Assembly: GCA_035280845.1 (NCBI GenBank)
Contig: DATEFB010000012.1
Location: 9,093-73,092, forward strand
DNA from: Candidatus Saccharimonadales bacterium
GTDB taxonomy: Bacteria; Patescibacteriota; Saccharimonadia; Saccharimonadales; EFPC-124
Length of the DNA stretch: 64,000 bases
Direction of reading: 5' to 3'
Positions within the stretch are counted from its first letter, which is position 1, and each line of letters begins with the position of its first letter. A program made the translations under genes and the position numbers. Below the pieces are notes generated by a model. The model searched no databases. It saw nothing but the letters and a program-made list of their open reading frames with translations, and was not told the origin of the DNA. Shown here in pieces: positions 1 to 64,000 of this stretch.

Positions 1-288
1 TCTGAGACGGAAGGTGATTCTGCCCTTTGTAAGATCGTAAGGGGTTAACTCAACTTCCACCTTGTCCCCTGGCACTAGGCGGATAAAGTGCTTGCGCATT
101 TTACCGGCAACGTGTCCGAGGATGATATGACCATTTTCGAGTTCGATATTAAACTTAGCACCCGGGAGTGATTCCACTACCCGGCCAGTCAGTTTAATCA
201 CCTCTTTGCTAGCGACAGGCGTCTGCGGATTAGCGCGACGACGGTTCCCAGCATTTGGCTTGTTATCTCTCTTTCTAATGGCCATAAG
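1..288 (-). CDS. infA: translation initiation factor IF-1, 3' end beyond window edge, N-terminal ~25 aa basic extension
   Basis: rev-comp translation [90 protein letters not shown]... has the IF-1 S1-like core (GKMR..IR..GD.V.VE..PYDL.KGRI); no stop before position 1. Confidence 0.8.
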
Positions 289-300
289 CTACAAGAGATG

Positions 301-329
301 ATTATACAGAGGTTTCACTCTGTTGTAAA
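301..329 (-). promoter_or_regulatory. sigma70-type promoter upstream of infA: -35 TTTACA, 17 bp spacer, -10 TATAAT (read on minus strand)
   Basis: plus-strand attata at 301-306 and tgtaaa at 324-329 with exact 17 bp spacing, about 12 nt upstream of the infA ATG. Confidence 0.55.
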
Positions 330-432
330 GCACTATCTGCAAGAATACTGCGCGTTGCGCAGAACGATACTTTTACTTTAGCACGATCAGCGTAGCAGTC
401 AAGATTGATCACCACAGCGCCTGCGCAGGACT

Positions 433-816
433 CTACGGACGCTGCTCGTCCAGATCAATGGCCTGCTGGACGTAATACCGCATTTTCGTTTCATCGAACT
501 CAGCGGGGCTTGAGAGCCTGATATTCAGAGTTTTATTGCCCACACCTTCAAGCATGCCATACTTGTCCTGGAATAATTTTCCCTCGCTGAAGGCAAAGGT
601 TATGCCGTGTTGCGAAGGGCTGATTACCAGCACGATACGTTTTAACCTGTAGACAGGCGTACCATAATAATTTTCGGTACCGCCGCGCATCTCTTCTTTA
701 AGCTGCGGGAAGTCTGATTTGATGAATGTCCGGAATGCCTCTACGAGTGGGCGGTATTCGGGACGGACTTTGGTTCGTATGAACTCTTCGACTTGTTTTT
801 GTATTGAGCTGCTCAT
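433..816 (-). CDS. hypothetical protein, DUF1801 (YdhG)-like small protein
   Basis: 127 aa ORF; pattern ...YGTPVY..IVLVISPSQHGITFAFSEGKLFQDKYGMLEGVGNKTLNIRL resembles DUF1801 family; sits between secY and infA where adk/map are usually found. Confidence 0.55.
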   Translation of the reverse strand: MSSSIQKQVEEFIRTKVRPEYRPLVEAFRTFIKSDFPQLKEEMRGGTENYYGTPVYRLKRIVLVISPSQHGITFAFSEGKLFQDKYGMLEGVGNKTLNIRLSSPAEFDETKMRYYVQQAIDLDEQRP

Positions 817-834
817 AACAGCTATTGTATCAGT

Positions 835-2259
835 CTAATAATCTTGGTCATAGGTGACCATGAGCGCGCGCGAGTTGATCTGACGCAGCGTCTCGAGCGT
901 CACCGACACGACAATGAGCAGTCCAGTACCACCGATGGCGAGGTTCTGGATTCCGGTAACACCGAACTTGGCAAATATGAATTCCGTGACAAATGGCAGG
1001 ACCGCAATGATACCCAGGGCAACCGAGCCAAACAGTGTCAGGCGTGTAACAGTGCGGCGCAGGTACTTTTCGGTTTGCTGACCAGGGCGAATGTTAGCGA
1101 TGAAACCGCCCTGCTTCTGCAGGTTCTCGGCAATCTCGGTCGAGTTAAAGACGATGCTCGTGTAAAAGTAAGTAAACGCCACAACCAGCACAAAATAGGC
1201 TGCAGGGTAAATAATGGTCGAGATGTCACCTTGTGCGAACAGTTGCGCGTTCGGCGTTTGGAACCAGACTGAAAGGTTCTGGCCAACTTCAGCCCAATAC
1301 GGGTCAGCGACACCCTTAAGCACTTGGCCGACAAAGGCAGGCAGTGCAAGGAACGCGACCGCGAAGATCACAGGAATCACGCCAGCGGTAATAAGCTTCA
1401 CGGGCAGGATGCTCGTGACACCACCGTATGCACGGTTGCCCTGCACGCGCTTTGCGTAGTTAATAGTTATAACGCGCTGCGCCTCGTTAATCTTAACAAT
1501 GATGTACAGGACTATCAGTCCACCCACTATTAAGCCCAGCGACACCCAGAATGCAAAGGCATTCACCGGCAGCGTGAACCAGTTAAAGACATGGAGTTTA
1601 TCCGCTTCAGTACCGATACTCGTGAGCGATGTGACAAGCGTACCCATGGTTTGCGGCAACTGGCTAATAATACCCGCGAAAATAAGCAGCGACATGCCGT
1701 TCCCTACGCCTTGCTCGGTCATAAGCTCACCAAGCCACATAAGAAGCATGGCGCCAGCAGTCATGGCACCCACCATAATGACCCATTGCAGAACAGTCGT
1801 AGAGGCGGTTATATCGACGCCAGTATTGCCAGCCAATACGCTCTGCCGCAGGATAAAGATAAACGCAATCGATTGCATAACTGCAAGAGGCAGCGTAATA
1901 ATACGCGTCCATTGCTGGATCTTGCGCCGCCCTACCTCTCCGTCCTTATGGAGCTCCTCGAGTTTAGGGATGGCTTTTGTAAGAAGCTGCGTGATAACAG
2001 ATGCAGTAATGTATGGCGAAAGACCAACCAACACAATGGAAAGGTTGGCGAGCGCTCCACCGGAAAGAATATTTATAAACCCGCCGAAGTCACTTTGTGA
2101 AAGCAGGTTGTTCAACACTTCTTTCAGCTGAGTTGGCTCTGCGAGCGGTACGGGCACATGCGCCAAAAAGCGGTAAACGATAATAATGCCAATAACAATA
2201 AGCAGGCGTTTCTGCATGTCTCGGCTTTTCAGGGATTTCAGGATATTTTTCCAGTTCAT
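835..2259 (-). CDS. secY: preprotein translocase subunit SecY
   Basis: 474 aa, 10 TM segments, conserved SecY motifs (GGALANLSI..., GIMPFIYAS-like ITASVITQLL, GTLVTS). Confidence 0.95.
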   Translation of the reverse strand: MNWKNILKSLKSRDMQKRLLIVIGIIIVYRFLAHVPVPLAEPTQLKEVLNNLLSQSDFGGFINILSGGALANLSIVLVGLSPYITASVITQLLTKAIPKLEELHKDGEVGRRKIQQWTRIITLPLAVMQSIAFIFILRQSVLAGNTGVDITASTTVLQWVIMVGAMTAGAMLLMWLGELMTEQGVGNGMSLLIFAGIISQLPQTMGTLVTSLTSIGTEADKLHVFNWFTLPVNAFAFWVSLGLIVGGLIVLYIIVKINEAQRVITINYAKRVQGNRAYGGVTSILPVKLITAGVIPVIFAVAFLALPAFVGQVLKGVADPYWAEVGQNLSVWFQTPNAQLFAQGDISTIIYPAAYFVLVVAFTYFYTSIVFNSTEIAENLQKQGGFIANIRPGQQTEKYLRRTVTRLTLFGSVALGIIAVLPFVTEFIFAKFGVTGIQNLAIGGTGLLIVVSVTLETLRQINSRALMVTYDQDY

Positions 2260-2357
2260 GTCGGTATTCGCTTTCGCCTTAGTACTTATTTAAGATATCA
2301 CACTTTTGGCACTGTGGGGGTAGGTTTTGCCAATTGTTAGCGCGATCCTGGGCGTGG

Positions 2358-3158
2358 CTATTTCGCTGCCAGATTTACTGCCCGCATAAAGCCACGCGTG
2401 GCAGATGCGTAGCCTTCGGGATTATCGATGTCGGGAAAATGGTCAGCACCCGGGATCTCGGCAACGGTTACTTCCGGATGTGCTTGCAGCGTCGGCAAAT
2501 ACGCCGCGCGCTCAAACTCGCCGTGAACATACCACTTTACGCCCTGGAACCCTAAAAACTGGTGCAACGACCCGCCGGCACGTGCCCGCGCAACGCTCTC
2601 CACTGCAGACGTATGGTACGCAAGCCTCTCTGACTCGGTAAATGCAGCGACATGGTGGCCATATTTTCTGAGGCCAGCATTTTGGCTGCCCACAAGCCGT
2701 GCTACGTGCACATCATAGCCATTGCCGTACACAAACTCGTCTTTTGGCATATCAGCAACCAGACCCGTTAAATAGCGGTCGCTCATCTCGAAACTTGCGG
2801 CAACGCCAGCAATACCGACCACAGCATCAGGGCGTCGGAAGCCTTGTTCGGTTGCGTCGTCGCCCCCTCGGCTATGCCCAATGAGCGCGTACTGACCCAG
2901 CCCATGCCTGGCGGCCAGCGCGTCAATAACATGCAGTCTGCGCTCCATATTGCCACTGACTTCATGGGGCAACGTCAGGGTAATAATGCGGTGCTCGTCC
3001 GCCAAGCGTTCGGCAATAGGATCAAAATCTTCCTTCGAGCAACCCCAGCCGTGAACGCTTATTGCAGCCACGCCGCCTGGCCGCCCTATGTCAGAAAATG
3101 GAATGGACACCCGCCCTTCTGGTGTGCGCAACTCGAACTGATCAGTATGTCGCCTCAT
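2358..3158 (-). CDS. alpha/beta-fold hydrolase
   Basis: 266 aa; nucleophile elbow IGHSRGG (G-x-S-x-G), C-terminal ADHFPD histidine; inserted between secY and rplO. Confidence 0.75.
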   Translation of the reverse strand: MRRHTDQFELRTPEGRVSIPFSDIGRPGGVAAISVHGWGCSKEDFDPIAERLADEHRIITLTLPHEVSGNMERRLHVIDALAARHGLGQYALIGHSRGGDDATEQGFRRPDAVVGIAGVAASFEMSDRYLTGLVADMPKDEFVYGNGYDVHVARLVGSQNAGLRKYGHHVAAFTESERLAYHTSAVESVARARAGGSLHQFLGFQGVKWYVHGEFERAAYLPTLQAHPEVTVAEIPGADHFPDIDNPEGYASATRGFMRAVNLAAK

Positions 3159-3176
3159 AATCTGATATTTTACACC

Positions 3177-3206
3177 AAAAAAGCCACGATCACTCGTGGC
3201 TTTTTT
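3177..3206. terminator. A6-stem-loop-T6 hairpin (GCCACGA tcac TCGTGGC) directly after rplO
   Basis: perfect 7 bp stem flanked by AAAAAA and TTTTTT; on minus strand it lies 15-20 nt after the rplO stop and about 20 nt before the hydrolase ATG. Confidence 0.6.
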
Positions 3207-3223
3207 GGTGGCGGGAGGAATCC

Positions 3224-3715
3224 CTACTTTTCTTCTTTAGCGTCCTGCTTTTTAGCACGTGTGCTTGCAGGCAGGTTTGGCACTGGTGTCTTTTCGAATG
3301 TACCGCCAGCTTTGGCGATAGCTTCCTGAGCACCCTTGCTTGCAGCTTGGACCTTAACGTCAACTTTGCCCGTTACTTCACCGCGAAGAATAATCTTAAC
3401 AGTGTGGTAAGGAGTAGAGACGAGGCCAGCGTCAGCCATCGCTTTGTTGTCGGCAGCTTTGCCGGCCAATTCGTTCAGCATGTCGGTGTAGACGACCTGC
3501 GCTGGAACGTGTAGGCTCTTGAAACCACGGTGCTTAGGAATGCGCTGCATCAGCGAGCCCTGACCACCCATAAAGGTAGCACGGAGCTTCTTGCCGGTAC
3601 GAGAGTTCTGACCCTTAGTACCGCGACCGGCAGTCTTGCCGCCACCGGCAGCAATACCGCGACCGACGCGCTTCTTGTCTTTGTGGCCTTCGGCCTGTAA
3701 TTCGTGGACTTTCAT
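3224..3715 (-). CDS. rplO: 50S ribosomal protein L15
   Basis: 163 aa, glycine/lysine-rich N-terminus typical of uL15 (RVGRGIAAGGGKTAGRGTKGQ); position after rpsE. Confidence 0.93.
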   Translation of the reverse strand: MKVHELQAEGHKDKKRVGRGIAAGGGKTAGRGTKGQNSRTGKKLRATFMGGQGSLMQRIPKHRGFKSLHVPAQVVYTDMLNELAGKAADNKAMADAGLVSTPYHTVKIILRGEVTGKVDVKVQAASKGAQEAIAKAGGTFEKTPVPNLPASTRAKKQDAKEEK

Positions 3716-4314
3716 TACTTAGCCTCCTTGACTACTGCAGCTTTTGCAGGAGCTTTCTTGGCTACTTTTTGCACCCACTGGTCCTGAGGTACGAGCTTCT
3801 TCAGCGCATCCAAGGTTGCGTAGGCGTTGTTCACTTTGTTTGTTGAACCAAGAGCCTTGCTTAGCAGGTTGGTCACACCCGTCAGACCGATGATTGAGCG
3901 CACAGCACCACCAGCGATAACGCCGGTACCAGGAGCTGCGGGCTTCAGTAGCACTTTAGCGCCGCCGATTTTAGATTCAACATCGTGAGGGATAGTTGCG
4001 TTTACAACTGGAATTGTAACCAGGTTCTTTTTGGCTTGGTCAACGGCTTTGCTGACTGCAGACTGAACGTCCATAGCCTTTGCAACGCCCACACCAACGC
4101 GCTGCTTGCCGTCGCCAACAGCTACAAGAGCCTTGAAACGGAAGCGGCGTCCACCTTTTACCACACGGGCAACGCGGTCGATGCCAATGACATATTCCTG
4201 GAAGATCTTCTCTTCTTTTGGCTGCTGGTTGCGATCGTTAGGACGACGGCCTTGGCCTGGGCGGCCACCAGCGCGGTTCTTTGGGTCAATACTTACTGCT
4301 GCTTGTTGTGCCAT
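3715..4314 (-). CDS. rpsE: 30S ribosomal protein S5 (with N- and C-terminal extensions)
   Basis: 199 aa; core [20 protein letters not shown]...GVIAGGAVR typical of uS5. Confidence 0.93.
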
Positions 4315-4316
4315 AA

Positions 4317-4673
4317 TTAGAACTCCAATCCACCTTGGCGGGCAGCATCTGCCAACGCCTTAAGGCGGCCATGATATTTGCGGCCGTTGCGGTCAAACAC
4401 AACAGCGGTAATTTTGGCCTTCTTTGCTTTTTTAGCAATGTCGGCACCAATCCAGGCGGCTTTTTCGCTCAGACTACCCTTTACATCCTTGGCGGTTGCA
4501 GTAGTGCTGCTGGCGAGTGTTTTACCGTTTTCATCGTTAATGATCTGGGCGTGAATGTGCTGGTTGCTCACATACACGCTGAGGCGTGGACGGGCTTCGG
4601 TGCCTACAACAACAGCGCGGACGCGGTTCTTGCGGAGCAAGCGGTTAGCGAGTTTTTTCATTACCATAGACAT
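4317..4673 (-). CDS. rplR: 50S ribosomal protein L18
   Basis: ORF 4317..4721 trimmed to ATG at 4671-4673 (MSMVMKKLANRLLRKNRVRA...) to avoid overlap with rplF; uL18 core present. Confidence 0.88.
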   Translation of the reverse strand: MSMVMKKLANRLLRKNRVRAVVVGTEARPRLSVYVSNQHIHAQIINDENGKTLASSTTATAKDVKGSLSEKAAWIGADIAKKAKKAKITAVVFDRNGRKYHGRLKALADAARQGGLEF

Positions 4674-4674
4674 C

Positions 4675-5211
4675 TTATTTAGCTCCCGTCTTACCGGCTT
4701 TACGCAGGATGACTTCGTCAACGTACTTAATACCCTTGCCCTTGTAAGGCTCTGGCTTCTTAAGTGCGCGGATTTCAGCGGCTACCTGGCCGACTTTTTG
4801 CTTGTCAATGCCAGCAACTGTAATGAGGTTCTTCTCAACGGTCAGCTGGATGCCTTCTGGGGCGGTGTATTTAACAGGGTGCGAGAAACCAAGCGCCATG
4901 TCGAGCGTCTGACCGCTGCCGCTTACGCGGAAACCGACACCGTTCAGCTCGAGCTTCTTCTCGAAGCCCTTCGTGACGCCAGTTACCATGTTGCTCAGTA
5001 ATGCGCGCATCAGGCCGTGGCCTGCGCGAGCCATTGCTTCATCGTTTTCACGGCTTACAATAACCTCTTTGTCGGTTACGTCAACCTTTACAAATGGAAG
5101 CGTAAATTGAGTGAGTGTGCCCTTTGGACCGGCGACCGTAATATTGTGGTCGTCGACCGTGATTGTCACACCGCTCGGGATTGGAATCGGTAGTTTTCCG
5201 ATACGACTCAT
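4675..5211 (-). CDS. rplF: 50S ribosomal protein L6
   Basis: 178 aa MSRIGKLPIPIPSGV... canonical uL6 start and two-domain pattern. Confidence 0.93.
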   Translation of the reverse strand: MSRIGKLPIPIPSGVTITVDDHNITVAGPKGTLTQFTLPFVKVDVTDKEVIVSRENDEAMARAGHGLMRALLSNMVTGVTKGFEKKLELNGVGFRVSGSGQTLDMALGFSHPVKYTAPEGIQLTVEKNLITVAGIDKQKVGQVAAEIRALKKPEPYKGKGIKYVDEVILRKAGKTGAK

Positions 5212-5222
5212 TATGTTACTCC

Positions 5223-5624
5223 TTAGTAAACCTTACAAAGCACTTCGCCACCAAGGCGGGCTTTCTTAGCTTGGGTACCGGTCATGACACCTTGGCTGGT
5301 CGAAACCAGTACAATGCCGCGACCGCTCTTAATGCGTGGGATCTCGGTGGCTTTTGCGTATACGCGCTGGCCAGGTTTGCTCACGCGCTGGATTTCTGTG
5401 ATTGTGGCTTTCTCGCCTGGCTCGTTGATTGTAATCACGATTGTGCCACGAGGAGAGCCTTCCACCATTTTGACTGCCGACAAGTAACCAGCTTTTTTAA
5501 GCTGTTCGGCAACGGTCAGTTTGATCTTGCTTGCAGGAACCGTAACTTCTGTTTTGTTAACAGCCATTGCGTTACGGATGCGGGTCAGCAAGTCTGCGAT
5601 TGGGTCTGTAGATTGCATGCTCAT
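5223..5624 (-). CDS. rpsH: 30S ribosomal protein S8
   Basis: 133 aa, MSMQSTDPIADLLTRIRNA... canonical uS8 N-terminus. Confidence 0.93.
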   Translation of the reverse strand: MSMQSTDPIADLLTRIRNAMAVNKTEVTVPASKIKLTVAEQLKKAGYLSAVKMVEGSPRGTIVITINEPGEKATITEIQRVSKPGQRVYAKATEIPRIKSGRGIVLVSTSQGVMTGTQAKKARLGGEVLCKVY

Positions 5625-5634
5625 GATGGTTCTC

Positions 5635-5904
5635 CTACCAGCTGGCCTTTGTTACGCCAGGGACTTCACCTTTGCTGGCTTTTTCGCGGAATGTGATACG
5701 GTCGAGGCCGAAACGGCGCATGTAAGCGCGTGGGCGGCCACCAACCAACGAACGGTTCTTCTGACGGGTTGGGCTACTGTTGCGTGGCAAAAGTGCCAGG
5801 CCTTCGTAGTCGCCTGCTGCCTTGAGTTCGGCGCGCTTAGTGGCAAACTTGGCAATCATGCGAAGCCGTTTTAGGTCACGGGCGATGATAGATTTCTTAG
5901 CCAT
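5635..5904 (-). CDS. rpsN: 30S ribosomal protein S14 (long type)
   Basis: [13 protein letters not shown]... [18 protein letters not shown]; ORF trimmed to ATG at 5902-5904 next to the rplE stop. Confidence 0.9.
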
Positions 5905-5905
5905 C

Positions 5906-6496
5906 TTAGCGGTTCTCCTTCTCAAATGGCATGCCGAATGCGGTCAAAAGAGCGCGGGCATGTGCTGGTTCGTCAGCTTTAATTACAAAGTTCACCTGCA
6001 AACCATGCAGTGTGGTTGTGTCTTCAAAACCAAGTTCTGGGAAGATCGACTGGTCGGTCAGGCCCAGGCTGTAGTTGCCAGCTTTGTCGAAAGCCTTAGC
6101 ACTTACACCGTGGAAGTCGCGCATACGTGGCAGTACGGCCTGTACCAAGCGGTCCAGGAATTCGTACATGCGGGCGTCACGCAATGTAACGCTCACGCCA
6201 ATGCGGTTCATGCCGCGGCGGATTTTAAAGGTTGCAATAGATTTCTTAGCCATGCGGTCAACTGGCTGTTGGCCAGTGATCTTGCGCAGCGTACTTACTA
6301 CAACCTCGTGATAATGCTTGTCATCCTTGTTCTTACCAAGGCCTACGTTCAGCACGATTTTCTCGAGCTTCGGCACCTGGTGAACATTACTAAGACCTAA
6401 GTCTTTCTGGAGACGTGGCACCAGCTCAGTATTGTACAGAGCCTTGAGGCGAGCAGTATCAGCAGTCGCGCGACTTGCTTGCGTCTTCGTTACCAT
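5906..6496 (-). CDS. rplE: 50S ribosomal protein L5
   Basis: 196 aa; uL5 motifs ([22 protein letters not shown]). Confidence 0.92.
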
Positions 6497-6813
6497 TACT
6501 TAATCTCCTTGTTGGCAGCCTGGCGTGCAACACGCACTTTGGCGCCATCTTTCTTTACTTCGTAGCCTACGCGGGTTGTTTTAGCGGCGTCACTTGGGTT
6601 AACCAAGGCAACTTTACTTGCGTCGATCGCTACGTGAATGTCTTTCGTGCCACCCTGAGGGTTAATAGCGTTCGGTTTGACATTGCGCTTGCGCTCGCCA
6701 ATACCTTCAAGCTTTACTGCACCTTTGGCAGGAAGGACACTTAACACTTTTGCAGTCTTACCCTTGTGGGCGCCTGCAATAACTTTCACTACGTCGCCAG
6801 TTTTGATCTTCAT
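6496..6813 (-). CDS. rplX: 50S ribosomal protein L24
   Basis: 105 aa MKIKTGDVVKVIAGAHKGKTAKVL... KOW motif. Confidence 0.92.
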   Translation of the reverse strand: MKIKTGDVVKVIAGAHKGKTAKVLSVLPAKGAVKLEGIGERKRNVKPNAINPQGGTKDIHVAIDASKVALVNPSDAAKTTRVGYEVKKDGAKVRVARQAANKEIK

Positions 6814-6814
6814 A

Positions 6815-7183
6815 CTAGAGTACCTCCGGTGCGAGGCTAATGATCTTCATGTAGCCTTTGTCGCGCAGCTCACGTGGCACTGGGCCGAATACGCGGGTTG
6901 CTTTAGGGTTCTTGTCATCGCCAATAACTACAGCGGCGTTTTCGTCGAACTTAATGGTCGAGCCGTCTTTGCGCTTAATGGTCGCAGTGGTGCGAACAAT
7001 AACCGCCTTAACGACGCTCTTGCGCTTGACTGCGCCAGCTGGGTTAGCGTCCTTAACGCTTGCGACAATGATGTCGCCAACGTGGGCGTAACGGCGGCCA
7101 GTGCCACCAAGCACACGGATACACAGAAGTTCTTTGGCGCCGCTGTTGTCAGCGACCTTGAGGCGTGATTCTTGTTGGATCAT
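6815..7183 (-). CDS. rplN: 50S ribosomal protein L14
   Basis: 122 aa [27 protein letters not shown]... canonical uL14. Confidence 0.95.
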
Positions 7184-7186
7184 GAC

Positions 7187-7456
7187 TTATGCCTCTTCCT
7201 TCAACTCTTCTGCTGCGTGACCGGTTTCAACGATTTTGCTCAGGGTCCAGCTTTTGCGGCGGCTGATCGGGCGGGTTTCGCTGATCTCAACCTTGTCACC
7301 AACGTGAGCTTCGTTCTTCTCGTCGTGTACGGCGTACTTTTTGGTAACGCTGTAGCGCTTGTCATATTTAGGGTGAGTAACGCTGCGGACGGTAGAAACA
7401 GTAATAGTCTTGTCTTGAACGTCGGATGTTACGACGCCAACCATTTTACGTGCCAT
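7187..7456 (-). CDS. rpsQ: 30S ribosomal protein S17
   Basis: 89 aa; ...GVVTSDVQDKTITV...HDE.N.A..GD.V.I.E.RP.S. Confidence 0.92.
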   Translation of the reverse strand: MARKMVGVVTSDVQDKTITVSTVRSVTHPKYDKRYSVTKKYAVHDEKNEAHVGDKVEISETRPISRRKSWTLSKIVETGHAAEELKEEA

Positions 7457-7457
7457 A

Positions 7458-7700
7458 CTATTTGTCCTCTTCTTTCTTCTCGGCGGGCTTGCGTGCGGCT
7501 TCGCCCATAAGTGTCAGCGTCTTGGCAATTTCCCTGCGGGTCTTGCGGATAACGTGAGCGCTTGGAAGCTCTTGTGCTGCGTGCGCGCGGTGCTGTTCGA
7601 CCAATTGTTGCTTTAGTTCAGCTAATTTACTTGTTAATGCTGGTCCGTCAAGTTTGCGGAGCTCTTCGACGACGTTCTGCTTTTGCTTCTTGTCAGCCAT
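7458..7700 (-). CDS. rpmC: 50S ribosomal protein L29
   Basis: 80 aa; position between rplP and rpsQ; coiled basic protein LRKLDGPALTSKLAELKQQL. Confidence 0.85.
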   Translation of the reverse strand: MADKKQKQNVVEELRKLDGPALTSKLAELKQQLVEQHRAHAAQELPSAHVIRKTRREIAKTLTLMGEAARKPAEKKEEDK

Positions 7701-7702
7701 GA

Positions 7703-8116
7703 TTATGCTTCCTCTCGCTTGATGAACTTAGTCTTTACTGGCAGCTTGTGGCTGGCGAGACGCATGGCTTCACGGGCAATTTCTTCGCTCACACCCTTCA
7801 TCTCGAACATTACTGTGCCAGCTTTTACCTTGGCTGCGAAGTAATCTGGTGCGCCTTTGCCACCACCCATCTTTACATCCTGTGGCTTTTTGGTAACTGG
7901 AGTGTGCGGGAAGATGCGGATCCAGATTTTACCACCACGCTTGATGTAACGGGTCATAGCCTGACGGGCAGATTCGATTTGGCGGCTGGTAATGCGCTCG
8001 TTGCCCTGAGACTGAAGCGCAAAGTCGCCGAATGCAATGTAGTGGCCGGCAGTGGCGATACCTACGTTCTTGCCGATGCGTACCTTGCGGAACTTGGTCT
8101 TCTTAGGAAGTAACAT
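7703..8116 (-). CDS. rplP: 50S ribosomal protein L16
   Basis: 137 aa [19 protein letters not shown]... canonical uL16. Confidence 0.95.
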
Positions 8117-8117
8117 C

Positions 8118-8753
8118 TTAGGCTACCTCCCCTTTATAGATCCAGACCTTAATACCAACAGTACCGGCACCAGGAATCTGGCAGGTAGCAAGATGGTAGT
8201 CAATGTCGGCGCGCAGGGTATGCAGAGGTACTGAACCCTGAATTTCTTTTTCGCGGCGTGACATTTCAGCGCCACCAAGGCGGCCAGACACCTCGATGCG
8301 GATGCCTTTGGCACCAGCATTTATGGTGTTTTGTGCACCCATCTTTACAGCACGGCGCCAGTTGATACGGCGCTCGAGCTGGCGACCGATGTTCTCGGCA
8401 ACAAGCTTAGCGGCCAGTTCTGGACGGCGTACTTCTTCGATGTTAAGGCGGACAGGCTTCTGGATGATCTTTTCGATCTCTGCCTTCAGCGCTTGTGCAC
8501 CGGATCCACCGCGGCCAATGACCACACCGGCTTTCGCAGTGTGAACAGTAACAGTCACCAGGTTAGGTGCGCGTTCGATGTCGATTTTCTGGATAGTCGC
8601 GCGGGTAGCGAACATTTTCTCGATGAGACCACGGACCTTCAAGTCCTGGGCCAGCATCTCGGCATATTCGTGCTTACCAGCTGCGAACCATTTGCTGCGC
8701 CAGTCTTTGTTGACCTGAAGGCGCATGCTAATGGGGTTTACTTTTTGACCCAT
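8118..8753 (-). CDS. rpsC: 30S ribosomal protein S3
   Basis: 211 aa [12 protein letters not shown]... KH domain, canonical uS3. Confidence 0.95.
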
Positions 8754-9166
8754 TACTTAGTCTCCTTCTTTGCAGCAGCCGGCTTAGCGGCTGGTTTTTC
8801 GCTTACTTTCTTAGGCTTAATCTCACCACTGACTTCGACCAAAATGTGGCTGGATTTCTTCTGGTATGGCAAGGCACGGCCCATGGCAGCTGGGTTAAAG
8901 CGCTTCAGGCGTGGCCCGGCAGTAACTTGCAGTTGTGTGATTTGCAGGGTGCTTTCAACCAAACCGTGGTTGTTGACGGCGTTGGCCTTGGCGGCAGCGA
9001 TTAACTTGGTAACAGGTTTGGCGGCGCGCTTAGGAGTGAATTCCAGGATAGTCAAGGCGTCAGCTACGCTGCGGCCACGTACCAGACCGGCAACCAGGCC
9101 AATCTTACGTGGGCTTTGGCGTACACCCTTTGCCGATGCTCGGACAATAGTTTGTAATTCAGCCAT
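8753..9166 (-). CDS. rplV: 50S ribosomal protein L22
   Basis: 137 aa; ...ARASAKGVRQSPRKIGLVAGLVRGRSVADALTILEF... uL22 with Lys/Ala-rich tail. Confidence 0.9.
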   Translation of the reverse strand: MAELQTIVRASAKGVRQSPRKIGLVAGLVRGRSVADALTILEFTPKRAAKPVTKLIAAAKANAVNNHGLVESTLQITQLQVTAGPRLKRFNPAAMGRALPYQKKSSHILVEVSGEIKPKKVSEKPAAKPAAAKKETK

Positions 9167-9432
9167 TACTTTTTATCCTTCTTCGCGTGACCGCGGAACT
9201 TACGTGTTGGGCTAAACTCGCCGAGTTTGTGGCCAACCATGTTTTCAGATACGAATACTGGCACGTGGACGCGGCCGTTGTGTACGGCAAACGAACGGCC
9301 AACCATGTCTGGAGTAATGGTGCTGGCGCGTGCCCAGGTTTTAATGACCGTACGGTCATCGTTGCCTAGGGCAGCAACTTTCTTAGCTAGTTTAGGGTCA
9401 ATAAATGGGCCTTTTTTCAGTGAACGACTCAT
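9166..9432 (-). CDS. rpsS: 30S ribosomal protein S19
   Basis: 88 aa [15 protein letters not shown]...[11 protein letters not shown]...[11 protein letters not shown] canonical uS19. Confidence 0.95.
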
Positions 9433-9435
9433 GGC

Positions 9436-10269
9436 TTATTTCCTCTTCGCCTCGTGACGAGAACGCACGATGTACTTAGTTGTATCCTGACGGCGACGTG
9501 TCTTGTAGCCAAGAGCAGGCTTGCCCCAAGGGGTCTTCGGGTTGCGGCCTGGACCGGTCTTACCTTCACCACCACCCATTGGGTGGTCGCTTGGGTTCAT
9601 GGCTTTACCATGAACGCTTGGGCGCCAACCCATGTTACGGCGGCGGCCGGCAGTACCGAGCTTAACATTCTGGTGTTGTTCGTTGCCGACAACGCCCAGG
9701 GTCGCCATGCACTCAACGCGCACTTTACGGACTTCACCTGATGGCAAACGGACCTGAGCGTAGTCGCCTTCTTTGGCGACGAGCTGAGCCTTAGTGCCGG
9801 CTGAGCGGACAATCTGACCGCCCTTACCAGGTTGAAGTTCGATGTTGTACACGAAAGTACCGGTTGGAATTGCAGAAAGGGGCATGCGGTTGCCGGTCTC
9901 GACAGGAGCCTCGACACCACTTTGGATTTGCTGGCCAACCTGCATGTCACCACTTGCAATAACATAGTGGTACAGGTTGTTCTGGTCTTTAACGCGGGCA
10001 ATACGGGCCGAACGGTTCGGGTCGTATTCGATTGCCTCGATGGTCGCAACAGTACCAGGTGCCAGACGGTGGTTCACCAGACGGTAGAACCGCTTTGCGC
10101 CACCACCACGGTGACGGGTGGTAATGCGGCCCATGTTGTTACGGCCGGAATTTTGCTTGCGGACTTTAAGCAGACTCTTTACACCGCGCTTGGCGGTGAC
10201 CATCTGCAAGTCCTGCGTCGTCATGTTACGACGGCCGTTACTTGTAGGTTTATATGCTTTAATAGCCAT
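9436..10269 (-). CDS. rplB: 50S ribosomal protein L2
   Basis: 277 aa MAIKAYKPTSNGRR... canonical uL2 with conserved His-containing C-terminal region. Confidence 0.95.
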   Translation of the reverse strand: MAIKAYKPTSNGRRNMTTQDLQMVTAKRGVKSLLKVRKQNSGRNNMGRITTRHRGGGAKRFYRLVNHRLAPGTVATIEAIEYDPNRSARIARVKDQNNLYHYVIASGDMQVGQQIQSGVEAPVETGNRMPLSAIPTGTFVYNIELQPGKGGQIVRSAGTKAQLVAKEGDYAQVRLPSGEVRKVRVECMATLGVVGNEQHQNVKLGTAGRRRNMGWRPSVHGKAMNPSDHPMGGGEGKTGPGRNPKTPWGKPALGYKTRRRQDTTKYIVRSRHEAKRK

Positions 10270-10577
10270 TATTTCTTCTCCTCGCCTTCGACAGCAGCGA
10301 ATACTGGAATGCTGTTGCCTTCAGCTAAACGAACGTAGGCCTTTTTAACGTTACGGCGCTTGCCGATGACTGGTGCGCCACCCTTGCGGTAGCTCTTCTT
10401 CACTTTGCCTTTGGCGAGCGTAACGTTCACAGTCACGACTTTAACGTCGAACTGCTTGGCAACTGCATCTGCGATCTGCTGTTTAGTGGCAGTGGTTGGA
10501 ACATCAAAGATGTAAATACCGTTCTGCGACTGCTGGTAGCTTTTTTCGCTCATGCGTGAAATTACTTTAAGATCCAT
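10269..10577 (-). CDS. rplW: 50S ribosomal protein L23
   Basis: ORF 10269..10595 trimmed to MDLKVI... (ATG 10575-10577) to avoid overlap with rplD. Confidence 0.88.
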   Translation of the reverse strand: MDLKVISRMSEKSYQQSQNGIYIFDVPTTATKQQIADAVAKQFDVKVVTVNVTLAKGKVKKSYRKGGAPVIGKRRNVKKAYVRLAEGNSIPVFAAVEGEEKK

Positions 10578-10579
10578 GA

Positions 10580-11194
10580 TTATGCTCCCAACCATGACTC
10601 AATGGCAGCAACAGCTGGTTTGGTCATCATTAGTTTGTCTGCATTCAGGATAGTAAACACATTGAGGTATGTAGCCTGGACCAACTGGACGTTCTGCAAG
10701 TTGTTAGTGCTGCGGGTCAGTTCAGGAGTCTTGGTGTCCACAACGATAACGATGCGTTTGCCTTCGATCTTCTGAGTCTCGAGCCACTTAACCATGTCCG
10801 CGGTCTTGCCACTGGCTTTGATGTCATCAATAACGACGACTTCTTTAGCCTGGTTGGCAAGCGTCAATGCCTGGCGCAGCGCAACGCGCTTAGCCTTGAG
10901 TGGCATTTGCTTAGAGTAGTTCTCTTCGCCGGTAGGACCAAAAGCGATACCACCTTTGCGCCAGATTGGGTTGCGTGAGCTACCAAAACGGGCACGGCCG
11001 GTACCTTTTTGCTTCCAAGGCTTCTTACCACCACCGCTTACTTCGCCGCGCTTAAGAGTGCGGGCGTAGTTGCCGCGACCGTTAGCCAGGTAGGCCTCGT
11101 AGGCCAGCTTAAGTAGCTGGTGGTTAGGGATTGCAACGTCGAACACGCTTGTTGGCAATGCCGAAGTTGCAGCTTTTGTAGTAGTTGTAGCCAT
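10580..11194 (-). CDS. rplD: 50S ribosomal protein L4
   Basis: 204 aa; uL4 pattern (GGGKKPWKQKGTGRAR). Confidence 0.93.
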   Translation of the reverse strand: MATTTTKAATSALPTSVFDVAIPNHQLLKLAYEAYLANGRGNYARTLKRGEVSGGGKKPWKQKGTGRARFGSSRNPIWRKGGIAFGPTGEENYSKQMPLKAKRVALRQALTLANQAKEVVVIDDIKASGKTADMVKWLETQKIEGKRIVIVVDTKTPELTRSTNNLQNVQLVQATYLNVFTILNADKLMMTKPAVAAIESWLGA

Positions 11195-11808
11195 TAGTTG
11201 CTACCTCCGATCATTACCAAGCCGCGGCGTGGACCAGGCACAGCACCTTTGAGGCCGATAAGACCGCGTTCGACATCTACTAAAGCGACTGCCAAATTCT
11301 TGACAGTCACCTGTTCGGCGCCCATGCGGCCAGCCATGCGCTTACCTTTAAACACTTTTTGCGGGTACATCGAACCAATTGAACCTGGACGACGGCTATA
11401 GTGGCCGGCGCCGTGGCTGCGTGGCCCGGCGTTAAAGTTGTGCCGCTTGATGTTGCCGGCAAAACCCTTACCCTTGCTTGTGCCAGTAACGCTGACGTGG
11501 TCGCCCACTTCAAACATTGTGACATCTAATGTTGTGCCAACTGCCATGTCTTCGCTCAGCTCTTCAACACGCACCTCGCGGAGGTGCTTTGGTGTTGCTT
11601 TGCTGGCTGCAACGTGGCCTTTGGTGGCATTGCTCAGGTTCTTACCCTCTCCAAACCCAATTTGCACTGCGCTGTAGCCGTCGGATTCGACAGACTTCAC
11701 CTGAGTGACAGTGCAAGGGCCAGCTTGGATAAGTGTTACAGGAATAGTAACACCATCCTCCTGGAGGAGCTGGGTCATACCTAATTTGGTACCTAGTAGC
11801 GCTTTCAT
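11194..11808 (-). CDS. rplC: 50S ribosomal protein L3
   Basis: 204 aa MKALLGTKLGMTQLL... canonical uL3. Confidence 0.95.
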   Translation of the reverse strand: MKALLGTKLGMTQLLQEDGVTIPVTLIQAGPCTVTQVKSVESDGYSAVQIGFGEGKNLSNATKGHVAASKATPKHLREVRVEELSEDMAVGTTLDVTMFEVGDHVSVTGTSKGKGFAGNIKRHNFNAGPRSHGAGHYSRRPGSIGSMYPQKVFKGKRMAGRMGAEQVTVKNLAVALVDVERGLIGLKGAVPGPRRGLVMIGGSN

Positions 11809-11929
11809 AGTGCTCCCAATTGCATGAAAAAACTTGGTATTCTGCGGTTTCCCTGATTAGCCGAGTGGCTGGGACCTGCAAACGTACCAAGATTTTTCGT
11901 TTAAATCTTGATAGAAAGTTACGCTTGGT

Positions 11930-11958
11930 ATTGTACCAGAGGCGGCTATCTGCGTCAA
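11930..11958 (-). promoter_or_regulatory. sigma70-type promoter for rplC operon: -35 TTGACG, 17 bp, -10 TACAAT; ~115 nt leader
   Basis: plus-strand attgta 11930-11935 and cgtcaa 11953-11958 with 17 bp spacer. Confidence 0.6.
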
Positions 11959-12008
11959 CACCTTACATAGACAAATTTTATAGATGCCGGAATTTGTGTT
12001 GTAGTACG

Positions 12009-12797
12009 CTACTTTAGGCTTGCGCTGAGTTCAGCAAAATCGCGGGCGATCGCCTGGTCATGGGTGACCGCAAGCGCACGCACCGTCTCGCTCAGCGATC
12101 GGAGGGTGGTTACGTGGGCTTCTACTTCTTTTTGTTTTGCTGCAAACCCTGGAATATCTTTTTTCGTGAACAAATCCGGCAATGTGGCGAGTGTTACTTG
12201 AGTAGCCTCTACAGCAGCAATGACTTGTTGGTGAACGGAGGTGACTTCCTGACTTGGCAGCGATACTTCTTTTAGCTTCGTCGCCATAACAGCCCAAGCG
12301 TCGGCAAGTGCTTTTTGCTGCGCGGCATTTGGTCCGGTAACGGTAGTCGCTGATTGCAATATGGCAGACACTTGCTGCTGGTATGCCATGAATGCGCGGG
12401 CGGCACCAGCTGTCTTTTTAAGTTCGATAAGGCGATCGATGTGATCGGCTCGCACTTGGGAATCTGCGGCAGAGGTAAGGGTGACGCCGAACAGCTGCGG
12501 TAGTACGGGCGCCTTGCCGACCTGCGCATCGATGAGCGTTTGCAACTTCGCCAAGGTTTCAATGCTTTTTGCGGTATCGGCCTGCTGGGCTAACGCCTTA
12601 AACTCATCACCAAGCGTCTTTAGCTCACTCCTGGACTGCGTGATGTACGCAGCCTTCTGCTCATTATATTTAGTGGTCGCCTCCGCGGCGTTATACCACC
12701 AGCCACCGGCACAGGCAACACCAACAAACAGTGCAATGCCAAGGGCTATAAACAGGGGTTTTCGTGAGCGACGGCCAACTGTTTTGAGTTGCATCAT
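12009..12797 (-). CDS. hypothetical membrane-anchored protein (single N-terminal TM, long helical ectodomain)
   Basis: 262 aa; KPLFIALGIALFVGVACAGGWW hydrophobic segment then Ala/Gln-rich helical repeats; 4 nt overlap with upstream protease gene. Confidence 0.6.
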   Translation of the reverse strand: MMQLKTVGRRSRKPLFIALGIALFVGVACAGGWWYNAAEATTKYNEQKAAYITQSRSELKTLGDEFKALAQQADTAKSIETLAKLQTLIDAQVGKAPVLPQLFGVTLTSAADSQVRADHIDRLIELKKTAGAARAFMAYQQQVSAILQSATTVTGPNAAQQKALADAWAVMATKLKEVSLPSQEVTSVHQQVIAAVEATQVTLATLPDLFTKKDIPGFAAKQKEVEAHVTTLRSLSETVRALAVTHDQAIARDFAELSASLK

Positions 12798-13525
12798 ATG
12801 CCAAGTGTACTCGAGGTTATTTCTTTATCTAATGGCCACGGGTTAAACTTGCAGCCACCTAAACTGATTGATTGCTGTTGCATAACAGCTGCCGCCTGGC
12901 CAGCGCCACTGCACGAACCATGGTCATGGCCTAACCAGTGACCAGTCTCGTGGTTCACGACCATATGTCGGTAATTACGCAAATCGCCGCCCGCGTCGTT
13001 CCATGGCTGCGTTGCACCCATCCAGCGGTCCTGGTTAATAATGACATACCGTCCAACGCGGCAGCTATACTGTGCGTCGCATGGCGATCCGAATGTCGGG
13101 ACTTGGTCGGCAGCCGAGAGCACCAGAGTAAACTGGCCACCACTCGCCACCTCTTTAAAGACGACTCCCAGTCGTGACCACCCTTTTTCGTCGGCATAAG
13201 TAGCCGCTGCTTGCGATTTAAATGTAGCCAGGTCGGCAGTTATGGCGCCGCGTGTCGCTACGTCGTAGGTTACCGTGCGTGTGGCCGGCTTGCGTACCGT
13301 AATAGTAGGAATGACAATTGGCGATTGGGGCGGTGTGACATTGGGCGTTGGATAGTTCTTAAGAATACCGCTTAGTTCGTTTGCGGAGCTCACCGGACAG
13401 TACAGGCTCGCCTCGTTACATTCCAGCGGTGCCGGTTTGGTACCTTCTTCTGCCAAAACAGTTGGTGTAGCAAGCACCAGGGCGACTCCAATAACGGCAA
13501 GTAGAGGCAACAGTATCCGGCGCAT
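12794..13525 (-). CDS. secreted zincin-like metallopeptidase (HExxH..H; resembles actinobacterial DUF3152-type)
   Basis: 243 aa; signal peptide MRRILLPLLAVIGVALVLATPTVLA; motif VVNHETGHWLGHDHGSC. Confidence 0.6.
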   Translation of the reverse strand: MRRILLPLLAVIGVALVLATPTVLAEEGTKPAPLECNEASLYCPVSSANELSGILKNYPTPNVTPPQSPIVIPTITVRKPATRTVTYDVATRGAITADLATFKSQAAATYADEKGWSRLGVVFKEVASGGQFTLVLSAADQVPTFGSPCDAQYSCRVGRYVIINQDRWMGATQPWNDAGGDLRNYRHMVVNHETGHWLGHDHGSCSGAGQAAAVMQQQSISLGGCKFNPWPLDKEITSSTLGI

Positions 13526-13797
13526 TACACCACTATTCCGGCGGGGATGTAGAACGTTATGATGGTTATAATTATAAGCAGGGCATATTCGATCTTGCGG
13601 TCAATCTGAAAATGGTCATGAGTCGCGAACAGTAGCCCGATCATGAGGCCAAGCGGCAAGCCGTACACAGTAAAATCGCCCAGCTGGATAGGCTGTGGGA
13701 ACTTAACCCAAAATGATGCCAGCACAATATATAAGACTATCTTCAAAAAATAGGTGCTGTCTCGTTCGGTCGCTTGTTTCTGTTTGGTTTTTGCCAT
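13525..13797 (-). CDS. small hypothetical membrane protein (2-3 TM)
   Basis: 90 aa, first gene of a three-gene minus-strand operon with the protease. Confidence 0.5.
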   Translation of the reverse strand: MAKTKQKQATERDSTYFLKIVLYIVLASFWVKFPQPIQLGDFTVYGLPLGLMIGLLFATHDHFQIDRKIEYALLIIITIITFYIPAGIVV

Positions 13798-13851
13798 AGT
13801 ACTTTTGTTATTTTACCCTACCACCGTGGGGGAGGCAAACACACATCATGG

Positions 13852-13863
13852 GCAAAATTTTGC
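13852..13863. repeat. perfect 12 bp palindrome GCAAAATTTTGC overlapping the -35 of the plus-strand promoter
   Basis: self-complementary sequence in the divergent intergenic region 13798-13926. Confidence 0.7.
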
Positions 13864-13889
13864 AAGGCAAAAAATTATCAGTATATAAT
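13860..13889 (+). promoter_or_regulatory. consensus sigma70 promoter: -35 TTGCAA, 17 bp, -10 TATAAT
   Basis: ttgcaa 13860-13865, tataat 13884-13889; followed by GGAGG (13916-13920) and ATG at 13927. Confidence 0.65.
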
Positions 13890-13926
13890 GAAGCACTCTC
13901 TTACAAGAGATGGCAGGAGGCCCCAG

Positions 13927-14340
13927 ATGGTCATGGCGGAGGTGTACAGCATGACCAAGGTCGCGGCTTGGGACGAGCTTGTCCGAAGCGACCTGGTGAT
14001 CCATGGCGGTAACCTTCAAATCAAGACGACGTATGCCTACGTGCGTCGCAGCGAATTCGGCGGCATCAGGCCACCCGCAATCCATGCGGGCGTGCGTGTG
14101 CTGGCGGGCCCTGCGCCCTATGAAGCGGCACAAGGCATTCGTAAAGGCATGCGCCCTGGCGAACAGGTAGTACTGGTACGGTTCAGAGCCGTCAAACGCG
14201 GCTGGACTCTCCCCGTACTGCAAAGTGCTTTCTCGCTCGGCTTGGTGCCAGACGAGGAGCGCGATCCTCTACGACTTTCGTGTGTATGCATCCCCCACTA
14301 CCGACTTGGCATGCTTTTGTATGAGCGGCTCGCCGCCTGA
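13927..14340 (+). CDS. hypothetical protein (138 aa), high GC
   Basis: in-frame part of ORF 13774..14340 starting at ATG 13927 with SD GGAGG 6 nt upstream and a consensus promoter; convergent with sigma factor gene. Confidence 0.5.
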   Translation: MVMAEVYSMTKVAAWDELVRSDLVIHGGNLQIKTTYAYVRRSEFGGIRPPAIHAGVRVLAGPAPYEAAQGIRKGMRPGEQVVLVRFRAVKRGWTLPVLQSAFSLGLVPDEERDPLRLSCVCIPHYRLGMLLYERLAA

Positions 14341-14436
14341 AGAGCATGAGCGTGTGCGGACCTGGCGGGCCGGTGCACGCGCGGGGCCTTCTGCCCCGCA
14401 ACCAGAGTCCGTGCTGCTTGCGGCCCCTGGTTGCGG

Positions 14437-16632
14437 TTACCGCTTATTAAGTCTGGCCGATATTGTTCCAGAGAAATCACCAGCCGGACTGCTACTTAAC
14501 GCAGTTCCCGAAATGATAAAGCTGCCGCCGGTTGCCTCGTGTGCCACATGCTCTCCAGCGTCTTCCAGCACTTGGACGTCAATGTCTTTGCGCGCCTGGT
14601 AGCCGCAATAATCACCAACCGCGCCATACACATGCAACGAAGCCTGGTTGCGAGCCTGTGCTGCCGCATAATGACCGGCGTCGCCCATGACTTCCAAGCG
14701 CGCCATCTTGTTTGCCTTTGCTGCGGCATAGTTACCAACCGAACCGTTTACCTTCACAAGAGCCAATCCACCGATCTTGTACCCTGCATAATCGCCAAGG
14801 TTGCCATGGATCACCAGCTCACCGTGCTCCAACCCGGCACCCATATAGCCCAATTTGCCTTGGAGGCTTTCGGGGATTGTCAGTTCGACAAAGGTGTTGT
14901 CGTTCATGCGCTCGGCCAGCAGCCTTGAGAAAAGTTGGCCAACGCGGTCGAGGCTTATGTCGCCCATCCGCTCCTGCAAGTGCGTCACGAAATTCTCTAC
15001 CTCTGCATTCCAGAAGCCGGCAATATGGCGTACCGTCAGTGCCTCGCCCATCTGGGACTGCAAGGCTTCGACAAGCACCTTGGGGTATTCGGAAGCATGT
15101 CCAGCCTCGACGAATGACTGCTGGAAGCTGTATGCACCGGTTGTATAGAGGATATCTTTAAAACGAGCGGCGGTGGCCTCATATTCAATCAAAACCTGTT
15201 CGGGAGTTATACGGACGGGCTCATCCCAGGCCTCACCCGGATATGCCTGCCAACGGGCACGCGGCTCAGCGAGGCCACTGGCTGGCGGCTCATAACCGAG
15301 CGGCGCATCCCTGCCCAAGCGAATGGCTCTCGCACCTAATACGCGCTCAGTTTTTAGTACGGGAAAAGTCCTGGTGTGTACAGGCGCTTCGACCGATACG
15401 TCCAGGTTAAGGAATGGCTCGAGGTTACGGCTACGTGCGGGGTGCCGCAGCTTATCGAGCGTCTTTGTAAGGATCTGACGGACACGCTCCCGCGTTATGC
15501 CATATACCATTCCAACTTCATCGAGCGTGCGCTCAACGCCATCGGTAAGACCGAAGCGAAGGCGGATTACACCAGCTTCACGCTCGCTTAATGTCCCCAG
15601 GGCTTCAGCAATAACATCAACGCGCATGCGCTCCATAACAATATCCTCAATCGAAGCCGTATCTGTATCGGCGACAACTTCTTCCAAAGCGAGCGCGCTT
15701 ACCTCACCATCCACCTCGATCTCTTCGTCGGCAGCACCAAAACTTACCAGATGATCAATAAAAATCGGATCACGGTATTTGTCCCACTCCTGGAAATTAG
15801 CCAGCTCCTCAGGGGTGCGACCAGCGTCGTTGTCGGGATCGTACATGGCCGACTGCATTTCTTCGACGCGGTTTATAGGAATATACAGGCCTGGCTTCTC
15901 GTACGCCTTAACATGCTTGGCCAGTGCGCCACGCAGGCCATTTATAGCATATGAACGGAACCGCACCGGCTTACCGATGTTGTCGCCCCGCGTATGGACC
16001 ATGCCGGGTTTAAAATTGCGCACAGCCTTAACAATTGCTTCGTTTACCACCTGTACGCGCTCGTCGTAGTCGGCATAGGGCGAGCGAAGACGCGTCATAT
16101 CACCAGGCGCCCATGAGTAGTCCGATCCCTGGATGTGCATTTTGGTCGAGCGCGGTTGCTTGCGTGGCTTAACACCAGCATCGTCGGTTTCATCGGGAAC
16201 CCGGCCCATGCCCGGCCGTATGTTCATAGACAGTCGGGCAAGGTACGTGGCGTTACGCAAATTACATTCGATGAGGACACGTTCGGCTTCGCGGCCGGCG
16301 TCGAATCGGGCACGAAGTGCGTCAAGCTGCTGAAGGTCACGCTTGAGCGGTCGCTTTGCCACTTCGACCTTCTTCTCAAGTTCTTCAAGAAGTGCCGCTG
16401 CCGCCAGCCCATCCTGAATAACAGCAGCGAGCTCGTGCTCCTGTTCAGCAGTCAGATACGTTGTACGGCTGCCCGTATGTTCGGCAAGCCTGTCGCCCAT
16501 GACTTGTAGGTAGTGTTCGCTGGGTGATCCTTTCTCGTAAAGAGTCCACTTAACTGCCGTCTCGTCGGCTTCGTCGGAAGCGGTGCGCATTATAGGATCC
16601 CAGGGATCAAAGTCCTGTGTTTCGTACGACAT
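14437..16632 (-). CDS. RNA polymerase sigma factor, sigma-70 family (RpoD-like) with ~325 aa C-terminal extension containing GXGXG-type beta-helix repeats
   Basis: 731 aa; region 1.2/2.1 (LTAEQEHELAAVIQDG, LIECNLRNATYLARL), region 2.3-2.4 (FRSYAINGLRGAL), region 4.2 (LSEREAGVIRLRFGLTDGVERTLDEVGMVYGITRERVRQILTKTLDKLRHP) ending near aa 405; then ~20-residue repeats GNLGDYAGYKIGG / GSVGNYAAAKANKM / GDAGHYAAAQARNQ / GAVGDYCGYQARKD. Confidence 0.8.
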   Translation of the reverse strand: MSYETQDFDPWDPIMRTASDEADETAVKWTLYEKGSPSEHYLQVMGDRLAEHTGSRTTYLTAEQEHELAAVIQDGLAAAALLEELEKKVEVAKRPLKRDLQQLDALRARFDAGREAERVLIECNLRNATYLARLSMNIRPGMGRVPDETDDAGVKPRKQPRSTKMHIQGSDYSWAPGDMTRLRSPYADYDERVQVVNEAIVKAVRNFKPGMVHTRGDNIGKPVRFRSYAINGLRGALAKHVKAYEKPGLYIPINRVEEMQSAMYDPDNDAGRTPEELANFQEWDKYRDPIFIDHLVSFGAADEEIEVDGEVSALALEEVVADTDTASIEDIVMERMRVDVIAEALGTLSEREAGVIRLRFGLTDGVERTLDEVGMVYGITRERVRQILTKTLDKLRHPARSRNLEPFLNLDVSVEAPVHTRTFPVLKTERVLGARAIRLGRDAPLGYEPPASGLAEPRARWQAYPGEAWDEPVRITPEQVLIEYEATAARFKDILYTTGAYSFQQSFVEAGHASEYPKVLVEALQSQMGEALTVRHIAGFWNAEVENFVTHLQERMGDISLDRVGQLFSRLLAERMNDNTFVELTIPESLQGKLGYMGAGLEHGELVIHGNLGDYAGYKIGGLALVKVNGSVGNYAAAKANKMARLEVMGDAGHYAAAQARNQASLHVYGAVGDYCGYQARKDIDVQVLEDAGEHVAHEATGGSFIISGTALSSSPAGDFSGTISARLNKR
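14503..14850 (-). repeat. intragenic ~60 nt periodic DNA repeats encoding the GXGXG beta-helix units of the sigma factor tail
   Basis: recurring gc.gc.g.ataat.acc...cc elements (gtagccgcaataatcacc / gctgccgcataatgacc / gctgcggcatagttacc / accctgcataatcgcc). Confidence 0.5.
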
Positions 16633-16664
16633 GTAGATTCATATTTTATCACATATAGTTGCAT

Positions 16665-16700
16665 ACAAAACAAAAGAGATGCGTAAACATCTCTTTTGTT
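16665..16700 (-). terminator. rho-independent terminator after rpsJ (stem CAAAAGAGATG / CATCTCTTTTG, T-run on minus strand)
   Basis: 11 bp stem, 6 nt loop at 16671-16698 with AAAA upstream on plus strand. Confidence 0.65.
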
Positions 16701-16719
16701 GGAACACTTGGCTCTGCTG

Positions 16720-17043
16720 CTACATGCGGATTTCTGCGTCGCAACCAGCTGGCAGGCTGAGGTTTTGCAGAGAATCAATAGTCTTAGGAGTTGGGTTGGT
16801 GATGTCGATGAGGCGTTTGTGGACGCGCATCTCGAAGTGCTCACCACCTTTTTTGTATACGTGCGGGCTCTTTACCACAGTGTATGTGCTGCGGCGAGTC
16901 GGCAGGGGCACTGGACCGGCGATTGTTGCGCCAGTACGAAGGGCTGTGTCGATAATTTGTTTTGCAGACTGGTCGATGACCTTGTGGTCATAGGCCTTCA
17001 GGCGGATACGGATCCGCTGTTTTTGCTCGGTTGGCGTTGCCAT
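16720..17043 (-). CDS. rpsJ: 30S ribosomal protein S10
   Basis: 107 aa; [72 protein letters not shown] canonical uS10. Confidence 0.95.
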
Positions 17044-17143
17044 GAGTAAAACTCCTCTTGTTGTGCGCCGTAACCTCTGCTCGATTCATGGCCTTGCAGG
17101 CTCATGTCTGGCCGAGTTCTCGGTGCGATTTATGTATAAACAA

Positions 17144-17172
17144 ACTATAGCATATGTTCTTTAGATAGGCAA
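17144..17172 (-). promoter_or_regulatory. sigma70-type promoter for rpsJ: -35 TTGCCT, 17 bp, -10 TATAGT; SD AGGAG 8 nt before ATG
   Basis: plus-strand actata 17144-17149 and aggcaa 17167-17172. Confidence 0.6.
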
Positions 17173-17232
17173 CGAAGGACACTGGCGTGCTGACGGCCGG
17201 GGTGTCCGGTCAATCAGCACGCCGCACGCGAG

Positions 17233-17517
17233 TCAGCCCACGTCGTAGTCCCCTCTAGAGGCGCTAGCCGTGAAGCACGCCCATCCCGCAGCTGTGAACA
17301 CAATGCCGCCCGAATCAGCTTGCTTGCGCACCACAGCACCGCCATCGGGCAGGTCGGCCACCAGAATGGCCTCACCGCCAGACTCCGGGCTTGTCGTGTT
17401 GGTCCAGGTGAGTGACGCGAGGTCAATGTCGGGCGCTTCCGCCAAGTCGGCGTAGATGTGCAGACCCCTGTCCTGTTCCATGGCTCTCCATCCAACGTGC
17501 ACGGCGGTGTGCCGCAT
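17233..17517 (-). CDS. questionable small ORF (94 aa) in a ~65% GC patch between tuf terminator and rpsJ promoter; possibly gene remnant
   Basis: ORF only; no convincing SD; compositional outlier. Confidence 0.2.
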   Translation of the reverse strand: MRHTAVHVGWRAMEQDRGLHIYADLAEAPDIDLASLTWTNTTSPESGGEAILVADLPDGGAVVRKQADSGGIVFTAAGWACFTASASRGDYDVG

Positions 17518-17561
17518 ATTCGTTATAGTACATTTTGAGCCGGTCTACAATTCCCAGCCAC

Positions 17562-17592
17562 AAAAAAGAACCGCATTGCTGCGGTTCTTTTT
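17562..17592 (-). terminator. rho-independent terminator after tuf (AGAACCGCA ttgc TGCGGTTCT, A5/T4 flanks, bidirectional shape)
   Basis: perfect 9 bp stem 18 nt downstream of tuf stop. Confidence 0.7.
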
Positions 17593-17609
17593 ATGCTTGG
17601 TGGCTAAGA

Positions 17610-18797
<1,188 letters not shown>

Positions 18798-18869
18798 TAT
18801 TTCTCCTACAATTATTTCTTAATATCGCATGGGACGTGGCAATAGCACCGTCACATGACGTATGAGCAA

Positions 18870-18898
18870 ATTATACAGAGAGCCCCCTCTTATGTAAA
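18870..18898 (-). promoter_or_regulatory. sigma70-type promoter for tuf: -35 TTTACA, 17 bp, -10 TATAAT; SD AGGAG
   Basis: plus-strand attata 18870-18875 and tgtaaa 18893-18898. Confidence 0.6.
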
Positions 18899-18909
18899 GA
18901 GCTGATTCT

Positions 18910-19548
18910 CTAGTTTTTGGCAGCAAGGCGCAGAGTGCGGCTAAGAGTGTGCCGCTGGTCATTCCGAATAAAGCTGCGACTCTCGAGCGCACGCAGCACA
19001 AAACGGCCGCGCGCCAGACGCGCAGGCTTATCGCTGCCCATTTCGGCACGGTCGACATCGAGGGCAATATAGGGTGCGGCGGCCTCGCCCATCATATAGT
19101 AGCTACTGCGGACAAGTGCTTTGTCAGAAACCTCCTCGCGGCGGTTCTCCAGGAACGAATTGACGCGGTTTAGCAAGTACTCCTTCTGAGGGTCGCTCAA
19201 GGCCGAATGCTCGCTGGCCACAACAAAAGCCGTCACATCACATGCCAGCTGCATTTTACGCATAAGAATAAAATCATTGTCGTTTTCGTACGCCTGGCCG
19301 TCGTCGTCGAACTCGGCCGGACCACCAGCGTCTACCAGGATGCCGTCAACGTCGTATTCGTGGCGCTCTGCCCAGACATCGAGGTATTTCTGGCGATTGA
19401 AGGTGGGGCTTGTGGCGTTGTCGAGGATACCTGCAACGGTCATGCGAATGCTGCTTTGCGTGGCCGCGCTGTTGCGAAGCATCCTGAAAAAATCGTCGAG
19501 TGAGCGTTCGTACGGAGTCTTCTCTGGTGATTGCGCAGTCTCGGCCAT
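18910..19548 (-). CDS. hypothetical protein (212 aa) inserted between fusA and tuf
   Basis: ORF, translationally coupled to upstream 101 aa ORF (2 nt gap); no recognisable domain. Confidence 0.5.
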   Translation of the reverse strand: MAETAQSPEKTPYERSLDDFFRMLRNSAATQSSIRMTVAGILDNATSPTFNRQKYLDVWAERHEYDVDGILVDAGGPAEFDDDGQAYENDNDFILMRKMQLACDVTAFVVASEHSALSDPQKEYLLNRVNSFLENRREEVSDKALVRSSYYMMGEAAAPYIALDVDRAEMGSDKPARLARGRFVLRALESRSFIRNDQRHTLSRTLRLAAKN

Positions 19549-19549
19549 A

Positions 19550-19855
19550 CTAGTTCATGTCACGGGCAGCGAACATCAGGGCGGCTCGGGAAACGTTTTC
19601 CTGGCGGCGCATAGCCACCATCAGTTCTTCTACCGCGAAGCCGTCTACGGTGTCGTTAATGGTGTCAGGCACCTGGTGGTGTTCAGGGGTAGGACGCAGG
19701 CCGGTCTGAGGCTCGGTGTCGAATGCCACCAAGGCCAGAGGGCCAAGTGTACTCAGAGCCGTCAGCTCGGCACCTTCACGGTCAGTCAAAAAGGGCGATG
19801 GTCCGCCTTCGTACTGTTCTTCGTGTGGCCGGTGTTGGAGCGCAAGCTCTGTCAT
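19550..19855 (-). CDS. hypothetical protein (101 aa)
   Basis: ORF immediately after fusA terminator; possible TTGCCA/TATTTT or TTGACA promoter elements upstream. Confidence 0.4.
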   Translation of the reverse strand: MTELALQHRPHEEQYEGGPSPFLTDREGAELTALSTLGPLALVAFDTEPQTGLRPTPEHHQVPDTINDTVDGFAVEELMVAMRRQENVSRAALMFAARDMN

Positions 19856-19892
19856 GTCCTAAAAATACACCCATGTCAACAGTATGGCAATA

Positions 19893-19921
19893 CCAAAAAG
19901 CGCCCGACTTGGGCGCTTTGT
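19893..19921 (-). terminator. rho-independent terminator after fusA (AGCGCCC gactt GGGCGCT + T-run)
   Basis: 7 bp GC stem 16 nt after fusA stop. Confidence 0.65.
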
Positions 19922-19936
19922 TGGAAAGGGTTAGCC

Positions 19937-22018
19937 TTACGCTGCTTTTTTGGCAATAATGCCTTCGGCAACGTTGTTTGGCACTTCTTCGTATTGTGCC
20001 AGCTCCATGCTGGAGCTTGCGCGGCCCTGGGTGGCGCTGCGCAGTTCGGTCGTGTAACCAAACATCTCACCAAGTGGGACTATAGCGGTGATTTCTTTCA
20101 CGCCGCCAGATAAGTCTTCCATTGATTCAATGCGGCCACGCTTAGAGTTCAGGCCACCAATGACATCGCCCATGAAGTCTTCAGGAGTCACAACTACGAC
20201 TTTCATAACAGGCTCAAGCAGCACTGGGCTTGCTTTCTTCACACCTTCGCGGGCAGCGAGGGCACCAGCCATCTTGAAGGCCATTTCGTTGGAGTCAACT
20301 TCGTGGTAGCTACCGTCGTACAGGGTCGCCTTTACGTCGATCACTGGGAAGCCGGCAATAACACCGCCCTTCAGCGTTTCTTCAATACCGTTTTTAACAG
20401 GGGTCCGGTATTCGTTTGGAACAACACCGCCCTTAATTTCGTCGACAAATTCAAAGCCCTTGCCAGGTTCGTTTGGCTCAAGCTTAACGTAGACATGACC
20501 GTACTGGCCACGGCCACCGGACTGCTTGATGTACTTGCCTTCGCTCTCGATCGTCTTCTTGATCGCTTCGCGGTAGGCAACCTGTGGCTGGCCGATGTTG
20601 GCTTCAACCTTGAATTCGCGCTTCATGCGGTCAACGATAATCTCCAGGTGGAGCTCGCCCATACCACTAATAATGGTCTGGCCGGTTTCTTCGTCGGTGT
20701 GCACGCGGAAGGTTGGGTCTTCTTCGGCAAGACGCTGCAGGGCAATTGCCATCTTCTCTTGGTCGGCCTTGGTCTTAGGCTCGATTGCGATACTGACTGG
20801 AGGTTCTGGGAAGTCAATGCTTTCAAGGATGATTGGGCTTGTGGGGTCGCTCAGGGTCGTACCTGTAGTAGTGCCCTTTAGGCCCACGATGGCAGCGATG
20901 TCACCAGCACCAATTTCGGTGATATCTTCGCGCTTGTCGGCGTGCATACGCAGCAGACGGCCGACGCGTTCCTTGTCGCCAGTAGTAGCGTTCAGGATGT
21001 AGCTACCAGCGGTCAGCTTACCGCTGTAGACACGAACGAAGATCAGCTTACCGACAAATGGGTCAGTTGCAACCTTGAATGCCAAGGCAGCCATTGGCTG
21101 GTCGTCGGCAGGTTTGCGCTCAACCTGGTCGCCGCTCTTAGGGTGGATGCCCCAAATGGCAGGGATGTCAGTTGGGCTTGGCAGGTAGTCAACAACGAGG
21201 TCGAGGACTTTTTCTACAATCACACCGCGGCCATCGCCACCGGTCACAATGTAGAACTCACCAGTCAGGACTGATTTGCGGATTGCAGCTTTCAGTTCGT
21301 CTTCGGTGATCGACTCTTCGCCGCTCTCGAGGTATTTCTCAAACAGTGCGTCGTCGGCTTCGACAGCAGCTTCAACCAGCAAGGTGCGGGCGTTCTTGGC
21401 TTTTTCGAGCATGTCGGCAGGCACTTCGCCTTCAACCAGTTCGTGGTCGGCAAATTCCTTGTAGGTGTAGGCCTTCATGCTTACCAAGTCAACGACACCG
21501 TTGATCTCTTGCTCGAAACCGATCGGCAAGTGAATAGGCAGCGCGCGGCGGCTCAGGCGGTTGTGGATTGATTCCAAAGACTTGTAGAAGTCACCGCCGG
21601 TTGAGTTGATCTTGTTAATAAAACAAATGCGAGGCGTACCGTACTTGTTGGCCTGGCGCCATACGGTTTCGGTCTGGGCCTCTACGCCCATCTTGCCGTC
21701 GAACACCACAACGGCGCCGTCGAGTACGCGCAAAGAGCGCTCCACTTCAGCGGTGAAGTCAATGTGGCCCGGGGTGTCGATAATGTTGATCTTGTGTTCT
21801 TTCCAGAAACACGTCACAGCGGCGCTGGTAATGGTGATACCGCGCTCGCGCTCTTGCTCCATCCAGTCAGTGGTGGTTTCACCTTCGTGGACGGCGCCAA
21901 TCTTGTGGCTCAGACCTGTGCGGTACAGAATACCTTCGGTCGTGGTGGTTTTACCGGCGTCAATGTGCGCGATAATACCAATGTTGCGAAACTTCGCGAG
22001 TGGAATGGATGCTGCCAT
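19937..22018 (-). CDS. fusA: elongation factor G
   Basis: 693 aa; [24 protein letters not shown] motifs and full five-domain EF-G length. Confidence 0.97.
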
Positions 22019-22019
22019 A

Positions 22020-22403
22020 TTATCCTCGTTCGTTAATTTGTTGTAATGCTTCTAGCGGTTGCGCAGCAGATTCTTCTTCGGCACGGTGCCGGTTCTGGGC
22101 CTGCACGCGCAGGCTTTCCAGTGCAAAAGCAGCGGCTGCGGCTGCGGTGTGCAGAAACTCCTCATTTGGCTCGCCTACTTCGAAAGAGACTGAAGCCCGG
22201 CTTATGCCGTCTGGAAACTCCGGCGCCTCGCCGTCTTCGGCAGGCAAACGGTCCAGAACGGCATTACCATGCACCATGTATCCAGCGGCTTCACCGCCGT
22301 AAATACGGCTCGGCGCACTGTCGATGCGTGCACTTTGGGTGGCGGGGAACCCGTCAATGGTTGTCTTTTCAGAGTAAGACCGGCCCAAGGTCTCGCCAGG
22401 CAT
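22020..22403 (-). CDS. hypothetical protein (127 aa) filling the rpsG-fusA gap
   Basis: ORF starts 1 codon after rpsG stop and its stop overlaps the fusA SD; otherwise a 388 bp unexplained gap. Confidence 0.4.
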
Positions 22404-22406
22404 AGG

Positions 22407-22886
22407 TTATGTCCGGGCAAAGTGCGCGAATGCGCGGTTAGCTTCGGCCATGCGGTGAGTGTCTTCCTTCTTCTTGTATGCGGCACCGGTCTGGTTGATA
22501 GCGTCAACCATTTCAGCAGCCAAACGGTCAGCCATTGGCATACCCTTGCGGGCGCGAGCGGCTTGGATGAACCACATGAAGGCAAGGTGCTGCTGACGGT
22601 GGCCAGTCACAGGGAATGGAATCTGGTAGTTAGCACCACCGACACGGCGGCTCTTTACTTCCAGGCTCGGGTAAATGTTCTTGATTGCTTTCTCAAAAAC
22701 TGCGCTTGGGTCTTCAGCTTTCAGCTTTTTAGCAGCGATTTCCATAGCGTCGTACACGGCGCGTTCAGCAACTTGCTTCTTGCCGTCGAGCATGGTCTTG
22801 TTAATCAGGCGCTGCACCAGCACGCTGTTGTATTTGCGGTCTGGGCTCAGCTTACGAATGAGAGACTTGGTAGTTTTGCGTGGCAT
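22407..22886 (-). CDS. rpsG: 30S ribosomal protein S7
   Basis: 159 aa [30 protein letters not shown]... canonical uS7. Confidence 0.95.
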   Translation of the reverse strand: MPRKTTKSLIRKLSPDRKYNSVLVQRLINKTMLDGKKQVAERAVYDAMEIAAKKLKAEDPSAVFEKAIKNIYPSLEVKSRRVGGANYQIPFPVTGHRQQHLAFMWFIQAARARKGMPMADRLAAEMVDAINQTGAAYKKKEDTHRMAEANRAFAHFART

Positions 22887-23299
22887 TATTTAGTCTCCTT
22901 CTTGGTACCGTATTTGCTACGGGCGTTCTTGCGGTCCTTAACACCCTGAAGGTCGAGGGTACCGCGAACAATGTGGTAACGCACACCTGGAAGGTCTGGC
23001 ACGCGGCCACCACGGATCAGAACCACTGCGTGCTCTTGCAGGTTGTGGCCTTCGCCGCCGATGTATGCCCAGACTTCGTAGCCGTTGTTCAGGCGAACAC
23101 GTGCAACTTTGCGGAGGGCAGAGTTAGGTTTACGTGGAGTACGGGTCGTTACCTTAATACAAACACCGCGCTTAAGCGGAGCGTTTGCGTCGTAGTAGCG
23201 GCCCTTAAGAGCGTTATGAATACGGCCCAATGCGACCGATTTGCTCTTTTTTGCAGCCGTTTTACGGGGCTTGCGGACTAGCTGGTTAATAGTTGGCAC
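22886..23299 (-). CDS. rpsL: 30S ribosomal protein S12 (GTG start)
   Basis: 137 aa (M)[12 protein letters not shown]... canonical uS12; start codon is GTG at 23297-23299, no in-frame ATG. Confidence 0.95.
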
Positions 23300-23526
23300 T
23301 GTAGTGCTTTCTCCTTGGTTAAAGGTTGGCCAGACGTGGTAAGCGCCCAGTTACTTCTTTCTTACTTATAAGACAAACGTGTCAGCGTACACACCTTTAA
23401 AAACTGCTCACATTCATCAAAGTGAAACTCGTTTTTTAGTGTAACAGATTATCACCAATGTTTCAACTGATGCGAGGTGAGGTGCTGCCATGTGGCCGCA
23501 CCTCACCTCTCCCCGTGCCAGGCCCC

Positions 23527-24053
23527 TTAGGGCTTGACGTCACCGCCAGGCGGCGCATCGAATCGCGGATCGTCGGGCTTGCCGGGCATGCCCGAACCGT
23601 CGGCCGGCTTCTGCGGGCCTCCGGCGCCGAACAGGTTGAAGAAGGCCATCGGGTCCTGCGTCAGAGCCAGTTCGGCCAACTTGTGCTTGGCGTCGTAGAG
23701 GCTCTGCAATCCGTCGGCCAGCGCCGTGTAGGCCGCCTGCCGCTTCTGCTGGGCAGTGATCCGCGTCGCAAGGAGCTGCCGGCGAGGTGCCGAAACCCCT
23801 TGGTCGGCCAGCTCGGCCTGCAACAGGGCAGTCTCAGCCGCCGCCACCTCGGCCTCAGCCCGAGCCACGGAGATCCGAGTCTCGATCTCCTGCAGCTCCA
23901 GTGCGGCCTGGATCTTGGTGGCCTTGCTCTGCTGGGCGCCCTGCTCGGCCAGACCGGACATCGCGCCCTGCATCTGGCTCATCATGGCCGCCAGCTCCGG
24001 GGGCAGATCGCCCTCGGAGAATGGGAACATGCCGCCGAAGGGCGGGCCCTCGT
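23527..24053 (-). CDS. hypothetical coiled-coil protein, ~68% GC
   Basis: ORF 23527..24207 trimmed to TTG at ~24051 preceded by AAGGAG; Ala/Gln/Glu-rich helical core, Gly/Pro-rich tail. Confidence 0.45.
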
Positions 24054-24200
24054 CTTCTGCCAACTCACTCACTCCTTCGTGTGTGTAACGGGTGTCCTTA
24101 TTTCTACCACACATCTGAAACGAAATCCATACACTTCCATCAGTTTGACCATGACGCACATCCGTATTACAGTATGTATACCACGAGAAAAGGGGTAAAG

Positions 24201-24503
24201 ATGTCACTGGCTATCGCCGACCTTCGGGAAGGCAACCGTATTGCTGTGCGGTGTGCGCATGGGAACATCCTCGCGGTCGTACAGGTCAGCCGCGCGCCCA
24301 GCCGTTTGCGGCCAAGCATGAGGGTGACGGGCACTGCCTTGTTGCCATCGGGCTCCAGCGGCGAACAGGTCTTCAACAGCCTCAAGCTGCTGGGCATGCC
24401 ATGGGGTGTGTCGTGGCGGACCATGAGCCACTTCCGAGGGGCCTCAACCACACCGCCACCAGCCAAGTGCGGGTGCGATTTCTTCCTTCCGACGCCCCTG
24501 TAA
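24201..24503 (+). CDS. hypothetical protein (100 aa), divergent partner in GC-rich cassette
   Basis: ATG 24201 with SD AAGGGG 5 nt upstream and AT-rich promoter-like region (TTGACC 24145-24150, TACAGT 24168-24173); same frame as ORF 23787..24503. Confidence 0.4.
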   Translation: MSLAIADLREGNRIAVRCAHGNILAVVQVSRAPSRLRPSMRVTGTALLPSGSSGEQVFNSLKLLGMPWGVSWRTMSHFRGASTTPPPAKCGCDFFLPTPL

Positions 24504-24570
24504 TTCGGGGCTGTGGTGAGCGTAGTGCGCCGGCCAGTCTGGCGCACTACGCACTCAATCTTGCATAAAC

Positions 24571-24603
24571 CAAAAACACCCGCGAACGTGCGGGTGTTTT
24601 TTG
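24571..24603 (-). terminator. rho-independent terminator after rpoC (ACACCCGC gaacgt GCGGGTGT, A/T flanks)
   Basis: perfect 8 bp stem 15 nt after the rpoC stop. Confidence 0.7.
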
Positions 24604-24617
24604 GGACTTAAGAAGGT

Positions 24618-27600
24618 TTAGACTTCTTCGTCGAACTGTTCTTCGGTTGGAACACCGGTACCGACAGGAATCTTGCGACCAATGATCACATTTTCCTTCA
24701 GACCGTACAGGCTGTCTACGCGGCCACTTGTAGCAGCGTTGATCAACACGCGGGTTGTGTCCTGGAACGAAGCGGCTGACAGGAAGCTGTCGCTCCAGAT
24801 CGAGACCTTGGTAATACCAAGCAACAGCTGAGTGAAGGCAGCAGGAGACTTGCCCTCTTTTACAAGCTGCTTGTTGGTTTCAACCACAGCGGCCTTCGAT
24901 ACAATGTCGCCAGTTACGAACAGGCTGTCACCTGGCTCTTCAATCTGAACGCGACTAAACATCTGGCGAACAATGATCTCCAGGTGCTTGTCAGCGATGT
25001 TCTGACCCTGTGCGGCGTAAATGCGCAGTACTTCGTTGATGATGTAGCGCTGAGTAGCCTCTACACCCTTCAGGCGCATTAGGTCGTGCAGGTTGATCGA
25101 ACCAGAAGTCAGGCGGTCACCAGCTTCAACGTGGTCGTTGCTGCTTACGGTGAGCTGCTTGAAGCCAGGAATTTCGTAGCGGGCAGGAGTCTGGTTGATG
25201 AGGTTCAGGACAATGTGCGTCTTTGTAACCTCGATCACGCCGTCAAACGGAGCAGTCAGCGGACGGCTATCGTCTTTGTCGGCAGCCAGCACGTCGCCAG
25301 CCAGCACTTCGGTACCAGTCTTGACCTGGGCTTTGCGGCCGTCAAGCTCGAGCTTCTCTGTGCGGCCCTTGTCTGGGGTGATTTGCACGATGTAGTTGTC
25401 GCCGTCTTCCCAAACTTCGGCAGTACCAGCGATTTCACTGAGGAATGCCTGACCTTTTGGTGAACGGGCTTCGAACAACTCGTCGACACGCGGCAGACCC
25501 TGGGTAATGTCTTCACCAGCCACACCAGAAGCATGGAAGGTGTTCAAGGTCAGCTGGGTGCCAGGCTCACCAACAGACTGGGCGGCAATAACGCCGACAG
25601 GCTGGTGAACAGCAATCAACTTGTTCGTTGCCATGTCGATACCATAGCTCTTTGGCGTAATGCCGCGGAGGCTGGTACAGCTCAGGACACTCATAATCCT
25701 GACGTCGGCAACAGCAGTGTCTGCTTCAACGGCGTCAGCGATTGGGCGGGTGATCAGCTCACCCTTCTTAACGTGTCCCTTCACGTCTGCGGCAGCATAG
25801 CGGCCATACAGGCGGTCGCTGAACGGAATCATGGTCTCATCAGATTCAGCGCGGTAGATTGCGAAGCCATTGTCTTCGGCGTCGTCGTCAACCGTAAAGA
25901 CGTCCTGGCTCACGTCTACCAGACGGCGTGTCAGGTAACCGGAGTCGGCGGTCTTAAGGGCGGTGTCAATCAGACCTTTACGTGTACCACGAGTGGCAAC
26001 GAAGGCTTCAAGCGGGCTTAGACCCTTCTTGTAGCTGGAACGGATTGGCAGCTCAATTTCTTTACCAGTTGCGTCCACCATGATACCAATCATTGCGGTC
26101 GCAAGCTTGACGTTACTCAGGTCACCACGGGCACCGGAGTCAACCATCACGGCAACGCTGGTGTCTTCTTTGACCAAACGGGTTTGCAGCAGTTCAAGCA
26201 CTTTCTTGTCGACTGCGCGCCAGTTGGCAACGGTCAGGCTGTAGCGTTCTTCGTCGGTAATCAGACCTTGTTCGTACTGCTCACTAATCTTGGCGGCGCG
26301 TTCGTCACCTTCTTTAATGATGCCGTCGATCTCTTTTACTTCGAAGTAGTCAGTCATACCGGTCGAGACAGCACCCAAGGTTGCGTATTCCAAAGCCAGG
26401 TCCTTGACCTCGTCGGCAATGTGGGCAGTAATCTCGGAGCCATAGCCTTCGAAAATGCGTGCCAATACTTTGGCGAGCTTCTTCTTGCCCATGACTTCTT
26501 CGACATAGTTGAAGTCTTCTGGCAGGATTTCGTTAAAGTACACACGGCCCAGGGTAGTTTCGCGGGTTTCACCCTTTACAGGGACACGAATTGGAGTCTG
26601 CAGCATAATGCTACCACCTTCGTAAGCGAAGATAGCTTCGTTCACGCTGGCAAAGTTCTTAGGGGTAGCAACCTGTGCGCTTGGCTTAGGGTAGGTCAGG
26701 TAGTAACAACCAAGCACGATGTCCTGGCTGATGTTCAGGATTGGTGAACCGTCGGCTGGCTTCAGCAGGTTGTTGGTAGCGCTCATGAGCTCGCGAGCTT
26801 CTTTTTGAGCGTCGTCACTCAATGGAAGGTGCACGGCCATCTGGTCACCATCGAAGTCGGCGTTGAAACCTTTACAGACCAATGGGTGCAGCTGGATAGC
26901 CTTACCCTCGATCAGTTTTGGCTGGAAGGCCTGGATCGACAAACGGTGAAGTGATGGTGCGCGGTTCAGCAGTACGTACTTCTCTTTAATTACTTCGTCC
27001 AGAGCGTCCCATACAAGACTGTCGCCGCTCTCGATGAGGCGGGTTGCGCTCTTGATGTTGTGGGCGTGCTCGTTAGCCAGCAATTCCGCAATAACGAATG
27101 GCTTGAACAGTTCGAGGGCCATCAGTTTTGGCAGACCACACTGGTGGATCTTCAGGTCAGGACCGGCAACAATGACCGAACGGCCAGAGTAGTCAACGCG
27201 CTTACCAAGAAGGTTCTGGCGGAAACGGCCCTGCTTACCCTTCAGCATGTCGCTGAGGGACTTAAGACGACGACGGCCACCAGTTGCAGAGACGGCTCGG
27301 CCACTGCGGGTAGCGCTGTTGTCGATCAGGGCGTCAACAGCTTCCTGAAGCATGCGCATTTCGTTGCGGCGAATGACTTCTGGGGCGTTCAGTTCGATCA
27401 GCTTCTTAAGGCGGTTGTTGCGGTTAATGACCCGGCGGTACAAGTCGTTCAGGTCAGATGTGGCAAAACGGCCACCGGTCAGCTGCACCATCGGACGAAG
27501 GTCCGGAGGAATAACTGGCAAAACGGTCAGACACATGCTGGTCGGCTTAATGCCGGCACGCTGCATGCCTTCGAGTACCTTAAGGCGCTTCAGCACTTTC

Positions 27601-28414
27601 TTCTTGCGCTGGCCCTTGGCGGCTTCGGCTTCTTCGGTCAGTTCCTTGACCAAAACGTCGAGGTCGATTTCGGCAAGCATCTCGTGCAGAGCAGAACCAC
27701 CCATGCCTACAGCAACAATTTCGCGGTAGTCTTCTGGCAGGTTGCGGTAGTCGGTTTCGCTCATCAGGGCGCCCTTTTGCAGGCTTTCCAGTTGGGTCTT
27801 CTTAAGCAGGTAGCCTTCGGTCAGCTCGTCGAGTTCTTTGCTCTGAGCTACTGCCAACGCCTTAACGTCAGCGTTTTCAGCCTCGCCTTCTTTCTCGAAG
27901 CGGCTCTTGATTGCGAGCTTTGCGGCCTCAAATTCAGCTTCGCTGTCGGCAGCGAATTGGTCGCGCTTTTCAACGTTCACGTTCTTAATGAGGTAGCTGG
28001 CAAAGTAAGCGACGCGCTCAATGTTGCGCACGGTCAGGCCGAGCAGCAAGCCCATTGCGCTTGGAGTACCGCGCATGAACCAAATGTGAGCGACAGGAGT
28101 AGCCAAACCAATGTGGCCCATGCGTTCGCGGCGCACAATGCTCTTGGTTACCAGCTCGCCGTTTTTGTCGACGGCGGCTTCGCGGGAGCGAACACCCTTG
28201 TATTTGGCGTCGTGAGGGTTAATGTCCTTCACTGGCCCAAAGATGCGTTCGCAGAACAAACCGTCGCGTTCTGGTTTTTGGGTGCGGTAGTTGATTGTCT
28301 CTGGCTTTAGGACTTCGCCGTGTGACCATTCTTGAATGTCATCCGCAGAAGCAACAGCCAGGCGCACTGCGTCAAAGTCGGCAATGCTGGTCGTAATATG
28401 GCTTAAACGACTCA

Positions 28415-28415
<1 letters not shown>
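24618..28415 (-). CDS. rpoC: DNA-directed RNA polymerase subunit beta'
   Basis: 1265 aa; [12 protein letters not shown] catalytic motif, zinc-binding and trigger-loop regions. Confidence 0.97.
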
Positions 28416-31813
<3,398 letters not shown>

Positions 31814-32055
31814 CCAAAAATGCCCCTATCGTATTAGTTATTAGTGGCGCCCCGAAGATCCACTAGGGTAGGTCCTGTAAAAAGCCGCTGGCCAAGACGA
31901 CTCACAGGTAGAACTTACCTACCTTACACTACTTCTTACTTTCCATTCTGGGGGAGTTTTCCACTATTGTCAAGAAGTTAGGCTTATTTTCATTGTAGAA
32001 TTCTCAATAACGCCGAGGCACTGCCAATACTGTCACCGGGAGCTGGCCGGTTCAT

Positions 32056-32685
32056 CTAAGCTTTCTCGATAATACCGTCTACAATACCGTATTCAGCCGC
32101 CTCTTTGGCGTTCATCCAAAAGTCGCGCTCCATGTCGTTGCGGATCTTGTCGCGCTTCTGGCCCGTATATTTGGTCATAAGGTCAACAAGCAGCTCTTTG
32201 GTGCGAATACCTTCCTTCAGGCTAATCTCCATATCGGTCATAACGCCCTGGGTGCCACCATGTGGCTGGTGAATCATTACGCGACTGTTCGGCAGCATGA
32301 ACCGCTTCCCCTTCGCACCAGCCGCCAGTAGTACGGCGCCCATGCTGGCCTGCATGCCAATACCAATGGTTTGTACATCTGGCTTAATAAAGTTCATTGT
32401 ATCAATAATCGCCAGGCCGTCGTAAACCACGCCGCCAGGGCTGTTAATGTACAGGCTGATATCTTTTTTAGGGTCTTCGTAGGCAAGATGCAGCAGCTGC
32501 GCCACAACAAGGTTAGCCGTGTGCTCGTTGACGTCCTCGCCTAAGAAGACGATGCGTTCATTAAGCAGGCGGCTAAAAATGTCAAAAGCGCGCTCGCCCA
32601 TTGGGTTGCGTTCAATCACGGTTGGAACAAGATAGTTTTTTGGCTGCTGTGTCATATATACCCTTCTCTCAGTTGCTTGTTTCAT
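32056..32685 (-). CDS. clpP: ATP-dependent Clp protease proteolytic subunit
   Basis: 209 aa; Ser-His-Asp triad context ([22 protein letters not shown]). Confidence 0.95.
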
Positions 32686-32740
32686 TGTAATAAAATTAGC
32701 ACTCTAGCGTCAAGAGTGCTAATTTTCTCAGAACAACAGT

Positions 32741-34030
32741 TTATTTCTTGCTGTTGATGTCGACAAGGCGGTCAACGGTTTTTTCGGTCAGCATGCGGTT
32801 TGCAATATCACGACGGGTTTCAGGCGTGTCCAATTGCTTGGCCACGTCAGGGGCGTTCCCGTAGCGCTGCAGCATTTCCTGCAGGCGAACATCAAGTTCT
32901 TCGCGGCTGACTTCAATACCCTCAGCCTTGCTCAGTTCAGCAAGTGCCAAGCCAACTTGTACGCGGCGCTCGGCCTGCGGGCGAAGCTCTTTAGTGTGCC
33001 ATTCTTCTTTGGTCAGCTTTTCCTGTTCCAGGTACTGGTCAAGGGTAATGCCGCGGTACATAAGATTCTGAATAAAATCGCGCTCAATGCTGGCGATCTG
33101 GTCGTCAACCAGTACATCGGGGGCAGGAACATGGCTTCCCTTCACTAGCTGTTCAACCAGCATGTCTTTCATTTTGTCGACAGCTTCGCGCTCTTTTTGT
33201 TCGGTCAGCTCGCGAGTGACGTCGGCTTTCAGCTCAGCCAGTGTCTTGAATGGGCCGGCCTTGGCCGCGAATTCATCATTCAGGTCCGGCTTCTGGACGC
33301 CTTTAACCGACTTAACGGTCACCTTAAAGGTAACTTTTGCGCCAGCCAGTGGTTTGTGGTGGTAGTCCTTGGGGAATGTAAGCGGCAGATCGAACACGTC
33401 GCCAGTCTTTTTGCCAACAAGGCCTTCTTCGAAGCCAGGAATAAAGGTTCCCGAACCAAGCGTCAGCGGGTAATCTGTGCCGCTTGCGCCCGGGACTTCT
33501 TTGCCGTCCTTGTCGGTACCTTCAAAGTCCATAACAACCTCGTCGCCGTCTTGGGCTGCACGGTCAACGTCTTCTTTGGTGGCCATGCTGACTTGCAGGC
33601 GTTCGATAACTTCATCAATCTCGGTGTCACCAATCTTAACGGCGTCCTTGGTAGCTTTCAGTTTTGTGTAATCGCCAAGCGTAATAGCCGGGATAACTTC
33701 CACCTCGGCTGTGTATTCCAGTGACTCGCCGGGAACGTACGAAACGACGTCTACTTTCGGACGGTCAAGTGGTACGATTTTTTCAGCATCAAAAACATCG
33801 ACAGCAGTCGTGTTTACTGCGTCTTCCAGGACTTCCTGGCTTAGGTGGTTGGGGTCGATCTGCTTGGCTGCAACCTGCACAGGCACTTTGCCCGGGCGGA
33901 AGCCGGCGGCCTTAACGTTTTTTGCCAGACGGGCAATCGTTTTTTGTTGGATAGGTGCGAGGTCGGCCGCGGTCAGCGTGACAGTCATGTGCACCTGGGT
34001 GTCGGATGGTTTCTTAATCACATGTTTCAT
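32741..34030 (-). CDS. tig: trigger factor
   Basis: ORF 32741..34117 trimmed to MKHVIKKP... (ATG 34028-34030); ribosome-binding N-domain, FKBP-like PPIase middle, C-terminal arm; -10-like TATACT 7 nt upstream (leaderless candidate). Confidence 0.85.
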   Translation of the reverse strand: MKHVIKKPSDTQVHMTVTLTAADLAPIQQKTIARLAKNVKAAGFRPGKVPVQVAAKQIDPNHLSQEVLEDAVNTTAVDVFDAEKIVPLDRPKVDVVSYVPGESLEYTAEVEVIPAITLGDYTKLKATKDAVKIGDTEIDEVIERLQVSMATKEDVDRAAQDGDEVVMDFEGTDKDGKEVPGASGTDYPLTLGSGTFIPGFEEGLVGKKTGDVFDLPLTFPKDYHHKPLAGAKVTFKVTVKSVKGVQKPDLNDEFAAKAGPFKTLAELKADVTRELTEQKEREAVDKMKDMLVEQLVKGSHVPAPDVLVDDQIASIERDFIQNLMYRGITLDQYLEQEKLTKEEWHTKELRPQAERRVQVGLALAELSKAEGIEVSREELDVRLQEMLQRYGNAPDVAKQLDTPETRRDIANRMLTEKTVDRLVDINSKK

Positions 34031-34163
34031 ATCTGATAGTATACCGTGGTTCAGATTTGTTTGCGAGCGTAAGCACAATTCAAAAAGCGAGGAGCCGGGA
34101 ACGTGTGCGCAGTGCACACGTTCCCGACAACTCGCTTACAGTGCCCGGGGGCACGAATGCCGG

Positions 34164-34589
34164 TCAGTTCCGCGGCGCGAAGCCCCGGAAGATGTCGGCG
34201 ATCAGCCAGGAGTTGTTGCTGCCGTGGTGGAGCACGAAGCCCCGACCGATGCCGAACAGCACCACCCCGAGAATGGTCCAGCCGACGCTCCACACCCAGG
34301 CGTAGCCCGAGCCGATGGCCCAGGACAGCGCCCCGATGGGGATCGCGGCAGCCAGTGCCAGGCGCGGGAAGTACCCGCCGAGAGCGGCGCCCACCAGGTA
34401 GCCGAAGCTGACGATGGCGAGGCCGAACAGCGCCACACAGGCGCCGACGCCCATACCCCAGGCCGCACTTCCGCTCGCAACGCCCACGATGGGGCCAGCG
34501 AACAGCGCGACCGGCAGGGCGATGACCCAGCCAAACGTGCGTACGCCCGAGCCGTGAAGGTCACGGCTGCGGCGGTATCCGTAGGACAT
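34164..34589 (-). CDS. hypothetical small membrane protein (4 TM), ~68% GC
   Basis: 141 aa, Gly/Ala-rich hydrophobic helices. Confidence 0.5.
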   Translation of the reverse strand: MSYGYRRSRDLHGSGVRTFGWVIALPVALFAGPIVGVASGSAAWGMGVGACVALFGLAIVSFGYLVGAALGGYFPRLALAAAIPIGALSWAIGSGYAWVWSVGWTILGVVLFGIGRGFVLHHGSNNSWLIADIFRGFAPRN

Positions 34590-34598
34590 GTCTGCCTC

Positions 34599-35330
34599 CT
34601 AAAGAGCGGTGGTTGCGCCGGCGCGGTGCTCCGCCTCGGCGAAGATTTCGGCGAGCGGGATGCCCAGCTCCAGGGCGATCATGATGACCAGCCTGGAGGC
34701 GGTGCCGATACCCCGGTCGGGGTCCCGGACCTCGACCGGCTTGTCGGCGTCCTCGGACGGCGTGAGCTGCGTGGCCAGTTCGGCCAGCAGCCGCGCGACG
34801 TGCGGCGACTGCGGCTCCTGCGCGGCGGCGTACACCGTCAGCGCGGAGTGCGCCTCCTGCAGGATCCGGGTAGCCCGGTCCTTCAGCGGCCGGTCGTGTG
34901 CCTTCGCCTCGCGCGCCTTAGCGGCACGCTCTTTGCGAAGGTTCCACTCAGCGACACCGACGACACTCACGAACTCGCAGTTCTCCTCCTTGGCACCGAA
35001 CGCCGAGAAGTGGTAGAGCCGCATGTTGAGGGTCGGCTGCGGCAGCTCGCCGTCCACCACTTCGGAGGACGGGCACACTGCCACGAGGTACCCACCCCAG
35101 TGGAACTCGGCGGCCATCTGCGCGTGAGCGGCGACGACGGTCAGGTCGGGACGCAACGCCTCCACCTCTTCGCGGAGGAGCTGCACGAATGCCTCTCCTG
35201 CCCCGTTGTTGGCGGCGTCGTTGGTCATCCCATGCCAGTCCGCCATGACGGCGACCGACTTGGGCTCACCACCCGTGGCGACCGCAGCAAAACGAGCAGC
35301 GGCGGCACGGTACTTACTGGCGTCGAACAT
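34599..35330 (-). CDS. hypothetical protein with C-terminal HTH-like segment, high GC
   Basis: 243 aa; C-terminus RGIGTASRLVIMIALELGIPLAEIF resembles a helix-turn-helix. Confidence 0.45.
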   Translation of the reverse strand: MFDASKYRAAAARFAAVATGGEPKSVAVMADWHGMTNDAANNGAGEAFVQLLREEVEALRPDLTVVAAHAQMAAEFHWGGYLVAVCPSSEVVDGELPQPTLNMRLYHFSAFGAKEENCEFVSVVGVAEWNLRKERAAKAREAKAHDRPLKDRATRILQEAHSALTVYAAAQEPQSPHVARLLAELATQLTPSEDADKPVEVRDPDRGIGTASRLVIMIALELGIPLAEIFAEAEHRAGATTAL

Positions 35331-35393
35331 CTAGACCTCCGTGGTCAGACAACGAATAAACCAATGATATTATACAACAAAAGTAAAAATATA

Positions 35394-36716
35394 CTAGACT
35401 ATATCGTCATCTTGGTGACGATAGTCCTTAATGGTGCTGACAGCACGGCTGAACGATAGCTTGTGTTCTTTTTCCTGAGCGACATCCTTAAGAGTGTATG
35501 TTTCTTCATCGAGCTCTTTCTGTCCAACAAACAACAGGAATGGGACGCCTTTTTTAATCGCCGTCTTAATCTGTTTGTCGATTTTGCGCCCAGTAATATC
35601 CAGTTCAGTATTCACCCCTTGGTTGCGAAGGCGGTCGGCAAGCTTTTGCGCGCCTTTTAGCGCATCGCCGAGCACTACAATGTACACTTCGGTGTTGGTG
35701 CGCAAGCCCGGAATGAGCTTGTGCGTCTCCAAAAAATCTGCAAATGTAACGTCGCCAATGGCAAATCCGGCAGTCGGCACCGGCTCTACACCGAACAGGC
35801 CAACCAAACCATCATAGCGGCCGCCGCCAAATAGTGAACGGGCGTTCATGGGGTTAGTGTCAAACACCTCGAACACGATGTCAGTGTAATAATCGAGGCC
35901 CCGCATAAGGCCAATGTCAAAGGTGACGCTTTTTACGCCATGTTCGCGGAGCAACGTGAACAGCATCTGCACTTCGCGGATCGCGGTCGATTCCAGTATT
36001 TGCTTTGGCAGGTCACCCATGCTTTTAGCAGCAAACAGCGTGCCAATCTTCTTAAGACCTTCCTGTACTTTAGGGCGGTCAAAGATCTCGGAAGCCTGGT
36101 CTATAAATTCGGCAGGCGAAACCTTATCTTTACGGTCAAACAGCTTCATCATGAGTTGCGACTGCACAACATCGAGCTCTAAATATTCGGCCATCATAAA
36201 GTTCACCAGGCTGCGGCTGTTGATTTTAATGGTGTACATTTTATCGGTGGCGCCAAACTGCTTCATGATCTGGTCGGCCATGGTAATAAGCTCGACTTCG
36301 GCATCTATGGTTTGCACGCCAAAAATATCGACGTTCAGTTGCCAGAACTCGCGCAACCGGCCGCGTTGTGGACGCTGGTAGCGCATAAAGTTCGCCACCG
36401 AATACCAGCGCACGGGGTACGGCAGTTCCTGCCGACGACCAGCGACCAACCGGCTGACGCTTGGCGTCATCTCTGGACGGATCATTACCTGGCGGTTACC
36501 GCGGTCAACAAATAAATAACTTTCGTCGTTCACCAGCTCCTGGCCACTTTTTGCGGCGTATAACTCGAGAGGTTCGAGCATTGGCGTCATATATTCTTCG
36601 TACCCGTAACGCTCCGCCATTTTGCGCCATACGCTGAAAATGTGGTTTTGCACGCGCATATCTTCCGGATAGAAGTCGCGTGAGCCTTTATACGGTTGTG
36701 TTGTGAGCATTGCCAT
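35394..36716 (-). CDS. hisS: histidine--tRNA ligase
   Basis: 440 aa; class II motifs (RDFYPEDM, FRYERPQ-like MRYQRPQRGRLREFWQ, GGGRYDGL) and anticodon-binding domain. Confidence 0.93.
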   Translation of the reverse strand: MAMLTTQPYKGSRDFYPEDMRVQNHIFSVWRKMAERYGYEEYMTPMLEPLELYAAKSGQELVNDESYLFVDRGNRQVMIRPEMTPSVSRLVAGRRQELPYPVRWYSVANFMRYQRPQRGRLREFWQLNVDIFGVQTIDAEVELITMADQIMKQFGATDKMYTIKINSRSLVNFMMAEYLELDVVQSQLMMKLFDRKDKVSPAEFIDQASEIFDRPKVQEGLKKIGTLFAAKSMGDLPKQILESTAIREVQMLFTLLREHGVKSVTFDIGLMRGLDYYTDIVFEVFDTNPMNARSLFGGGRYDGLVGLFGVEPVPTAGFAIGDVTFADFLETHKLIPGLRTNTEVYIVVLGDALKGAQKLADRLRNQGVNTELDITGRKIDKQIKTAIKKGVPFLLFVGQKELDEETYTLKDVAQEKEHKLSFSRAVSTIKDYRHQDDDIV

Positions 36717-36734
36717 AAGAATTATCCTGCTTAG

Positions 36735-36743
36735 ATTGTATCA
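36735..36743 (-). promoter_or_regulatory. extended -10 promoter (TGaTACAAT) for hisS
   Basis: plus-strand attgtatca at 36735-36743; ~20 nt upstream of hisS ATG, directly after a terminator hairpin. Confidence 0.4.
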
Positions 36744-36750
36744 GATATAT

Positions 36751-36771
36751 AAAAAGCCGGGGCAAACCGGC
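36751..36771 (-). terminator. terminator hairpin (GCCGG ggcaaa CCGGC + T5 on minus strand) after the 265 aa hypothetical gene
   Basis: GC stem with A5 on plus strand = T-run on minus. Confidence 0.45.
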
Positions 36772-36892
36772 GAGCTGATACGTTGAGGTACGCAAAACTA
36801 ACCGATGTGCGCCGGCAAGATATGCTGATGATGCAGGTTTGCGTACTTCATACCGTGGTAAAGCGTACCACGGGCGCGCCGAGGATGCAATT

Positions 36893-37690
36893 TCAGGTCA
36901 GCCGGTCCATGCTGACGACGTGCAGTGCCTGCTCGTGGGTTGGGATCATCTGGCTGCCGATGCGGGAATCCAATCGTTCGTGAAGCTGCTGGCGCGTCGT
37001 TTCGTCTATCCCACATTCCGCCAGCGTCAGGCCAGCCTGGTACAAACCAGTCAGTAACTTACCGTCACGCTCAACGTCCAGATAGCCGCCACCAAACGCG
37101 TTCTTGCGCAGAGACTTAAATTGAATACCTCTTACATAATCGGCGATTTCGTCTGGGCCAACCAGTAGCCTATCCATGACCACCAGCGGTGGTGCGGCGC
37201 GTTCGTCGTTCAGGTCCAGTCGCGAACTGCTGTGCCCTGGGTCGAGCAACATGTGGCCAAGGTGAATGCGTGCCTGCCGTGGGTCATCGGGAAGTTGCGC
37301 AAACGGCACATCCATGGCAAATCTTACACCGAATTCACGGTCGACAGTCATGCCGAGTGGACCATCGATCATGCCGCCGGTGGCACCATGCACAGTAACT
37401 GCCAAGGCTGTCACGCCAGTTTGGGCACGAGTCACAACATCATCCATGTATGCCATTCGTGCTTGCCTCTCTTGCCTGCCCGCGCCCACGCCATGGGTTA
37501 CATACATAGCGAGCCTCAGCGCGTCTCCAGGAGTCAGGTCGCCGCGATCAAACAAATCGGCTACGTGTTTTTTTCGTTCATCCAATGCCAGGTACGGGTC
37601 TTCCTGGCTTGGCCTCAGGGCATCGATGTCGGAAATATGACGATCCAAAATACGTTCACTGTAACCCAGCTCTTCTTTCACTGCAGTCAT
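36893..37690 (-). CDS. hypothetical protein (265 aa)
   Basis: ORF only; ~58% GC; no recognisable motif. Confidence 0.45.
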   Translation of the reverse strand: MTAVKEELGYSERILDRHISDIDALRPSQEDPYLALDERKKHVADLFDRGDLTPGDALRLAMYVTHGVGAGRQERQARMAYMDDVVTRAQTGVTALAVTVHGATGGMIDGPLGMTVDREFGVRFAMDVPFAQLPDDPRQARIHLGHMLLDPGHSSSRLDLNDERAAPPLVVMDRLLVGPDEIADYVRGIQFKSLRKNAFGGGYLDVERDGKLLTGLYQAGLTLAECGIDETTRQQLHERLDSRIGSQMIPTHEQALHVVSMDRLT

Positions 37691-37776
37691 GCGGCAACTC
37701 CTCTAATATAGAACCCAATTGTAGTTTGAGTTAACCACAAACACAATACGTGTGTAGGTCGAAAAATCGGTTGACT

Positions 37777-38481
37777 TTACCGCTGTTTGCCTGCTGCGGC
37801 TTCGTCGAGCAACCAGACAACCGCACCGCCAGCTTCGTCAACCATAGTAGCGGCCCTGGCCACAGGAAGCGTCGAGCCTTTCGCCAATGCATCAGCCACG
37901 GTAGTCGCCTTGCCCGTCCCCGCGACTAGGATTAGGCAGACGCCGGCTTTCTTGAGCGCCTCAAAAGTGAGCGTTATGCGCTGCGCCGGCGGTTTAGGCG
38001 AATCGTGCACCGCGCACACCAGCCGGACATCAGGCACTCCGTGTCCCGGGAAAAGCGAGAGGGTGTGGCCATCCTCGCCCATGCCAAGCCATACCACATC
38101 AAAACGGGCAATTTGGAATACGGCTTGTTCGTAGGCATCGGCTGCAGCGTCCGGCCCAAGCTCGACAGGCGGTACCAGGCGGTTTTCGTCGGCAATCCCA
38201 AGTGCGTCAAGGAAACCCTGTATTTGCCCCCAGTTAGAATCTGGGTGCGTAAGCGGCACGCAGCGTTCATCACCCATAAGGACAGTAACCTTGCTCCAGT
38301 CGAGCGCGTTTGCGTATGTTTTAGCGAGTATGTCGTAGGCTGCCATTGGCGAAGTTCCGCCAGCCAGCACCCATGTGGCTTCGCCGCGGGACCGCACAGC
38401 GTCGCCCAAGGCTTCGGCAGTGCGCCGGGCAGCCTCTTCGGCCACCAGGTGAGGTGAGGCAACAATCGTTGTATGTATCAT
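37777..38481 (-). CDS. pgl: 6-phosphogluconolactonase
   Basis: 234 aa; VLAGGTSP, DERCVP, GMGEDGHTLSLFPGH motifs of the Pgl/NagB family; no zwf nearby. Confidence 0.82.
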   Translation of the reverse strand: MIHTTIVASPHLVAEEAARRTAEALGDAVRSRGEATWVLAGGTSPMAAYDILAKTYANALDWSKVTVLMGDERCVPLTHPDSNWGQIQGFLDALGIADENRLVPPVELGPDAAADAYEQAVFQIARFDVVWLGMGEDGHTLSLFPGHGVPDVRLVCAVHDSPKPPAQRITLTFEALKKAGVCLILVAGTGKATTVADALAKGSTLPVARAATMVDEAGGAVVWLLDEAAAGKQR

Positions 38482-38534
38482 GTCTTAACAGTATCAATAG
38501 GGATGAAACATAAAAAGCGCCAAAAGGCGGATCT

Positions 38535-38564
38535 GTGGACCCCGGGTGTCACGCCGGGGTCCAC
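38535..38564 (-). terminator. 11 bp inverted repeat GTGGACCCCGG...CCGGGGTCCAC after the TIR-like gene
   Basis: perfect 11 bp arms, 8 nt loop, followed on minus strand by T-rich tract. Confidence 0.5.
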
Positions 38565-38573
38565 AATTGGCCG

Positions 38574-39011
38574 TTACGACTGCGGAAAAGGCGGTCTGGA
38601 GACCCGGTGGGGCTCGGGCTGGCCAAGGCCTGCGCGCACAATACGCTCCAGCCAAGCCAGGTCGGCAGCCTCGTCCTGCCCGTAGATCTCGCCCATCATG
38701 ATGCCGGCGAGCAGAGCTGCTGACGTACAGGGCTCCACCTTGACGGGCAGAAGCTTTTCGCGGCCACCGAGGAATCGGATTTCCGCGTAGCCCAGCCCGA
38801 GGTCACGCATTGAAGCTTCGCTCAGAAGCACCAGCGAGAACTCGGTGTCGAGCATGCCACGGCCGAATGCCGCATAGATGCTGCCGCCCGGCACGTAGTC
38901 TGACACGACAACCTCGAAGCCCTTGTCCGCGAGCCGGGCTGCGATCCACGTGGCCATAGCTACATCATTGCCGCGCGCCAGGTGGATGATGCCAACCTTA
39001 CGCTTTGTCAT
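38574..39011 (-). CDS. TIR-like domain protein (standalone, 145 aa), ~65% GC
   Basis: flavodoxin-like pattern matching TIR secondary structure: VGIIHLARGND (betaA), AMATWIAARLADKGFEVVV (alphaA), SDYVPGGSIYAAFGRGMLDTEFSLVLLSEASM, LLPVKVEP. Confidence 0.45.
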   Translation of the reverse strand: MTKRKVGIIHLARGNDVAMATWIAARLADKGFEVVVSDYVPGGSIYAAFGRGMLDTEFSLVLLSEASMRDLGLGYAEIRFLGGREKLLPVKVEPCTSAALLAGIMMGEIYGQDEAADLAWLERIVRAGLGQPEPHRVSRPPFPQS

Positions 39012-39150
39012 GCTAATCCTCTCAGTAAACGGCGTGGCAAAATTATATAATCTTTCAAGATTTTATACAAAAACATTCTTCGTTATTTGCGCCTATTGTC
39101 TTCCCATGTTTTAATTTGTTAGTTCGCCGACCACAACGCAGGAGGTACCA

Positions 39151-39861
39151 TTGCAACGACAATGCGCAACCTTGAACGTACTCGCCGACGCCTACCTGGG
39201 CTATGGCAGCTACGACTCAGCACCGGAGCTTCTGGTGCCGGGCGCACGCACACCGCATCTGGTACGGCTCATCAACGGCCTAGGGGCCGACATTGTGGGC
39301 CTGCAGGAGGCCGAGCCGACTCTGGTGGCCGCGCTCAGCATGGCCGGCGATTGGCAGGTCTTCTGGTCACAGAAGCAAAACAACAAACCGGACGGCTGTC
39401 TGACTCTGGTGCGGCGAGGCATTACCGCCATGGGCTTCACCACCCACGGCTATGCCGATGGCACCGGACACATCCTGCAAATGGTGACTGTCGAGGGTGT
39501 CGTCTTTGCCAACACGCACATCAAGTGGGCCCCGGCAGACAGCCCGGACCACGTTGGCGTAGGACAGACAAGGGCAATGCTCGACCACCTGGGGTCTACA
39601 CGCCCAGCGGTCATCTTCGCAGATTGCAACGACCGCCCAGGTGGACCGGTTCGGGCGCTAGTGCAGGCCGCAGGCTTCACCAACGTCAGTGGCGATGACC
39701 CGACAGCACTCATCGGGGAGGAGCGGGCGCCGATCGACTTGCTCGCCTACCGTGGGGTTCGCGCCACGCGAATCGACCTGCAGTTCAAGCCCGACGACAT
39801 CCCCTCGACCGAATGCCCATCGGACCACATTCCGGTGATGGCGACCATCGAGACCGAGTAA
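39151..39861 (+). CDS. endonuclease/exonuclease/phosphatase (EEP) family protein, TTG start, high GC
   Basis: 236 aa; LNVL...DIVGLQE...SDHIPV motifs of EEP fold; SD GGAGG 5 nt before TTG 39151. Confidence 0.7.
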   Translation: MQRQCATLNVLADAYLGYGSYDSAPELLVPGARTPHLVRLINGLGADIVGLQEAEPTLVAALSMAGDWQVFWSQKQNNKPDGCLTLVRRGITAMGFTTHGYADGTGHILQMVTVEGVVFANTHIKWAPADSPDHVGVGQTRAMLDHLGSTRPAVIFADCNDRPGGPVRALVQAAGFTNVSGDDPTALIGEERAPIDLLAYRGVRATRIDLQFKPDDIPSTECPSDHIPVMATIETE

Positions 39862-39964
39862 CACCGGCGGCGAGGGATAGGCATCGATGACCTATCCCTC
39901 TGCGGCTCCTGAACGGAGCCGCTTTTCAAATGAACGAATCTTGTATCTCCGCGCCGCGACAGCC

Positions 39965-40426
39965 TTATACCAGTCGCGCCAGCCGATCCATCATAGCCAC
40001 AACCGAGTCTTCATTCATTCCAGACTCCATCATAGCCTGACGTTCCTCGACAGATTGAAAGATCATCTGATCGGTCAATCTCGTCTTGCCACCAGAGAGT
40101 TCCTCGAAGGTCACCGTGTGGAGCATCACGCTCGGCACCGCCTCGAAAGCCCACGTGCCCACAAGCAACTCGCCTTTTACAACTTTGTGGTAGACGCCAC
40201 GAAACAAATACTCATCGCCGCCAACCGTATTAATAAAGCGCCATTGACCCCCTTCGCGCACGTCCATTACCTCAACGTTTAGCGGGCTACTTGGATCGAT
40301 CCACCACTTGGGGATTAATGTGGGATCTGTATATGCTGCAAACACTCTGCTCGCTGGCGCATCAAAAATATAGGTAGAGAGCATGACAAGAGAATCTGGC
40401 TCAGCAGTAAATGTATGGTGTGACAT
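39965..40426 (-). CDS. SRPBCC superfamily protein (AHSA1/Aha1-like)
   Basis: 153 aa; FDAPASRVFAAYTDPTLIPKWW...GGQWRF pattern typical of activator-of-Hsp90-ATPase-like SRPBCC proteins. Confidence 0.65.
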   Translation of the reverse strand: MSHHTFTAEPDSLVMLSTYIFDAPASRVFAAYTDPTLIPKWWIDPSSPLNVEVMDVREGGQWRFINTVGGDEYLFRGVYHKVVKGELLVGTWAFEAVPSVMLHTVTFEELSGGKTRLTDQMIFQSVEERQAMMESGMNEDSVVAMMDRLARLV

Positions 40427-40440
40427 TAAAATATATTCCT

Positions 40441-41061
40441 TTAGTTAGGCTTGTATGTAAGAAGCAGGAGGCCGTTGTTGAGTGCCCGAGTTTCGACTAA
40501 TCCCAGCGTCTTCTGATCTAGCCCTTCATTAAAAAGCCGCTTGCCTTCACCGAGAATAATCGGGTGAAGCTGCAGCCGATATTCATCGACAAGATCATTC
40601 TGAATAAGCGTTTGCACCAATTGAGCGCTGCCATTCACTAGAATAGGGCCGCCGGCTGATTGTTTGAGCTTTTTGAGCCCTGCGACAACGTCGTGCTTAA
40701 TCTGGGTTGTATTATTCCAGATCAAATCTTCATCTGTAAGCGTAGACGAAACGACATACTTCTTCATACTGTTTATTTGATCAGAGAACGCTCCCATATT
40801 AGCCGTGGGCCAAAATTCGGCAAACGCTTGGTACGTAACTCGCCCTAAAAGCAGCGCATCCGCAGCCAACAGCTCATCAACTTTGTACTGACCAGCTTCT
40901 TCATTCATGAAGGGCAGGTTCCAGCCACCGCGGGGGATTTCCTTGCTACCACCTGGGTCTTGCATAACACCGTCAAGGGTAATAAATTCGGATACAATAA
41001 TCTTTCGCATAGAGACCACTGTAGCGTACAACGGACGCCCCGTCTTGAATGAAAACGACAT
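40441..41061 (-). CDS. dihydrofolate reductase family protein (RibD C-terminal domain type)
   Basis: 206 aa; MRKIIVSEFITLDGVMQDPGG...GSAQLVQTL...DEYRLQLHPIILGEGKRLF. Confidence 0.75.
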   Translation of the reverse strand: MSFSFKTGRPLYATVVSMRKIIVSEFITLDGVMQDPGGSKEIPRGGWNLPFMNEEAGQYKVDELLAADALLLGRVTYQAFAEFWPTANMGAFSDQINSMKKYVVSSTLTDEDLIWNNTTQIKHDVVAGLKKLKQSAGGPILVNGSAQLVQTLIQNDLVDEYRLQLHPIILGEGKRLFNEGLDQKTLGLVETRALNNGLLLLTYKPN

Positions 41062-41807
41062 TACTGTTTGGAGTTTTTGGCCTGAATTTGGGCCGGCGTA
41101 AGCCCAAGAAAGTGTTTCAACGATCGGTTAAGGTGCGACTGGTCAGCATAGCCTGCCTCTATCGCCACAGTATCAATTGACATGCCCTTCGCCAAAAGGT
41201 TGGCGGCATAATGCGCCTGCTCTATGCGCTTTAGGGTACGCTTGGGTAGTCCAACGGTCTGCAGAAAATGACGCTGCACCGTGCGCTGAGTGCCCTCTAG
41301 GGATTCCCCTTTTAGCGTATTCTCTACGACCGAATCATGGACCAGTAGCCCCTCTCTCACTAACCGAGCCACAAACGACTCGGCATTATTAAAGGTCGGA
41401 AAGTGCCAGAGTTCTCCGTTGAGCCGAAACGTTGCGGGTGTTACCGATGGGAGCTCCCGGTCCCTCAGGTCATACAATTCGTGAGGAGGGAAATAAGGCA
41501 TATAGACGCCGGGCTTGAACACAATACCAACAAACTCAGCGTTGGCAGGACAGGTCATTTCTGTCGCTTTTGTTTCTGGCCCACGGAGAGTAAGTGTTGT
41601 TTTGCCATCAATCCTCGACACGACCAGTTCCCAATAACTGTTTGCTACCGAGGTAAAGATACTCTCGTGCAAGCTGCGGGCCCGCCATACTTTTTGGATA
41701 TATGGCGAATCCGACGGCCTCTCTTCAAGAGTAAACTGCTGAGCCACTATTGACGCCCCTTCGACATAGCGCGATTGTATCAAAACCGGCGCGCCAATGC
41801 GACCCAA
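41061..41807 (-). CDS. AraC family transcriptional regulator
   Basis: 248 aa; C-terminal double HTH (QRHFLQTVGLPKRTLKRIEQAHYAANLL...AIEAGYADQSHLNRSLKHFLGLTPAQ). Confidence 0.8.
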   Translation of the reverse strand: MGRIGAPVLIQSRYVEGASIVAQQFTLEERPSDSPYIQKVWRARSLHESIFTSVANSYWELVVSRIDGKTTLTLRGPETKATEMTCPANAEFVGIVFKPGVYMPYFPPHELYDLRDRELPSVTPATFRLNGELWHFPTFNNAESFVARLVREGLLVHDSVVENTLKGESLEGTQRTVQRHFLQTVGLPKRTLKRIEQAHYAANLLAKGMSIDTVAIEAGYADQSHLNRSLKHFLGLTPAQIQAKNSKQ

Positions 41808-41834
41808 GGCTAAAAAGGCAGAAGCAACAACAAA

Positions 41835-41868
41835 GTAAAAGACCTCAGGCGTAACTGAGGTCTTTTAC
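41835..41868 (-). terminator. terminator hairpin (AAAAGACCTCAG gcgtaa CTGAGGTCTTTT) immediately 3' of tRNA-Leu
   Basis: 12 bp perfect stem followed by T-rich tract on minus strand. Confidence 0.6.
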
Positions 41869-41869
41869 T

Positions 41870-41953
41870 TGGTGCGCGAGAGAGGACTTGAACCTCCACG
41901 CCCGAAGGCACATGCTCCTAAGGCATGCGTGTCTACCATTCCACCACTCGCGC
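41870..41953 (-). tRNA. tRNA-Leu (anticodon UAG), 84 nt with long variable arm and encoded CCA
   Basis: rev-comp GCGCGAGTGGTGGAATGGTAGACACGCATGCCTTAGGAGCATGTGCCTTCGGGCGTGGAGGTTCAAGTCCTCTCTCGCGCACCA; 7 bp acceptor stem, anticodon stem CATGC/GCATG with loop CTTAGGA (TAG, G37), T-loop TTCAAGT; closely parallels E. coli tRNA-Leu architecture. Confidence 0.9.
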
Positions 41954-41973
41954 AGAATGTGGGTGCAGGTGCG

Positions 41974-42002
41974 ATTATATCGAAAATGACAGATGTTGTA
42001 CA
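41974..42002 (-). promoter_or_regulatory. promoter for tRNA-Leu: -35 TGTACA, 17 bp, -10 TATAAT
   Basis: plus-strand attata 41974-41979 and tgtaca 41997-42002; ~20 nt upstream of tRNA 5' end. Confidence 0.5.
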
Positions 42003-42042
42003 TGGGGTGGGCCCGAGACCTCGCGGCCTCGGGCAGCACCAT

Positions 42043-42801
42043 TCAGTTGTGGACGCCGTTCAGTAGCACAGCACCTTGTTCGGCCGTGTATCCGGCGTGG
42101 GCCAGCGCGGCTCGGGCGTTAGCGTAGTCGCGCGATTCGGGATCACGGCCCGCGAGCTTCTTCTTGAGGCACGCGGCAATGTCTTCATCGCCAATATGTG
42201 CCTGTGTCCTGGACTCGAATCCCGCGCCAGTGTGCTGCGCCAGGTCCTCGATCGGGATATTACAGACCTCTTTATGGCCGTCGGCCACAAGGGGCACCAC
42301 AATACAGAAGAGGTGCGTGACCAGATCGATCCGCGGCGGCCCTGTGGTACGGGCGCCAAACCACAGTCCGTGCTGCAGCAGCCGTGCGTATCCGTGGCAC
42401 AGGAACGGCTCGTCGTCGAGAGTCCGCAGGAGCCGCCGACCCTCACGCAGAGCAGTGAGGATGGCTGGATTACCGGCCCCGAACACCACCTCGACCGCTA
42501 TTGCCAGCTTCTGGCTGGTGGGCACTTCGCCGATGTTGCAGAGTTCGTTGACTCTCTTGTACGCCGTTTGCTTGAGACGGTGGTGGTCGGCCGGGTGCTG
42601 CTGGTTGAGCCCGTACAGTTCACCACGACGCGCGCGAAGGCGTGTAATCGTGTCGTCTATCTCCTCCATCTCGGTGCGGTATGCAAGGCCAATGGCTGCC
42701 GAGGCACTTACCTCGGCGGCGGCTGCAGCTACAGTCTCGTCCAACAGGGCGAGCGCAGAAGCGCGTTCGGCACGAATTGCCTCCATAGCTCGTCTGGGCA
42801 T
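42043..42801 (-). CDS. hypothetical protein (252 aa), ~66% GC
   Basis: minus-strand ORF with SD AGGGGAGA 4 nt before ATG; overlapping plus-strand ORFs judged GC-driven artefacts. Confidence 0.5.
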   Translation of the reverse strand: MPRRAMEAIRAERASALALLDETVAAAAAEVSASAAIGLAYRTEMEEIDDTITRLRARRGELYGLNQQHPADHHRLKQTAYKRVNELCNIGEVPTSQKLAIAVEVVFGAGNPAILTALREGRRLLRTLDDEPFLCHGYARLLQHGLWFGARTTGPPRIDLVTHLFCIVVPLVADGHKEVCNIPIEDLAQHTGAGFESRTQAHIGDEDIAACLKKKLAGRDPESRDYANARAALAHAGYTAEQGAVLLNGVHN

Positions 42802-42859
42802 AGTCTCCCCTAACTGTTTGGCACTAAAACAAGAGTAAAATAAATAACCAAAAAGTCAA

Positions 42860-45415
42860 CTACATAGTGAACCAGGCCGAGCCATTGTTATATACCTGTA
42901 CCGAGCCCCATGCGGTATTGATAGTCCGCGAGCCCGCGCCGTCGATAGTCTGACCGCTTGTTCCCTGAATGGTAATGTTACTGGCGCCGGCGTTCCCTGT
43001 TTGGTCCTTAATGATGTACGTTTGGTTCGTATTGCCAGCCGCAGCCAAAGGTAACGTTACGACACGTGGCGCGGTCAGTGTTGTGTAAGCAATAAGGTAG
43101 TCACTGGCGACGGCAATGTAGTTAATGTCGGCGACACCCCGGCGGTTAATAGCCATACCTCCGCCGAGGCTTAGAGTAGCAGTAGGCGCAGCCGTACCAA
43201 TGCCAACATTGCCGCCGGTAAACCATGTGTTGCCACTCGGCGCCACTTTTGCCACGCTCGCGCTCGGTGCAGGCACTGTGCCCGCAGTAGAAGCACCACC
43301 GGTATCGGTAAAGCTGTTTGTGGTAGCGGTGTAGTACACGTTCTCGCCGCCCGGACTAGTGCCGCGATATATCCTGTACGATCCAGCACCGGCAACGGCC
43401 GTCCAGCTTAAGTTGACCGAACCACTGGGGCCAGTAACGACAGCGTTTACTTCTGAGCCGGCCACAGACGTGCCGCCAGCACCATCGAGCGAGATAACCT
43501 GGTAATAATATGTGCCGCTCGCTAGCGTTCCACCGCTCCCAACAGGAGTTGCCGAAAGCCCGCCAGGTGGCGACATACGAATGTTGATAGTGCCGCCATT
43601 AACCGTTAAAGCTTGGTCGGGGCTAGCCGTTAAAATGCCCACGCGGTTGCTTTGGTTGTCGACGTTAAAAATGGTGGTGCTTGCGGCGTTTTGCACTTGC
43701 AATACATTCGATGCGTTGTTGACTGGCTTTACAAGGACGTTCGAAGTCAGCATGGCGTTTGCAAACACGTAGTTACTGCCCTGGCTGTAGCGCAACGTAC
43801 CAATAATAGTTCCGGTAAACGGTGTAACAGTTGCCGAAAGGTTGGCCTCGATCTGGATTGGCGTCAGTACGTTACTGCCATATACAACGCCGACGGTAAT
43901 CGGGTTGTTAACGCCTGAGCCAAAAACGGTGTTGCCTGCGTGCATGCGAACTGTAACCTCTTGGGCATTTGCCAGTGCCAACGCTGTTCCACCGGTGTTG
44001 TTAGCCTGAATGTCCAAAACAATGTCTTTATTCACGCCACTGTTAATTTGTCCGATTGCCACAACCGGGTCACAGCTTGTGGTTACGCCAATAACTTCAA
44101 AAGCCTGCACGTTGGCGTACACGTTGCTACATGCGTTATCAATAACCAGACCGCCGAACGGCACGCCTACACCCGTACAGCTATCGACAAACAGGCTCGT
44201 GTAATGGATCTGGTTACTCTGGTTTAAATGCACGCCCGTCTTACAGCCAATGGCATACACAAAATTCACCACGCAGTCGCTCCCGGCATTGTGGTAAATG
44301 CCGCGGTAACCACCTTTTATAAACACGCCGCCAATTTCGAAGTGATACCCAAGGAGCGCCAGTCCATCTTGCCCTCGCAGCAGCCCGGTCGACTCAATTG
44401 CGGTACCCACATGCCACAGCCGCACATCGCCTAAGTAAATATGCGCCTGCTGGTTCGAGGTAATGCCAGCCTGGATGCCTGCGCCATGCAGACATTCAAC
44501 AAGAATCCGACGCACTACGGCATAGGGCTGCACCACCACGCACGGAGCAAAGCGGTCGGCCAATGCATTCACAATAATACCCAAGCCGTCAAAGATAACG
44601 CCAGACGGAATGGAAACCTGGGACGTGACAATATAAATCGCCTGTGTCGGGCCGGCTGGCAACGTAACAACACCATTACCCATGCCCATTGGCTGGTTTG
44701 GGTTGGTCATGTAGCCAGCAATAAATTGCAGCCCGGTTGCGGCGGCGTTGACGGCGTTCTGCAGTGCGGCCGTGTTGTCGCTGCCGTACACCATAACGCC
44801 GTTGCCGGAGTTGGTTGTAATGCCGGCTGTCGACGCAAGCGTTACCTGAGTGGCCGACTGCACAGATTGAATGGTTGTGATTGTACCCGCGCTCCCGCTG
44901 GTATATACAATGGCTATTTTGCCAACATCCGCCGAACTAAACGTACCGGCGCTTGTGGTAACAGTAGAACTTCCCGATGCCGCCACAACGCTGTTTACGC
45001 GTTTGCCGTCGCCAAGGGCGCCGTAATCGCGGGCGTTAATCTCGACATCACCCTTACTGACCAATGCCGATGTATCAACGGTAGGGTTGCCCCACTTCAC
45101 ACCCGCCGCCTGCGCACTGTCTGCCACAAGTGCCTGCCCGTCTGTGCCGACACCAAGGCGCTGTACGTTCGAGGCACCAGCCGCGACAAACAAATCGCCC
45201 TTGGCAGTTGCCGCAGTTTTATCGATTTTAGAGGCGAGCGCACCCTCGAGGCCATTCACCTTACTCTGGGCAATATTGGCCGCAGCAGAAATATGAGCAT
45301 CTGCAACAATTCCTGAGCGCAACGATCCATCTGACTTATGGACTTGTGCTAAGAAATCGTTGAGGACTTGTCCCCAAATACCATCATCGCCACCAGGACT
45401 TGGAAGCCGCGACAT
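42860..45415 (-). CDS. large beta-helix protein: pectate-lyase-superfamily (tailspike/depolymerase-like) domain + FN3-like + tail-fibre-like C-terminal domain
   Basis: 851 aa; NARDYGALGDGKRVNS (Pectate_lyase_3-type start), Gly/Thr/Ser/Asn-rich beta-helix body, SVNLSWTAVAGAGSYRIYRGTSPGG (FN3-like), C-terminal GGNVGIGTAAPTATLSLGGG motif seen in phage tail-fibre domains; no obvious signal peptide. Confidence 0.65.
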   Translation of the reverse strand: MSRLPSPGGDDGIWGQVLNDFLAQVHKSDGSLRSGIVADAHISAAANIAQSKVNGLEGALASKIDKTAATAKGDLFVAAGASNVQRLGVGTDGQALVADSAQAAGVKWGNPTVDTSALVSKGDVEINARDYGALGDGKRVNSVVAASGSSTVTTSAGTFSSADVGKIAIVYTSGSAGTITTIQSVQSATQVTLASTAGITTNSGNGVMVYGSDNTAALQNAVNAAATGLQFIAGYMTNPNQPMGMGNGVVTLPAGPTQAIYIVTSQVSIPSGVIFDGLGIIVNALADRFAPCVVVQPYAVVRRILVECLHGAGIQAGITSNQQAHIYLGDVRLWHVGTAIESTGLLRGQDGLALLGYHFEIGGVFIKGGYRGIYHNAGSDCVVNFVYAIGCKTGVHLNQSNQIHYTSLFVDSCTGVGVPFGGLVIDNACSNVYANVQAFEVIGVTTSCDPVVAIGQINSGVNKDIVLDIQANNTGGTALALANAQEVTVRMHAGNTVFGSGVNNPITVGVVYGSNVLTPIQIEANLSATVTPFTGTIIGTLRYSQGSNYVFANAMLTSNVLVKPVNNASNVLQVQNAASTTIFNVDNQSNRVGILTASPDQALTVNGGTINIRMSPPGGLSATPVGSGGTLASGTYYYQVISLDGAGGTSVAGSEVNAVVTGPSGSVNLSWTAVAGAGSYRIYRGTSPGGENVYYTATTNSFTDTGGASTAGTVPAPSASVAKVAPSGNTWFTGGNVGIGTAAPTATLSLGGGMAINRRGVADINYIAVASDYLIAYTTLTAPRVVTLPLAAAGNTNQTYIIKDQTGNAGASNITIQGTSGQTIDGAGSRTINTAWGSVQVYNNGSAWFTM

Positions 45416-45569
45416 GAATTACTCTTCTACCCCCGCTTACATCATAAGCTTTTTACTCGACTAATGGTAGGCGAAGCTCCCTCGCATGTCAATCTTATAA
45501 TAAGTGCAAAATCTGTAACGGAGTGTGTCGGAGTGACCATGACTGGCCACCCCGACACACCCTTGAGCC

Positions 45570-47177
45570 TTACGAGCGGGCATGCCGCCCTCGGCTTCGT
45601 ACCCTCTTGGTTTGTGGTTTCGGTTCCTGGACTTGTGACTGTTTCTCCGTCACCGGCCCAGTTACCGCACGCAGCGTTACCGCCACGTACACCAGACCGG
45701 TGAGGAGGTTGGGCAGGAAGTCCCACAGACTCCAGGCTGCCATGTAGTACGCCGACCCGCCGACCCAGATGAGACCGGTGCCGAAGCCCCAGCCCCCAAT
45801 GAGTGTGCGGGAGTACTTGATCCGGCGACTCGTGGAACCCTTCTTTGAGCCCGTTGCGCTCCATCCTAGCCGCTTGTCCCGCAAGATGTCCATGAGCGCG
45901 AACGCGTGTGCCCATCCGTAGACGAGCTTCACCGCCCACGCGTCGATCCCATAGCGACACCTGTGCCATGCGGGGAAAATCACCATGTTATAGATCAACG
46001 ATGGCAAGATCCACAGATAGTTTTCGAGCAGCACCTGATCGGGGAATACCAGCAGCAACACGATCGGGATCGTCGGACCCACAATCGTGAAGATGGCGGT
46101 GTGCAGGTAGTAACAGAACCCCGATAGATAGCAGCACCTCGTGCGGAAGCTCATCTTGGCAGCCCAGAACTTGCGGCTACCCAGAAGGGACATCGACCCC
46201 ATGCACCACCGATATTGTTGCTGGATAAATTTCACCAGCATATCAGGGCACTCTCCCGTTGCCAGGTTGATGGGGAGGTAGAACAATCCCCAGCCTGTCT
46301 TCGAGAGGTAACGCAGGTCGAATCCCGTGTGAACGTCCTCGGAGTGGCCGATCAACGTCGGACCGCCGCCGTTCTCCTCTAGCGCTTCGCGCCGGTAGAT
46401 GGCATTGGTGCCAACGCAGATCGCTCCGTCGAGCTGATTGCGTGACTGCTGAATGAAGCGGTAGAACAGTTCCTGTACTGCTCCCGCCCCGCTTTGGAGC
46501 CAGTTCTGAACGTCCCTTCGGACGTGGAAGTACTGCGGAGACTGAATGATACCGAGCCGGGGGTCTCCCTCCAGGTACGGCAGCATCTCCGTCAGATAAT
46601 CCTCCCGCGGGCAGAAGTCCGCGTCGAACACTAGCAGGTACTTGCCGGGGCGTTCCTTCTTTCGGCTGATTAAGAACCCGAACTTCAGGTTCCCCGCCTT
46701 CTTGAACCACCCACGGATGTTCTTCCCCCCGTAAATCGGCACTGGGGGCCGTGTGTGATACTCGAAGTTGGCACCAGCACGCCGGAATTCGGCCACCAGT
46801 TCGGCGGCCTCCGGCGACTGTCCGTCATCCAGCACGTAGGCAGTGATCTCCCCGCCGAGAAGCGTGTAGGCCTTCATCATCATGGCAACATAGTGCCACG
46901 TATTCCGAAGGGTCCTGGTCGGCTCACCGGCGATCGGCAGCATGACGTCAATCGGGGGAAGTCCTTCAACAATGGCCTTGGCAAGCCACGCAGCCACCTT
47001 TACCCGGTGAGCGGCAACATCGAAGCTGGAAGCTCCGAAATTGACGGCCAACGAGATGAAGTAGTACGCAACCGTGAAGACCAAGAACAACGAGTACGCC
47101 GACACCAGCCATGGATTGAGCAAAAGGAACTTGCCCTGGCTAATGATCAGACACGTAAAGCTGACGAGCGACACCAC
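45570..47177 (-). CDS. processive family-2 glycosyltransferase (cellulose-synthase-like), multi-TM, GTG start
   Basis: 535 aa; DVMLPIAGEP, LVFDADF (DxD), GHSEDVHTG (TED-like), QQQYRWCMG (QxxRW) motifs plus 6-8 TM helices. Confidence 0.8.
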   Translation of the reverse strand: MVSLVSFTCLIISQGKFLLLNPWLVSAYSLFLVFTVAYYFISLAVNFGASSFDVAAHRVKVAAWLAKAIVEGLPPIDVMLPIAGEPTRTLRNTWHYVAMMMKAYTLLGGEITAYVLDDGQSPEAAELVAEFRRAGANFEYHTRPPVPIYGGKNIRGWFKKAGNLKFGFLISRKKERPGKYLLVFDADFCPREDYLTEMLPYLEGDPRLGIIQSPQYFHVRRDVQNWLQSGAGAVQELFYRFIQQSRNQLDGAICVGTNAIYRREALEENGGGPTLIGHSEDVHTGFDLRYLSKTGWGLFYLPINLATGECPDMLVKFIQQQYRWCMGSMSLLGSRKFWAAKMSFRTRCCYLSGFCYYLHTAIFTIVGPTIPIVLLLVFPDQVLLENYLWILPSLIYNMVIFPAWHRCRYGIDAWAVKLVYGWAHAFALMDILRDKRLGWSATGSKKGSTSRRIKYSRTLIGGWGFGTGLIWVGGSAYYMAAWSLWDFLPNLLTGLVYVAVTLRAVTGPVTEKQSQVQEPKPQTKRVRSRGRHARS

Positions 47178-47459
47178 TGTAACTACCAGAGGACGCCGCT
47201 TGACATAGCTGTATTTCTCGCGGTCCGTCGGAGGACTCGGCAGGTTTCCCTGCAGTTCTGCGTCGGGTGGGGGTGGACGAGGGCTGGACCCCCTACCGGT
47301 CGCGACTTTCGTGACGAACCCCCTTCCTTCTCAGAACCAAAACCACTTAGGTACGAGTCAGGGCGCCTCTTTCGAAGCGCCCTAGACCGTAGACCATTTT
47401 ACAGTATTTTTGTCAAAAAAGTAAGTAGCTAGTGCATTTCTAACCAATAAAGACAGCCC

Positions 47460-48002
47460 TCATTTGGACTGTCTTTGACGGTAGAATGCCAGCGCCGCAT
47501 CTCCGTAATATCTATTGTCCACCACAACAACTCCATTAACGGTCGGCGCTGAGCCTCTACCTGGGTATGATAATACCATAAGCCCGTTTGGGTTTAAATG
47601 ACGAATTAACAACGAAACTGTGGATAACTGCAGATCCTGGTACGGTGGGTCTGCAAGGATAAGATCGAAGGTAGCGTCAGGGTTTTGTTCGCTCCACATG
47701 CGGCAGTTTGCTTTTACAAGCTGCACTCTGTCTTCGACCCCAAGTGACTCAATATTTTTCTGGATAACCTTCTGCGCAATTCGGTCGCGCTCAAGGGCAA
47801 GGCTGTTTTTTGCACCCCTGCTTACTGCTTCGAAGCTGACCGCTCCACTGCCCGCGAACGGGTCGAGCACGGTCTTGCCCTCGGCATCAATCATATTAAA
47901 TAGAGCGCCACGCATACGTTCGCCCATAGGATGGGTCGCGTCGGAGCCGGGCGAATCCAGAAACCTGCCCCCGAACTCACCCGCGATCACCCGGATGCGC
48001 AT
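47460..48002 (-). CDS. rsmD: 16S rRNA (guanine966-N2)-methyltransferase RsmD
   Basis: 180 aa; LDPFAGSGAVSFEAVSRGA SAM motif and LILADPPY motif. Confidence 0.85.
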   Translation of the reverse strand: MRIRVIAGEFGGRFLDSPGSDATHPMGERMRGALFNMIDAEGKTVLDPFAGSGAVSFEAVSRGAKNSLALERDRIAQKVIQKNIESLGVEDRVQLVKANCRMWSEQNPDATFDLILADPPYQDLQLSTVSLLIRHLNPNGLMVLSYPGRGSAPTVNGVVVVDNRYYGDAALAFYRQRQSK

Positions 48003-48815
48003 TTACTTGCCCTCAGCCCGCTGCAGTGCTTCGTACCAGGCAAGGGCGATTGTTTTTACAATGATCGGCGCCAGTTGCTCGCGTGTTTCGCGGGCCAGCT
48101 GCCGGGTCCAGCCTTTATGGCTAAAGCGGTCATACATTTTAAGCTCGTAAATCTCGCGAGCAGCCTCCTGGAATACCTGCACCGTGCCCACTTTAAGCAC
48201 CCGGCGGCATTCTGCCTTGGTTGGGTATCCACGCTTTAGACGCAAAGGAGCAATAATGGTTGCGACGCCAAATTCGTAGAGCCCGTGGGTTGTCATAACG
48301 CCTTTTGCGCCCCACATTTCCCAGTTTTTGGCCAATACTTTAGACGGCTTGTCGCCTTCACCCTTAATTATGAGCTTGTCTTTAATGCTTGTGCGGGTCT
48401 CGAGGCCTTCACCCCTCAGTTCTTCCAGGCGCTCTGCAAGCGGAAAATGGTGCGCCGGTGTTAGACCGTCGGTAATTGCATGCGCCTGCCAGGCTGCCTC
48501 GAACGCAGCTTTTTCGCGTTCACCTTTTTTAAGGGCGGCGGTCAGGTTTTTACTGTGACGTTCAATCATGCGTAGCAATTCGGTGTCTCGCTCGTCCATT
48601 GGGTCATAATAATGCCATGGTTCGTCGCGGGCAGGCGACTTGCTTTTAATGCCGTCGGGCCCGTTTTTGCCCTCGAACTGCAGGATTTCTTTATTGGTCG
48701 GAAAATAAGTGCCTGGCGCCACAGATTCGAGCGCCTTGCGTGCCACACGGTCAAGCTTCTGGTGCGCGCCAATAATGCGGCCAGAATGTTTACGGAGGGT
48801 TGTTCCTGAGTACAT
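48003..48815 (-). CDS. zinc-dependent phospholipase C family protein (cytoplasmic, no signal peptide)
   Basis: 270 aa; EPWHYYDP and HAITDGLTPAHH motifs parallel the Zn-ligand blocks (HFYDP, H..D..QP.H) of Bacillus PC-PLC family. Confidence 0.5.
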   Translation of the reverse strand: MYSGTTLRKHSGRIIGAHQKLDRVARKALESVAPGTYFPTNKEILQFEGKNGPDGIKSKSPARDEPWHYYDPMDERDTELLRMIERHSKNLTAALKKGEREKAAFEAAWQAHAITDGLTPAHHFPLAERLEELRGEGLETRTSIKDKLIIKGEGDKPSKVLAKNWEMWGAKGVMTTHGLYEFGVATIIAPLRLKRGYPTKAECRRVLKVGTVQVFQEAAREIYELKMYDRFSHKGWTRQLARETREQLAPIIVKTIALAWYEALQRAEGK

Positions 48816-48816
48816 G

Positions 48817-50886
48817 TTAGTTTAACTTTGTGAGTCGCCGATAACGGTCGACATGTTCGTGCAATCTCTTATATTGTAACAAATTAACCTGGGTATCCAC
48901 CAGCCAGGCCGCTGCATCTCGGGCGCGTTTTAGCAGCTTTGTATCGGCGAGGTTGGCAAATGACAGATTCAGGGCGCCATGCTGTGCCCGGCCGTAAATC
49001 TCGCCCGGGCCGCGAAGCTTAAGGTCGACTTCGGCCAGGTAAAAGCCGTCTGTAGACTGTTCGAGCTCACGCAAACGCTGGCTGACTGATTGTACAGTGG
49101 TCGGCACGACGTAGCAATAGCTTTGCTCACTCCCCCGGCCCACTCGGCCTCGCAGCTGATGCAGCTGGGCCAGACCAAACCGTTCGGCGCCCTCGATCAG
49201 CATAACTGTGGCGTTTGGAACGTCTACGCCCACCTCAATGACAGTCGTGCTAATTAAGACGTCGAGCTCTTTATTCTTAAACAACCGCATCACCAACTCT
49301 TTTTCGTCGGCCTTCATTTGCCCGTGCAACAGCCCGAGGCGTCGATGCTTAAACACGCTTTTTGTCAGGCGGGCATGCTCGGCTTCGACACTTTTTAATT
49401 CGACGTTTGCGCCGCCATCGGCAACAAGCGGACACACCACATACGCCTGGCGTCCGGCTTTAATTTCTTTGTCGATGTGTTCGTATACCGAATGCCGGGC
49501 CAGCGGCGAAACAACTTTTGTGGTGATTGGCTGGCGGCCCTTTGGTAATTCGTTCAGAATCGAGACTTCAAGCTCGCCATACACCGTTAATTGCAGGCTG
49601 CGGGGAATTGGCGTGGCAGTCATGCTAAGCAAGTGGGGCATGTGGTCGCCATGTTTTAACAGCTCGGCCCGCTGGGCGACGCCAAACCGGTGCTGCTCGT
49701 CGATTACCACAAGTCCAAGCTTATGAAACGCGCTGTCTTTTTGGATGAGTGCGTGCGTACCCACTACAACATCCACATCGCCAGAAGCAATATGCAGCTT
49801 CAGGTTCTCTTTTGCCTTTGGCTTGGTAGACCCAACAAGAAGCGCCACCCGCACGCCCATCGGCTCCAGCAAATCGGCCAATCCCTTGGCATGTTGCGTT
49901 GCCAGAATCTCAGTCGGCGCCATGAAGGCGGTCTGCAAGCCCCCACGGGCCGCCATAAACGCCGCCATTGCCGCGACAAGCGTCTTGCCCGAGCCAACAT
50001 CGCCCTGCAACAGGCGATTCATCGGCTCACCTTTTTCCATATCTTGCAGAATCTCCCAGGCGGCCTTGCGCTGAGCGCCGGTCATAGTAAAAGGCAACGC
50101 ACCCGTAAAGGCCTTGGCGACCTCTGGCAAAAATGGCACCTTCCAGCCTTTCAGCGAAGCCACGTCCTTTTTATTGAGCACGCTGGCGAGCATGAGCGTA
50201 AAAATCTCTTCAAACGAAATGCGCGCCTTGGCAGCTTCCAGGTCTTTTGCCTCTTCGGGAAAATGGATTGATTGGAGGGTCTGGTGTATATCTAGCAGAT
50301 TCTCTCGCTTTATAAGGTCGGATGGCAGCGTTTCGGGCAACATCTTCATAAGCGGCACAAGCTCTAGCATAACCTTGCGCAGCTGATGGGACTTTAGTCC
50401 GGCGGTCTCGCGGTAAATCGGGACAATGCGCGCCGTGCTGACGCTCATGGATTTTACCTGCTCACTGGCCGGGTTCTGGAGCACGTAGCGGTTACGCTGC
50501 AAATCGTACGTGCCCGAAAAATAATACTCCTCGCCCTTGCTTAGTTGGGCCGCACGGTACGACTGGTTAAACCACACAGCGCGCGTTTTGGCGGAGCCGT
50601 CGGCAATAACTGCCTCGGTTATGTGCAGGCCACGGCGAATGTGCCGCCCGGCTACCGACTCAACCATACCTTTTACCGTCACTTTTCCGGGTTTGAGCTG
50701 GGCGATCGGGACTACCTGCGAAAAGTCATCGTACTTGCGCGGAAAGAAATACAGCAAATCCTCGACGGTTTCGACGCCGAGGCTGTACAACTTGTCGGCC
50801 AGAACGTTGCCGACTCCTTTGATTGTAGTGACAGGTTGTTTAAGCATACGGGTTAGCGCGGCAGGACGAACAGCTCGCGCATGCAA
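48817..50886 (-). CDS. recG: ATP-dependent DNA helicase RecG
   Basis: 689 aa; wedge domain, Walker A GDVGSGKT, DEQHRFGV (DExH), helicase motifs. Confidence 0.92.
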   Translation of the reverse strand: MHARAVRPAALTRMLKQPVTTIKGVGNVLADKLYSLGVETVEDLLYFFPRKYDDFSQVVPIAQLKPGKVTVKGMVESVAGRHIRRGLHITEAVIADGSAKTRAVWFNQSYRAAQLSKGEEYYFSGTYDLQRNRYVLQNPASEQVKSMSVSTARIVPIYRETAGLKSHQLRKVMLELVPLMKMLPETLPSDLIKRENLLDIHQTLQSIHFPEEAKDLEAAKARISFEEIFTLMLASVLNKKDVASLKGWKVPFLPEVAKAFTGALPFTMTGAQRKAAWEILQDMEKGEPMNRLLQGDVGSGKTLVAAMAAFMAARGGLQTAFMAPTEILATQHAKGLADLLEPMGVRVALLVGSTKPKAKENLKLHIASGDVDVVVGTHALIQKDSAFHKLGLVVIDEQHRFGVAQRAELLKHGDHMPHLLSMTATPIPRSLQLTVYGELEVSILNELPKGRQPITTKVVSPLARHSVYEHIDKEIKAGRQAYVVCPLVADGGANVELKSVEAEHARLTKSVFKHRRLGLLHGQMKADEKELVMRLFKNKELDVLISTTVIEVGVDVPNATVMLIEGAERFGLAQLHQLRGRVGRGSEQSYCYVVPTTVQSVSQRLRELEQSTDGFYLAEVDLKLRGPGEIYGRAQHGALNLSFANLADTKLLKRARDAAAWLVDTQVNLLQYKRLHEHVDRYRRLTKLN

Positions 50887-51446
50887 TCTACGAACATCCA
50901 GGCGTCGCTATATGTAATAGGGCGCGACGAGCCGTCCTTAAATAGTGTATCGCCTGCTGCGTTTTCGCCATAATTGACTTGTGTGGCATCAATCTGTCCA
51001 TTGGGATGCGCCGCAACGCCCATGAGCTGCCTGAATGTCACGTTCCTGTACTTATACTGAAGCCCAAGCGCGACATACCGAACGGGCGGATCGTCTTTGT
51101 CGTATTGTTCAACAGAGGATACAACGTATATTCTTTCGGCCTCGGGCGGCACTACAAACGTAAAACCGTAGAACAGGCTGAACTTTCCTTCGTAGTCATC
51201 ATCCCAGTCAATTGGCACGGGCTGGCCCATGCGCTCGCCCGGTGGAATGTACAGATCGTCCAAAGCCATGACTTTTAGCATTTCTGCGGCATTGGCAGTG
51301 TCGGTGCGCAATCCGAACTCAACATATCTGTCGGTCTCGGCTTTTGCGAGCAGGTCTTCGGCCAAGCCCGTCACCCAGCCATGCGCAGCCCTCCTTTGTT
51401 CGATTGACGTAATGGATTCGCGCATGTCGAGGCTGAATTCTGGCAT
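50853..51446 (-). CDS. hypothetical protein (197 aa)
   Basis: ORF overlapping recG 3' end by 34 nt (true start may be the internal Met); no recognisable domain. Confidence 0.4.
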   Translation of the reverse strand: MPEFSLDMRESITSIEQRRAAHGWVTGLAEDLLAKAETDRYVEFGLRTDTANAAEMLKVMALDDLYIPPGERMGQPVPIDWDDDYEGKFSLFYGFTFVVPPEAERIYVVSSVEQYDKDDPPVRYVALGLQYKYRNVTFRQLMGVAAHPNGQIDATQVNYGENAAGDTLFKDGSSRPITYSDAWMFVDCMRELFVLPR

Positions 51447-51447
51447 G

Positions 51448-52638
51448 CTAGGTGATTTTCACAAACTTTCTTTTGCCTACTTGCAGTAGGTCACCTGGCT
51501 TTACTGTCACTTTTTGAGCCTCAATTTTCTGCTGGTTCAGCTTCACTCCACCCTGTTCGAGCAATCTACGGGCCTCAGAGTTACTGGCAGCAAGCCCGGC
51601 TTTTACGAGCAGGTCTACGGTATCGTGCTCGCCAGGCGTAACCGTAACTGCAGGAGCGGCATCGCTGGCATTCCCCGAAAACAGTTGTTCGGTGGCCTCT
51701 TTTGCCTTGCGGGCTTCTTCCTCGCCGTGGACCAATCGTGTTACTTCATACGCTAGCAGCTTTTGCGCCGCGCGCTTGGAAGGGTCGGCTTTAAATTCAG
51801 CAAGCACTGCTTCAACTTTTTCGCGGCTCAGGAGGGTATAGACCTTAAGGTATGTCTCGACACCACCGTCATCGGCATTCAGCCAGAACTGGTAAAACTG
51901 GAATGGCGATGTTTTTTCCGGGTTCAGCCACACGGCGCCGTCTTCGGTCTTGCCAAACTTTTTGCCAGTGGCGGTGTTCATAATGAGTGGTCCAGTCCAA
52001 ACATGCGATTCCTGGCCTTCAAGCTTGCGGATCAGCTCGACACCAGAGATGCTGTTTCCCCACTGGTCAGCTCCGGCCAGCTGTAGCGTCACGCCTTTTT
52101 CGCGGAAAAGGTGCAAGAAGTCATAGCCTTGAATAAGTGAGTAGCTGAATTCGGCGTAGCTAATGCCCTTGCCACCCTTGCCAATGCGTGACTGTACAAA
52201 TTCGCGGTCAAGCAACTGCGTCATAGAGAAGTGCTTGCCGACATCGCGTAAAAAGTCCAGGTAACCAATGCCCTTGAACCATTCGTAATTATCAACGAAA
52301 TCAAAGTCCTGGCCGGCGAACACTCGTTTGTATTCTGCAGCAATGCCAGCTTTGTTCTTTTCTATTTCTTCGAGAGGCTTTAAATCACGCTCTTCAGCTT
52401 TGCCGTCGGGGTCGCCAATCATACCTGTAGCGCCACCCACCAGCAAAACTGCTTTGTGGCCGTGGTCAATAAAATGACGGGCCATCATGGCCATGGCAAG
52501 GTTGCCGACGGTCATGCTGTCGGCACTCGGGTCAACGCCCCAGTAAAAAGTGATTGGTTCGCCGTCGAGGCGGCTTAGGTCTTTGAGGGTGGTTTGGTTT
52601 ACGAACCCACGCCACTTTAGTTCTTCAGATAGTTTCAT
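51448..52638 (-). CDS. tyrS: tyrosine--tRNA ligase
   Basis: 396 aa; class I Rossmann fold, KFGKT (KMSKS variant), C-terminal S4 domain. Confidence 0.92.
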   Translation of the reverse strand: MKLSEELKWRGFVNQTTLKDLSRLDGEPITFYWGVDPSADSMTVGNLAMAMMARHFIDHGHKAVLLVGGATGMIGDPDGKAEERDLKPLEEIEKNKAGIAAEYKRVFAGQDFDFVDNYEWFKGIGYLDFLRDVGKHFSMTQLLDREFVQSRIGKGGKGISYAEFSYSLIQGYDFLHLFREKGVTLQLAGADQWGNSISGVELIRKLEGQESHVWTGPLIMNTATGKKFGKTEDGAVWLNPEKTSPFQFYQFWLNADDGGVETYLKVYTLLSREKVEAVLAEFKADPSKRAAQKLLAYEVTRLVHGEEEARKAKEATEQLFSGNASDAAPAVTVTPGEHDTVDLLVKAGLAASNSEARRLLEQGGVKLNQQKIEAQKVTVKPGDLLQVGKRKFVKIT

Positions 52639-52783
52639 GTCAGCTCCGGATTAAAAATTACAGCTTGGTTTCAGCTGGCACGTATATAGATAATCGGTAT
52701 GGCGATGCGCAATATGCATATTTTTCACATCTGGAATGATCTTGAACTTATTGTAGCATACCAACTTGCGTCGCGCCGGAGGG

Positions 52784-52792
52784 TGGTATAAT
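52784..52792 (+). promoter_or_regulatory. extended -10 promoter (TGgTATAAT) for PBP1A gene
   Basis: tggtataat at 52784-52792, 42 nt upstream of ATG 52835. Confidence 0.45.
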
Positions 52793-52834
52793 GAGAGAGA
52801 TTTTTATTAGGTTTATGGAGCTAATACATACCAT

Positions 52835-55525
52835 ATGGTAAAGAAACCAAACCGTCGTTCGAAAACGATGAGCCTTTATGCAAACCTTGCAGCTCGTCGC
52901 AAGTCGAAGATTGACGCCAAAGCCCGCCGTAAAGCGGAATACCTTGCCACATTGCCAAAACACCCCTTAAAGCGTCTAGCCTACCGCCTGCACCCTAAGC
53001 GCGTCGCAAAGTTCTGGTTCAGCAAGCAAGGCGCCATTACCTTTGCAAAACTCATGGGCGTCGGCCTCATTATAATTGCGATCTTTATTGCTGCCCTCTT
53101 TGCCTATTACCGTCGCGAGCTCGACGCAATTCGCCCAGAAGAGCTTGCCAAGCGCGTCCAGACTACTGTTTCAAAGTATGTGGACCGCAATGGTGTCCTA
53201 TTGTGGGACGACAAGGGTGACGATGCGTACAAGCTTGTCATTCAATCTGGCGAGATTAATAACGTCATGAAACAGGCCACGGTAGCCGTTGAAGACCGCG
53301 ACTTCTACACCCATGGTGGCATTAGTGTTACCGGCCTGATACGCGCCGGCCTCAACAACGCCGCCGGCAGCGGCAACGTGCAAGGCGCGTCCACCCTCAC
53401 GCAGCAGCTTATTAAACAGGTGTTCTTTGCAAACGAAGCCGCCGCAAACCGCTTAGACATATCGCGAAAGGTCAAAGAAATCATCTTGGCAATCGAGGTT
53501 GAGCGGATGTACAACAAGGACCAGATCCTTACGCTGTACTTAAACGAGTCGCCCTATGGTGGGCGCCGCAATGGCGTTGAATCAGCCTCGCTGACATACT
53601 TTGGCAAGCACGCCAAGGATCTGTCACTGCCCGAGGCTGCACTGCTCGCCGCTATTCCGCAGAACCCAACCTACTACAACCCGTACAATACCGATGGCAA
53701 CAAAGACCTGATTGAGCGCCAGCACAAAGTCCTTAACGACATGCGCGAACAGGGCTACATTAACAAGGACCAGGCCGACGAAGCTAAAAAGGTGCCAATC
53801 CTCGACACCATTAAACCAGAGCTTACTGCTACCGAAGACATTAAAGCCCCGCACTTTGTCCTTGAAGTACGCAGCCAGCTCGAAAAAGAATTCGGGACCA
53901 AGCTGGTACGTGATGGCGGATTGACCATTAAGACCACCCTCGACTCACGCATCCAACAAAAGGCCGAAGAATCAGTTACCAAAAACTACCGCTTTGCAAC
54001 CGCCATCGGCGCAACCAACATGGCCGTGACAGCCGTAGATGTACCGACCGGCCAGGTACTGGCAATGGTGGGCAGCTACGACTACAACAACAAGCAATTC
54101 GGTGAAGTAAATGCGGCTACGGCGCTGTTAAACCCAGGGTCCAGCATTAAGCCGTTCATCTACGCAAACCTCTTTAAGCCAAAAGAGGGGCTGAACTACG
54201 GTGCAGGCACCATCCTCTCCGACGAAAACATCGACAAACAGTATGGCAGCCAGCTCCGCAACTACGATGGCAAGTTTATGGGCAACATTGCTATTCGCCA
54301 GGGCCTGGGTAACTCCCGCAACCCGCCAGCTGTAAAGGCAGCTATCGCAGGCGGCTTGAACAACGCGATTAAAACCACTCAAGAAGTTGGTAACCGCAGC
54401 TACTGTGTTGGCGTTGACTACGGGCTCTCGGCTGCCATTGGTAGCTGTGCGGTCCGCCAGGTAGAGCACGTCAACTCATATGCTACCCTTGCCCGCCAGG
54501 GTAATTACGAACCCGAATCATACATCCTTGAGGTTAAGAACGCCCAAGGCCAGGTAATTAAACAGTGGAAGTCCGAATCTAAAAGGGTCCTCGACCCACA
54601 GATCACCTACATGCTGAGCGATGTCCTGACCGACCCAGCAGCCCGCTCATCAGTATTCGGCCCCAACCCTCCAGGGTTTAACGTTCCAGGCGTAAAGACT
54701 GCCACCAAGACCGGTACGACCGACGATGGTGCAGGCCACGCAAAAGACAGCTGGATGATGAGCTACACACCGCGCATGGCGCTCGGTATCTGGACTGGCC
54801 GCAATGACCCCAAGGCGTTAACGAGCCTTTCGAGCACCGGTAACGCCAACGTGATCATGGACGTGCAAAAATTTGCCCACCAGGAAGTCTTTGCTAAAGA
54901 CGGCTCCTGGAAAGCTGGCGATTGGTTCCAACAGCCTGCCGGTATCCAAAAACTTACTGTCGCGGGCAAGACAGACATATTCCCATCGTGGTACGTCAAG
55001 CCGACCACATCGGAACAAGACATGGTGTTCGACCAACTATCTAAGCGCAAAGCAACGCAATGTACCCCTGCCCGCGCCAAGGTCACACTGAAGGTCCAAA
55101 GCTTCCAGGACCCAGTGACAAAAGTCACCACCACAACGGCACCCGACGGCTACGACACCAAGAACGATGATGACCGCCATAACTGTAGCGACGTCAAACC
55201 GTTCGTTACCGTAAGCGCTACCCAAAGTGGCAGCGGCGCCAACAAGGTACTTAAAATCTCGGCAAACGTTACCCAAGGGTCGTTCCCGCTCAGTTCGATA
55301 GACATTGCCGTTGATGGCCAGGTCGTATCCAGCCAGGCAGTTGGCGGGGCCGGTACGTACACGTACGACTACCCAATCCCTGCCGGCAAGACGTCTGCCA
55401 ATGTATCGGCTACAGTCGTTGACCAAGGCTTCTACGACGGCTCGGACAGCACCAACAAGACTATTACGTCAACAGGAGGCGGCAACAACAACTTCGCGAT
55501 TGTGAAGCCCCCACGGCGCGACTAG
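52835..55525 (+). CDS. class A penicillin-binding protein (transglycosylase/transpeptidase) with ~150 aa C-terminal extension
   Basis: 896 aa; N-terminal TM, GT51 motifs (EDRDFYTHGGIS, GASTLTQQL), transpeptidase SxxK (SSIKPF), SxN, KTG(T) motifs; Thr/Ser/Gly-rich tail. Confidence 0.92.
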   Translation: MVKKPNRRSKTMSLYANLAARRKSKIDAKARRKAEYLATLPKHPLKRLAYRLHPKRVAKFWFSKQGAITFAKLMGVGLIIIAIFIAALFAYYRRELDAIRPEELAKRVQTTVSKYVDRNGVLLWDDKGDDAYKLVIQSGEINNVMKQATVAVEDRDFYTHGGISVTGLIRAGLNNAAGSGNVQGASTLTQQLIKQVFFANEAAANRLDISRKVKEIILAIEVERMYNKDQILTLYLNESPYGGRRNGVESASLTYFGKHAKDLSLPEAALLAAIPQNPTYYNPYNTDGNKDLIERQHKVLNDMREQGYINKDQADEAKKVPILDTIKPELTATEDIKAPHFVLEVRSQLEKEFGTKLVRDGGLTIKTTLDSRIQQKAEESVTKNYRFATAIGATNMAVTAVDVPTGQVLAMVGSYDYNNKQFGEVNAATALLNPGSSIKPFIYANLFKPKEGLNYGAGTILSDENIDKQYGSQLRNYDGKFMGNIAIRQGLGNSRNPPAVKAAIAGGLNNAIKTTQEVGNRSYCVGVDYGLSAAIGSCAVRQVEHVNSYATLARQGNYEPESYILEVKNAQGQVIKQWKSESKRVLDPQITYMLSDVLTDPAARSSVFGPNPPGFNVPGVKTATKTGTTDDGAGHAKDSWMMSYTPRMALGIWTGRNDPKALTSLSSTGNANVIMDVQKFAHQEVFAKDGSWKAGDWFQQPAGIQKLTVAGKTDIFPSWYVKPTTSEQDMVFDQLSKRKATQCTPARAKVTLKVQSFQDPVTKVTTTTAPDGYDTKNDDDRHNCSDVKPFVTVSATQSGSGANKVLKISANVTQGSFPLSSIDIAVDGQVVSSQAVGGAGTYTYDYPIPAGKTSANVSATVVDQGFYDGSDSTNKTITSTGGGNNNFAIVKPPRRD

Positions 55526-55530
55526 CGCAC

Positions 55531-55567
55531 AAAAAAATCCCCGGCATTTGTACCGGGGATTTTTTTA
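55531..55567. terminator. bidirectional rho-independent terminator (A7 ATCCCCGG catttgta CCGGGGAT T6) between convergent PBP1A and yacL-like genes
   Basis: perfect 8 bp stem with A-run and T-run flanks. Confidence 0.75.
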
Positions 55568-56431
55568 CAGGCTGCGGTCCTCGCTGGGACTCGCGCGCCT
55601 GCGGCGACGCTGTGTGTTGCGAGGCTTGGGCTGTTGCTGTGGCTGCTCGTGAACAGGCTCCGGAGCTTTAGGGTGCTCAGGCTTGGCATGGGCAGCATGG
55701 TACACCGCCTGAGGCTTGCGCTCGCGGTCGTGCGCAATGTGTTCGCCGCGCAGTGTTGCGAACATCATCTTGCCTGCCTGCGTCTGAAGCATACGGCTAA
55801 ACTCAACATGGACTTTCTGGCCAATCTTATTGCCGGCTTTTTCGACGACTACCATTGTGCCATCTTCGAGATATCCGACGCCTTGCGTACGGTCCTGGCC
55901 AACCTGGGTGATTTTAATTTCAGACTTCTCGCCCGGCAAATGCATGCCACGAAGCGCCTGGGCAAGTTCGTTCACGTTGAGCACGCGCACGCCCTCGATC
56001 TCTGCGACCTTATTCAGGTTAAAATCAGTAGTGTAGAGCATGGCACCCGTGCGCTTGGCAAGGGCAACAAGCTTGTCGTCCACTTCTTTAATGCCGCGAG
56101 CCATGCCCGGCTTGATAATAACTTCGGTCTGGCGCATATCCTGCAGGTGTCGTACCACGTCGAGGCCAAAACGGGCGCGTTCGCGCTTGAAGCTGTCACC
56201 TTGGTCGGCAAGCAGCTGAAGTTCGGCCACCACGAATTGCGGGACAATAATGCGTTGCGGCACAAAGCCGGACTGCACAATGTCTACCAAACGGCCGTCA
56301 ATGAGGCCTGATGTGTCTATGACCATCTGGTTCTTAAGCTTGCCGCGTGTGTTGTTTGCAAACCACACAACATATGCCAGCGCGGCGGAGTTAACTGCTG
56401 TTAGCCCCGCTGTTATGATTTCTAATCCCAT
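55565..56431 (-). CDS. PIN/TRAM domain membrane protein (YacL-like)
   Basis: 288 aa; N-terminal TM helices, PIN-like core (VIDTSGLIDGRLVD), C-terminal TRAM-like beta region, Arg-rich tail; conserved radA-proximal position as in Firmicutes yacL. Confidence 0.7.
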   Translation of the reverse strand: MGLEIITAGLTAVNSAALAYVVWFANNTRGKLKNQMVIDTSGLIDGRLVDIVQSGFVPQRIIVPQFVVAELQLLADQGDSFKRERARFGLDVVRHLQDMRQTEVIIKPGMARGIKEVDDKLVALAKRTGAMLYTTDFNLNKVAEIEGVRVLNVNELAQALRGMHLPGEKSEIKITQVGQDRTQGVGYLEDGTMVVVEKAGNKIGQKVHVEFSRMLQTQAGKMMFATLRGEHIAHDRERKPQAVYHAAHAKPEHPKAPEPVHEQPQQQPKPRNTQRRRRRASPSEDRSL

Positions 56432-56445
56432 AGTGGATTTCTCCT

Positions 56446-57798
56446 TTATGACTTCTTTAAAAAGGTTGTCAGCGCGTCACGCATGCTGCTGACAGGTTTA
56501 ATAAAAGCATTCTTTTTATTGCTATTCGGGCCGATAGCGTACGTGAAACCCAATTTTTTAGCCTCAGCAATGCGCTTGTCGGACTGTATGGCTGTGCGGA
56601 CTTCTCCGCTCAAACCAACTTCGCCAAAGACAACTGCGCCGGGGTCGAGGGCAAACTCTGTTGCTGCCGATGCTATGGCCATGCATACGGCAAGATCTGC
56701 TGCCGGATCCTGCAACTTCATGCCGCCTACCACGTTAATGTAGATATCGCTATCAGATAAGTTCAGTTTGGTGCGCCGTTCCAACACGGCGACCAGTACG
56801 TTGAGGCGGTTGAGGTCAAAACCCGAGGCTGTGCGCTTAGGATACCCGAAGTTAGTCTTATTAACAAGTGCCTGGATTTCCACAAGCAGCGGCCGGTTGC
56901 CTTCGAGCGTCGCCATCACGACCGACCCATCGCTACTCTGACGCTCTTCCAGCAATGCCGCAGACGGGTTGAGGACGGGCACAAGGCCAGCGTCATTCAT
57001 CTCGAAGATGGCCGCCTCGTTGGTTGAGCCATAGCGGTTCTTGACGGCACGCAACACCTTAAAACCGCCATAACGGTCACCCTCTAGGTTTAGCACTACG
57101 TCAACCATGTGCTCGAGCACTTTTGGCCCGGCAATACTCCCCTCTTTTGTGACGTGGCCAACCAGCACCAAGGCGGTATTGCTGGATTTAGCGGCACGTG
57201 TAATCAAATTAGAAGAATTGGTGATCTGTCCCACCGAGCCAGGCGCCGAGCTCAGCGCCTCCATAGCCAGCGTCTGAATGGAGTCAACAATCACCAACCT
57301 GAACTTGCCCTCCTTAATAGTAGCCGCAATATCGTCGGCCGAAGTCGATGACACAAGGTGCAGGTTCTCGTGGCTTGCGCCCAAGCGGGTTGCGCGCACT
57401 TTAACCTGGCCAGTCGATTCCTCGCCGCTCACGTATAAGACCGGCTGGTCTTTGGCGACCAGATACGCAAGCTGCATGAGCAGTGTTGACTTGCCGATGC
57501 CCGGCTGCCCCGCAATTAACACCACGCTGGCTGGCACAATGCCGCCGCCCAGCACCATGTCGACGTCGGGCATACCTGTACCAATGCGGCCGGCCTGGTC
57601 ACTCGCAGCAACGTCGGCTATTGCCTCTGTTTTGAGCGCCTTCCCGTGGCTGCTCGCAACAACGCTTGCGCCCGATACCTCGACGGCCTGCTCCACCAGA
57701 CTGTTCCAACTGCCACAGCTGTCGCACCGCCCGGCCCACTTGGAACGGACAGCACCACATTGCTGGCAAACAAATTGTATTGTCGGTTTTTTCACCAT
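56446..57798 (-). CDS. radA: DNA repair protein RadA (Sms)
   Basis: 450 aa; C4 zinc finger CQQCGAVRSKWAGRCDSCGSW, Walker A GQPGIGKST, KNRYG, Lon-protease-like C-terminal domain. Confidence 0.93.
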   Translation of the reverse strand: MVKKPTIQFVCQQCGAVRSKWAGRCDSCGSWNSLVEQAVEVSGASVVASSHGKALKTEAIADVAASDQAGRIGTGMPDVDMVLGGGIVPASVVLIAGQPGIGKSTLLMQLAYLVAKDQPVLYVSGEESTGQVKVRATRLGASHENLHLVSSTSADDIAATIKEGKFRLVIVDSIQTLAMEALSSAPGSVGQITNSSNLITRAAKSSNTALVLVGHVTKEGSIAGPKVLEHMVDVVLNLEGDRYGGFKVLRAVKNRYGSTNEAAIFEMNDAGLVPVLNPSAALLEERQSSDGSVVMATLEGNRPLLVEIQALVNKTNFGYPKRTASGFDLNRLNVLVAVLERRTKLNLSDSDIYINVVGGMKLQDPAADLAVCMAIASAATEFALDPGAVVFGEVGLSGEVRTAIQSDKRIAEAKKLGFTYAIGPNSNKKNAFIKPVSSMRDALTTFLKKS

Positions 57799-57887
57799 GT
57801 ATTTATTCTATTATAATATAGTTTGACTATTACAATTTACGTTGCAGAATAGTATAATCTACATACCTCGTACCGAAGGGAAGAGTA

Positions 57888-58388
57888 ATGGACAGGCTTA
57901 TGGCGCGCGCAATCCAGCGAGCGGCGCTTGCCGGCATCGCCGACGCCTTTCTGAACATGTACTACATGAGTGATCTCTGGGCAGGATACCTGAGCGGCGG
58001 CCACCAGGAAGATTATGAGGTCGAGAAAAGCGCGAGAGCGACGTGGACGATCCACGTCAGCCACTTTGGCGGCGGGAGGATCCACCTCTCGTGGTCAATC
58101 CGCTTCAAAGATACGTCGCTCGGCGGCGTACACCTCATGGCAAATGAGGACAACCTCATCGGCCTCGCCTGGAACCGTGGTGAATACCTGTTCGAGGGCA
58201 ATGACATGAGCCTGGCATACCTGCAGTTCGACATCGAAGCCGACGACGAGCCGCTCGAAGAAGACCTCTTCGTCCAGGTGTTCGCGGCGCTTCAGCTCGA
58301 ACTGTACCGCTACCTGCGGCGGCACCGCATGCCAATGCACTCGCCCAGCAGCAAGTTGCTCGCGCCCATCCGTCCGCGGCACACCTAG
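57888..58388 (+). CDS. hypothetical protein (166 aa)
   Basis: ORF with perfect -10 TATAAT (57853-57858) upstream; followed by hairpin 58389-58420. Confidence 0.45.
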   Translation: MDRLMARAIQRAALAGIADAFLNMYYMSDLWAGYLSGGHQEDYEVEKSARATWTIHVSHFGGGRIHLSWSIRFKDTSLGGVHLMANEDNLIGLAWNRGEYLFEGNDMSLAYLQFDIEADDEPLEEDLFVQVFAALQLELYRYLRRHRMPMHSPSSKLLAPIRPRHT

Positions 58389-58502
58389 CCCCACCCTGCG
58401 AACCCTGCAGCCAGTGGGGCTTTCGCATTCTTAGCCATAAAGGAAAACCGCCCGGGCAAAAGCCGCGGGCGGAAGTCCTTACTCATAATGCAGATGGAAC
58501 GG

Positions 58503-58901
58503 TCAGGCCACGAGCGCCGCCGGGACGCGGTTGTCCAGGAGAGCAGCGATCTGCTCGGTCTGCGGGCCGTAACCGTCCTCCAGCTCCTCGTCCCAGATCA
58601 TGGGGCCGTTGCTGAAGGGGACGAAGACCCCACCGATGCGGACGATCTCGTGGATGGTGGCCAGCCGGTCGAGCAGCTCGTACGAGCCGCTGAAGACCTT
58701 CTTGGCGCGCTCGCCGGCGTACTGGCCCACCGACACGAAGGTCAGGGTACCGGCCCGCAGGCGCTGCGTCAACTCGGGGTCGACGCCCTCGTACGTGCCG
58801 TACAGCTCGTAGTACGCCCACCGCTCCATGGCCGCCTCGTAGGCGTCCTGGGTCAGAACGGGCGTAACGCCACTGTTGGCGTCGCTACGGTACAACGTTG
58901 C
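58503..58901 (-). CDS. hypothetical small acidic protein (133 aa), ~66% GC
   Basis: ORF 58503..59003 trimmed to ATG 58899-58901 preceded by AGGAG 6 nt upstream; followed by terminator hairpin 58448-58472. Confidence 0.5.
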   Translation of the reverse strand, partial: ATLYRSDANSGVTPVLTQDAYEAAMERWAYYELYGTYEGVDPELTQRLRAGTLTFVSVGQYAGERAKKVFSGSYELLDRLATIHEIVRIGGVFVPFSNGPMIWDEELEDGYGPQTEQIAALLDNRVPAALVA

Positions 58902-59095
58902 CATTTCGAGCTCCTCATTCCACTGTTCCACCCAGACTGGGTGGGATTCGGGTGCGGACCTCGGCGTTTCCATCATGCAGAATCGCCAAGAGTATACGGC
59001 CACGTAAGCCGCATGCTTTTGGCGATTCTATTTTGTAAGGACTCTACCTTAAGTAGATGATAATATTTTACAATAAATATACAAATAAGTCAATA

Positions 59096-60079
59096 CTACT
59101 GCGTGCTGACAGGTGTGTACTGGCTATCCAGGCTCTTGTTAAGGTCTTGCTGCAGCGCAACCTCATTCTTAACCTTGGCCACAATATCGTTATACTGGGC
59201 TACCATGGACTGGGTGGCTCGCGCAATCCGGTTGTATTCCTGGGCCTTGGCATTAAAACCAGGAACCTCTTTATTGTACTCGGCAACATTGGTGGTGCGC
59301 AGCGAATCCAACCGCTGTTTTTCGGCGTCAATCTCGGCGTCGCGGCGCTTTAGGTCGGTCGTATTGGCGTCGATCTGCGGCTTTAGGGTGTCGAGTTGCT
59401 GCTGGTAAGCGTCGATGCGGGCCTTGGACGCATCAAACTCAGCATTATAAGCCCGCTGGAGTGCAATCACCTTCGCGCGCCCCTGGGTAAAGTACTGCTT
59501 GTAATACTCCTCAAGGTCGGCAGGTAGCGTCTGGTATTCGGTTGCCAGAATAGAGTGCAGTTCGTTTGCCAGCTCACCCGGCTCTGTCTTCTCGTAGATT
59601 GCCAGCAAATCCTGCAGTTTTTTGTCGTTCTTTAGGTTGTCGGCCTCGCGGCGGACCATTGCATCTACCTTTTGGCGCGTGTCAGAATCCAGCCGCTCAT
59701 ACGCAGCATGCAGCATTTCGTGCACGGCCGTGACCTGCAGGACCCCCGCCAGGCGTTGGTCGGTTACGTTAAACAGATAGATTTTTTGCGAGGCATAACA
59801 GCCAAGCACTCGTCCGTGTTCGGGGGTGGTTTCGCAGTTAAAGTTAAACGCTTCACGGTCCTGGATTTTAGGGTCAGAGACATAAAACAGCTCACGGGCA
59901 CGCTGGGTCATATCGGTTTCATCAGAAATACGCGCGATTTCCGCGGGAGCGGTGTAGTTGCGCAGGCGCCACCAATCAATTATTTCCTGGCGGTTGTCAA
60001 CAACCCACCAGCCGCCAAAAATCAGTACAAGCAACAGCAGAACATTCGTGAGCCCCAACGTGAATCTTCGCTGGTTCAT
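59096..60079 (-). CDS. membrane-anchored putative zinc metallopeptidase (HEMLH) with long coiled-coil C-terminus
   Basis: 327 aa; N-terminal TM LGLTNVLLLLVLIFGGWWVV, motif TAVHEMLHAAYE, Gln/Asp/Ala-rich coiled coil; 4 nt after clpC stop. Confidence 0.55.
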   Translation of the reverse strand: MNQRRFTLGLTNVLLLLVLIFGGWWVVDNRQEIIDWWRLRNYTAPAEIARISDETDMTQRARELFYVSDPKIQDREAFNFNCETTPEHGRVLGCYASQKIYLFNVTDQRLAGVLQVTAVHEMLHAAYERLDSDTRQKVDAMVRREADNLKNDKKLQDLLAIYEKTEPGELANELHSILATEYQTLPADLEEYYKQYFTQGRAKVIALQRAYNAEFDASKARIDAYQQQLDTLKPQIDANTTDLKRRDAEIDAEKQRLDSLRTTNVAEYNKEVPGFNAKAQEYNRIARATQSMVAQYNDIVAKVKNEVALQQDLNKSLDSQYTPVSTQ

Positions 60080-60082
60080 GTA

Positions 60083-62572
60083 CTACTCCGGCTTAAGGCT
60101 AAATGCCAGTTCGCCCTTCTTGGTTGTGACTTCAATGACATCTCCTCTATTGTAACGCTCGGCAAGAAGCCCGGCAGCAATTTCGTCTTCGATTGTGTCT
60201 TGAATAACGCGGCGAAGCGGACGAACGCCATTCTGCGCATCGTAGCCCTTCTCGAGAAGTGCGTTCTTGGCAGCAGCACTCACACGCACTGCGACATGCT
60301 GTCGGCCTACGCGGTTGCTTAGTTTGCTCAGCTCAATATCAAGGATCGTCTTAACATCCTGCCTGGTTAGCGCCTTGAACACGACAATCTTATCCAGGCG
60401 GTTAATGAGCTCTGGGCGCATCATCCGTTTTAAGTCGGCCATGGCGGCGTCGCGGTTTTGCTCGTGTACGGCCTCCAGCTGGTCAATGTCAGCCTTGGTG
60501 ACGGCCCGGAAACCAAGGTTGGCTTCACGCTGCATTTTCTCGGCGCCAAGGTTGCTGGTTAGAATGACGATTGTGTTCGTAAAATCTACCCGGCGGCCTT
60601 TTGCATCTGTTAAAATGCCGTCTTCCAGAATCTGCAGCAGAATGTTAAAGACTTCGGGGTGAGCTTTTTCAATCTCATCGAACAGCACCAGGCTGTATGG
60701 TTGGCGGCGAATCTTGTCGGTCAGCTGCCCGGCGTCGTCGTACCCTACATAGCCTGCGGGCGCGCCAACCAGACGGCTGGTAGCGTGGCGTTCAGCAAAT
60801 TCGGACATGTCAATTTTTATGAGCGCATCGTCGGTACCAAACAGCTCGCGGGCCAATACGCGGGCGAGCTCGGTCTTACCAACGCCGGTTGGTCCCATAA
60901 ACAGGAACGAGCCGATTGGACGCTTGCCATCGTGGATACCGCTTCGGTTGCGTCGGATTGAACGCGCAACGGCCTCAACCGCATCGCTCTGGCCAACGAC
61001 GTGTTTTGCCAGGTGCGATTCCATGTTCAGCAGGTATTTCGCCTCTGATTTAATGACTTTTTCTACAGGAACACCGGTCATCATGGCAATGGTGCGGGCA
61101 ACGTCTTCCATGGTCAGGTTAAGTTTTTGTTTGCTCTGGGTTTTCGTGCGGAAGTCGCTTAAGCGGGCGTTGATCTGGCTCATGCGAGTCTTGTAGTGGG
61201 CGGCACGCTCGTAGTCTTCAGCTTCCACCGCCTGCTCCATGCGCTCCGTCACTTGCTTCAGTTCGCGGCTTAGCTTGCGGGCTTCGATTGGCGCCTTGCC
61301 TCGGTCCACCTTTACCTGGGCGGCGGTTTCGTCGAGCACGTCAATTGCCTTGTCGGGCATAAAACGGTCGCTAATGTAGCGCTTGGCGAGCTCGGCGATT
61401 TCGTCTAGAACGTCATCGCTTACCTCGACGCTGTGGTGCTGCTCATAGTGGTGCTTCAGGCCTTTTAGGATGGCCTGCGTTTCTTTTACGGTTGGCTCAG
61501 GCACAATGACCGTCTGGAAACGGCGTTCCAGGGCGGCGTCTTTTTCGATGTGCTTGCGGTATTCGTCGAGCGTGGTCGCACCGATCATCCGCAGGCTGCC
61601 GCGCGCAAGTGCAGGCTTTAGCATATTAGCGGCATCAATCGCGCCCTCGGCAGCGCCTGCGCCAACTAGCAGGTGCAACTCGTCAATAAATACGATCAGA
61701 TTCTTGTCACTGGTAATTTCTTCGACAAGCTTCTTGAGGCGTTCTTCAAACTCGCCACGGTATTTTGTACCAGCAATCATACCGGCCAGGTCGAGTGTAT
61801 ACACGCGCTTATCAAGCAGATGGTCGGGCACTTCCTCGGCAATAATGCGTTGGGCCAGGCCTTCTACAATAGCTGTTTTACCAACACCCGGCTCGCCCAA
61901 AAGCACGGGGTTATTTTTGGTGCGGCGGCCAAGAATTGTAATAATGCGCTTAATCTGGGTGTCCCGGCCGACCACCGGGTCGAGCTCGCCAGCGCGGGCC
62001 TTCTCGGTAATATCGGTGCCAAAATAATCCAGCGCGGTTTGGCGGCGTTTTTGTGGGCGCTTGCCAGCAGATGCGCCGGTGCTTGCGCTGTCGTAGTCGT
62101 ATTGGCCCTGGCCTTGGCGGCCAAGGTATTGCTCAAGCTCGGCGGTCAGACCGTCGACATCGACGTTCATATCGCGCAAAAGCACCGTGGCACGTGCGTT
62201 CTTCTGTGTGAGCATGCCATACAGAATATGTTCGGTACCACAATAATCCTGATTAAATTCCTGGGCGATGTCCCAGCTGAGTTTCAGGGTAAGTTTGGCC
62301 GTCTCGCTCAGACCTTTTGCGCCGGTACTTACCACAAGCGCACGTGGGGTCAGATTGAGGGCAAGCCGGGCTCGATCGAGAGTTACGCCACTACCGGCCA
62401 ACAGCTTTGCGCCGACCGAAACGTCCTGGCTTAACACTCCGAGCAATATATGTTCTGTCCCGATGTATGCCGAGCCGAGGCTGCGGGCGATGCTGTCAGC
62501 ATGCTGCAGGCTGGACCGGGCATTGTCGGTCAAATGGTTCACAAAATCGTATAAATCGCCTGTAGGCATCAT
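60083..62572 (-). CDS. clpC: ATP-dependent Clp protease ATP-binding subunit ClpC-type (class III Hsp100)
   Basis: 829 aa; two Clp_N repeats, two AAA+ modules ([16 protein letters not shown]), middle UVR-like linker. Confidence 0.88.
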
Positions 62573-62719
62573 CTATATTCTACCTTCCAAGTATCAAGTG
62601 TGTACATTCAGTATAAAAAACTTAGCACTCGCACGTCAAGAGTGCTAATAATATTTGCTAAAAATTAGTAATTATTATAAAGTATATACGCCCATTATAC
62701 CGTTCCGAGAGGAGTGGGC

Positions 62720-63205
62720 ATGCAACCCGACGAGTATCCGCTGGCAAGCGACCGCAAGTTGGAACTTGCGCGTCGGCTCGGGATCGAGATCACCGAGGGC
62801 ATGACGCCCCGTGAACTCAATATCCTCATCAGCAATGCTCCGGCCACCGACAAGCAGCGCGAGTTCGCCCAGATCCTCGGCGCTCCCCTGCCCGAGTCGG
62901 CCACCTTCAGCCAGGCATCGCGCCTGCTGGACGTCCTCGTCCCGCTGAAGTGCCAGATCTCCCTGTCGACATCCGGCTGGGAGGTCGGCGACGTGCTGGC
63001 CTGGCGCGGTGATTACTTCCGGATCGTCAAGATCCTGACGAAGTTCGACTACCGCATGTACATGAAGCCGGTCGACCTGGAGCCCGGCGGTGGCGGCGAC
63101 CCCGTAAGGGTCATCAACCGCAAGGCGCCTCAGGTCCAACACTACCCGATCACCCTGGAGGGCGACGCCCACAAGGTGGATCTGGAGACATGGAGGCCTC
63201 ACTGA
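62720..63205 (+). CDS. hypothetical protein (161 aa), ~65% GC
   Basis: ATG 62720 preceded by GAGGAG 5 nt upstream; same frame as ORF 62714..63205. Confidence 0.45.
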   Translation: MQPDEYPLASDRKLELARRLGIEITEGMTPRELNILISNAPATDKQREFAQILGAPLPESATFSQASRLLDVLVPLKCQISLSTSGWEVGDVLAWRGDYFRIVKILTKFDYRMYMKPVDLEPGGGGDPVRVINRKAPQVQHYPITLEGDAHKVDLETWRPH

Positions 63206-63278
63206 TGTGCTGGGCCAGTGCTGAGACAGGCAGCGCTCACGCTTAGCGTGCAAGCGGGTTCAATGCCCGCCTGGCCCA

Positions 63279-63323
63279 CAAAAAATGCCCTGGCTCATTT
63301 TCGAGCCAGGGCATCCTTCTTTT
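63279..63323. terminator. bidirectional terminator (ATGCCCTGGCTC attttc GAGCCAGGGCAT with A5/T-rich flanks) between convergent hypothetical gene and nusA
   Basis: perfect 12 bp stem. Confidence 0.7.
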
Positions 63324-63333
63324 AAAGAGTCCC

Positions 63334-64000
63334 CTACTTTTCTTCGGTCTTCTCTTCTTTGCCATCAGTTGTTTCTTCGATTGCTGCCAACAGCGAGTCT
63401 TCAACGTTCTTACGGCCACCACGTGCGCCGCCCTTCGCGTCGGTAGGCTTACTGACAGCGCCACCGGCCTGGCCAGCTTCAATGTCAAGTTCGAAGCCAG
63501 TGAGGCGTGATGCTAGGCGGACGTTCTGGCCACCGCGGCCAATCGCGATACTTAGCTGCTCTGGGTCAACCTGCACTTTAGCGTGCTTATTAACAGTGTC
63601 CAGCGTAATCTTCTGCACTTCAGCAGGGCTCAACGCGTTTGTAATAAAACCGATTGGGTCGTCACTAAAGGTGATGATGTCGATCTTCTCGCTATCACCA
63701 ATCTCGTTCATAACAGCCTGTACGCGGGTACCGTGGCCACCAACAAAGGTGCCCACTGGGTCAACGCCTGGCACAGTGCTGTGCACGGCAATTTTGGTGC
63801 GCTTGCCAGCTTCGCGGGCAATAGCCTTGATTTCTACGGCGCCGCTGTCCATCTCTGGGACTTCCTGGCGGAACAGGTATTCAATAAAGGCTTCGTTGGC
63901 GCGGCTCAAAATAAGCTGTGGACCGCGGTTGCCGCGCTCTACATCTTTTAAGTACACTTTTACGCGGCTGCCAATACCGTAGTATTCACCTTGGATTTGT
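63334..64000 (-). CDS. nusA: transcription termination/antitermination factor NusA, C-terminal part (5' end beyond window)
   Basis: S1 and KH domain sequence (...VDPVGTFVGGHGTRVQAVMNEIGDSEKIDII..., ...IAIGRGGQNVRLASRLTGFELDI) with Lys/Glu-rich tail; reading frame stays open to position 64000. Confidence 0.85.
   Translation of the reverse strand, partial: QIQGEYYGIGSRVKVYLKDVERGNRGPQLILSRANEAFIEYLFRQEVPEMDSGAVEIKAIAREAGKRTKIAVHSTVPGVDPVGTFVGGHGTRVQAVMNEIGDSEKIDIITFSDDPIGFITNALSPAEVQKITLDTVNKHAKVQVDPEQLSIAIGRGGQNVRLASRLTGFELDIEAGQAGGAVSKPTDAKGGARGGRKNVEDSLLAAIEETTDGKEEKTEEK

Follow-up and report, generated by a model that had tools for sequence, protein, structure and literature searches.

Why are rpsJ and rplC, the genes for ribosomal proteins S10 and L3, separated at this locus, and how is each of them expressed? 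In the 64,000-nucleotide stretch of Saccharimonadales DNA (Saccharibacteria/TM7, Patescibacteria) analysed here (the window), both genes lie on the minus strand with a gap of 4,911 nt between them. Five genes occupy the gap: sigma-like sigL, orf137 on the plus strand, tm90, a DUF3152 (HExxH) gene and orf262 (Table 1). A sequence-only reading had described rpsJ as severed from rplC by 4.9 kb, and the gap and its features indeed lie where it placed them.

As the best explanation, with a probability of roughly 80%, we propose that Saccharimonadia divide the classical S10 operon into two autonomous modules around a permissive slot. Module 1 would be a monocistronic rpsJ with its own sigma-70-type promoter, a leader RNA and a terminator about 50 nt past the stop codon. 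Module 2, rplC-rplD-rplW-rplB-..., would start from its own TTGAC/extended −10 promoter and an attenuator-like leader. The slot in between would hold anything from nothing to about 9 kb, mainly cell-envelope genes. What the sequences themselves show is the gene order, the covariation, the domain architecture, and that promoters, terminator and leaders are conserved.

Table 1. Features of the region from rplC to the rpsJ promoter.
Feature	Position	Strand	Basis
rplC (L3)	11194..11808	-	Pfam Ribosomal_L3
rplC leader RNA, ~120 nt	11809..11929	-	covariation, fold, model R1
rplC promoter, TTGACG-17-(TG)TACAAT	11930..11958	-	promoter scan and conserved position
orf262, predicted N-terminally membrane-anchored helical protein, 262 aa	12009..12797	-	sequence
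DUF3152 HExxH metalloprotease-like protein, predicted secreted, 243 aa	12794..13525	-	Pfam DUF3152
tm90, 90-aa membrane protein, roughly 3-TM	13525..13797	-	homologues in relatives
tm90 promoter-like site, TTGCCT-17-TAAAAT	13810..13838	-	single-sequence match
orf137 promoter-like site, TTGCAA-18-TATAAT	13860..13889	+	single-sequence match
orf137, 137 aa, CDS 13927-14340	13860..14340 (with promoter-like site)	+	AGGAGG Shine-Dalgarno
GC-rich hairpin between convergent sigL and orf137	14396..14436	.	inverted repeat I3
sigL, 731-aa sigma-70-like protein	14437..16632	-	Pfam Sigma70_r4
sigL candidate extended −10, TGATAAAAT	16643..16651	-	sequence reading only
rpsJ intrinsic terminator	16659..16700	-	inverted repeat and T-run
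rpsJ (ribosomal protein S10, 107 aa)	16720..17043	-	Pfam Ribosomal_S10, E=3e-33
rpsJ 5' leader RNA	17044..17143	-	GAGAACUC...AGAGGUUAC core closed by covarying helix
rpsJ promoter, TTGCCT-17-TATAGT, TG-extended	17144..17172	-	promoter scan and conserved position

The separation of S10 from L3 in related genomes

S10 of the window is 80-96% identical to that of its relatives, and rplC leads a tightly packed rplC-rplD-rplW-rplB-rpsS-... unit, in which the following genes abut or overlap. S10 is apart from L3 in 72/72 loci of related species, with gaps of 223-8,961 nt (median 1.5 kb). The smallest gap (L037) consists of terminator, promoter and leader, leaving the slot empty. The loci come from the best 80 of 499 L3 matches (L3 identity at least 68%), so "class-wide" here means the sampled part of Saccharimonadia. 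Within this sample, comparison of the loci points to an ancestral, class-wide split. The idea that an insertion had severed S10 from L3 is thus not borne out, and the lineage-wide arrangement lowers the novelty of the split, as the sequence-only reading had allowed for.

The order tuf-rpsJ is retained in the window and its relatives, and in nearly all genomes compared S10 and L3 point the same way, with S10 just upstream. The slot, measured from rpsJ terminator to rplC promoter, ranges across loci from 35 to 8,758 nt between fixed flanks: the terminator ends 36-102 nt past the S10 stop, and the −35 element lies 127-190 nt ahead of the L3 ATG. The junctions fusA|tuf and tuf|rpsJ have variable gaps too. 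In L076, the rpsJ module is inverted along with its own leader. In L014, the 10 kb upstream of the rplC operon contain neither S10 nor tuf nor fusA, and the operon retains its leader.

Promoters and terminator of the two proposed modules

A lone match to the promoter consensus proves little, because promoter-like sites between 10.5 and 20.5 kb are no more frequent than in shuffled sequence (7 found, 6.7 expected). The rpsJ and rplC promoters are validated by their position, which is conserved in about 70 species. In about 70 Saccharimonadia loci, the former aligns with TTG.CA...TG.TATAAT ahead of S10; for the latter, about 74 of 79 loci have TTGAC-17/18-TGnTAnnnT at the same alignment position. 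The rpsJ promoter of TM7x has been shown experimentally to drive hph expression and is thus active in Saccharibacteria (PMC10633639).

The rpsJ terminator contains a perfect 13-nt inverted repeat (16669-16681/16688-16700) with a 6-nt loop, followed by a T-rich stretch; a consensus terminator scan of the window did not pick it up. In 66/71 loci, a hairpin with a T-run and an energy of at most −9 kcal/mol lies no more than 120 nt past the S10 stop, versus 5/71 shuffled sequences and 0-3 in coding-sequence controls. The earlier proposals that rpsJ is transcriptionally uncoupled from rplC by its own promoter and terminator, and that transcription restarts at rplC with a structured leader, agree with this conservation and with the covariation described next.

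Two covarying leader RNAs

Sixty-six rpsJ leaders (alignment A2) share 13 base pairs that are 95.4% paired, with 179 double-sided changes, whereas shuffles give 45.5 and slid controls 45 at most. Model R2 gives exactly one match per S10-containing locus, always just 5' of rpsJ, and this holds for L076 too, where rpsJ is inverted; in the window, the match reaches 72 bits. The rplC leader comprises a 5' hairpin, a long P1/P2 hairpin (about 11898-11833) and a U-tract (11832-11827), ahead of the Shine-Dalgarno sequence GGGAG (11817-11813). In 73 sequences (alignment A1), P1 and P2 are 92.5% and 93.3% paired, and double-sided changes number 136; shuffled sequences give 43.5 and slid controls no more than 40. 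The window copy folds with −31.7 kcal/mol (z=−2.97) and scores 59 bits with model R1, whose 81 matches in 1.5 Mb all lie directly 5' of rplC. A search of Rfam 15 matched no family for either leader.

An invariant UUUU follows directly 3' of the long, irregular P1/P2 hairpin, and then the ribosome-binding site. The tract has four U in most species and six in the window; four are weak for a stand-alone terminator. Judged from sequence and fold, the hairpin with its UUUU looks like an attenuator. The E. coli S10 operon has an L4-responsive leader/attenuator (Zengel & Lindahl; reviewed in PMC3616713). As there, a structured 5' leader precedes rplC-rplD-..., L4 (rplD) lies within the unit, and the last leader hairpin with its U-run immediately precedes the first ribosome-binding site, a layout suited to regulating termination as well as translation. 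In E. coli, however, the leader stands ahead of rpsJ, and a single transcript covers rpsJ and rplC; at our locus rpsJ forms a unit of its own that ends in a terminator and has another leader, and the attenuator-like one precedes rplC. We found no sequence or Rfam relationship between the rplC leader and the E. coli S10 leader, which is confined to Gammaproteobacteria (PMC3616713).

We propose that, through each leader, a ribosomal protein exerts feedback control. L4 would act on the rplC leader by terminating transcription or blocking translation, and S10 itself may be the effector of the rpsJ leader. The sequence-only reading had spoken of an L4-regulated unit: the leader with its attenuator-like hairpin exists, and the role of L4 is an analogy with E. 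coli. It is conceivable, if rather doubtful, that the leaders are not ribosomal-protein sensors and instead serve RNase processing or stability, respond to a general factor (NusA/NusG, an sRNA or a ppGpp-linked one), or form small-molecule riboswitches. Primary-sequence similarity of both leader cores to E. coli 16S/23S rRNA does not exceed that of shuffled controls, so rRNA mimicry is so far unsupported; this and the missing Rfam family would suit such roles. Likewise, S10 is not known to autoregulate in model bacteria. Against this, both leaders sit in 5' UTRs with conserved internal loops flanked by covarying helices, the rplC hairpin and U-tract adjoin the Shine-Dalgarno sequence, and each leader occurs solely before its own gene, in one copy per genome locus. 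Such features typify known ribosomal-protein leaders, the L4 attenuator included (PMC3616713). The two candidate leader RNAs are new pieces.

A sigma-like protein fused to a GXGXG-type domain

The slot of the window begins with sigL, whose product consists of a sigma-70-like part (residues 1-410), a helical linker and a GXGXG-type beta-helix (477-731). The N-terminal 410 residues fold like a sigma factor, with regions 1.2, 2 and 4 and a weak region 3, and resemble mycobacterial SigA in Foldseek (E ~1e-13). In this fold and its canonical region 4.2, sigL is like group 1/2 sigma-70 factors (mycobacterial SigA/SigB). Unlike in those, the recognition and melting residues of region 2.3/2.4 are replaced, with YAINGLRG instead of YATWWVRQ in region 2.3, and an insertion separates regions 2.1 and 2.2. 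Sigma70_r4 is the only Pfam match, the NCBIfam RpoD/SigB matches being sub-threshold.

The 330-aa C-terminal extension yields a predicted model with pLDDT 89, which matches FhcC, GltS and FwdC (6s6y_C, 1ea0_A, 5t61_C; probability 0.98-1.0, TM 0.35-0.46). As in the GXGXG domain (PF01493) of the glutamate synthase alpha subunit, FwdC and FhcC, a right-handed beta-helix with G-x-x-G-D-(Y/F)-x-G repeats is predicted. Unlike the PF01493 proteins, sigL stays below the Pfam gathering score (E=0.0025), is fused to a sigma part and has no partner enzyme subunits nearby. Fused C-terminal regulatory domains are also known from ECF41/ECF42 sigma factors. By analogy, the large extension of sigL could regulate its activity in cis; however, it is made of a helical domain and a GXGXG beta-helix, and sigL is not an ECF sigma. 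In the literature searched, we found no description of a sigma factor fused to a GXGXG domain, and this family is a further new piece.

Such features suggest that sigL is an accessory sigma-like protein, not the housekeeping factor. It may have an accessory or regulatory role, with the C-terminal domain controlling the sigma part in cis. The candidate extended −10 lies 10 nt ahead of the ATG, and the upstream region has neither a −35 match nor a Shine-Dalgarno sequence; we infer that the mRNA may be near-leaderless, starting just past the rpsJ terminator.

Could sigL be a primary or dedicated growth-coupled sigma, placed functionally among ribosomal and transcription genes for co-expression or promoter control? 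In region 4.2, it barely differs from the canonical Saccharimonadales sigma and should therefore read the TTGAC −35 heading the rpsJ and rplC promoters. Moreover, 7/11 contexts of the family lie at ribosomal/transcription operon boundaries, a count that takes relatives separately and covers three distinct junctions: after rpsJ (window, L169, L012), between nusG and rplK (L088, L170, L172) and directly 5' of rplJ (L001). The remaining four are unconnected with ribosomal genes (an ATP synthase operon neighbour, an FAD oxidase neighbour and two others). A primary role, as in the earlier label "major sigma factor", is contradicted by the loss of the region 2.3 melting motif, the long extension, the absence of sigL at this position in closer relatives such as L173 and L008, and the presence of a canonical four-domain sigma (P0016) within Saccharimonadales. 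The family comprises at least 48 clusters, and just 6/50 members give a match to Pfam region 2. We regard a primary or growth-coupled role as unlikely.

Residents and history of the slot

In relatives, the slot contains mostly cell-envelope genes: a tm90 homologue in 44/72 loci, VanY in 21, PGA_cap in 5 and a pilin-like gene in 3; YkuD, YtxH and DUF3152 genes also occur. In the window, tm90, the DUF3152 gene and orf262 overlap at successive stop and start codons, so the three-gene operon recognised earlier stands. They would form an older resident operon, translationally coupled, with its own promoter; L008 has an equivalent TAAAAT upstream of tm90. The tm90 product has no Pfam domain, and its 299 homologue clusters are all "hypothetical", the named ones from Saccharimonadales; the family seems limited to Saccharimonadia-named records. 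The DUF3152 protein (69.8 bits, cutoff 25.1) carries a signal peptide and the motif HETGHWLGH, as read from its sequence, and the gene occupies the slot in L008, L013, L017, L063, L066, L169 and L173. For orf262, no Pfam or NCBIfam family exceeds the threshold; its homologues come after DUF3152 in L008, L169 and L173. No terminator was found between orf262 and the rplC promoter, and transcription of the operon may run into the rplC leader.

The divergently transcribed orf137 likewise matches no Pfam or NCBIfam family. It is a conserved ORFan with only three cluster homologues among 5.8 billion proteins, and it adjoins tm90 in the same way in L169 (66% identity) and L173 (48%). The hairpin that it shares with sigL (16-nt arms, 88% complementary) is a candidate shared terminator; L173 has a similar hairpin 3' of its orf137 homologue.

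Among relatives that cover the full region, L173 is the closest (L3 93% identical); its order is S10 - orf137 - tm90 - DUF3152 - orf262 - L3 without sigL, and the slot of L008 contains tm90 - DUF3152 - orf262 only. Comparison of the loci suggests that these three genes and orf137 are older residents and, because L173 has no sigL, that sigL is a later arrival. Alternatively, sigL may have been present early and then lost repeatedly; a distant sigL occupies the equivalent place in L012.

Such turnover could also recall a recent 4.9-kb insertion, by an island or horizontal transfer, that cut an intact rpsJ-rplC operon, with a new promoter rescuing rplC. Part of the slot is indeed younger, sigL being missing there in L173, L008, L009, L010 and L011, and the sigL/orf137 stretch has a G+C content of 0.55-0.58 versus about 0.52. 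Nevertheless, the split, terminator, rplC promoter and leader are kept in about 70 species, even where the slot is empty, and several relatives share tm90, DUF3152 and orf262. Integrase, transposase, flanking direct or inverted repeats and tRNA are all absent from the region. An insertion of that kind is therefore very improbable. A chimeric contig between rpsJ and rplC, conceivable for a metagenome-assembled genome, is rejected since the arrangement recurs in the independent assembly L007 (identical rpsJ-sigL-orf137 stretch) and in L169, a diverged contig from another run (64-89% identical, order sigL-orf137-tm90-DUF3152-orf262), and L173 carries the same slot genes minus sigL between rpsJ and rplC.

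Comparison with other arrangements

Cyanobacteria and plastids carry rps10 behind tufA in their str cluster. Archaea encode uS10 away from the uL3-uL4-uL23 cluster (PMC10833476). As in these groups, S10 of the window is genetically uncoupled from L3 and lies beside an elongation-factor gene; unlike there, it stays just 5' of L3, with nothing but a terminator/promoter pair and a variable slot in between, and the lineage is bacterial (CPR). For Gammaproteobacteria, multigene insertions between concatenated str, S10, spc and alpha operons are reported (PMC6735719). Both cases place accessory genes at operon boundaries in a conserved translation-gene super-cluster and leave the operons unbroken, but those insertions lie between classical operons, whereas the boundary here falls within one, at rpsJ|rplC.

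Separation of rpsJ from rplC in Saccharimonadia

The window comes from a metagenome-assembled contig of 74 kb, which carries the annotation Candidatus Saccharimonadales. Its minus strand carries, in order, rpoC, a 178-aa ORF, rpsL, rpsG, a 127-aa ORF, fusA, orf101, orf177, tuf, orf82 and rpsJ. The order continues 3′ of rpsJ with a sigma-like gene (sigL), a plus-strand 137-aa ORF (orf137), a membrane-protein gene (tm90), a DUF3152 gene, orf262, and then rplC, rplD, rplW, rplB and rpsS. Five genes thus lie in the 4,911 nt between rpsJ and rplC. From rplC onward, Pfam families and ORF calls on the source contig reveal ORFs that abut or overlap. In the classical S10 operon, rpsJ stands immediately before rplC and is co-transcribed with it in a single transcript under L4 control; here a gap, an rpsJ terminator and an rplC promoter come between the two genes.

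Features of the window between clpP and rplC
Feature	Position	Strand	Remark
clpP and trigger factor	32056-34117	-	clpP matches Pfam CLP_protease
Small ORF between rpsG and fusA	22020-22403	-	no family match
fusA	19937-22018	-	
Small ORF in fusA-tuf gap	19550-19855	-	no family match
Small ORF in fusA-tuf gap	18910-19443	-	no family match
tuf	17610-18797	-	
Terminator after tuf	17561-17594		strong
Small ORF in tuf-rpsJ gap	17233-17481	-	no family match
rpsJ promoter	17172..17144	-	conserved
rpsJ leader	17044-17143	-	about 100 nt
rpsJ	16720-17043	-	
Inverted repeat 3′ of rpsJ	16669-16700		perfect, 13 nt
sigL	14437-16632	-	sigma-like, 731 aa
orf137	13927-14340	+	137 aa
Site before tm90	13838..13810	-	promoter-like
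tm90	13525-13797	-	membrane protein, 90 aa
DUF3152 gene	12794-13525	-	HExxH protein with signal peptide
orf262	12009-12797	-	
rplC promoter	11958..11930	-	TTGACG-17-TACAAT
rplC	11194-11808	-	rplD, rplW, rplB, rpsS and others tightly packed downstream

Promoter-like sites in the region number 7, against 6.7 expected from shuffled sequence. Because single promoter matches occur at chance level, the evidence has to come from relatives. We examined 80 species-representative loci around L3 homologues (68–81% identity), the best 80 of 499 L3 matches, and mapped the window proteins onto them. All 80 belong to Saccharimonadia, despite some bin labels. S10 lies apart from L3 in each of the 72 loci that have both, at a distance of 223–8,961 nt (median 1.5 kb). 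A stable hairpin with a T-run follows the S10 stop codon in 66 of 71 loci, compared with 5 of 71 in shuffled sequence and 0–3 inside coding sequence. In about 74 of 79 loci, the alignment upstream of L3 shows a TTGAC-17/18-TGnTAnnnT promoter at one and the same position. The distance from the S10 stop to the end of the terminator is 36–102 nt, and that from the −35 element to the start codon of L3 is 127–190 nt.

The DNA between the rpsJ terminator and the rplC promoter, which we refer to as the slot, spans 35–8,758 nt among the loci; the window's slot has a length of about 4,705 nt. In the minimal form (locus L037), terminator, promoter and leader all fit inside 223 nt. The fixed flanks, the variable middle and this minimal form show that the split was not caused by the inserted genes; the slot genes lie at a boundary that was already there. 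In the relative L076, rpsJ is inverted relative to rplC together with its leader (9361-9770). In L014, no S10, tuf or fusA is found within 10 kb upstream of the rplC operon (1-10000), which still has its leader. These two loci show that the rpsJ and rplC modules are autonomous. The comparison with relatives shows two separately promoted units, each with its own leader, with a terminator and a variable slot between them.

The sequence-only reading had described rpsJ and rplC as separated by a terminator and a distinct rplC promoter, and this holds in every coordinate. It had also taken the intervening genes for an insertion that severed rpsJ from rplC, which is contradicted by the same split in 72 of 72 relatives, including the 223-nt form that has no slot genes. 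Gene order in relatives, proposed there as a check on novelty, bears out the observation itself; as the architecture is lineage-wide, the novelty of this particular locus is lowered.

A conserved leader RNA upstream of rplC

The stretch of about 120 nt from the rplC promoter to the ATG is conserved across the class. Its consensus reads GGUAACUUAUUACG.AAUAAC..UUCUUGGUGAAUUGGUAAGUCC[variable hairpin]GGAaACUGCC.GCCACCAAGAAUUUUAAGUGGGAG. Helix P1 has 9 bp with 92.5% of cells paired, and helix P2 has 8 bp with 93.3% paired. We counted 136 double-sided changes in P1 and P2, against 43.5 ± 9.6 in shuffled alignments and at most 40 with slid partners. Four invariant U residues come right after P1, followed by GGGAG. 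The window copy reads UACCAAG-UUUUUU at this point and folds at −31.7 kcal/mol (z = −3.0). The weakest part of the model is the counted 5′ hairpin TTATT/AATAA, which is 69–84% paired; an alternative 5′ hairpin, GTAA/TTAC, was considered and left out of the count.

A covariance model of this leader (R1) found 81 matches in 1.5 Mb, each immediately upstream of rplC, including loci outside the seed (L012, L024, L027 and L053). Elsewhere in the window, R1 gave no further match. We notice two tandem R1 matches 5′ of rplC in locus L033 (9707-9817 and 9882-10003). The stretch contains a run of N, and the tandem matches may reflect either a duplication or a stored-data artefact.

We propose that the rplC leader acts as an attenuator, a translational operator, or both, and responds to a protein encoded in its operon. 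The obvious candidate is L4, because L4 of E. coli acts on a leader hairpin and U-run, causing NusA-dependent termination and a block of translation (PMC3616713). With only four U, the tract is more in keeping with a terminator that depends on a factor than with a constitutive one. By analogy, feedback by a ribosomal protein at this leader has in our view about an even chance of being right.

A distinct leader RNA upstream of rpsJ

A conserved promoter also precedes rpsJ, followed by a leader that is unlike the rplC leader and occurs upstream of rpsJ in L008–L087 as well. Its invariant cores, GAGAACUC and AGAGGUUAC, are enclosed by a strongly covarying helix. The 13 pairs are 95.4% paired and carry 179 double-sided changes, against 45.5 in shuffled alignments. 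For both leaders, the observed covariation exceeds all 500 shuffles and all slid controls, in statistics that ignore kinship among the loci. The corresponding covariance model (R2) gave 72 matches, one per S10-bearing locus, each directly upstream of rpsJ.

Both leaders are conserved and lie in the 5′ UTR of a unit that encodes ribosomal proteins, and compensatory changes back the secondary structure of each. Searches of Rfam 15 with either leader region at E ≤ 10 returned chance hits only, and the whole 64 kb at the Rfam gathering threshold yielded a single tRNA. Crude local alignments of the leader cores with E. coli 16S and 23S rRNA scored in the shuffled range; this comparison with a foreign rRNA speaks neither for nor against rRNA mimicry. 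We regard the two elements, which Rfam lacks, as candidates for new leader RNAs of ribosomal-protein genes. Most of the known leaders of this kind occur in narrow lineages only (PMC3616713).

With its leader, rpsJ would have a control of its own, as would be needed once it lies outside the L4 circuit. The leader could be a regulatory RNA specific to S10; we know of none in model bacteria. On analogy with other ribosomal-protein leaders, the case for feedback by a ribosomal protein here is evenly balanced. The region upstream of rpsJ in TM7x has served as a strong promoter driving a resistance gene in Saccharibacteria (PMC10633639), which provides independent experimental support for a stand-alone rpsJ promoter.

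Contents of the slot and order of acquisition

Judged from predicted protein families, the slot holds predominantly cell-envelope functions. The most widespread resident is tm90, found on the same strand in 44 of 72 loci. The second most common is a VanY D-Ala-D-Ala carboxypeptidase on the opposite strand (21 loci, e.g. L075 6528-7430(-)). Other residents include PGA_cap (5 loci), DUF3152 (5), type IV pilin-like proteins (3), YtxH and L,D-transpeptidase. The 299 homologue clusters of tm90 contain only unnamed proteins and no Pfam domain, and their named sources are Saccharimonadales. In the window, the DUF3152 protein matches PF11350 over residues 86–223 (69.8 bits against a cutoff of 25.1), and its HExxH motif predicts a protease role.

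The stop and start codons of tm90, the DUF3152 gene and orf262 overlap, and a promoter-like site precedes tm90, which together suggest one operon. We found no terminator between orf262 and the rplC promoter, so transcription from the tm90 operon may read through into the rplC leader. As for orf137, only three cluster homologues exist among 5.8 billion proteins. It keeps its position and orientation beside tm90 in three diverged genomes at 48–66% identity, and is a real gene of very narrow distribution.

The closest relative with the full region, L173 (L3 93% and S10 94% identical), has the order S10, orf137 homologue on the opposite strand, tm90, DUF3152, orf262 and L3, with no sigma-like gene. 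The slot of L008 holds tm90, DUF3152 and orf262 only. In L169, the slot is filled as in the window, from sigL and orf137 through tm90, DUF3152 and orf262; identity to the window is 89% for tm90, 85% for DUF3152 and 64% for sigL. The contents of these three slots suggest that sigL is the most recent addition. Its exact borders are the rpsJ terminator on one side and, on the other, the hairpin that lies downstream of orf137. This reading is weakened by L012, where a distant member of the sigL family (33–36% identical) occupies the same place. The L012 gene could be a second arrival, or the family could be an old presence that was repeatedly lost. A DDE transposase (DDE_Tnp_1_3, 4744-5574(-)) splits the L012 gene into ORFs at 3654-4853 and 5615-6784.

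We also considered the sigL/orf137 block as a mobile element or genomic island and rejected this, having found no integrase or transposase, no flanking repeats around 13700-16800 and no nearby tRNA. PADLOC called no system in the block and its neighbours. The neighbours match no model, and only the region 4 part of sigL (residues 312–408) matches MzaA, the sigma-like protein of the MZA system, short of a full-length match with a partner.

A sigma-like protein with a predicted C-terminal beta-helix

sigL shows the sigma fold and the region 4.2 helix-turn-helix that define the sigma-70 superfamily. Pfam detects only Sigma70_r4 (60 bits against a cutoff of 24.1), and TIGR02937 scores 52.1 bits against 42.9. 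Foldseek aligns sigL with SigA chains over about 380 columns (E about 1e-13). Family alignment and fold make regions 1.2, 2.1, 2.2–2.4 and 4 recognisable. It had earlier been called the major sigma factor, which does not agree with region 4 as the only Pfam match, with RpoD/SigA NCBIfam scores far under cutoff (e.g. 124 against 711 bits), or with the replaced region 2.3 motif. A primary (group 1) sigma factor combines regions 1.2, 2, 3 and 4 with the motif Y-A-T-W-W-I/V-R-Q in 2.3/2.4, a combination that sigL lacks.

In P0016, a canonical four-domain sigma factor of Saccharimonadales, region 2.3 reads YATWWVRQ. The same segment is YAINGLRG in sigL, and region 4.2 is near-identical. The motif change together with the intact region 4.2 predicts normal −35 and flap contacts, with −10 recognition and melting altered or lost. 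Established knowledge of sigma-70 proteins underlies this reading of the two regions. P0016, which comes from a different assembly, matches only sigL when searched against the window.

Residues 477–731 of sigL are modeled as a helical subdomain and a right-handed beta-helix (pLDDT 89). Because the sigma half dominates the fold search of the full-length protein, a separate C-terminal model was needed. The best fold matches of the beta-helix are FhcC, the C-terminal domain of glutamate synthase, and FwdC. This agrees with the sub-threshold Pfam match to GXGXG (PF01493; 17.8 bits against 32.5). The model thus points to a resemblance to the GXGXG domain at the level of fold, membership at the level of sequence being unproven. 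The C-terminal sequence searched against PDB gave nothing meaningful (best NirF, E = 1.3).

Scanning genomes with sigL at first turned up no relative, and the family came to light through protein searches and a single metagenome locus. In the search of metagenome loci with sigL, most of the 80 were ordinary sigma factors matching only residues 193–409, and these were left out. An exhaustive search with the C-terminal domain gave 75 cluster representatives at E ≤ 1e-10, most of them proteins of 630–860 aa that carry it C-terminally, and Sigma70_r4 was present in 48 of 50 tested. These counts argue for a real, unnamed family of sigma-70-GXGXG fusions; our literature search returned no paper on a sigma factor fused to GXGXG. 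Among 11 genomic contexts of the family, three follow rpsJ (window, L169 and L012), three lie between nusG and rplK (L088 5875-7917, L170 1730-3778 and L172 973-3042), one is directly upstream of rplJ (L001 10001-12586), and four are elsewhere. That 7 of 11 contexts fall at ribosomal or transcription operon boundaries, as a raw count that ignores kinship, is suggestive of a link to the boundaries of translation-gene operons.

A possible re-partition of S10 cluster control

Our findings raise the possibility that control of the S10 cluster has been re-partitioned in Saccharimonadia in three ways jointly, through an S10-sensor leader, an L4-like rplC leader and a slot with sigma-GXGXG proteins. 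We give this combined reading a probability of roughly 0.3. A monocistronic rpsJ with a previously undescribed sensor leader would represent the first S10-specific feedback. At rplC, an unrelated and likewise undescribed attenuator-type leader would take the L4-like role. The gap between terminator and promoter would be a slot in which, across the class, envelope genes and sigma-GXGXG proteins have landed, the latter lodging repeatedly after rpsJ, between nusG and rplK, and before rplJ. Through such proteins, ultrasmall epibionts may couple ribosome synthesis to an alternative programme of transcription.

In cyanobacteria and plastids, S10 stands apart from L3-L4-L23 as a rule. The same is the rule in Archaea, where S10 is encoded apart from the L3-L4-L23 cluster (PMC10833476), and a study on Gammaproteobacteria documents accessory insertions between translation operons (PMC6735719). 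In contrast to Archaea and Gammaproteobacteria, the boundary in Saccharimonadia lies inside the bacterial S10 operon with the neighbourhood kept, and, unlike the compared systems, it has its own pair of conserved leaders and a class-wide slot. Literature searches returned no paper on such an S10/L3 split in Saccharibacteria or other CPR bacteria, and none on leaders of ribosomal genes in the CPR.

Textbooks cite ribosomal-protein operons, with their feedback RNAs, as examples of conserved gene order, and here a large class dominated by uncultured members divides the S10 cluster differently. A few Saccharibacteria have been cultivated and are now genetically tractable (PMC10633639). The candidate leaders offer testable handles on the balance of ribosome synthesis in reduced-genome epibionts, and the conserved promoters and terminators are practical parts for genetic work in Saccharibacteria. 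Accessory envelope genes inside "ribosomal" synteny blocks are explained in part by the variable slot; such blocks are used in CPR phylogenomics and binning. The sigma-GXGXG family represents an unstudied class of putative transcription regulators.

Other breaks in the neighbourhood

Upstream of rpoC lies a 1132-aa ORF, presumably rpoB, and clpP and the trigger factor gene are directly upstream of it. In most bacteria rplJ-rplL precede rpoB; in the window they are absent upstream of the presumed rpoB. Small ORFs without a family match occupy the gaps between rpsG and fusA, fusA and tuf, and tuf and rpsJ. Among the relatives, the distance between fusA and tuf is 116–3,391 nt, and that between tuf and rpsJ is 171–4,816 nt. 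As a whole, the str/S10 region falls into units that are each spaced separately, and what fills the gaps varies.

Follow-up and report, generated by a model that had tools for sequence, protein, structure and literature searches.

Small GC-rich accessory genes at operon boundaries of a Candidatus Saccharimonadales chromosome, possibly a clade-held gene pool of high-GC origin

The window analyzed here, i.e. the whole stretch of 64,000 nt of contig DATEFB010000012.1 (assembly GCA_035280845.1, positions 9,093 to 73,092 of the forward strand) from a soil CPR bacterium, encodes an RpoB that is 69–75% identical to those of Saccharimonadales and Saccharibacteria MAGs, and NCBI records the EEP (endonuclease/exonuclease/phosphatase) protein of the contig as Candidatus Saccharimonadales. 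Its mean GC content is 0.544. An earlier note on this DNA had described short GC-rich patches, and in the sliding-window profile GC peaks of 0.60–0.70 indeed appear at all intervals listed there. The nine patches (islets ISL1 to ISL9) hold 12 or 13 small genes with GC 0.59–0.70 and GC3 0.70–0.92, compared with 0.52–0.55 and 0.49–0.65 in the backbone. The GC3 excess of each gene is given as z, for which each protein was simulated with the synonymous codon usage of the backbone, so that amino-acid composition is corrected for.

The weakest islet is ISL1, where hyp137 (13927..14340, + strand), a basic 137-aa orphan called in the ENA record and without a Pfam match, is a marginal member with GC 0.605, GC3 0.66 and z 1.8. 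Between tuf and rpsJ, ISL2 encodes hyp82 (17233..17481, −; GC 0.64, GC3 0.73, z 2.6), an acidic, DUF397/BldB-like protein of 82 aa. It aligns to positions 3–54 of the 55 of Pfam DUF397, at E 0.013 and 16.2 bits, and matches phrog_10815 with E 2e-4. Its only non-self relative, P0065, is a bona fide DUF397 protein (E 7e-23 to Pfam) with 46% identity over 69 aa, encoded in an integrase-bearing contig of 70.6% GC (L094). ISL3 occupies the rpoC|rpsL slot with cc178 (23527..24063, −; GC 0.69, GC3 0.85, z 7.8), an Ala-rich, coiled-coil-like protein of 178 aa. Attached to it is a GC-rich stretch of 554 bp (24064..24617; GC 0.57 overall, 0.62–0.70 over 24250–24550) in which the ENA record calls no gene; a putative 99-aa ORF at 24204–24503 (+) has GC3 0.77 and no Pfam match. 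ISL4, in the tig|hisS slot, comprises two genes. The 141-aa product of mem141 (34164..34589, −; GC 0.70, GC3 0.89, z 7.1) is a multi-pass membrane protein by the hydrophobic segments visible in its sequence, and directly downstream of the gene lies a hairpin (34085..34137, −; inverted repeat I12) with 24-nt arms, 88% complementary, and a 5-nt loop. Its neighbor hyp243 (34599..35330, −; GC 0.69, GC3 0.86, z 8.9) encodes an Ala-rich orphan of 243 aa, for which five homologous clusters of 238–251 aa share 21 invariant columns; the AlphaFold2 model has a pLDDT of 86.3 and no fold match in the PDB.

ISL5 consists of a 145-aa protein with a TIR domain only (ISL5a, 38574..39011, −; PF13676 TIR_2, E 7e-9; GC 0.64, GC3 0.75, z 4.0), which finds no match in PADLOC models, PDB sequences or NCBIfam, and of the 236-aa EEP protein (ISL5b, 39151..39861, +; PF03372 Exo_endo_phos, E 8.7e-9; GC 0.64, GC3 0.75, z 5.4). 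The EEP protein has 169 homologues of ~235 aa with 49–65% identity, and all named ones are from Candidatus Saccharibacteria, Saccharimonadales or Saccharimonas; judged from these matches it is a member of a broad Saccharibacteria family. The pgl gene adjoining this islet (37777–38481) reaches GC 0.61 through its amino-acid composition only, with GC3 0.61. ISL6 encodes the 252-aa orphan hyp252 (42043..42801, −; GC 0.63, GC3 0.70, z 3.7; seven homologous clusters) and adjoins a tRNA-Leu (41870..41953, −) detected by ARAGORN and Rfam. ISL7 encodes a cellulose synthase-like membrane GT2 glycosyltransferase of 535 aa (45570..47177, −; GC 0.59, GC3 0.76, z 7.0), which matches Glyco_trans_2_3 with E 1.6e-15 and a CelA domain with E 5e-34, the latter below the family cut-off. 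In the hyp327|radA slot, ISL8 carries acid133 (58503..58904, −; GC 0.68, GC3 0.92, z 7.8), an acidic 133-aa orphan with ~20 homologous clusters and conserved motifs, whose AlphaFold2 model (pLDDT 94.6) has no fold match in PDB or BFVD. The same slot holds the 166-aa orphan hyp166 (57888..58388, +; GC3 0.80, z 4.5). ISL9 in the nusA|clpB slot encodes the 161-aa orphan hyp161 (62720..63205, +; GC 0.64, GC3 0.86, z 7.2), with ~25 homologous clusters, one of them named Candidatus Saccharimonadales. Most patches of the earlier note thus stand and its descriptions of the TIR, EEP, membrane, coiled-coil-like and acidic proteins agree with these results; hyp166 had been overlooked and ISL1 is weak.

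The islet genes are compositionally foreign. Uniform codon usage after correction for amino-acid composition, which the earlier note had named as evidence against its reading, was not found: ten genes keep a GC3 excess with z 3.7–9. From backbone to islets, the codon shares rise from 0.07 to 0.29 for CGG, 0.11 to 0.36 for CCC, 0.38 to 0.73 for GAG and 0.51 to 0.89 for TTC, and models of genomes with 62–70% GC fit islet codon usage better than the backbone does. In dinucleotide signature, the islets taken together lie at a distance of 116 from the backbone (null 30 ± 10) and the strong ones at 149 (null 43 ± 15). The nearest signatures are those of Corynebacterium, Pseudonocardiales and Actinomadura loci, but in composition Chloroflexota loci come about equally close to the islets. 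GC1/GC2/GC3 are 0.73/0.49/0.85 in cc178 and 0.73/0.48/0.86 in hyp243.

The edges of the islets are sharp, the high GC being confined to the ORFs and their 3′ tails. Flanking core genes show no gradient (GC3 0.56 in the adjacent 50 codons, 0.60 elsewhere in the same genes). The 5′ spacers of the islets are AT-rich (GC 0.29–0.38) and the 3′ spacers GC-rich (0.55–0.73). In 33.8–48.2 kb, promoter-like matches (11, against 7.8 ± 2.7 in shuffled sequence) and terminator-like matches (14, against 16.2 ± 4) are not above expectation. No integrase, direct repeats, common boundary motif or attC-like repeats were found at the islets or in the window.

As the earlier note had stated, the islets mostly lie between housekeeping genes, namely at the operon boundaries rpoC|rpsL, tig|hisS, hyp327|radA, nusA|clpB and tuf|rpsJ and downstream of rsmD. 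Comparison with related genomes, which the note had proposed, shows four of these junctions to be empty in more distant ones. In L005, tig is adjacent to hisS and the rpoC–rpsL gap measures 291 bp; clpB, hyp327 and radA are contiguous in L095, L099, L101 and L103; and nusA directly neighbors clpB in L101 and L104. As nothing interrupts rpoC|rpsL, tig|hisS, hyp327|radA and nusA|clpB in these more distant genomes, the patches are insertions. Same-slot homologues occur in L093, L089, L090/L091, L087 and L086, and for four families the flanking proteins in such relatives are 62–98% identical. In L093 the rpoC|rpsL slot holds the cc178 homologue P0019 (52% identical; GC3 0.82, dS 0.88, dN/dS 0.45), with rpoC 95% and S12 98.5% identical. 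The hyp327|radA slot of L089 holds the hyp166 homologue P0016 (37% identical, radA 92%), and in L086 an acid133 homologue with GC3 0.82 adjoins radA. The nusA|clpB slot of L090 and L091 holds the hyp161 homologue P0023 (39% identical, GC3 0.58). In L087, the hyp252 homologue P0011 lies between rsmD and tRNA-Leu with a GC3 of 0.58 equal to the backbone of that genome; the tRNA-Leu is kept (93% DNA identity to L087 10847–10934), whereas the GT2 gene is missing between rsmD and the hyp252 homologue. Slot contents vary among genomes and can be hyp166, acid133, h308, a pilin-like gene or nothing. Families also recur elsewhere: hyp243, at tig|hisS in the window, has a glutaredoxin gene and cobA as its neighbors in L092, and an acid133 homologue in L088 lies between dnaK and ftsX with GC3 0.70 compared with 0.36–0.55 in its neighbors.

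Exhaustive phmmer searches with the seven orphan families against 1.84 billion representatives returned nothing but small sets of proteins of matching length, and for each family the genomic surroundings of one to three members were retrieved. For six of the seven families, the relatives with retrievable context all lie in contigs that are or resemble Saccharimonadales. Several of these contigs can be recognized as Saccharimonadales by the flanking genes they have in common, whereas L088 and L092 were assigned from similar dinucleotide usage and weak links at the protein level. Apart from the ISL2 relative, every member with retrievable context resides in a mid-GC contig. Searches by tblastn gave no match in 50,697 phage records (INPHARED) or 72,556 plasmid records, and PADLOC defense models gave no hit; an IMG/VR scan of acid133, hyp243 and hyp161 gave no relatives, and PHROG matched ISL2 only. 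Conserved columns, the pLDDT values of 94.6 and 86.3 and dN/dS below 0.5 indicate that the orphans are real proteins, and at dN/dS 0.36–0.45 selection on islet proteins is purifying but relaxed. In L085, L086, L088, L092 and L093, the homologues of acid133, hyp243 and cc178 likewise exceed their surroundings in GC3 (hyp243 0.81–0.82 in L085 and L092), so that members of these families remain GC3-rich across genomes of 48–57% GC. In contrast, the positional homologues of hyp161 (0.58), hyp252 (0.58) and hyp166 (0.71) are near backbone GC3. GC1 and GC2 vary little within families, in contrast to GC3 (0.58–0.92).

We consider an explanation to which we give about an even chance the best one: the patches would be accessory genes, acquired laterally and ultimately derived from high-GC DNA, which a single Saccharimonadales clade keeps or passes around at recurrent slots. 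The islet DNA would have evolved in, or come from, a background of ~65–70% G+C; ORF-sized pieces would then have been set behind resident AT-rich spacers as one- or two-gene insertions at operon boundaries of the chromosome, entry may have occurred by DNA uptake and recombination, and the upstream spacers may drive expression. The resulting flexible gene pool would persist, being exchanged or refilled at recurrent slots. We read it as clade-specific because most of the families are small, restricted elsewhere to related epibiont genomes and often in the same slot. The high-GC source is deduced from composition, since for six of the seven families no member turned up in a genuinely high-GC genome. 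Because synonymous sites are saturated between the window genome and those with backbone-like homologues of hyp161, hyp252 and hyp166, one ancient import that later ameliorated cannot account for the copies in the window, and re-import or replacement must be assumed. The TIR, EEP, GT2, membrane and DUF397-like proteins suggest that the pool may serve host interaction, envelope or conflict functions.

The earlier note had instead proposed repeated small-scale acquisition from a high-GC donor, for instance an actinobacterial host of the epibiont; on this model every islet would be an import of its own, taken fairly recently from such a host. Foreign composition and insertion at junctions bear out lateral acquisition as such; cc178 and hyp243 resemble unameliorated genes of a ~70% GC genome, actinobacterial loci are among the nearest dinucleotide signatures, and cultured Saccharibacteria have actinobacterial hosts (PMC11659515). 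By sequence, however, only ISL2 points to filamentous actinomycetes, which are reported to be the sole carriers of the BldB-like family (PMC10364602), and its relative is the one match in a high-GC context. The other six families lack such a match among the 1.84 billion representatives, phage and plasmid records give none, the EEP family is spread across Saccharibacteria, and Chloroflexota fit about as well. For ISL3, ISL6, ISL8/hyp166 and ISL9 the best matches are confined to relatives and to corresponding loci, a pattern that the note itself had set against its model. Most islets are therefore not recent captures from a sequenced actinobacterial host, and we regard this model as quite unlikely.

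An unrecognized mobile system specific to Saccharimonadales (e.g. a high-GC phage, plasmid or cassette-like element) that targets operon boundaries and repeatedly delivers the same families would account for their recurrence at the same slots and at different loci (acid133 in L086 and L088, hyp243 in the window and L092), for the varying slot cargo and for GC3-rich members in mid-GC genomes. We nevertheless find it unlikely: the window has no recombinase and no attC-like or other common boundary repeat, INPHARED and the IMG/VR scan of acid133, hyp243 and hyp161 gave no relatives, PHROG matched ISL2 only, and a 70% GC replicon in a 54% GC host would be unusual. Alternatively, the islets could be native, fast-evolving genes whose GC rose in place by GC-biased gene conversion at recombination hot spots or by release from codon selection. 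Homologues restricted to relatives, several of them same-slot, the near-constant GC1 and GC2, the excess of hyp161 over its L090 counterpart mainly at GC3 and the fast protein evolution fit such a process. It is distinctly improbable, however, as flanking genes lack a GC3 gradient, the 5′ spacers are AT-rich, intergenic DNA gives no sign of a GC-rich neutral equilibrium, the dinucleotide signature is far from the resident one, genomes of more distant relatives have nothing in the slots, and hyp197, equally fast-evolving (42% identity to its L089 counterpart, dN/dS 0.20), keeps a backbone-like GC3 of 0.61. Splicing of high-GC reads into a CPR contig is conceivable, as the sequence comes from a metagenome assembly, but over 40478–48237, across ISL6, ISL7 and their junctions, the independently assembled L003 matches with 100% identity, so the islets are not an assembly artefact. 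Each patch is moreover a complete ORF set exactly between intact genes and positional homologues exist in unrelated data sets, which leaves chimerism extremely improbable.

The proposed clade gene pool resembles several known systems in part. Integration hot spots of flexible genomes hold variable cargo between conserved core genes, O-antigen and capsule loci with atypical GC being the textbook case. The islets share with them fixed positions, conserved flanks, cargo that varies or is absent in relatives and an atypical composition that decays less than expected. They differ in comprising one or two small orphan genes instead of multi-gene pathways, in deviating upward in GC and in that exchange by recombination in the flanks is here only a candidate process. 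Morons are additional genes of lambdoid phages, lodged between conserved ones, that deviate in composition and have a promoter and a terminator of their own. The islets are likewise single small foreign genes between conserved ones, with an AT-rich spacer on the 5′ side and GC-rich sequence or a hairpin on the 3′ side, but they lie among cellular housekeeping operons and not in a prophage, the phage-family match is weak and limited to ISL2, and promoter and terminator matches stay at chance level. Integron gene cassettes are also small, usually one-gene units and often orphans, whereas the window has no attC-like repeat family, array or intI and its genes are scattered over 50 kb. ISL2 resembles the DUF397 (BldB-like) proteins of Streptomyces XRE–DUF397 pairs (PMC10364602, PMC6262351, PMC10294661) in size, in its identity to a bona fide member and in near-whole profile coverage, but it is below the Pfam gathering threshold, has no adjacent XRE partner, sits between CPR tuf and rpsJ and has replaced the cysteines of P0065 in the aligned stretch. 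Compared with the individually transferred genes and small genomic islands of Patescibacteria (PMC12455944), the window insertions have a markedly high GC content in common, several occupy the same junction in related genomes, and no donor–recipient pair was found. In either case small pieces were inserted laterally into streamlined CPR genomes, and most transfers detected in those 125 aquifer Patescibacteria genomes were between Patescibacteria, in agreement with the family distribution seen here.

Sliding-window GC reaches peaks of 0.60-0.70 at all of the intervals that the earlier note had listed as high-GC islets (ISL1-ISL9); the mean of the window is 0.544. To obtain the GC content expected at third codon positions (GC3), each protein was back-translated in simulations that drew synonymous codons at the frequencies seen in the housekeeping genes that form the backbone of the window; coordinates came from the public gene calls. 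Ten genes lie above this expectation with z values, the GC3 excess after amino-acid correction, of 3.7-9: cc178 of ISL3 (GC3 0.85), mem141 and hyp243 of ISL4 (0.89 and 0.86), the TIR and EEP genes of ISL5 (both 0.75), hyp252 of ISL6 (0.70), the GT2 gene of ISL7 (0.76), acid133 of ISL8 (0.92), hyp161 of ISL9 (0.86) and hyp166 (0.80), a gene beside ISL8 that was absent from the earlier list. The excess is weaker for hyp82 of ISL2 (0.73, z 2.6) and hyp137 of ISL1 (0.66, z 1.8), and backbone genes range from 0.49 to 0.65. With ten genes this far from expectation, the objection that codon usage might be uniform after correction for amino-acid composition therefore fails.

The difference extends beyond GC3. 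Arginine is encoded by CGC at a frequency of 0.64 in the backbone versus 0.30 CGC and 0.29 CGG in the islets, proline shifts from CCA to CCC and CCG, glutamate shifts from GAA to GAG, and phenylalanine, evenly split in the backbone, is encoded by TTC at 0.89. Codon likelihoods for the islet genes favour models from genomes of 62-70% GC, and the strong islets fit best to loci of 65-70% GC genomes, from Actinomycetota and Chloroflexota alike. The GC-normalised dinucleotide distance to the backbone is 116 for the pooled islets and 149 for the six strongest ones, compared with 30 ± 10 (maximum 60) and 43 ± 15 (maximum 100) for length-matched backbone samples, and the signatures nearest to the islets are those of high-GC loci. 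The GARP/FYMINK amino-acid ratio of the family members varies continuously and gives no separation between high-GC and mid-GC sources. An outlier in the opposite direction was found at 39965-41747, where RibD_C, AHSA1 and AraC-type genes have a GC content of 0.48-0.52 and GC3 of 0.51-0.56, with z down to -3.5; this stretch adjoins a tRNA-Leu gene (41870-41953) and lies between two high-GC islets.

The slots tig|hisS, rpoC|rpsL, hyp327|radA and nusA|clpB, which are gaps between neighbouring housekeeping genes, are uninterrupted in more distant relatives, and closer relatives carry islet homologues in four slots. At tig|hisS, occupied by mem141 and hyp243 in the window, the comparison covers the distant locus L005, where tig and hisS are adjacent. 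The rpoC|rpsL slot holds cc178 in the window and a cc178 homologue in L093; L005 has a gap of 291 bp, and L006 and L008 carry other cargo, which in L008 consists of PAP2 and diacylglycerol-kinase genes (6538-7952). At hyp327|radA the window contains hyp166 and acid133, L089 a hyp166 homologue and L086 an acid133 homologue beside radA, while L090/L091 hold an unrelated 308-aa orphan with GC3 of 0.81; the genes are contiguous in the distant loci L095, L099, L101 and L103, and L104 carries a pilin-like gene with an N_methyl motif (11023-11739). The nusA|clpB slot is occupied by hyp161 in the window and by its homologue in L090/L091, and is closed in the distant L101 and L104. A hyp252 homologue was found in L087 between rsmD and tRNA-Leu. 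The proteins flanking the slots are 86-98% identical to those of the window in L089, L090/L091 and L093 and 62-81% identical in L087, and synonymous sites relative to the same-slot relatives range from dS 0.7 to saturation. L089, L090 and L093 come from the sequencing runs SRR30711656, SRR13589006 and SRR24140722, respectively. The orphan genes that L090 carries as cargo of its own in such slots, at 3115-4041, 9666-10106 and 10257-10592, are rich in GC3 (0.81, 0.78 and 0.71 versus 0.55 in the backbone).

Several lines of evidence indicate that the orphan proteins are encoded by real genes. When seven orphan proteins were concatenated and searched exhaustively with phmmer against 1.84 billion representatives, each of the seven retrieved a small family of same-length proteins. 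Near-identical variants exist for hyp161 (94%) and cc178 (97%) and, from a word-indexed search, for acid133 (90%); the more distant members found by phmmer are 26-57% identical. Used as a profile, the acid133 alignment retrieved five proteins from the word-indexed database, and the family alignments contain invariant columns. The dN/dS values of 0.36-0.45 against positional homologues indicate relaxed but still purifying selection on the islet proteins. AlphaFold2 models of acid133 (pLDDT 94.6) and hyp243 (pLDDT 86.3) are confident; Foldseek searches gave no significant match in the PDB for either model, nor in BFVD for that of acid133. Scans of PADLOC, PHROGs and NCBIfam added nothing on the function of the orphans. 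The N-terminus of hyp161 (62720-62930) contains a short helical motif twice, ASDRKLELARRLG... and ATDKQREFAQILG..., and this motif appears to be a reusable module, because a 921-aa metagenomic protein matches the region in four stretches (P0072 and P0060 in this context). A 582-aa ORF on the plus strand (33711-35459), antisense over the start of tig, mem141 and hyp243, is judged to be a by-product of DNA with 70% GC and no gene because its GC1/GC2/GC3 are 0.71/0.52/0.64. Between cc178 and rpoC, a GC-rich stretch of 554 bp (24064-24617) is without a called gene and includes a possible 99-aa ORF (24204-24503, GC3 0.77); its counterpart in L093 measures only about 200 bp. Between ISL6 and ISL7 lies an 851-aa protein (42860-45415) of backbone composition for which neither Pfam nor NCBIfam gave a match and which L087 lacks at the corresponding position; at the N-terminus it shares 36% identity with an L088 protein that has a weak DUF5907 Pfam hit.

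The TIR protein of ISL5 matches PF13676 (E 7e-9, 36.7 bits at a cut-off of 28), and the neighbouring EEP protein matches PF03372 over profile positions 2-225 of 225 (35.9 bits at a cut-off of 24.5). PDB sequence searches with the two proteins added no function for the orphans, and PADLOC returned no match for either. The TIR domain is shared with anti-phage systems such as Thoeris; however, a defence-model match and a partner effector or sensor gene were not found. The ISL7 protein contains GT2 domains above their cut-offs and reaches 117 bits with the CelA model (cut-off 699); judged from these domains, it is a GT2 protein of cellulose-synthase type.

The location of the homologues is decisive for the choice of interpretation. 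The earlier note had proposed lateral acquisition from a high-GC donor, for example an actinobacterial host. An identifiable donor with closer homologues was not found, and ISL2 is the only islet with a relative in a high-GC context. The 82-aa ISL2 protein is 46% identical over 69 aa to P0065 (library-wide phmmer E 1.4e-4), a bona fide DUF397 protein (81 bits to DUF397) encoded on a 70.6% GC contig together with small genes and a phage-type integrase. ISL2 itself scores 16.2 bits against Pfam DUF397 (E 0.013, profile positions 3-54 of 55), below the gathering threshold of 24 bits, and also matches phrog_10815, a PHROG of unknown function and the only PHROG hit among the islets. Streptomyces typically carries XRE and DUF397 proteins in pairs, and filamentous actinomycetes are described as the only organisms with the BldB-like family (PMC10364602). 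No XRE/WhiJ-type partner adjoins ISL2, the neighbours of which are tuf and rpsJ. The link to actinomycetes is confined to ISL2. For the remaining families with known context, and for EEP, the homologues lead to Saccharimonadales or to similar contigs, which speaks against the high-GC donor as it was proposed. One hyp161 relative is annotated as Candidatus Saccharimonadales; EEP has at least 169 same-length homologues with 49-65% identity, and all named ones are Saccharibacteria, Saccharimonadales or Saccharimonas. Homologues of acid133 and hyp243 are also present at other loci, on two mid-GC contigs (L088 and L092) whose dinucleotide signatures rank among those nearest to the window backbone. 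Because same-slot homologues occur in relatives, the best hits of ISL3, ISL6, ISL8/hyp166 and ISL9 are confined to relatives at the same loci, an outcome that the earlier note had named as contrary to its reading. No tblastn match to the islet proteins was found in 50,697 phage or 72,556 plasmid records, single-protein scans of IMG/VR with three families gave no relatives, and PADLOC contained nothing for the islets.

The elevated GC comprises the islet ORF and a GC-rich 3' tail, and the 5' spacers are AT-rich (0.29-0.38). A regional GC-biased process as main cause is rejected because the flanking core genes show no gradient: their GC3 is 0.56 in the nearest 50 codons versus 0.60 in the remainder. 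Sharp boundaries, AT-rich spacers and the foreign dinucleotide signature also contradict such a process, as does hyp197, which evolves equally fast and has normal GC3. An assembly chimera is rejected because a contig assembled independently from a different sample matches ISL6, ISL7 and the junctions of both with 100% identity. In a classical genomic island or integrative element a recombinase and flanking direct repeats would be present, whereas obtained Pfam annotations of window genes include no such recombinase domain, no direct repeats were found at the islets, and the sole tRNA link here is the tRNA-Leu adjoining ISL6. The attC/intI pattern of integron cassettes is likewise lacking, as the islet ends share no inverted-repeat family and the window contains no integrase. 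A repeat search revealed no boundary repeats or shared boundary motif at the islet ends, and promoter-like and terminator-like matches at the islets did not exceed the shuffled expectation.

High GC3 persists in families apparently restricted to Saccharimonadales, which is puzzling. Homologues of acid133, hyp243 and cc178 have GC3 above their surroundings in every genome for which DNA was fetched (0.82 in L086, L092 and L093, 0.81 in L085), and the acid133-family member in L088 has 0.70 versus 0.36-0.55 in neighbouring genes. In contrast, the positional homologues of hyp161, hyp252 and hyp166 have backbone-like GC3 of 0.58, 0.58 and 0.71 versus 0.86, 0.70 and 0.80 in the window. A single ancient import followed by amelioration fails to explain these three window copies because synonymous sites are saturated between these genomes. 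We favour a model in which genes were inserted or replaced repeatedly at these slots, with a putative pool of high GC and the same protein families as the source; this pool may consist of mobile DNA derived from the host or shuttling to and from it. We speculate further, and consider it rather unlikely, that a soil clade of Saccharimonadales keeps fixed slots between essential genes that are refilled with few orphan families from an unsampled pool of ~70% G+C, either mobile DNA of the actinobacterial host or a dedicated shuttle between host and epibiont. High GC would then be the standing mark of this exchange channel, and the proteins would be host-interaction or conflict factors with folds unseen in the PDB.

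Cultured Saccharibacteria are obligate epibionts, and to our knowledge their gene acquisition and the genes mediating host association are largely unknown. For Patescibacteria, small laterally acquired insertions, most of them passed between members of the phylum, have been documented before (PMC12455944), and cultured Saccharibacteria have actinobacterial hosts (PMC11659515); the islets therefore add a well-documented case to the small-scale lateral acquisition known from CPR genomes. As candidates they comprise roughly a dozen genes of foreign composition that are under selection and occupy at least four recurrent insertion slots; two of these genes have structure models of high confidence without a matching solved fold. 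Host-like composition is not evidence of host capture, because homology places most islet genes within the epibiont lineage. The source pool, if identified, could reveal the host or the route of gene exchange.

The window itself covers 64 kb of the 74-kb metagenome contig k141_1618136 of ENA record ERZ27257114, and its RpoB is 69-75% identical to those of Saccharimonadales and Saccharibacteria MAGs (GTDB species representatives). Housekeeping genes in a row, the majority of them on the minus strand, make up the backbone; they include secY, ribosomal protein operons, tuf, fusA, rpsL/G, rpoBC, clpP, tig, hisS, rsmD, recG, tyrS, a class A PBP gene, radA, clpB and nusA. The L30 gene is missing between rpsE (3715-4314) and rplO (3224-3715), a known CPR trait, and a gene for a 266-aa alpha/beta-hydrolase (2358-3158) is located inside the ribosomal protein operon between rplO and secY. 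A sigma-70 family protein of 731 aa (14437-16632) is encoded downstream of rpsJ, with several hypothetical genes between it and the L3 operon. It combines the conserved region 4 with long extra N- and C-terminal regions, and NCBIfam gave one weak match for it, to the MzaA anti-phage sigma factor. Perfect CIRCE operators (TTAGCACTC-N9-GAGTGCTAA) at 32695-32721 and 62621-62647 directly precede clpP and clpB, which suggests that the Clp genes of this CPR genome may be under heat-shock control of the HrcA type.

What the first reader, a model, noticed from the sequence alone, without database searches (positions are those of the whole stretch)
38535..39861. Standalone TIR-like protein divergently paired with an EEP-family nuclease/phosphatase
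The 145 aa protein follows the TIR secondary-structure/sequence pattern (betaA VGIIHLA, alphaA AMATWIAARLADKGFEVVV, SDYVPGGS, SLVLLSEASM, LLPVKVEP). Bacterial TIR domains act as NAD+-consuming or signal-generating modules in anti-phage systems such as Thoeris and CBASS-like systems. The divergent neighbour is an EEP-fold enzyme (nuclease/phosphatase family). Both are compositional outliers sharing one AT-rich promoter region, suggesting a co-acquired two-gene unit. A TIR plus EEP pairing is not a described defence architecture to my knowledge.
Basis: partly seen in the sequence, partly recalled or inferred. Interest (0 to 1): 0.55.

Follow-up and report, generated by a model that had tools for sequence, protein, structure and literature searches.

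The report
Lone TIR gene beside unrelated phosphoesterase
The small gene really does encode a stand-alone TIR (NAD-cleaving immune-type) domain and its neighbour really is an EEP phosphoesterase, but the two are next to each other only in this one Saccharimonadales genome, so they are not a new two-gene defence system.

Summary
A 145-aa ORF (38574-39011, minus strand) and a 236-aa ORF (39151-39861, plus strand) diverge from a 139-bp, 38% GC spacer.

**The 145-aa protein is a TIR domain.**
- It scores above the Pfam TIR_2 cut-off.
- Its AlphaFold model matches BtTir, BtpA, PdTIR and AbTir best.
- Glu77 aligns with their conserved Glu.

**The 236-aa protein is an intact EEP enzyme** of the CCR4/Nocturnin/ANGEL2/PDE12 type.

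**The "TIR+EEP unit" is not supported.**
- The EEP belongs to a family widespread in Saccharibacteria (169 clusters). None of the loci I inspected has a TIR neighbour.
- The TIR has only five loosely related short homologues, all metagenomic singletons. None has an EEP neighbour.
- Close relatives (HisRS 87-94% identical) keep the pgl-hisS-tig-clpP-rpoB backbone but carry different cargo upstream of pgl.

**Best reading:** an accessory, fast-evolving, probably NAD(P)+-cleaving TIR-only protein sitting in a variable hot spot, next to a lineage-typical phosphoesterase by chance.

**Unexplained:** three of the six short TIRs sit just upstream of pgl.

**Verdict:** low interest; a new member of a known kind.

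The parts
38574..39011 (-). Gene for a 145-aa stand-alone TIR-domain protein (Pfam TIR_2 type). The candidate catalytic Glu is E77, in 'GYAEIRF'.
   Evidence: ORF. Pfam TIR_2 at 36.7 bits, above the cut-off of 28. Profile against PDB sequences finds PdTIR 3h16 at E 2.9e-8, plus BtpA, BtTir and AbTir, with the Glu column aligned. AlphaFold2 pLDDT 81 and pTM 0.79. Foldseek top hits are TIR domains.
39012..39150 (.). 139-bp AT-rich (38% GC) divergent spacer. It holds a perfect TATAAT on the minus strand about 26 nt before the TIR start, and TTGCGC-17-TTTAAT plus AGGAGG on the plus strand before the EEP start.
   Evidence: Sequence. The strict consensus scan found no promoter here, so the promoters are inferred by eye only.
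39151..39861 (+). Gene for a 236-aa compact EEP-fold phosphoesterase of the CCR4/CNOT6L-Nocturnin-ANGEL2-PDE12 type. It belongs to a family widespread in Saccharibacteria.
   Evidence: Pfam PF03372 at 35.9 bits, above 24.5. 169 homologous clusters, the listed ones 49-66% identical; every source that names an organism names Saccharibacteria or Saccharimonadales. Residues N9, E53, N121, H123, D158, N160, D225 and H226 are invariant. Profile against PDB finds ANGEL2, CNOT6L, PDE12 and Nocturnin. AlphaFold2 pLDDT 93. Foldseek finds CNOT6L, Nocturnin, ANGEL2 and PDE12 at TMq 0.78-0.84.
38534..38565 (-). 12-bp perfect GC-rich hairpin 9 nt after the TIR stop, followed by a 4-bp mini-hairpin and a U-run. 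It is a likely terminator or RNA-stability element separating TIR from pgl.
   Evidence: Inverted repeat I1. RNA fold of -39.2 kcal/mol, z = -5.0 against shuffles. The simple terminator scan did not call it.
37777..38481 (-). 6-phosphogluconolactonase (pgl), first gene of the conserved backbone pgl-hisS-tig-clpP-rpoB. It lies immediately downstream of the TIR gene on the same strand.
   Evidence: TIGR01198 at 1.6e-49. Backbone synteny in L031, L032 and L044. A TIR-like gene lies upstream of pgl also in L006 and L031.
35394..36716 (-). Histidine-tRNA ligase, used here as the backbone anchor to recognise close relatives.
   Evidence: TIGR00442 at 1.2e-103. It is 94% identical in L031, 87% in L032 and 70% in L001.

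Best explanation
The window comes from a Candidatus Saccharimonadales metagenome-assembled genome.

The 145-aa gene encodes a genuine TIR-only protein. It belongs to a very small, fast-evolving group of short TIR_2-type proteins. Members with informative flanks sit in Saccharimonadales-like, housekeeping-rich contigs.

It keeps the Glu (E77) that is catalytic in characterised TIR NADases. I therefore infer that it cleaves NAD+ or NADP+ once it self-associates. It would act either as a self-contained suicide or growth-arrest module, or as a signal maker for a partner encoded elsewhere.

The gene is accessory, GC-rich cargo in a variable slot just upstream of the conserved pgl-hisS-tig-clpP-rpoB block.

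The divergent neighbour is a compact Mg-dependent phosphoesterase of the CCR4/Nocturnin/ANGEL2/PDE12 type. It most likely acts on the 2' or 3' end of an RNA or adenine nucleotide. Its family is common across Saccharibacteria and functions without any TIR.

The adjacency of the two genes is peculiar to this genome and does not define a system.

- Shown: the identity and fold of both proteins, the presence of catalytic residues, the lack of co-occurrence, and the variable-slot anatomy.
- Inferred: NADase activity, the substrates, and any role in immunity.
For: **TIR identity**.

**Glu column**
- E77 aligns with the conserved 'EW' Glu of canonical TIR_2 relatives.
- That profile column aligns with the Glu of '..ELDG/ELNG' in PdTIR, BtpA and BtTir.

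**Rarity of the TIR**
- An exhaustive HMMER search of 1.84 billion representatives gives 79 hits at E<=1e-3 (the query itself included).
- Besides the query itself, only one hit is better than 1e-10: P0122, at 43% identity.
- All five short relatives are single-member clusters.

**EEP family**
- It is widespread and named only from Saccharibacteria.
- Its neighbours differ in L001, L003 and L004/5. L033 and L034 were fetched.
- None of these loci has a TIR ORF (HMM scan).

**TIR-side contexts**, none with an EEP
- L006: pgl.
- L007: SecA, HPF and a class II aminoacyl-tRNA synthetase.
- L008: stress-type accessory genes.
- L031: unknown genes, then pgl and hisS.
- L043: TrhO-like rhodanese protein (by my reading of the translation).

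**Variable slot**
- L032 (HisRS 87%, the 851-aa protein 81%) and L044 have other genes upstream of pgl.
- L031 (HisRS 94%) has a 26%-identical TIR plus unrelated GC-rich ORFs there.

**No defence partners**: the neighbours match no specific defence-system model in PADLOC and nothing in PHROGs.
Against: - TIR and EEP have almost identical GC3 (0.747 and 0.751) and are bounded by ordinary-GC3 genes. A single joint acquisition is therefore possible.
- They share one spacer.
- Sampling on the TIR side is thin: five loci of 1.3-7.2 kb. A link in trans cannot be excluded, since the EEP is common in the phylum.
- For NADase activity, the Glu is replaced in two of the six short family members: Ala in P0152 and Gln in P0132.
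- The Trp of the usual 'W..xE' context is absent.
- No activity data exist.
Confidence: 0.65

Rival explanations
1. TIR and EEP are a functional two-gene module. The TIR makes an NAD-derived nucleotide. The CCR4/Nocturnin/PDE12-like EEP then either degrades or edits that signal, or acts as the nuclease or phosphatase effector. This would be a new defence architecture.
For: - Divergent arrangement on one AT-rich spacer.
- Equal, outlying GC3 for both genes.
- The EEP's nearest solved relatives act on adenine-nucleotide 2'/3' groups: Nocturnin with bound NADPH, PDE12, and ANGEL2 as a 2',3'-cyclic phosphatase. Chemically, that fits TIR products.
Against: - There is no co-occurrence in any other locus from either side.
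- The EEP family is abundant (169 clusters) while the TIR group is nearly orphan, so the EEP's function cannot depend on this TIR.
- Neither protein matches a PADLOC model meaningfully.
- Full-text searches found no paper that combines TIR, EEP and defence terms.
Confidence: 0.08
2. The TIR-like protein is functionally tied to pgl and the oxidative pentose-phosphate pathway. It could be, for example, an NADP(H)-binding or NADP(H)-cleaving regulator co-expressed with 6-phosphogluconolactonase.
For: - Three of six short-family members lie just upstream of pgl on the same strand: the window, L006 (TIR 43% and pgl 65% identical), and L031 with one gene in between.
- pgl is far more diverged (61%) than the flanking HisRS (87-94%). 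That could mean the TIR-pgl segment is exchanged together.
Against: - Close relatives with the same backbone have pgl without a TIR: L032, L044, and L030 with 89%-identical pgl.
- 21 pgl loci from reference genomes have no TIR ORF.
- Three short-family members (L007, L008, L043) have no pgl nearby on these short contigs.
- A strong hairpin with a U-run separates TIR from pgl.
- pgl has backbone-like GC3 while the TIR does not. This fits cargo landing in a hot spot next to pgl.
Confidence: 0.1
3. The protein is a catalytically dead or decaying TIR. It would be either a protein-interaction scaffold or a remnant of the N-terminal TIR of an NLR-like protein, with no enzymatic role.
For: - The Glu is not invariant in the short family: Ala in P0152 and Gln in P0132. 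Overall conservation is low, with mean column identity of 44% and only 7 invariant positions.
- The family consists of singletons only.
- Its nearest canonical relatives are the N-terminal TIR domains of NACHT/AAA16-WD40/TPR proteins. The window protein even keeps the 'PPFP' linker motif that follows the domain there.
Against: - The ORF is intact, with a good ribosome-binding site and a confident fold (pLDDT 81).
- E77 is retained in four of six members, including the closest one.
- The C-terminal helix region is well conserved between the two closest members, which argues for selection.
Confidence: 0.17

Closest known systems
Bacterial TIR-domain NADases with solved structures (BtTir 7uxr, AbTir 7uwg/8g83, BtpA/TcpB 4lzp/4c7m, PdTIR 3h16)
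   Same: - Same fold: TM 0.62-0.73.
- Same Pfam family, TIR_2.
- Glu in the same alignment column.
- Similar size of the TIR module.
   Different: - Only 13-18% identity in the structural alignments.
- No N-terminal coiled-coil or other extension.
- The 'W' of the W..xE context is missing.
- It comes from a reduced-genome episymbiont lineage.
- Activity is untested.
N-terminal TIR_2 domains of actinobacterial NLR-like STAND proteins (TIR-NACHT/AAA16-WD40/TPR, e.g. Frankia, Pseudofrankia, Pseudonocardiaceae)
   Same: - These are the best sequence relatives outside the short family, at 33-41% identity and E 1e-7 to 1e-3.
- They share the C-terminal 'LLxxI...G.DE' helix region and the 'PPFP' linker motif.
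   Different: - The window protein is the TIR module alone. It has no NTPase and no repeat sensor.
- It lacks the 'FISY..D' and 'WD..PG.N' signatures in their full form.
Thoeris ThsB (TIR sensor paired with a ThsA effector)
   Same: It is a small single-domain TIR protein that could in principle make a nucleotide signal.
   Different: - No ThsA-like gene (SIR2, Macro or SLOG) lies nearby.
- There is no hit to ThsB models in PADLOC, and no Pfam family other than TIR_2 scored significantly.
CCR4/CNOT6L, Nocturnin, ANGEL2 and PDE12 subgroup of the EEP superfamily (for the neighbour gene)
   Same: - Best sequence-profile and fold matches.
- The 'NVLAD.Y' N-terminal motif and the full set of EEP catalytic residues are present.
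   Different: - It is much smaller: 236 aa against catalytic domains of roughly 300-350 aa.
- It is bacterial and restricted to Saccharibacteria.
- Identity in the structural alignments is 14-20%.
- The substrate is unknown.

Membership tests
TIR domain (Pfam TIR_2, PF13676) | Sequence score at or above the curated family cut-off, over most of the domain | tested here: met
   36.7 bits against a cut-off of 28. Residues 14-111 match profile positions 7-110 of 122.
TIR domain (Pfam TIR_2, PF13676) | Flavodoxin-like beta-alpha fold that superposes best on TIR domains rather than on other flavodoxin-like families | tested here: met
   AlphaFold2 pLDDT 81. The top 29 Foldseek PDB hits are TIR domains. 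Type II dehydroquinase and response regulators appear only lower down and more weakly.
Catalytic (NADase) TIR domains | Conserved Glu in the helix after strand C (the catalytic Glu of SARM1, AbTir and BtpA, from established knowledge) | tested here: met
   E77 lies in the conserved Glu column of alignment A1. That column aligns with the Glu of ELDG/ELNG in 3h16, 4lzp and 7uxr. It is not invariant in the short family, where 4 of 6 members keep it.
Catalytic (NADase) TIR domains | Measured NAD(P)+ cleavage or cyclisation | not testable with these tools
   This needs an enzyme assay.
Thoeris (ThsB + ThsA) | TIR gene adjacent to a ThsA effector (SIR2, Macro or transmembrane domain with SLOG) | tested here: not met
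   PADLOC finds no ThsA or ThsB hit for the protein or for 14 neighbouring proteins across about 32-49 kb of the window. Pfam on the neighbours shows pgl, AHSA1, RibD_C and AraC.
TIR-STAND / bacterial NLR-like proteins | TIR fused to a NACHT/NB-ARC-type NTPase and repeat sensor | tested here: not met
   The protein is 145 aa with a single domain. Relatives with that architecture exist, but this gene is flanked by a terminator-like hairpin and a promoter spacer.
Proposed 'TIR + EEP' two-gene system | Recurrent adjacency of homologues of both genes in independent genomes | tested here: not met
   An HMM scan of all 42 loci fetched by then, plus the window, finds both genes together only in the window. 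L043 and L044 were checked separately.
EEP superfamily (PF03372) | Score above the cut-off and the canonical catalytic residues present (N, E, N/H, D.N, SDH) | tested here: met
   35.9 bits against a cut-off of 24.5. N9, E53, N121, H123, D158, N160, S224, D225 and H226 are invariant in 18 orthologues.
CCR4/Nocturnin-type EEP subgroup | Closest to CCR4/CNOT6L, Nocturnin, ANGEL2 and PDE12 rather than to DNase I, sphingomyelinase or inositol phosphatase types | tested here: met
   The sequence profile hits only this subgroup at E<=0.01. The Foldseek top 14 are all from this subgroup, at TMq 0.73-0.84. Substrate specificity was not tested.

The most novel reading that the evidence does not exclude
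Soil Saccharimonadales may carry minimal TIR-only genes on GC-rich cargo in a hot spot upstream of pgl. These genes would descend from the TIR heads of NLR-like immune proteins of Actinobacteria, their usual hosts (from established knowledge).

They could serve as a one-protein NADase immunity module. Alternatively they could be an effector or decoy aimed at the host's TIR-based immunity.

In this genome the CCR4/Nocturnin-like EEP next door would process the TIR's nucleotide product.
Probability: 0.06. Interest if true: 0.65.

Novelty: new member of a known kind. Interest (0 to 1): 0.25.

Why it matters
If the pairing had been real, it would have added a new effector class to TIR-based bacterial immunity. 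It is not conserved, so that claim falls. Three modest points remain:

- Episymbiotic, reduced-genome Saccharimonadales carry rare, rapidly diverging TIR-only genes with the catalytic Glu. They sit in a recombination hot spot next to housekeeping genes.
- The phylum has a widespread, uncharacterised mini-enzyme of the CCR4/Nocturnin type.
- The nearest canonical TIR relatives are actinobacterial. This is worth a look in the context of symbiont-host gene flow.

Tried and rejected
- **Word-indexed homologue search with the TIR**: found only the protein itself. The exhaustive search was needed.
- **Single-sequence PDB searches** for both proteins: nothing found. Profiles were needed.
- **Reference-genome scan with the six-member TIR alignment**: With the two closest members, no confirmed locus was found.
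- **Reference-genome scan with pgl**: 21 loci, none with a TIR ORF.
- **Metagenome scan with the EEP alignment**: only 10 loci, 2 of them orthologue-level.
- **TIR-pgl spacer alignment between the window and L006**: no conservation.
- **Consensus scan**: no promoter or terminator called in the spacers.
- **Rfam**: only the tRNA-Leu.
- **PHROGs**: no phage-family hit for either gene or for the unknown neighbours.
- **NCBIfam**: no named family for TIR or EEP.
- **Literature searches** for TIR with EEP or defence, and for Saccharibacteria with TIR: nothing relevant. One search failed on a term-format error.
- **Nucleoside deoxyribosyltransferase-like or other flavodoxin-like identity**: rejected, because every top fold and sequence match is a TIR.
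- **Two contigs with 87-89% identical pgl**: could not be read because no DNA was held. Only gene sizes are known for them.
Full report
**What is there.** The window matches a 74-kb contig of a Candidatus Saccharimonadales metagenome-assembled genome (source names).
- At 38574-39011 on the minus strand lies an ATG-initiated ORF of 145 aa.
- At 39151-39861 on the plus strand lies a TTG-initiated ORF of 236 aa, 6 nt after AGGAGG.
- The two diverge from a 139-bp spacer of 38% GC.
- Downstream of the small ORF, on the same strand, come pgl (37777-38481; TIGR01198, 1.6e-49), an unknown 265-aa ORF, and hisS.
- On the other side of the EEP lie an AHSA1/SRPBCC gene, a RibD_C reductase-like gene, an AraC regulator, tRNA-Leu (41870-41953) and an unknown GC-rich ORF.

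**The small protein is a TIR domain.**
- Pfam TIR_2 scores 36.7 bits, above the curated 28, over residues 14-111.
- A profile built from it and its relatives (A1) matches the bacterial TIR structures PdTIR (E 2.9e-8), BtpA/TcpB, BtTir and AbTir.
- An AlphaFold2 model has mean pLDDT 81 and pTM 0.79. Its strand-helix order fits the TIR topology: bA 5-10, aA 16-29, bB 33-38, aB 45-55, bC 58-63, aC 65-81, bD 87-91, aE 114-128.
- Its best PDB matches are all TIR domains. BtTir, BtpA, PdTIR and AbTir give TM 0.62-0.73. Other flavodoxin-like folds come lower.
- Glu77 ('GYAEIRF') falls in the conserved Glu column of the canonical relatives.
- That column aligns with the Glu of the ELDG/ELNG motif in the solved bacterial TIRs. 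From established knowledge of SARM1, AbTir and BtpA, this is the catalytic residue.

**The neighbour is an intact EEP enzyme of the CCR4/Nocturnin kind.**
- Pfam Exo_endo_phos scores 35.9 bits, above 24.5, over the full length.
- In an alignment of 18 orthologues the canonical residues are invariant: N9, E53, N121, H123, D158, N160, S224, D225 and H226.
- The family profile hits only ANGEL2, CNOT6L/CNOT6, PDE12, yeast Ccr4 and Nocturnin among solved structures.
- The AlphaFold2 model (pLDDT 93) matches the same set best, at TMq 0.78-0.84.
- It is therefore not DNase I-like, sphingomyelinase-like or inositol-phosphatase-like. It is a stripped-down version of enzymes that act on the 2'/3' groups of RNA ends or adenine nucleotides.

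**Is it a two-gene unit? No evidence beyond this genome.**
- The EEP has 169 homologous clusters. The listed ones are 49-66% identical, and every source that names an organism names Saccharibacteria.
- In the orthologue contexts read (L001, L003, L004/5, L033, L034) the neighbours are all different. A profile scan finds no TIR ORF in them, nor in eight more distant EEP loci.
- The TIR is almost an orphan. An exhaustive HMMER search of 1.84 billion representative proteins returns 79 hits at E<=1e-3, and apart from the query itself only one beats 1e-10 (P0122, 43% identity).
- Five short stand-alone relatives form a loose group with it (26-40% identity in the alignment). All are single-member clusters from single metagenomes.
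- Their neighbours are as follows, and none is an EEP:
  - L006: pgl.
  - L007: SecA, hibernation factor and a class II aminoacyl-tRNA synthetase.
  - L008: glyoxalase, ArsR-type HTH, AHSA1, DUF1579, hydrolase, DUF4287.
  - L031: unknown ORFs, then pgl and hisS.
  - L043: a TrhO-like rhodanese protein, by my reading of the translation.
- PADLOC gives no meaningful match for either protein (one marginal 30-residue hit at E 0.016). None of 14 neighbouring proteins matches a specific defence-system model. The one neighbour with hits, the 180-aa product at 47460-48002, matches only generic methyltransferase-type models and is the orthologue of a housekeeping-type methyltransferase conserved in L032. 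PHROGs gives nothing.

**Anatomy of the region.**
- Close relatives can be recognised by HisRS: L031 at 94%, L032 at 87%.
- L032 also shares the 851-aa protein (81%), trigger factor (82%), ClpP (91%) and upstream genes.
- L032 and L044 show the backbone (851-aa protein in L032) - [slot] - pgl - hisS - x - tig - x - clpP - ... - rpoB.
- The slot holds different cargo in each genome:
  - L032: a 333-aa unknown gene on the opposite strand.
  - L044: a 209-aa unknown gene.
  - L031: a TIR-like gene (P0152) plus unrelated unknown ORFs.
  - The window: TIR, EEP, AHSA1, RibD_C, AraC, tRNA-Leu and a 252-aa unknown gene.
- The cargo is GC3-rich while the backbone is not. In the window, TIR is 0.75 and EEP 0.75 against pgl 0.61 and HisRS 0.60. 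In L031, P0152 is 0.82 and its unknown neighbours 0.76-0.91 against pgl 0.54 and HisRS 0.56.
- The compositional observation is therefore real, and the two window genes could have arrived together.
- What recurs in the slot, however, is a TIR-like gene (in two of the four genomes that share the backbone), not the EEP.
- EEP orthologues are also GC-richer than their surroundings in two of four other loci (L001 and L004). That weakens composition as an argument for a joint origin.

**An unexplained regularity.**
- Three of the six short TIRs sit just upstream of pgl on the same strand: the window; L006, with TIR 43% and pgl 65% identical; and L031, with one gene between.
- pgl is also oddly diverged (61%) between genomes whose HisRS is 87-94% identical.
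- This could mean a functional TIR-pgl link, possibly through NADP(H). It could also mean a cassette that is exchanged as a piece, or simply an insertion hot spot beside pgl.
- Against a functional link:
  - pgl occurs without a TIR in L030 (89% identical pgl), L032, L044 and 21 reference-genome loci.
  - Three short TIRs have no pgl nearby on their (short) contigs.
  - A very stable hairpin with a U-run follows the TIR stop codon (z = -5).
- I favour the hot-spot reading but cannot settle it.

**How it most likely works.**
- Shown: a complete, confidently folded TIR domain with the catalytic-position Glu, and no fused or adjacent sensor or effector.
- Inferred: like other TIR-only proteins, it would become active on self-association and cleave NAD+ or NADP+. 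That would either deplete the pool or make an ADPR-type signal for a partner elsewhere in the genome.
- Its closest canonical relatives are the N-terminal TIR heads of actinobacterial NACHT/AAA16-WD40/TPR proteins from Frankia, Pseudofrankia and Pseudonocardiaceae. It even keeps their post-domain 'PPFP' motif. It looks like such a head on its own.
- Caveats: the Glu is lost in two of six family members, so catalysis is not universally maintained in the group. I put about 0.45 on E77-dependent NADase activity in this protein, and about 0.85 on the statement that TIR and EEP are not a conserved functional pair.

**Novelty and verdict.**
- Both proteins are new, divergent members of known families.
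- The proposed TIR+EEP architecture is not supported.
- The case is of low general interest. Minor points of curiosity are TIR-only genes in a reduced-genome episymbiont lineage, their actinobacterial affinities, and the recurrent position next to pgl.

Noticed in passing
window 34164-34589 and 34599-35330 (minus strand): Two adjacent ORFs (141 and 243 aa) have GC 0.69 and GC3 0.86-0.88, far above the window median of 0.59. They have no hit in Pfam (the 243-aa ORF only), NCBIfam, PADLOC or PHROGs. They are wedged between trigger factor and hisS, where relatives L032 and L044 have a single gene of about 200 aa. This is the most foreign-looking insert in the window.
   Followed up: partly
window 37777-38481 compared with L031:4880-5572 and L032:8001-8849: pgl is only 61% identical between genomes whose adjacent HisRS is 87-94% identical. 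The pgl allele, possibly together with its upstream cargo, seems to be replaced or to evolve far faster than its neighbours.
   Followed up: partly
window 38574-39011; L006:462-902; L031:3606-4031: Short TIR-only genes recur immediately upstream of pgl on the same strand in three of the six loci where this small family is seen. The TIRs are only 26-43% identical to one another.
   Followed up: partly
window 38534-38565: A 12-bp perfect GC-rich hairpin lies 9 nt after the TIR stop. It is followed by a 4-bp hairpin and a U-run (RNA fold z = -5). It is probably a terminator that the simple scan missed.
   Followed up: yes
window 36893-37690 (minus strand): A 265-aa ORF lies between pgl and hisS. 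It has no family hit in any library and no counterpart in the close relatives, where pgl and hisS are adjacent (L031, L032, L044).
   Followed up: partly
window 39965-41953: An AHSA1/SRPBCC, RibD_C and AraC gene trio sits next to tRNA-Leu (41870-41953), and all are absent from this position in L032. An AHSA1 gene also lies near the short TIR in L008. These are typical soil-bacterium accessory 'stress' genes inside a reduced genome.
   Followed up: no
window 42860-45415 (minus strand): An 851-aa protein has no Pfam, PADLOC or PHROGs hit but is 81% identical in L032. It is therefore a conserved lineage-specific large protein of unknown function. It is rich in Gly, Ala, Thr and Ser, which suggests a surface or fibre-like protein.
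   Followed up: no
L003:4513-5493 and L003:6001-6714: In a 1.26-Mb contig, the EEP orthologue is divergently paired with a second, longer EEP-family gene (326 aa). The family has paralogues in some genomes.
   Followed up: no
L001:7251-9945: Downstream of the EEP orthologue in L001 lie a CdiA_C toxin-domain ORF, an IS-type DDE transposase and a PLD-like gene. This neighbourhood is also a variable, conflict-gene-rich region, and it lies about 5 kb from hisS.
   Followed up: no
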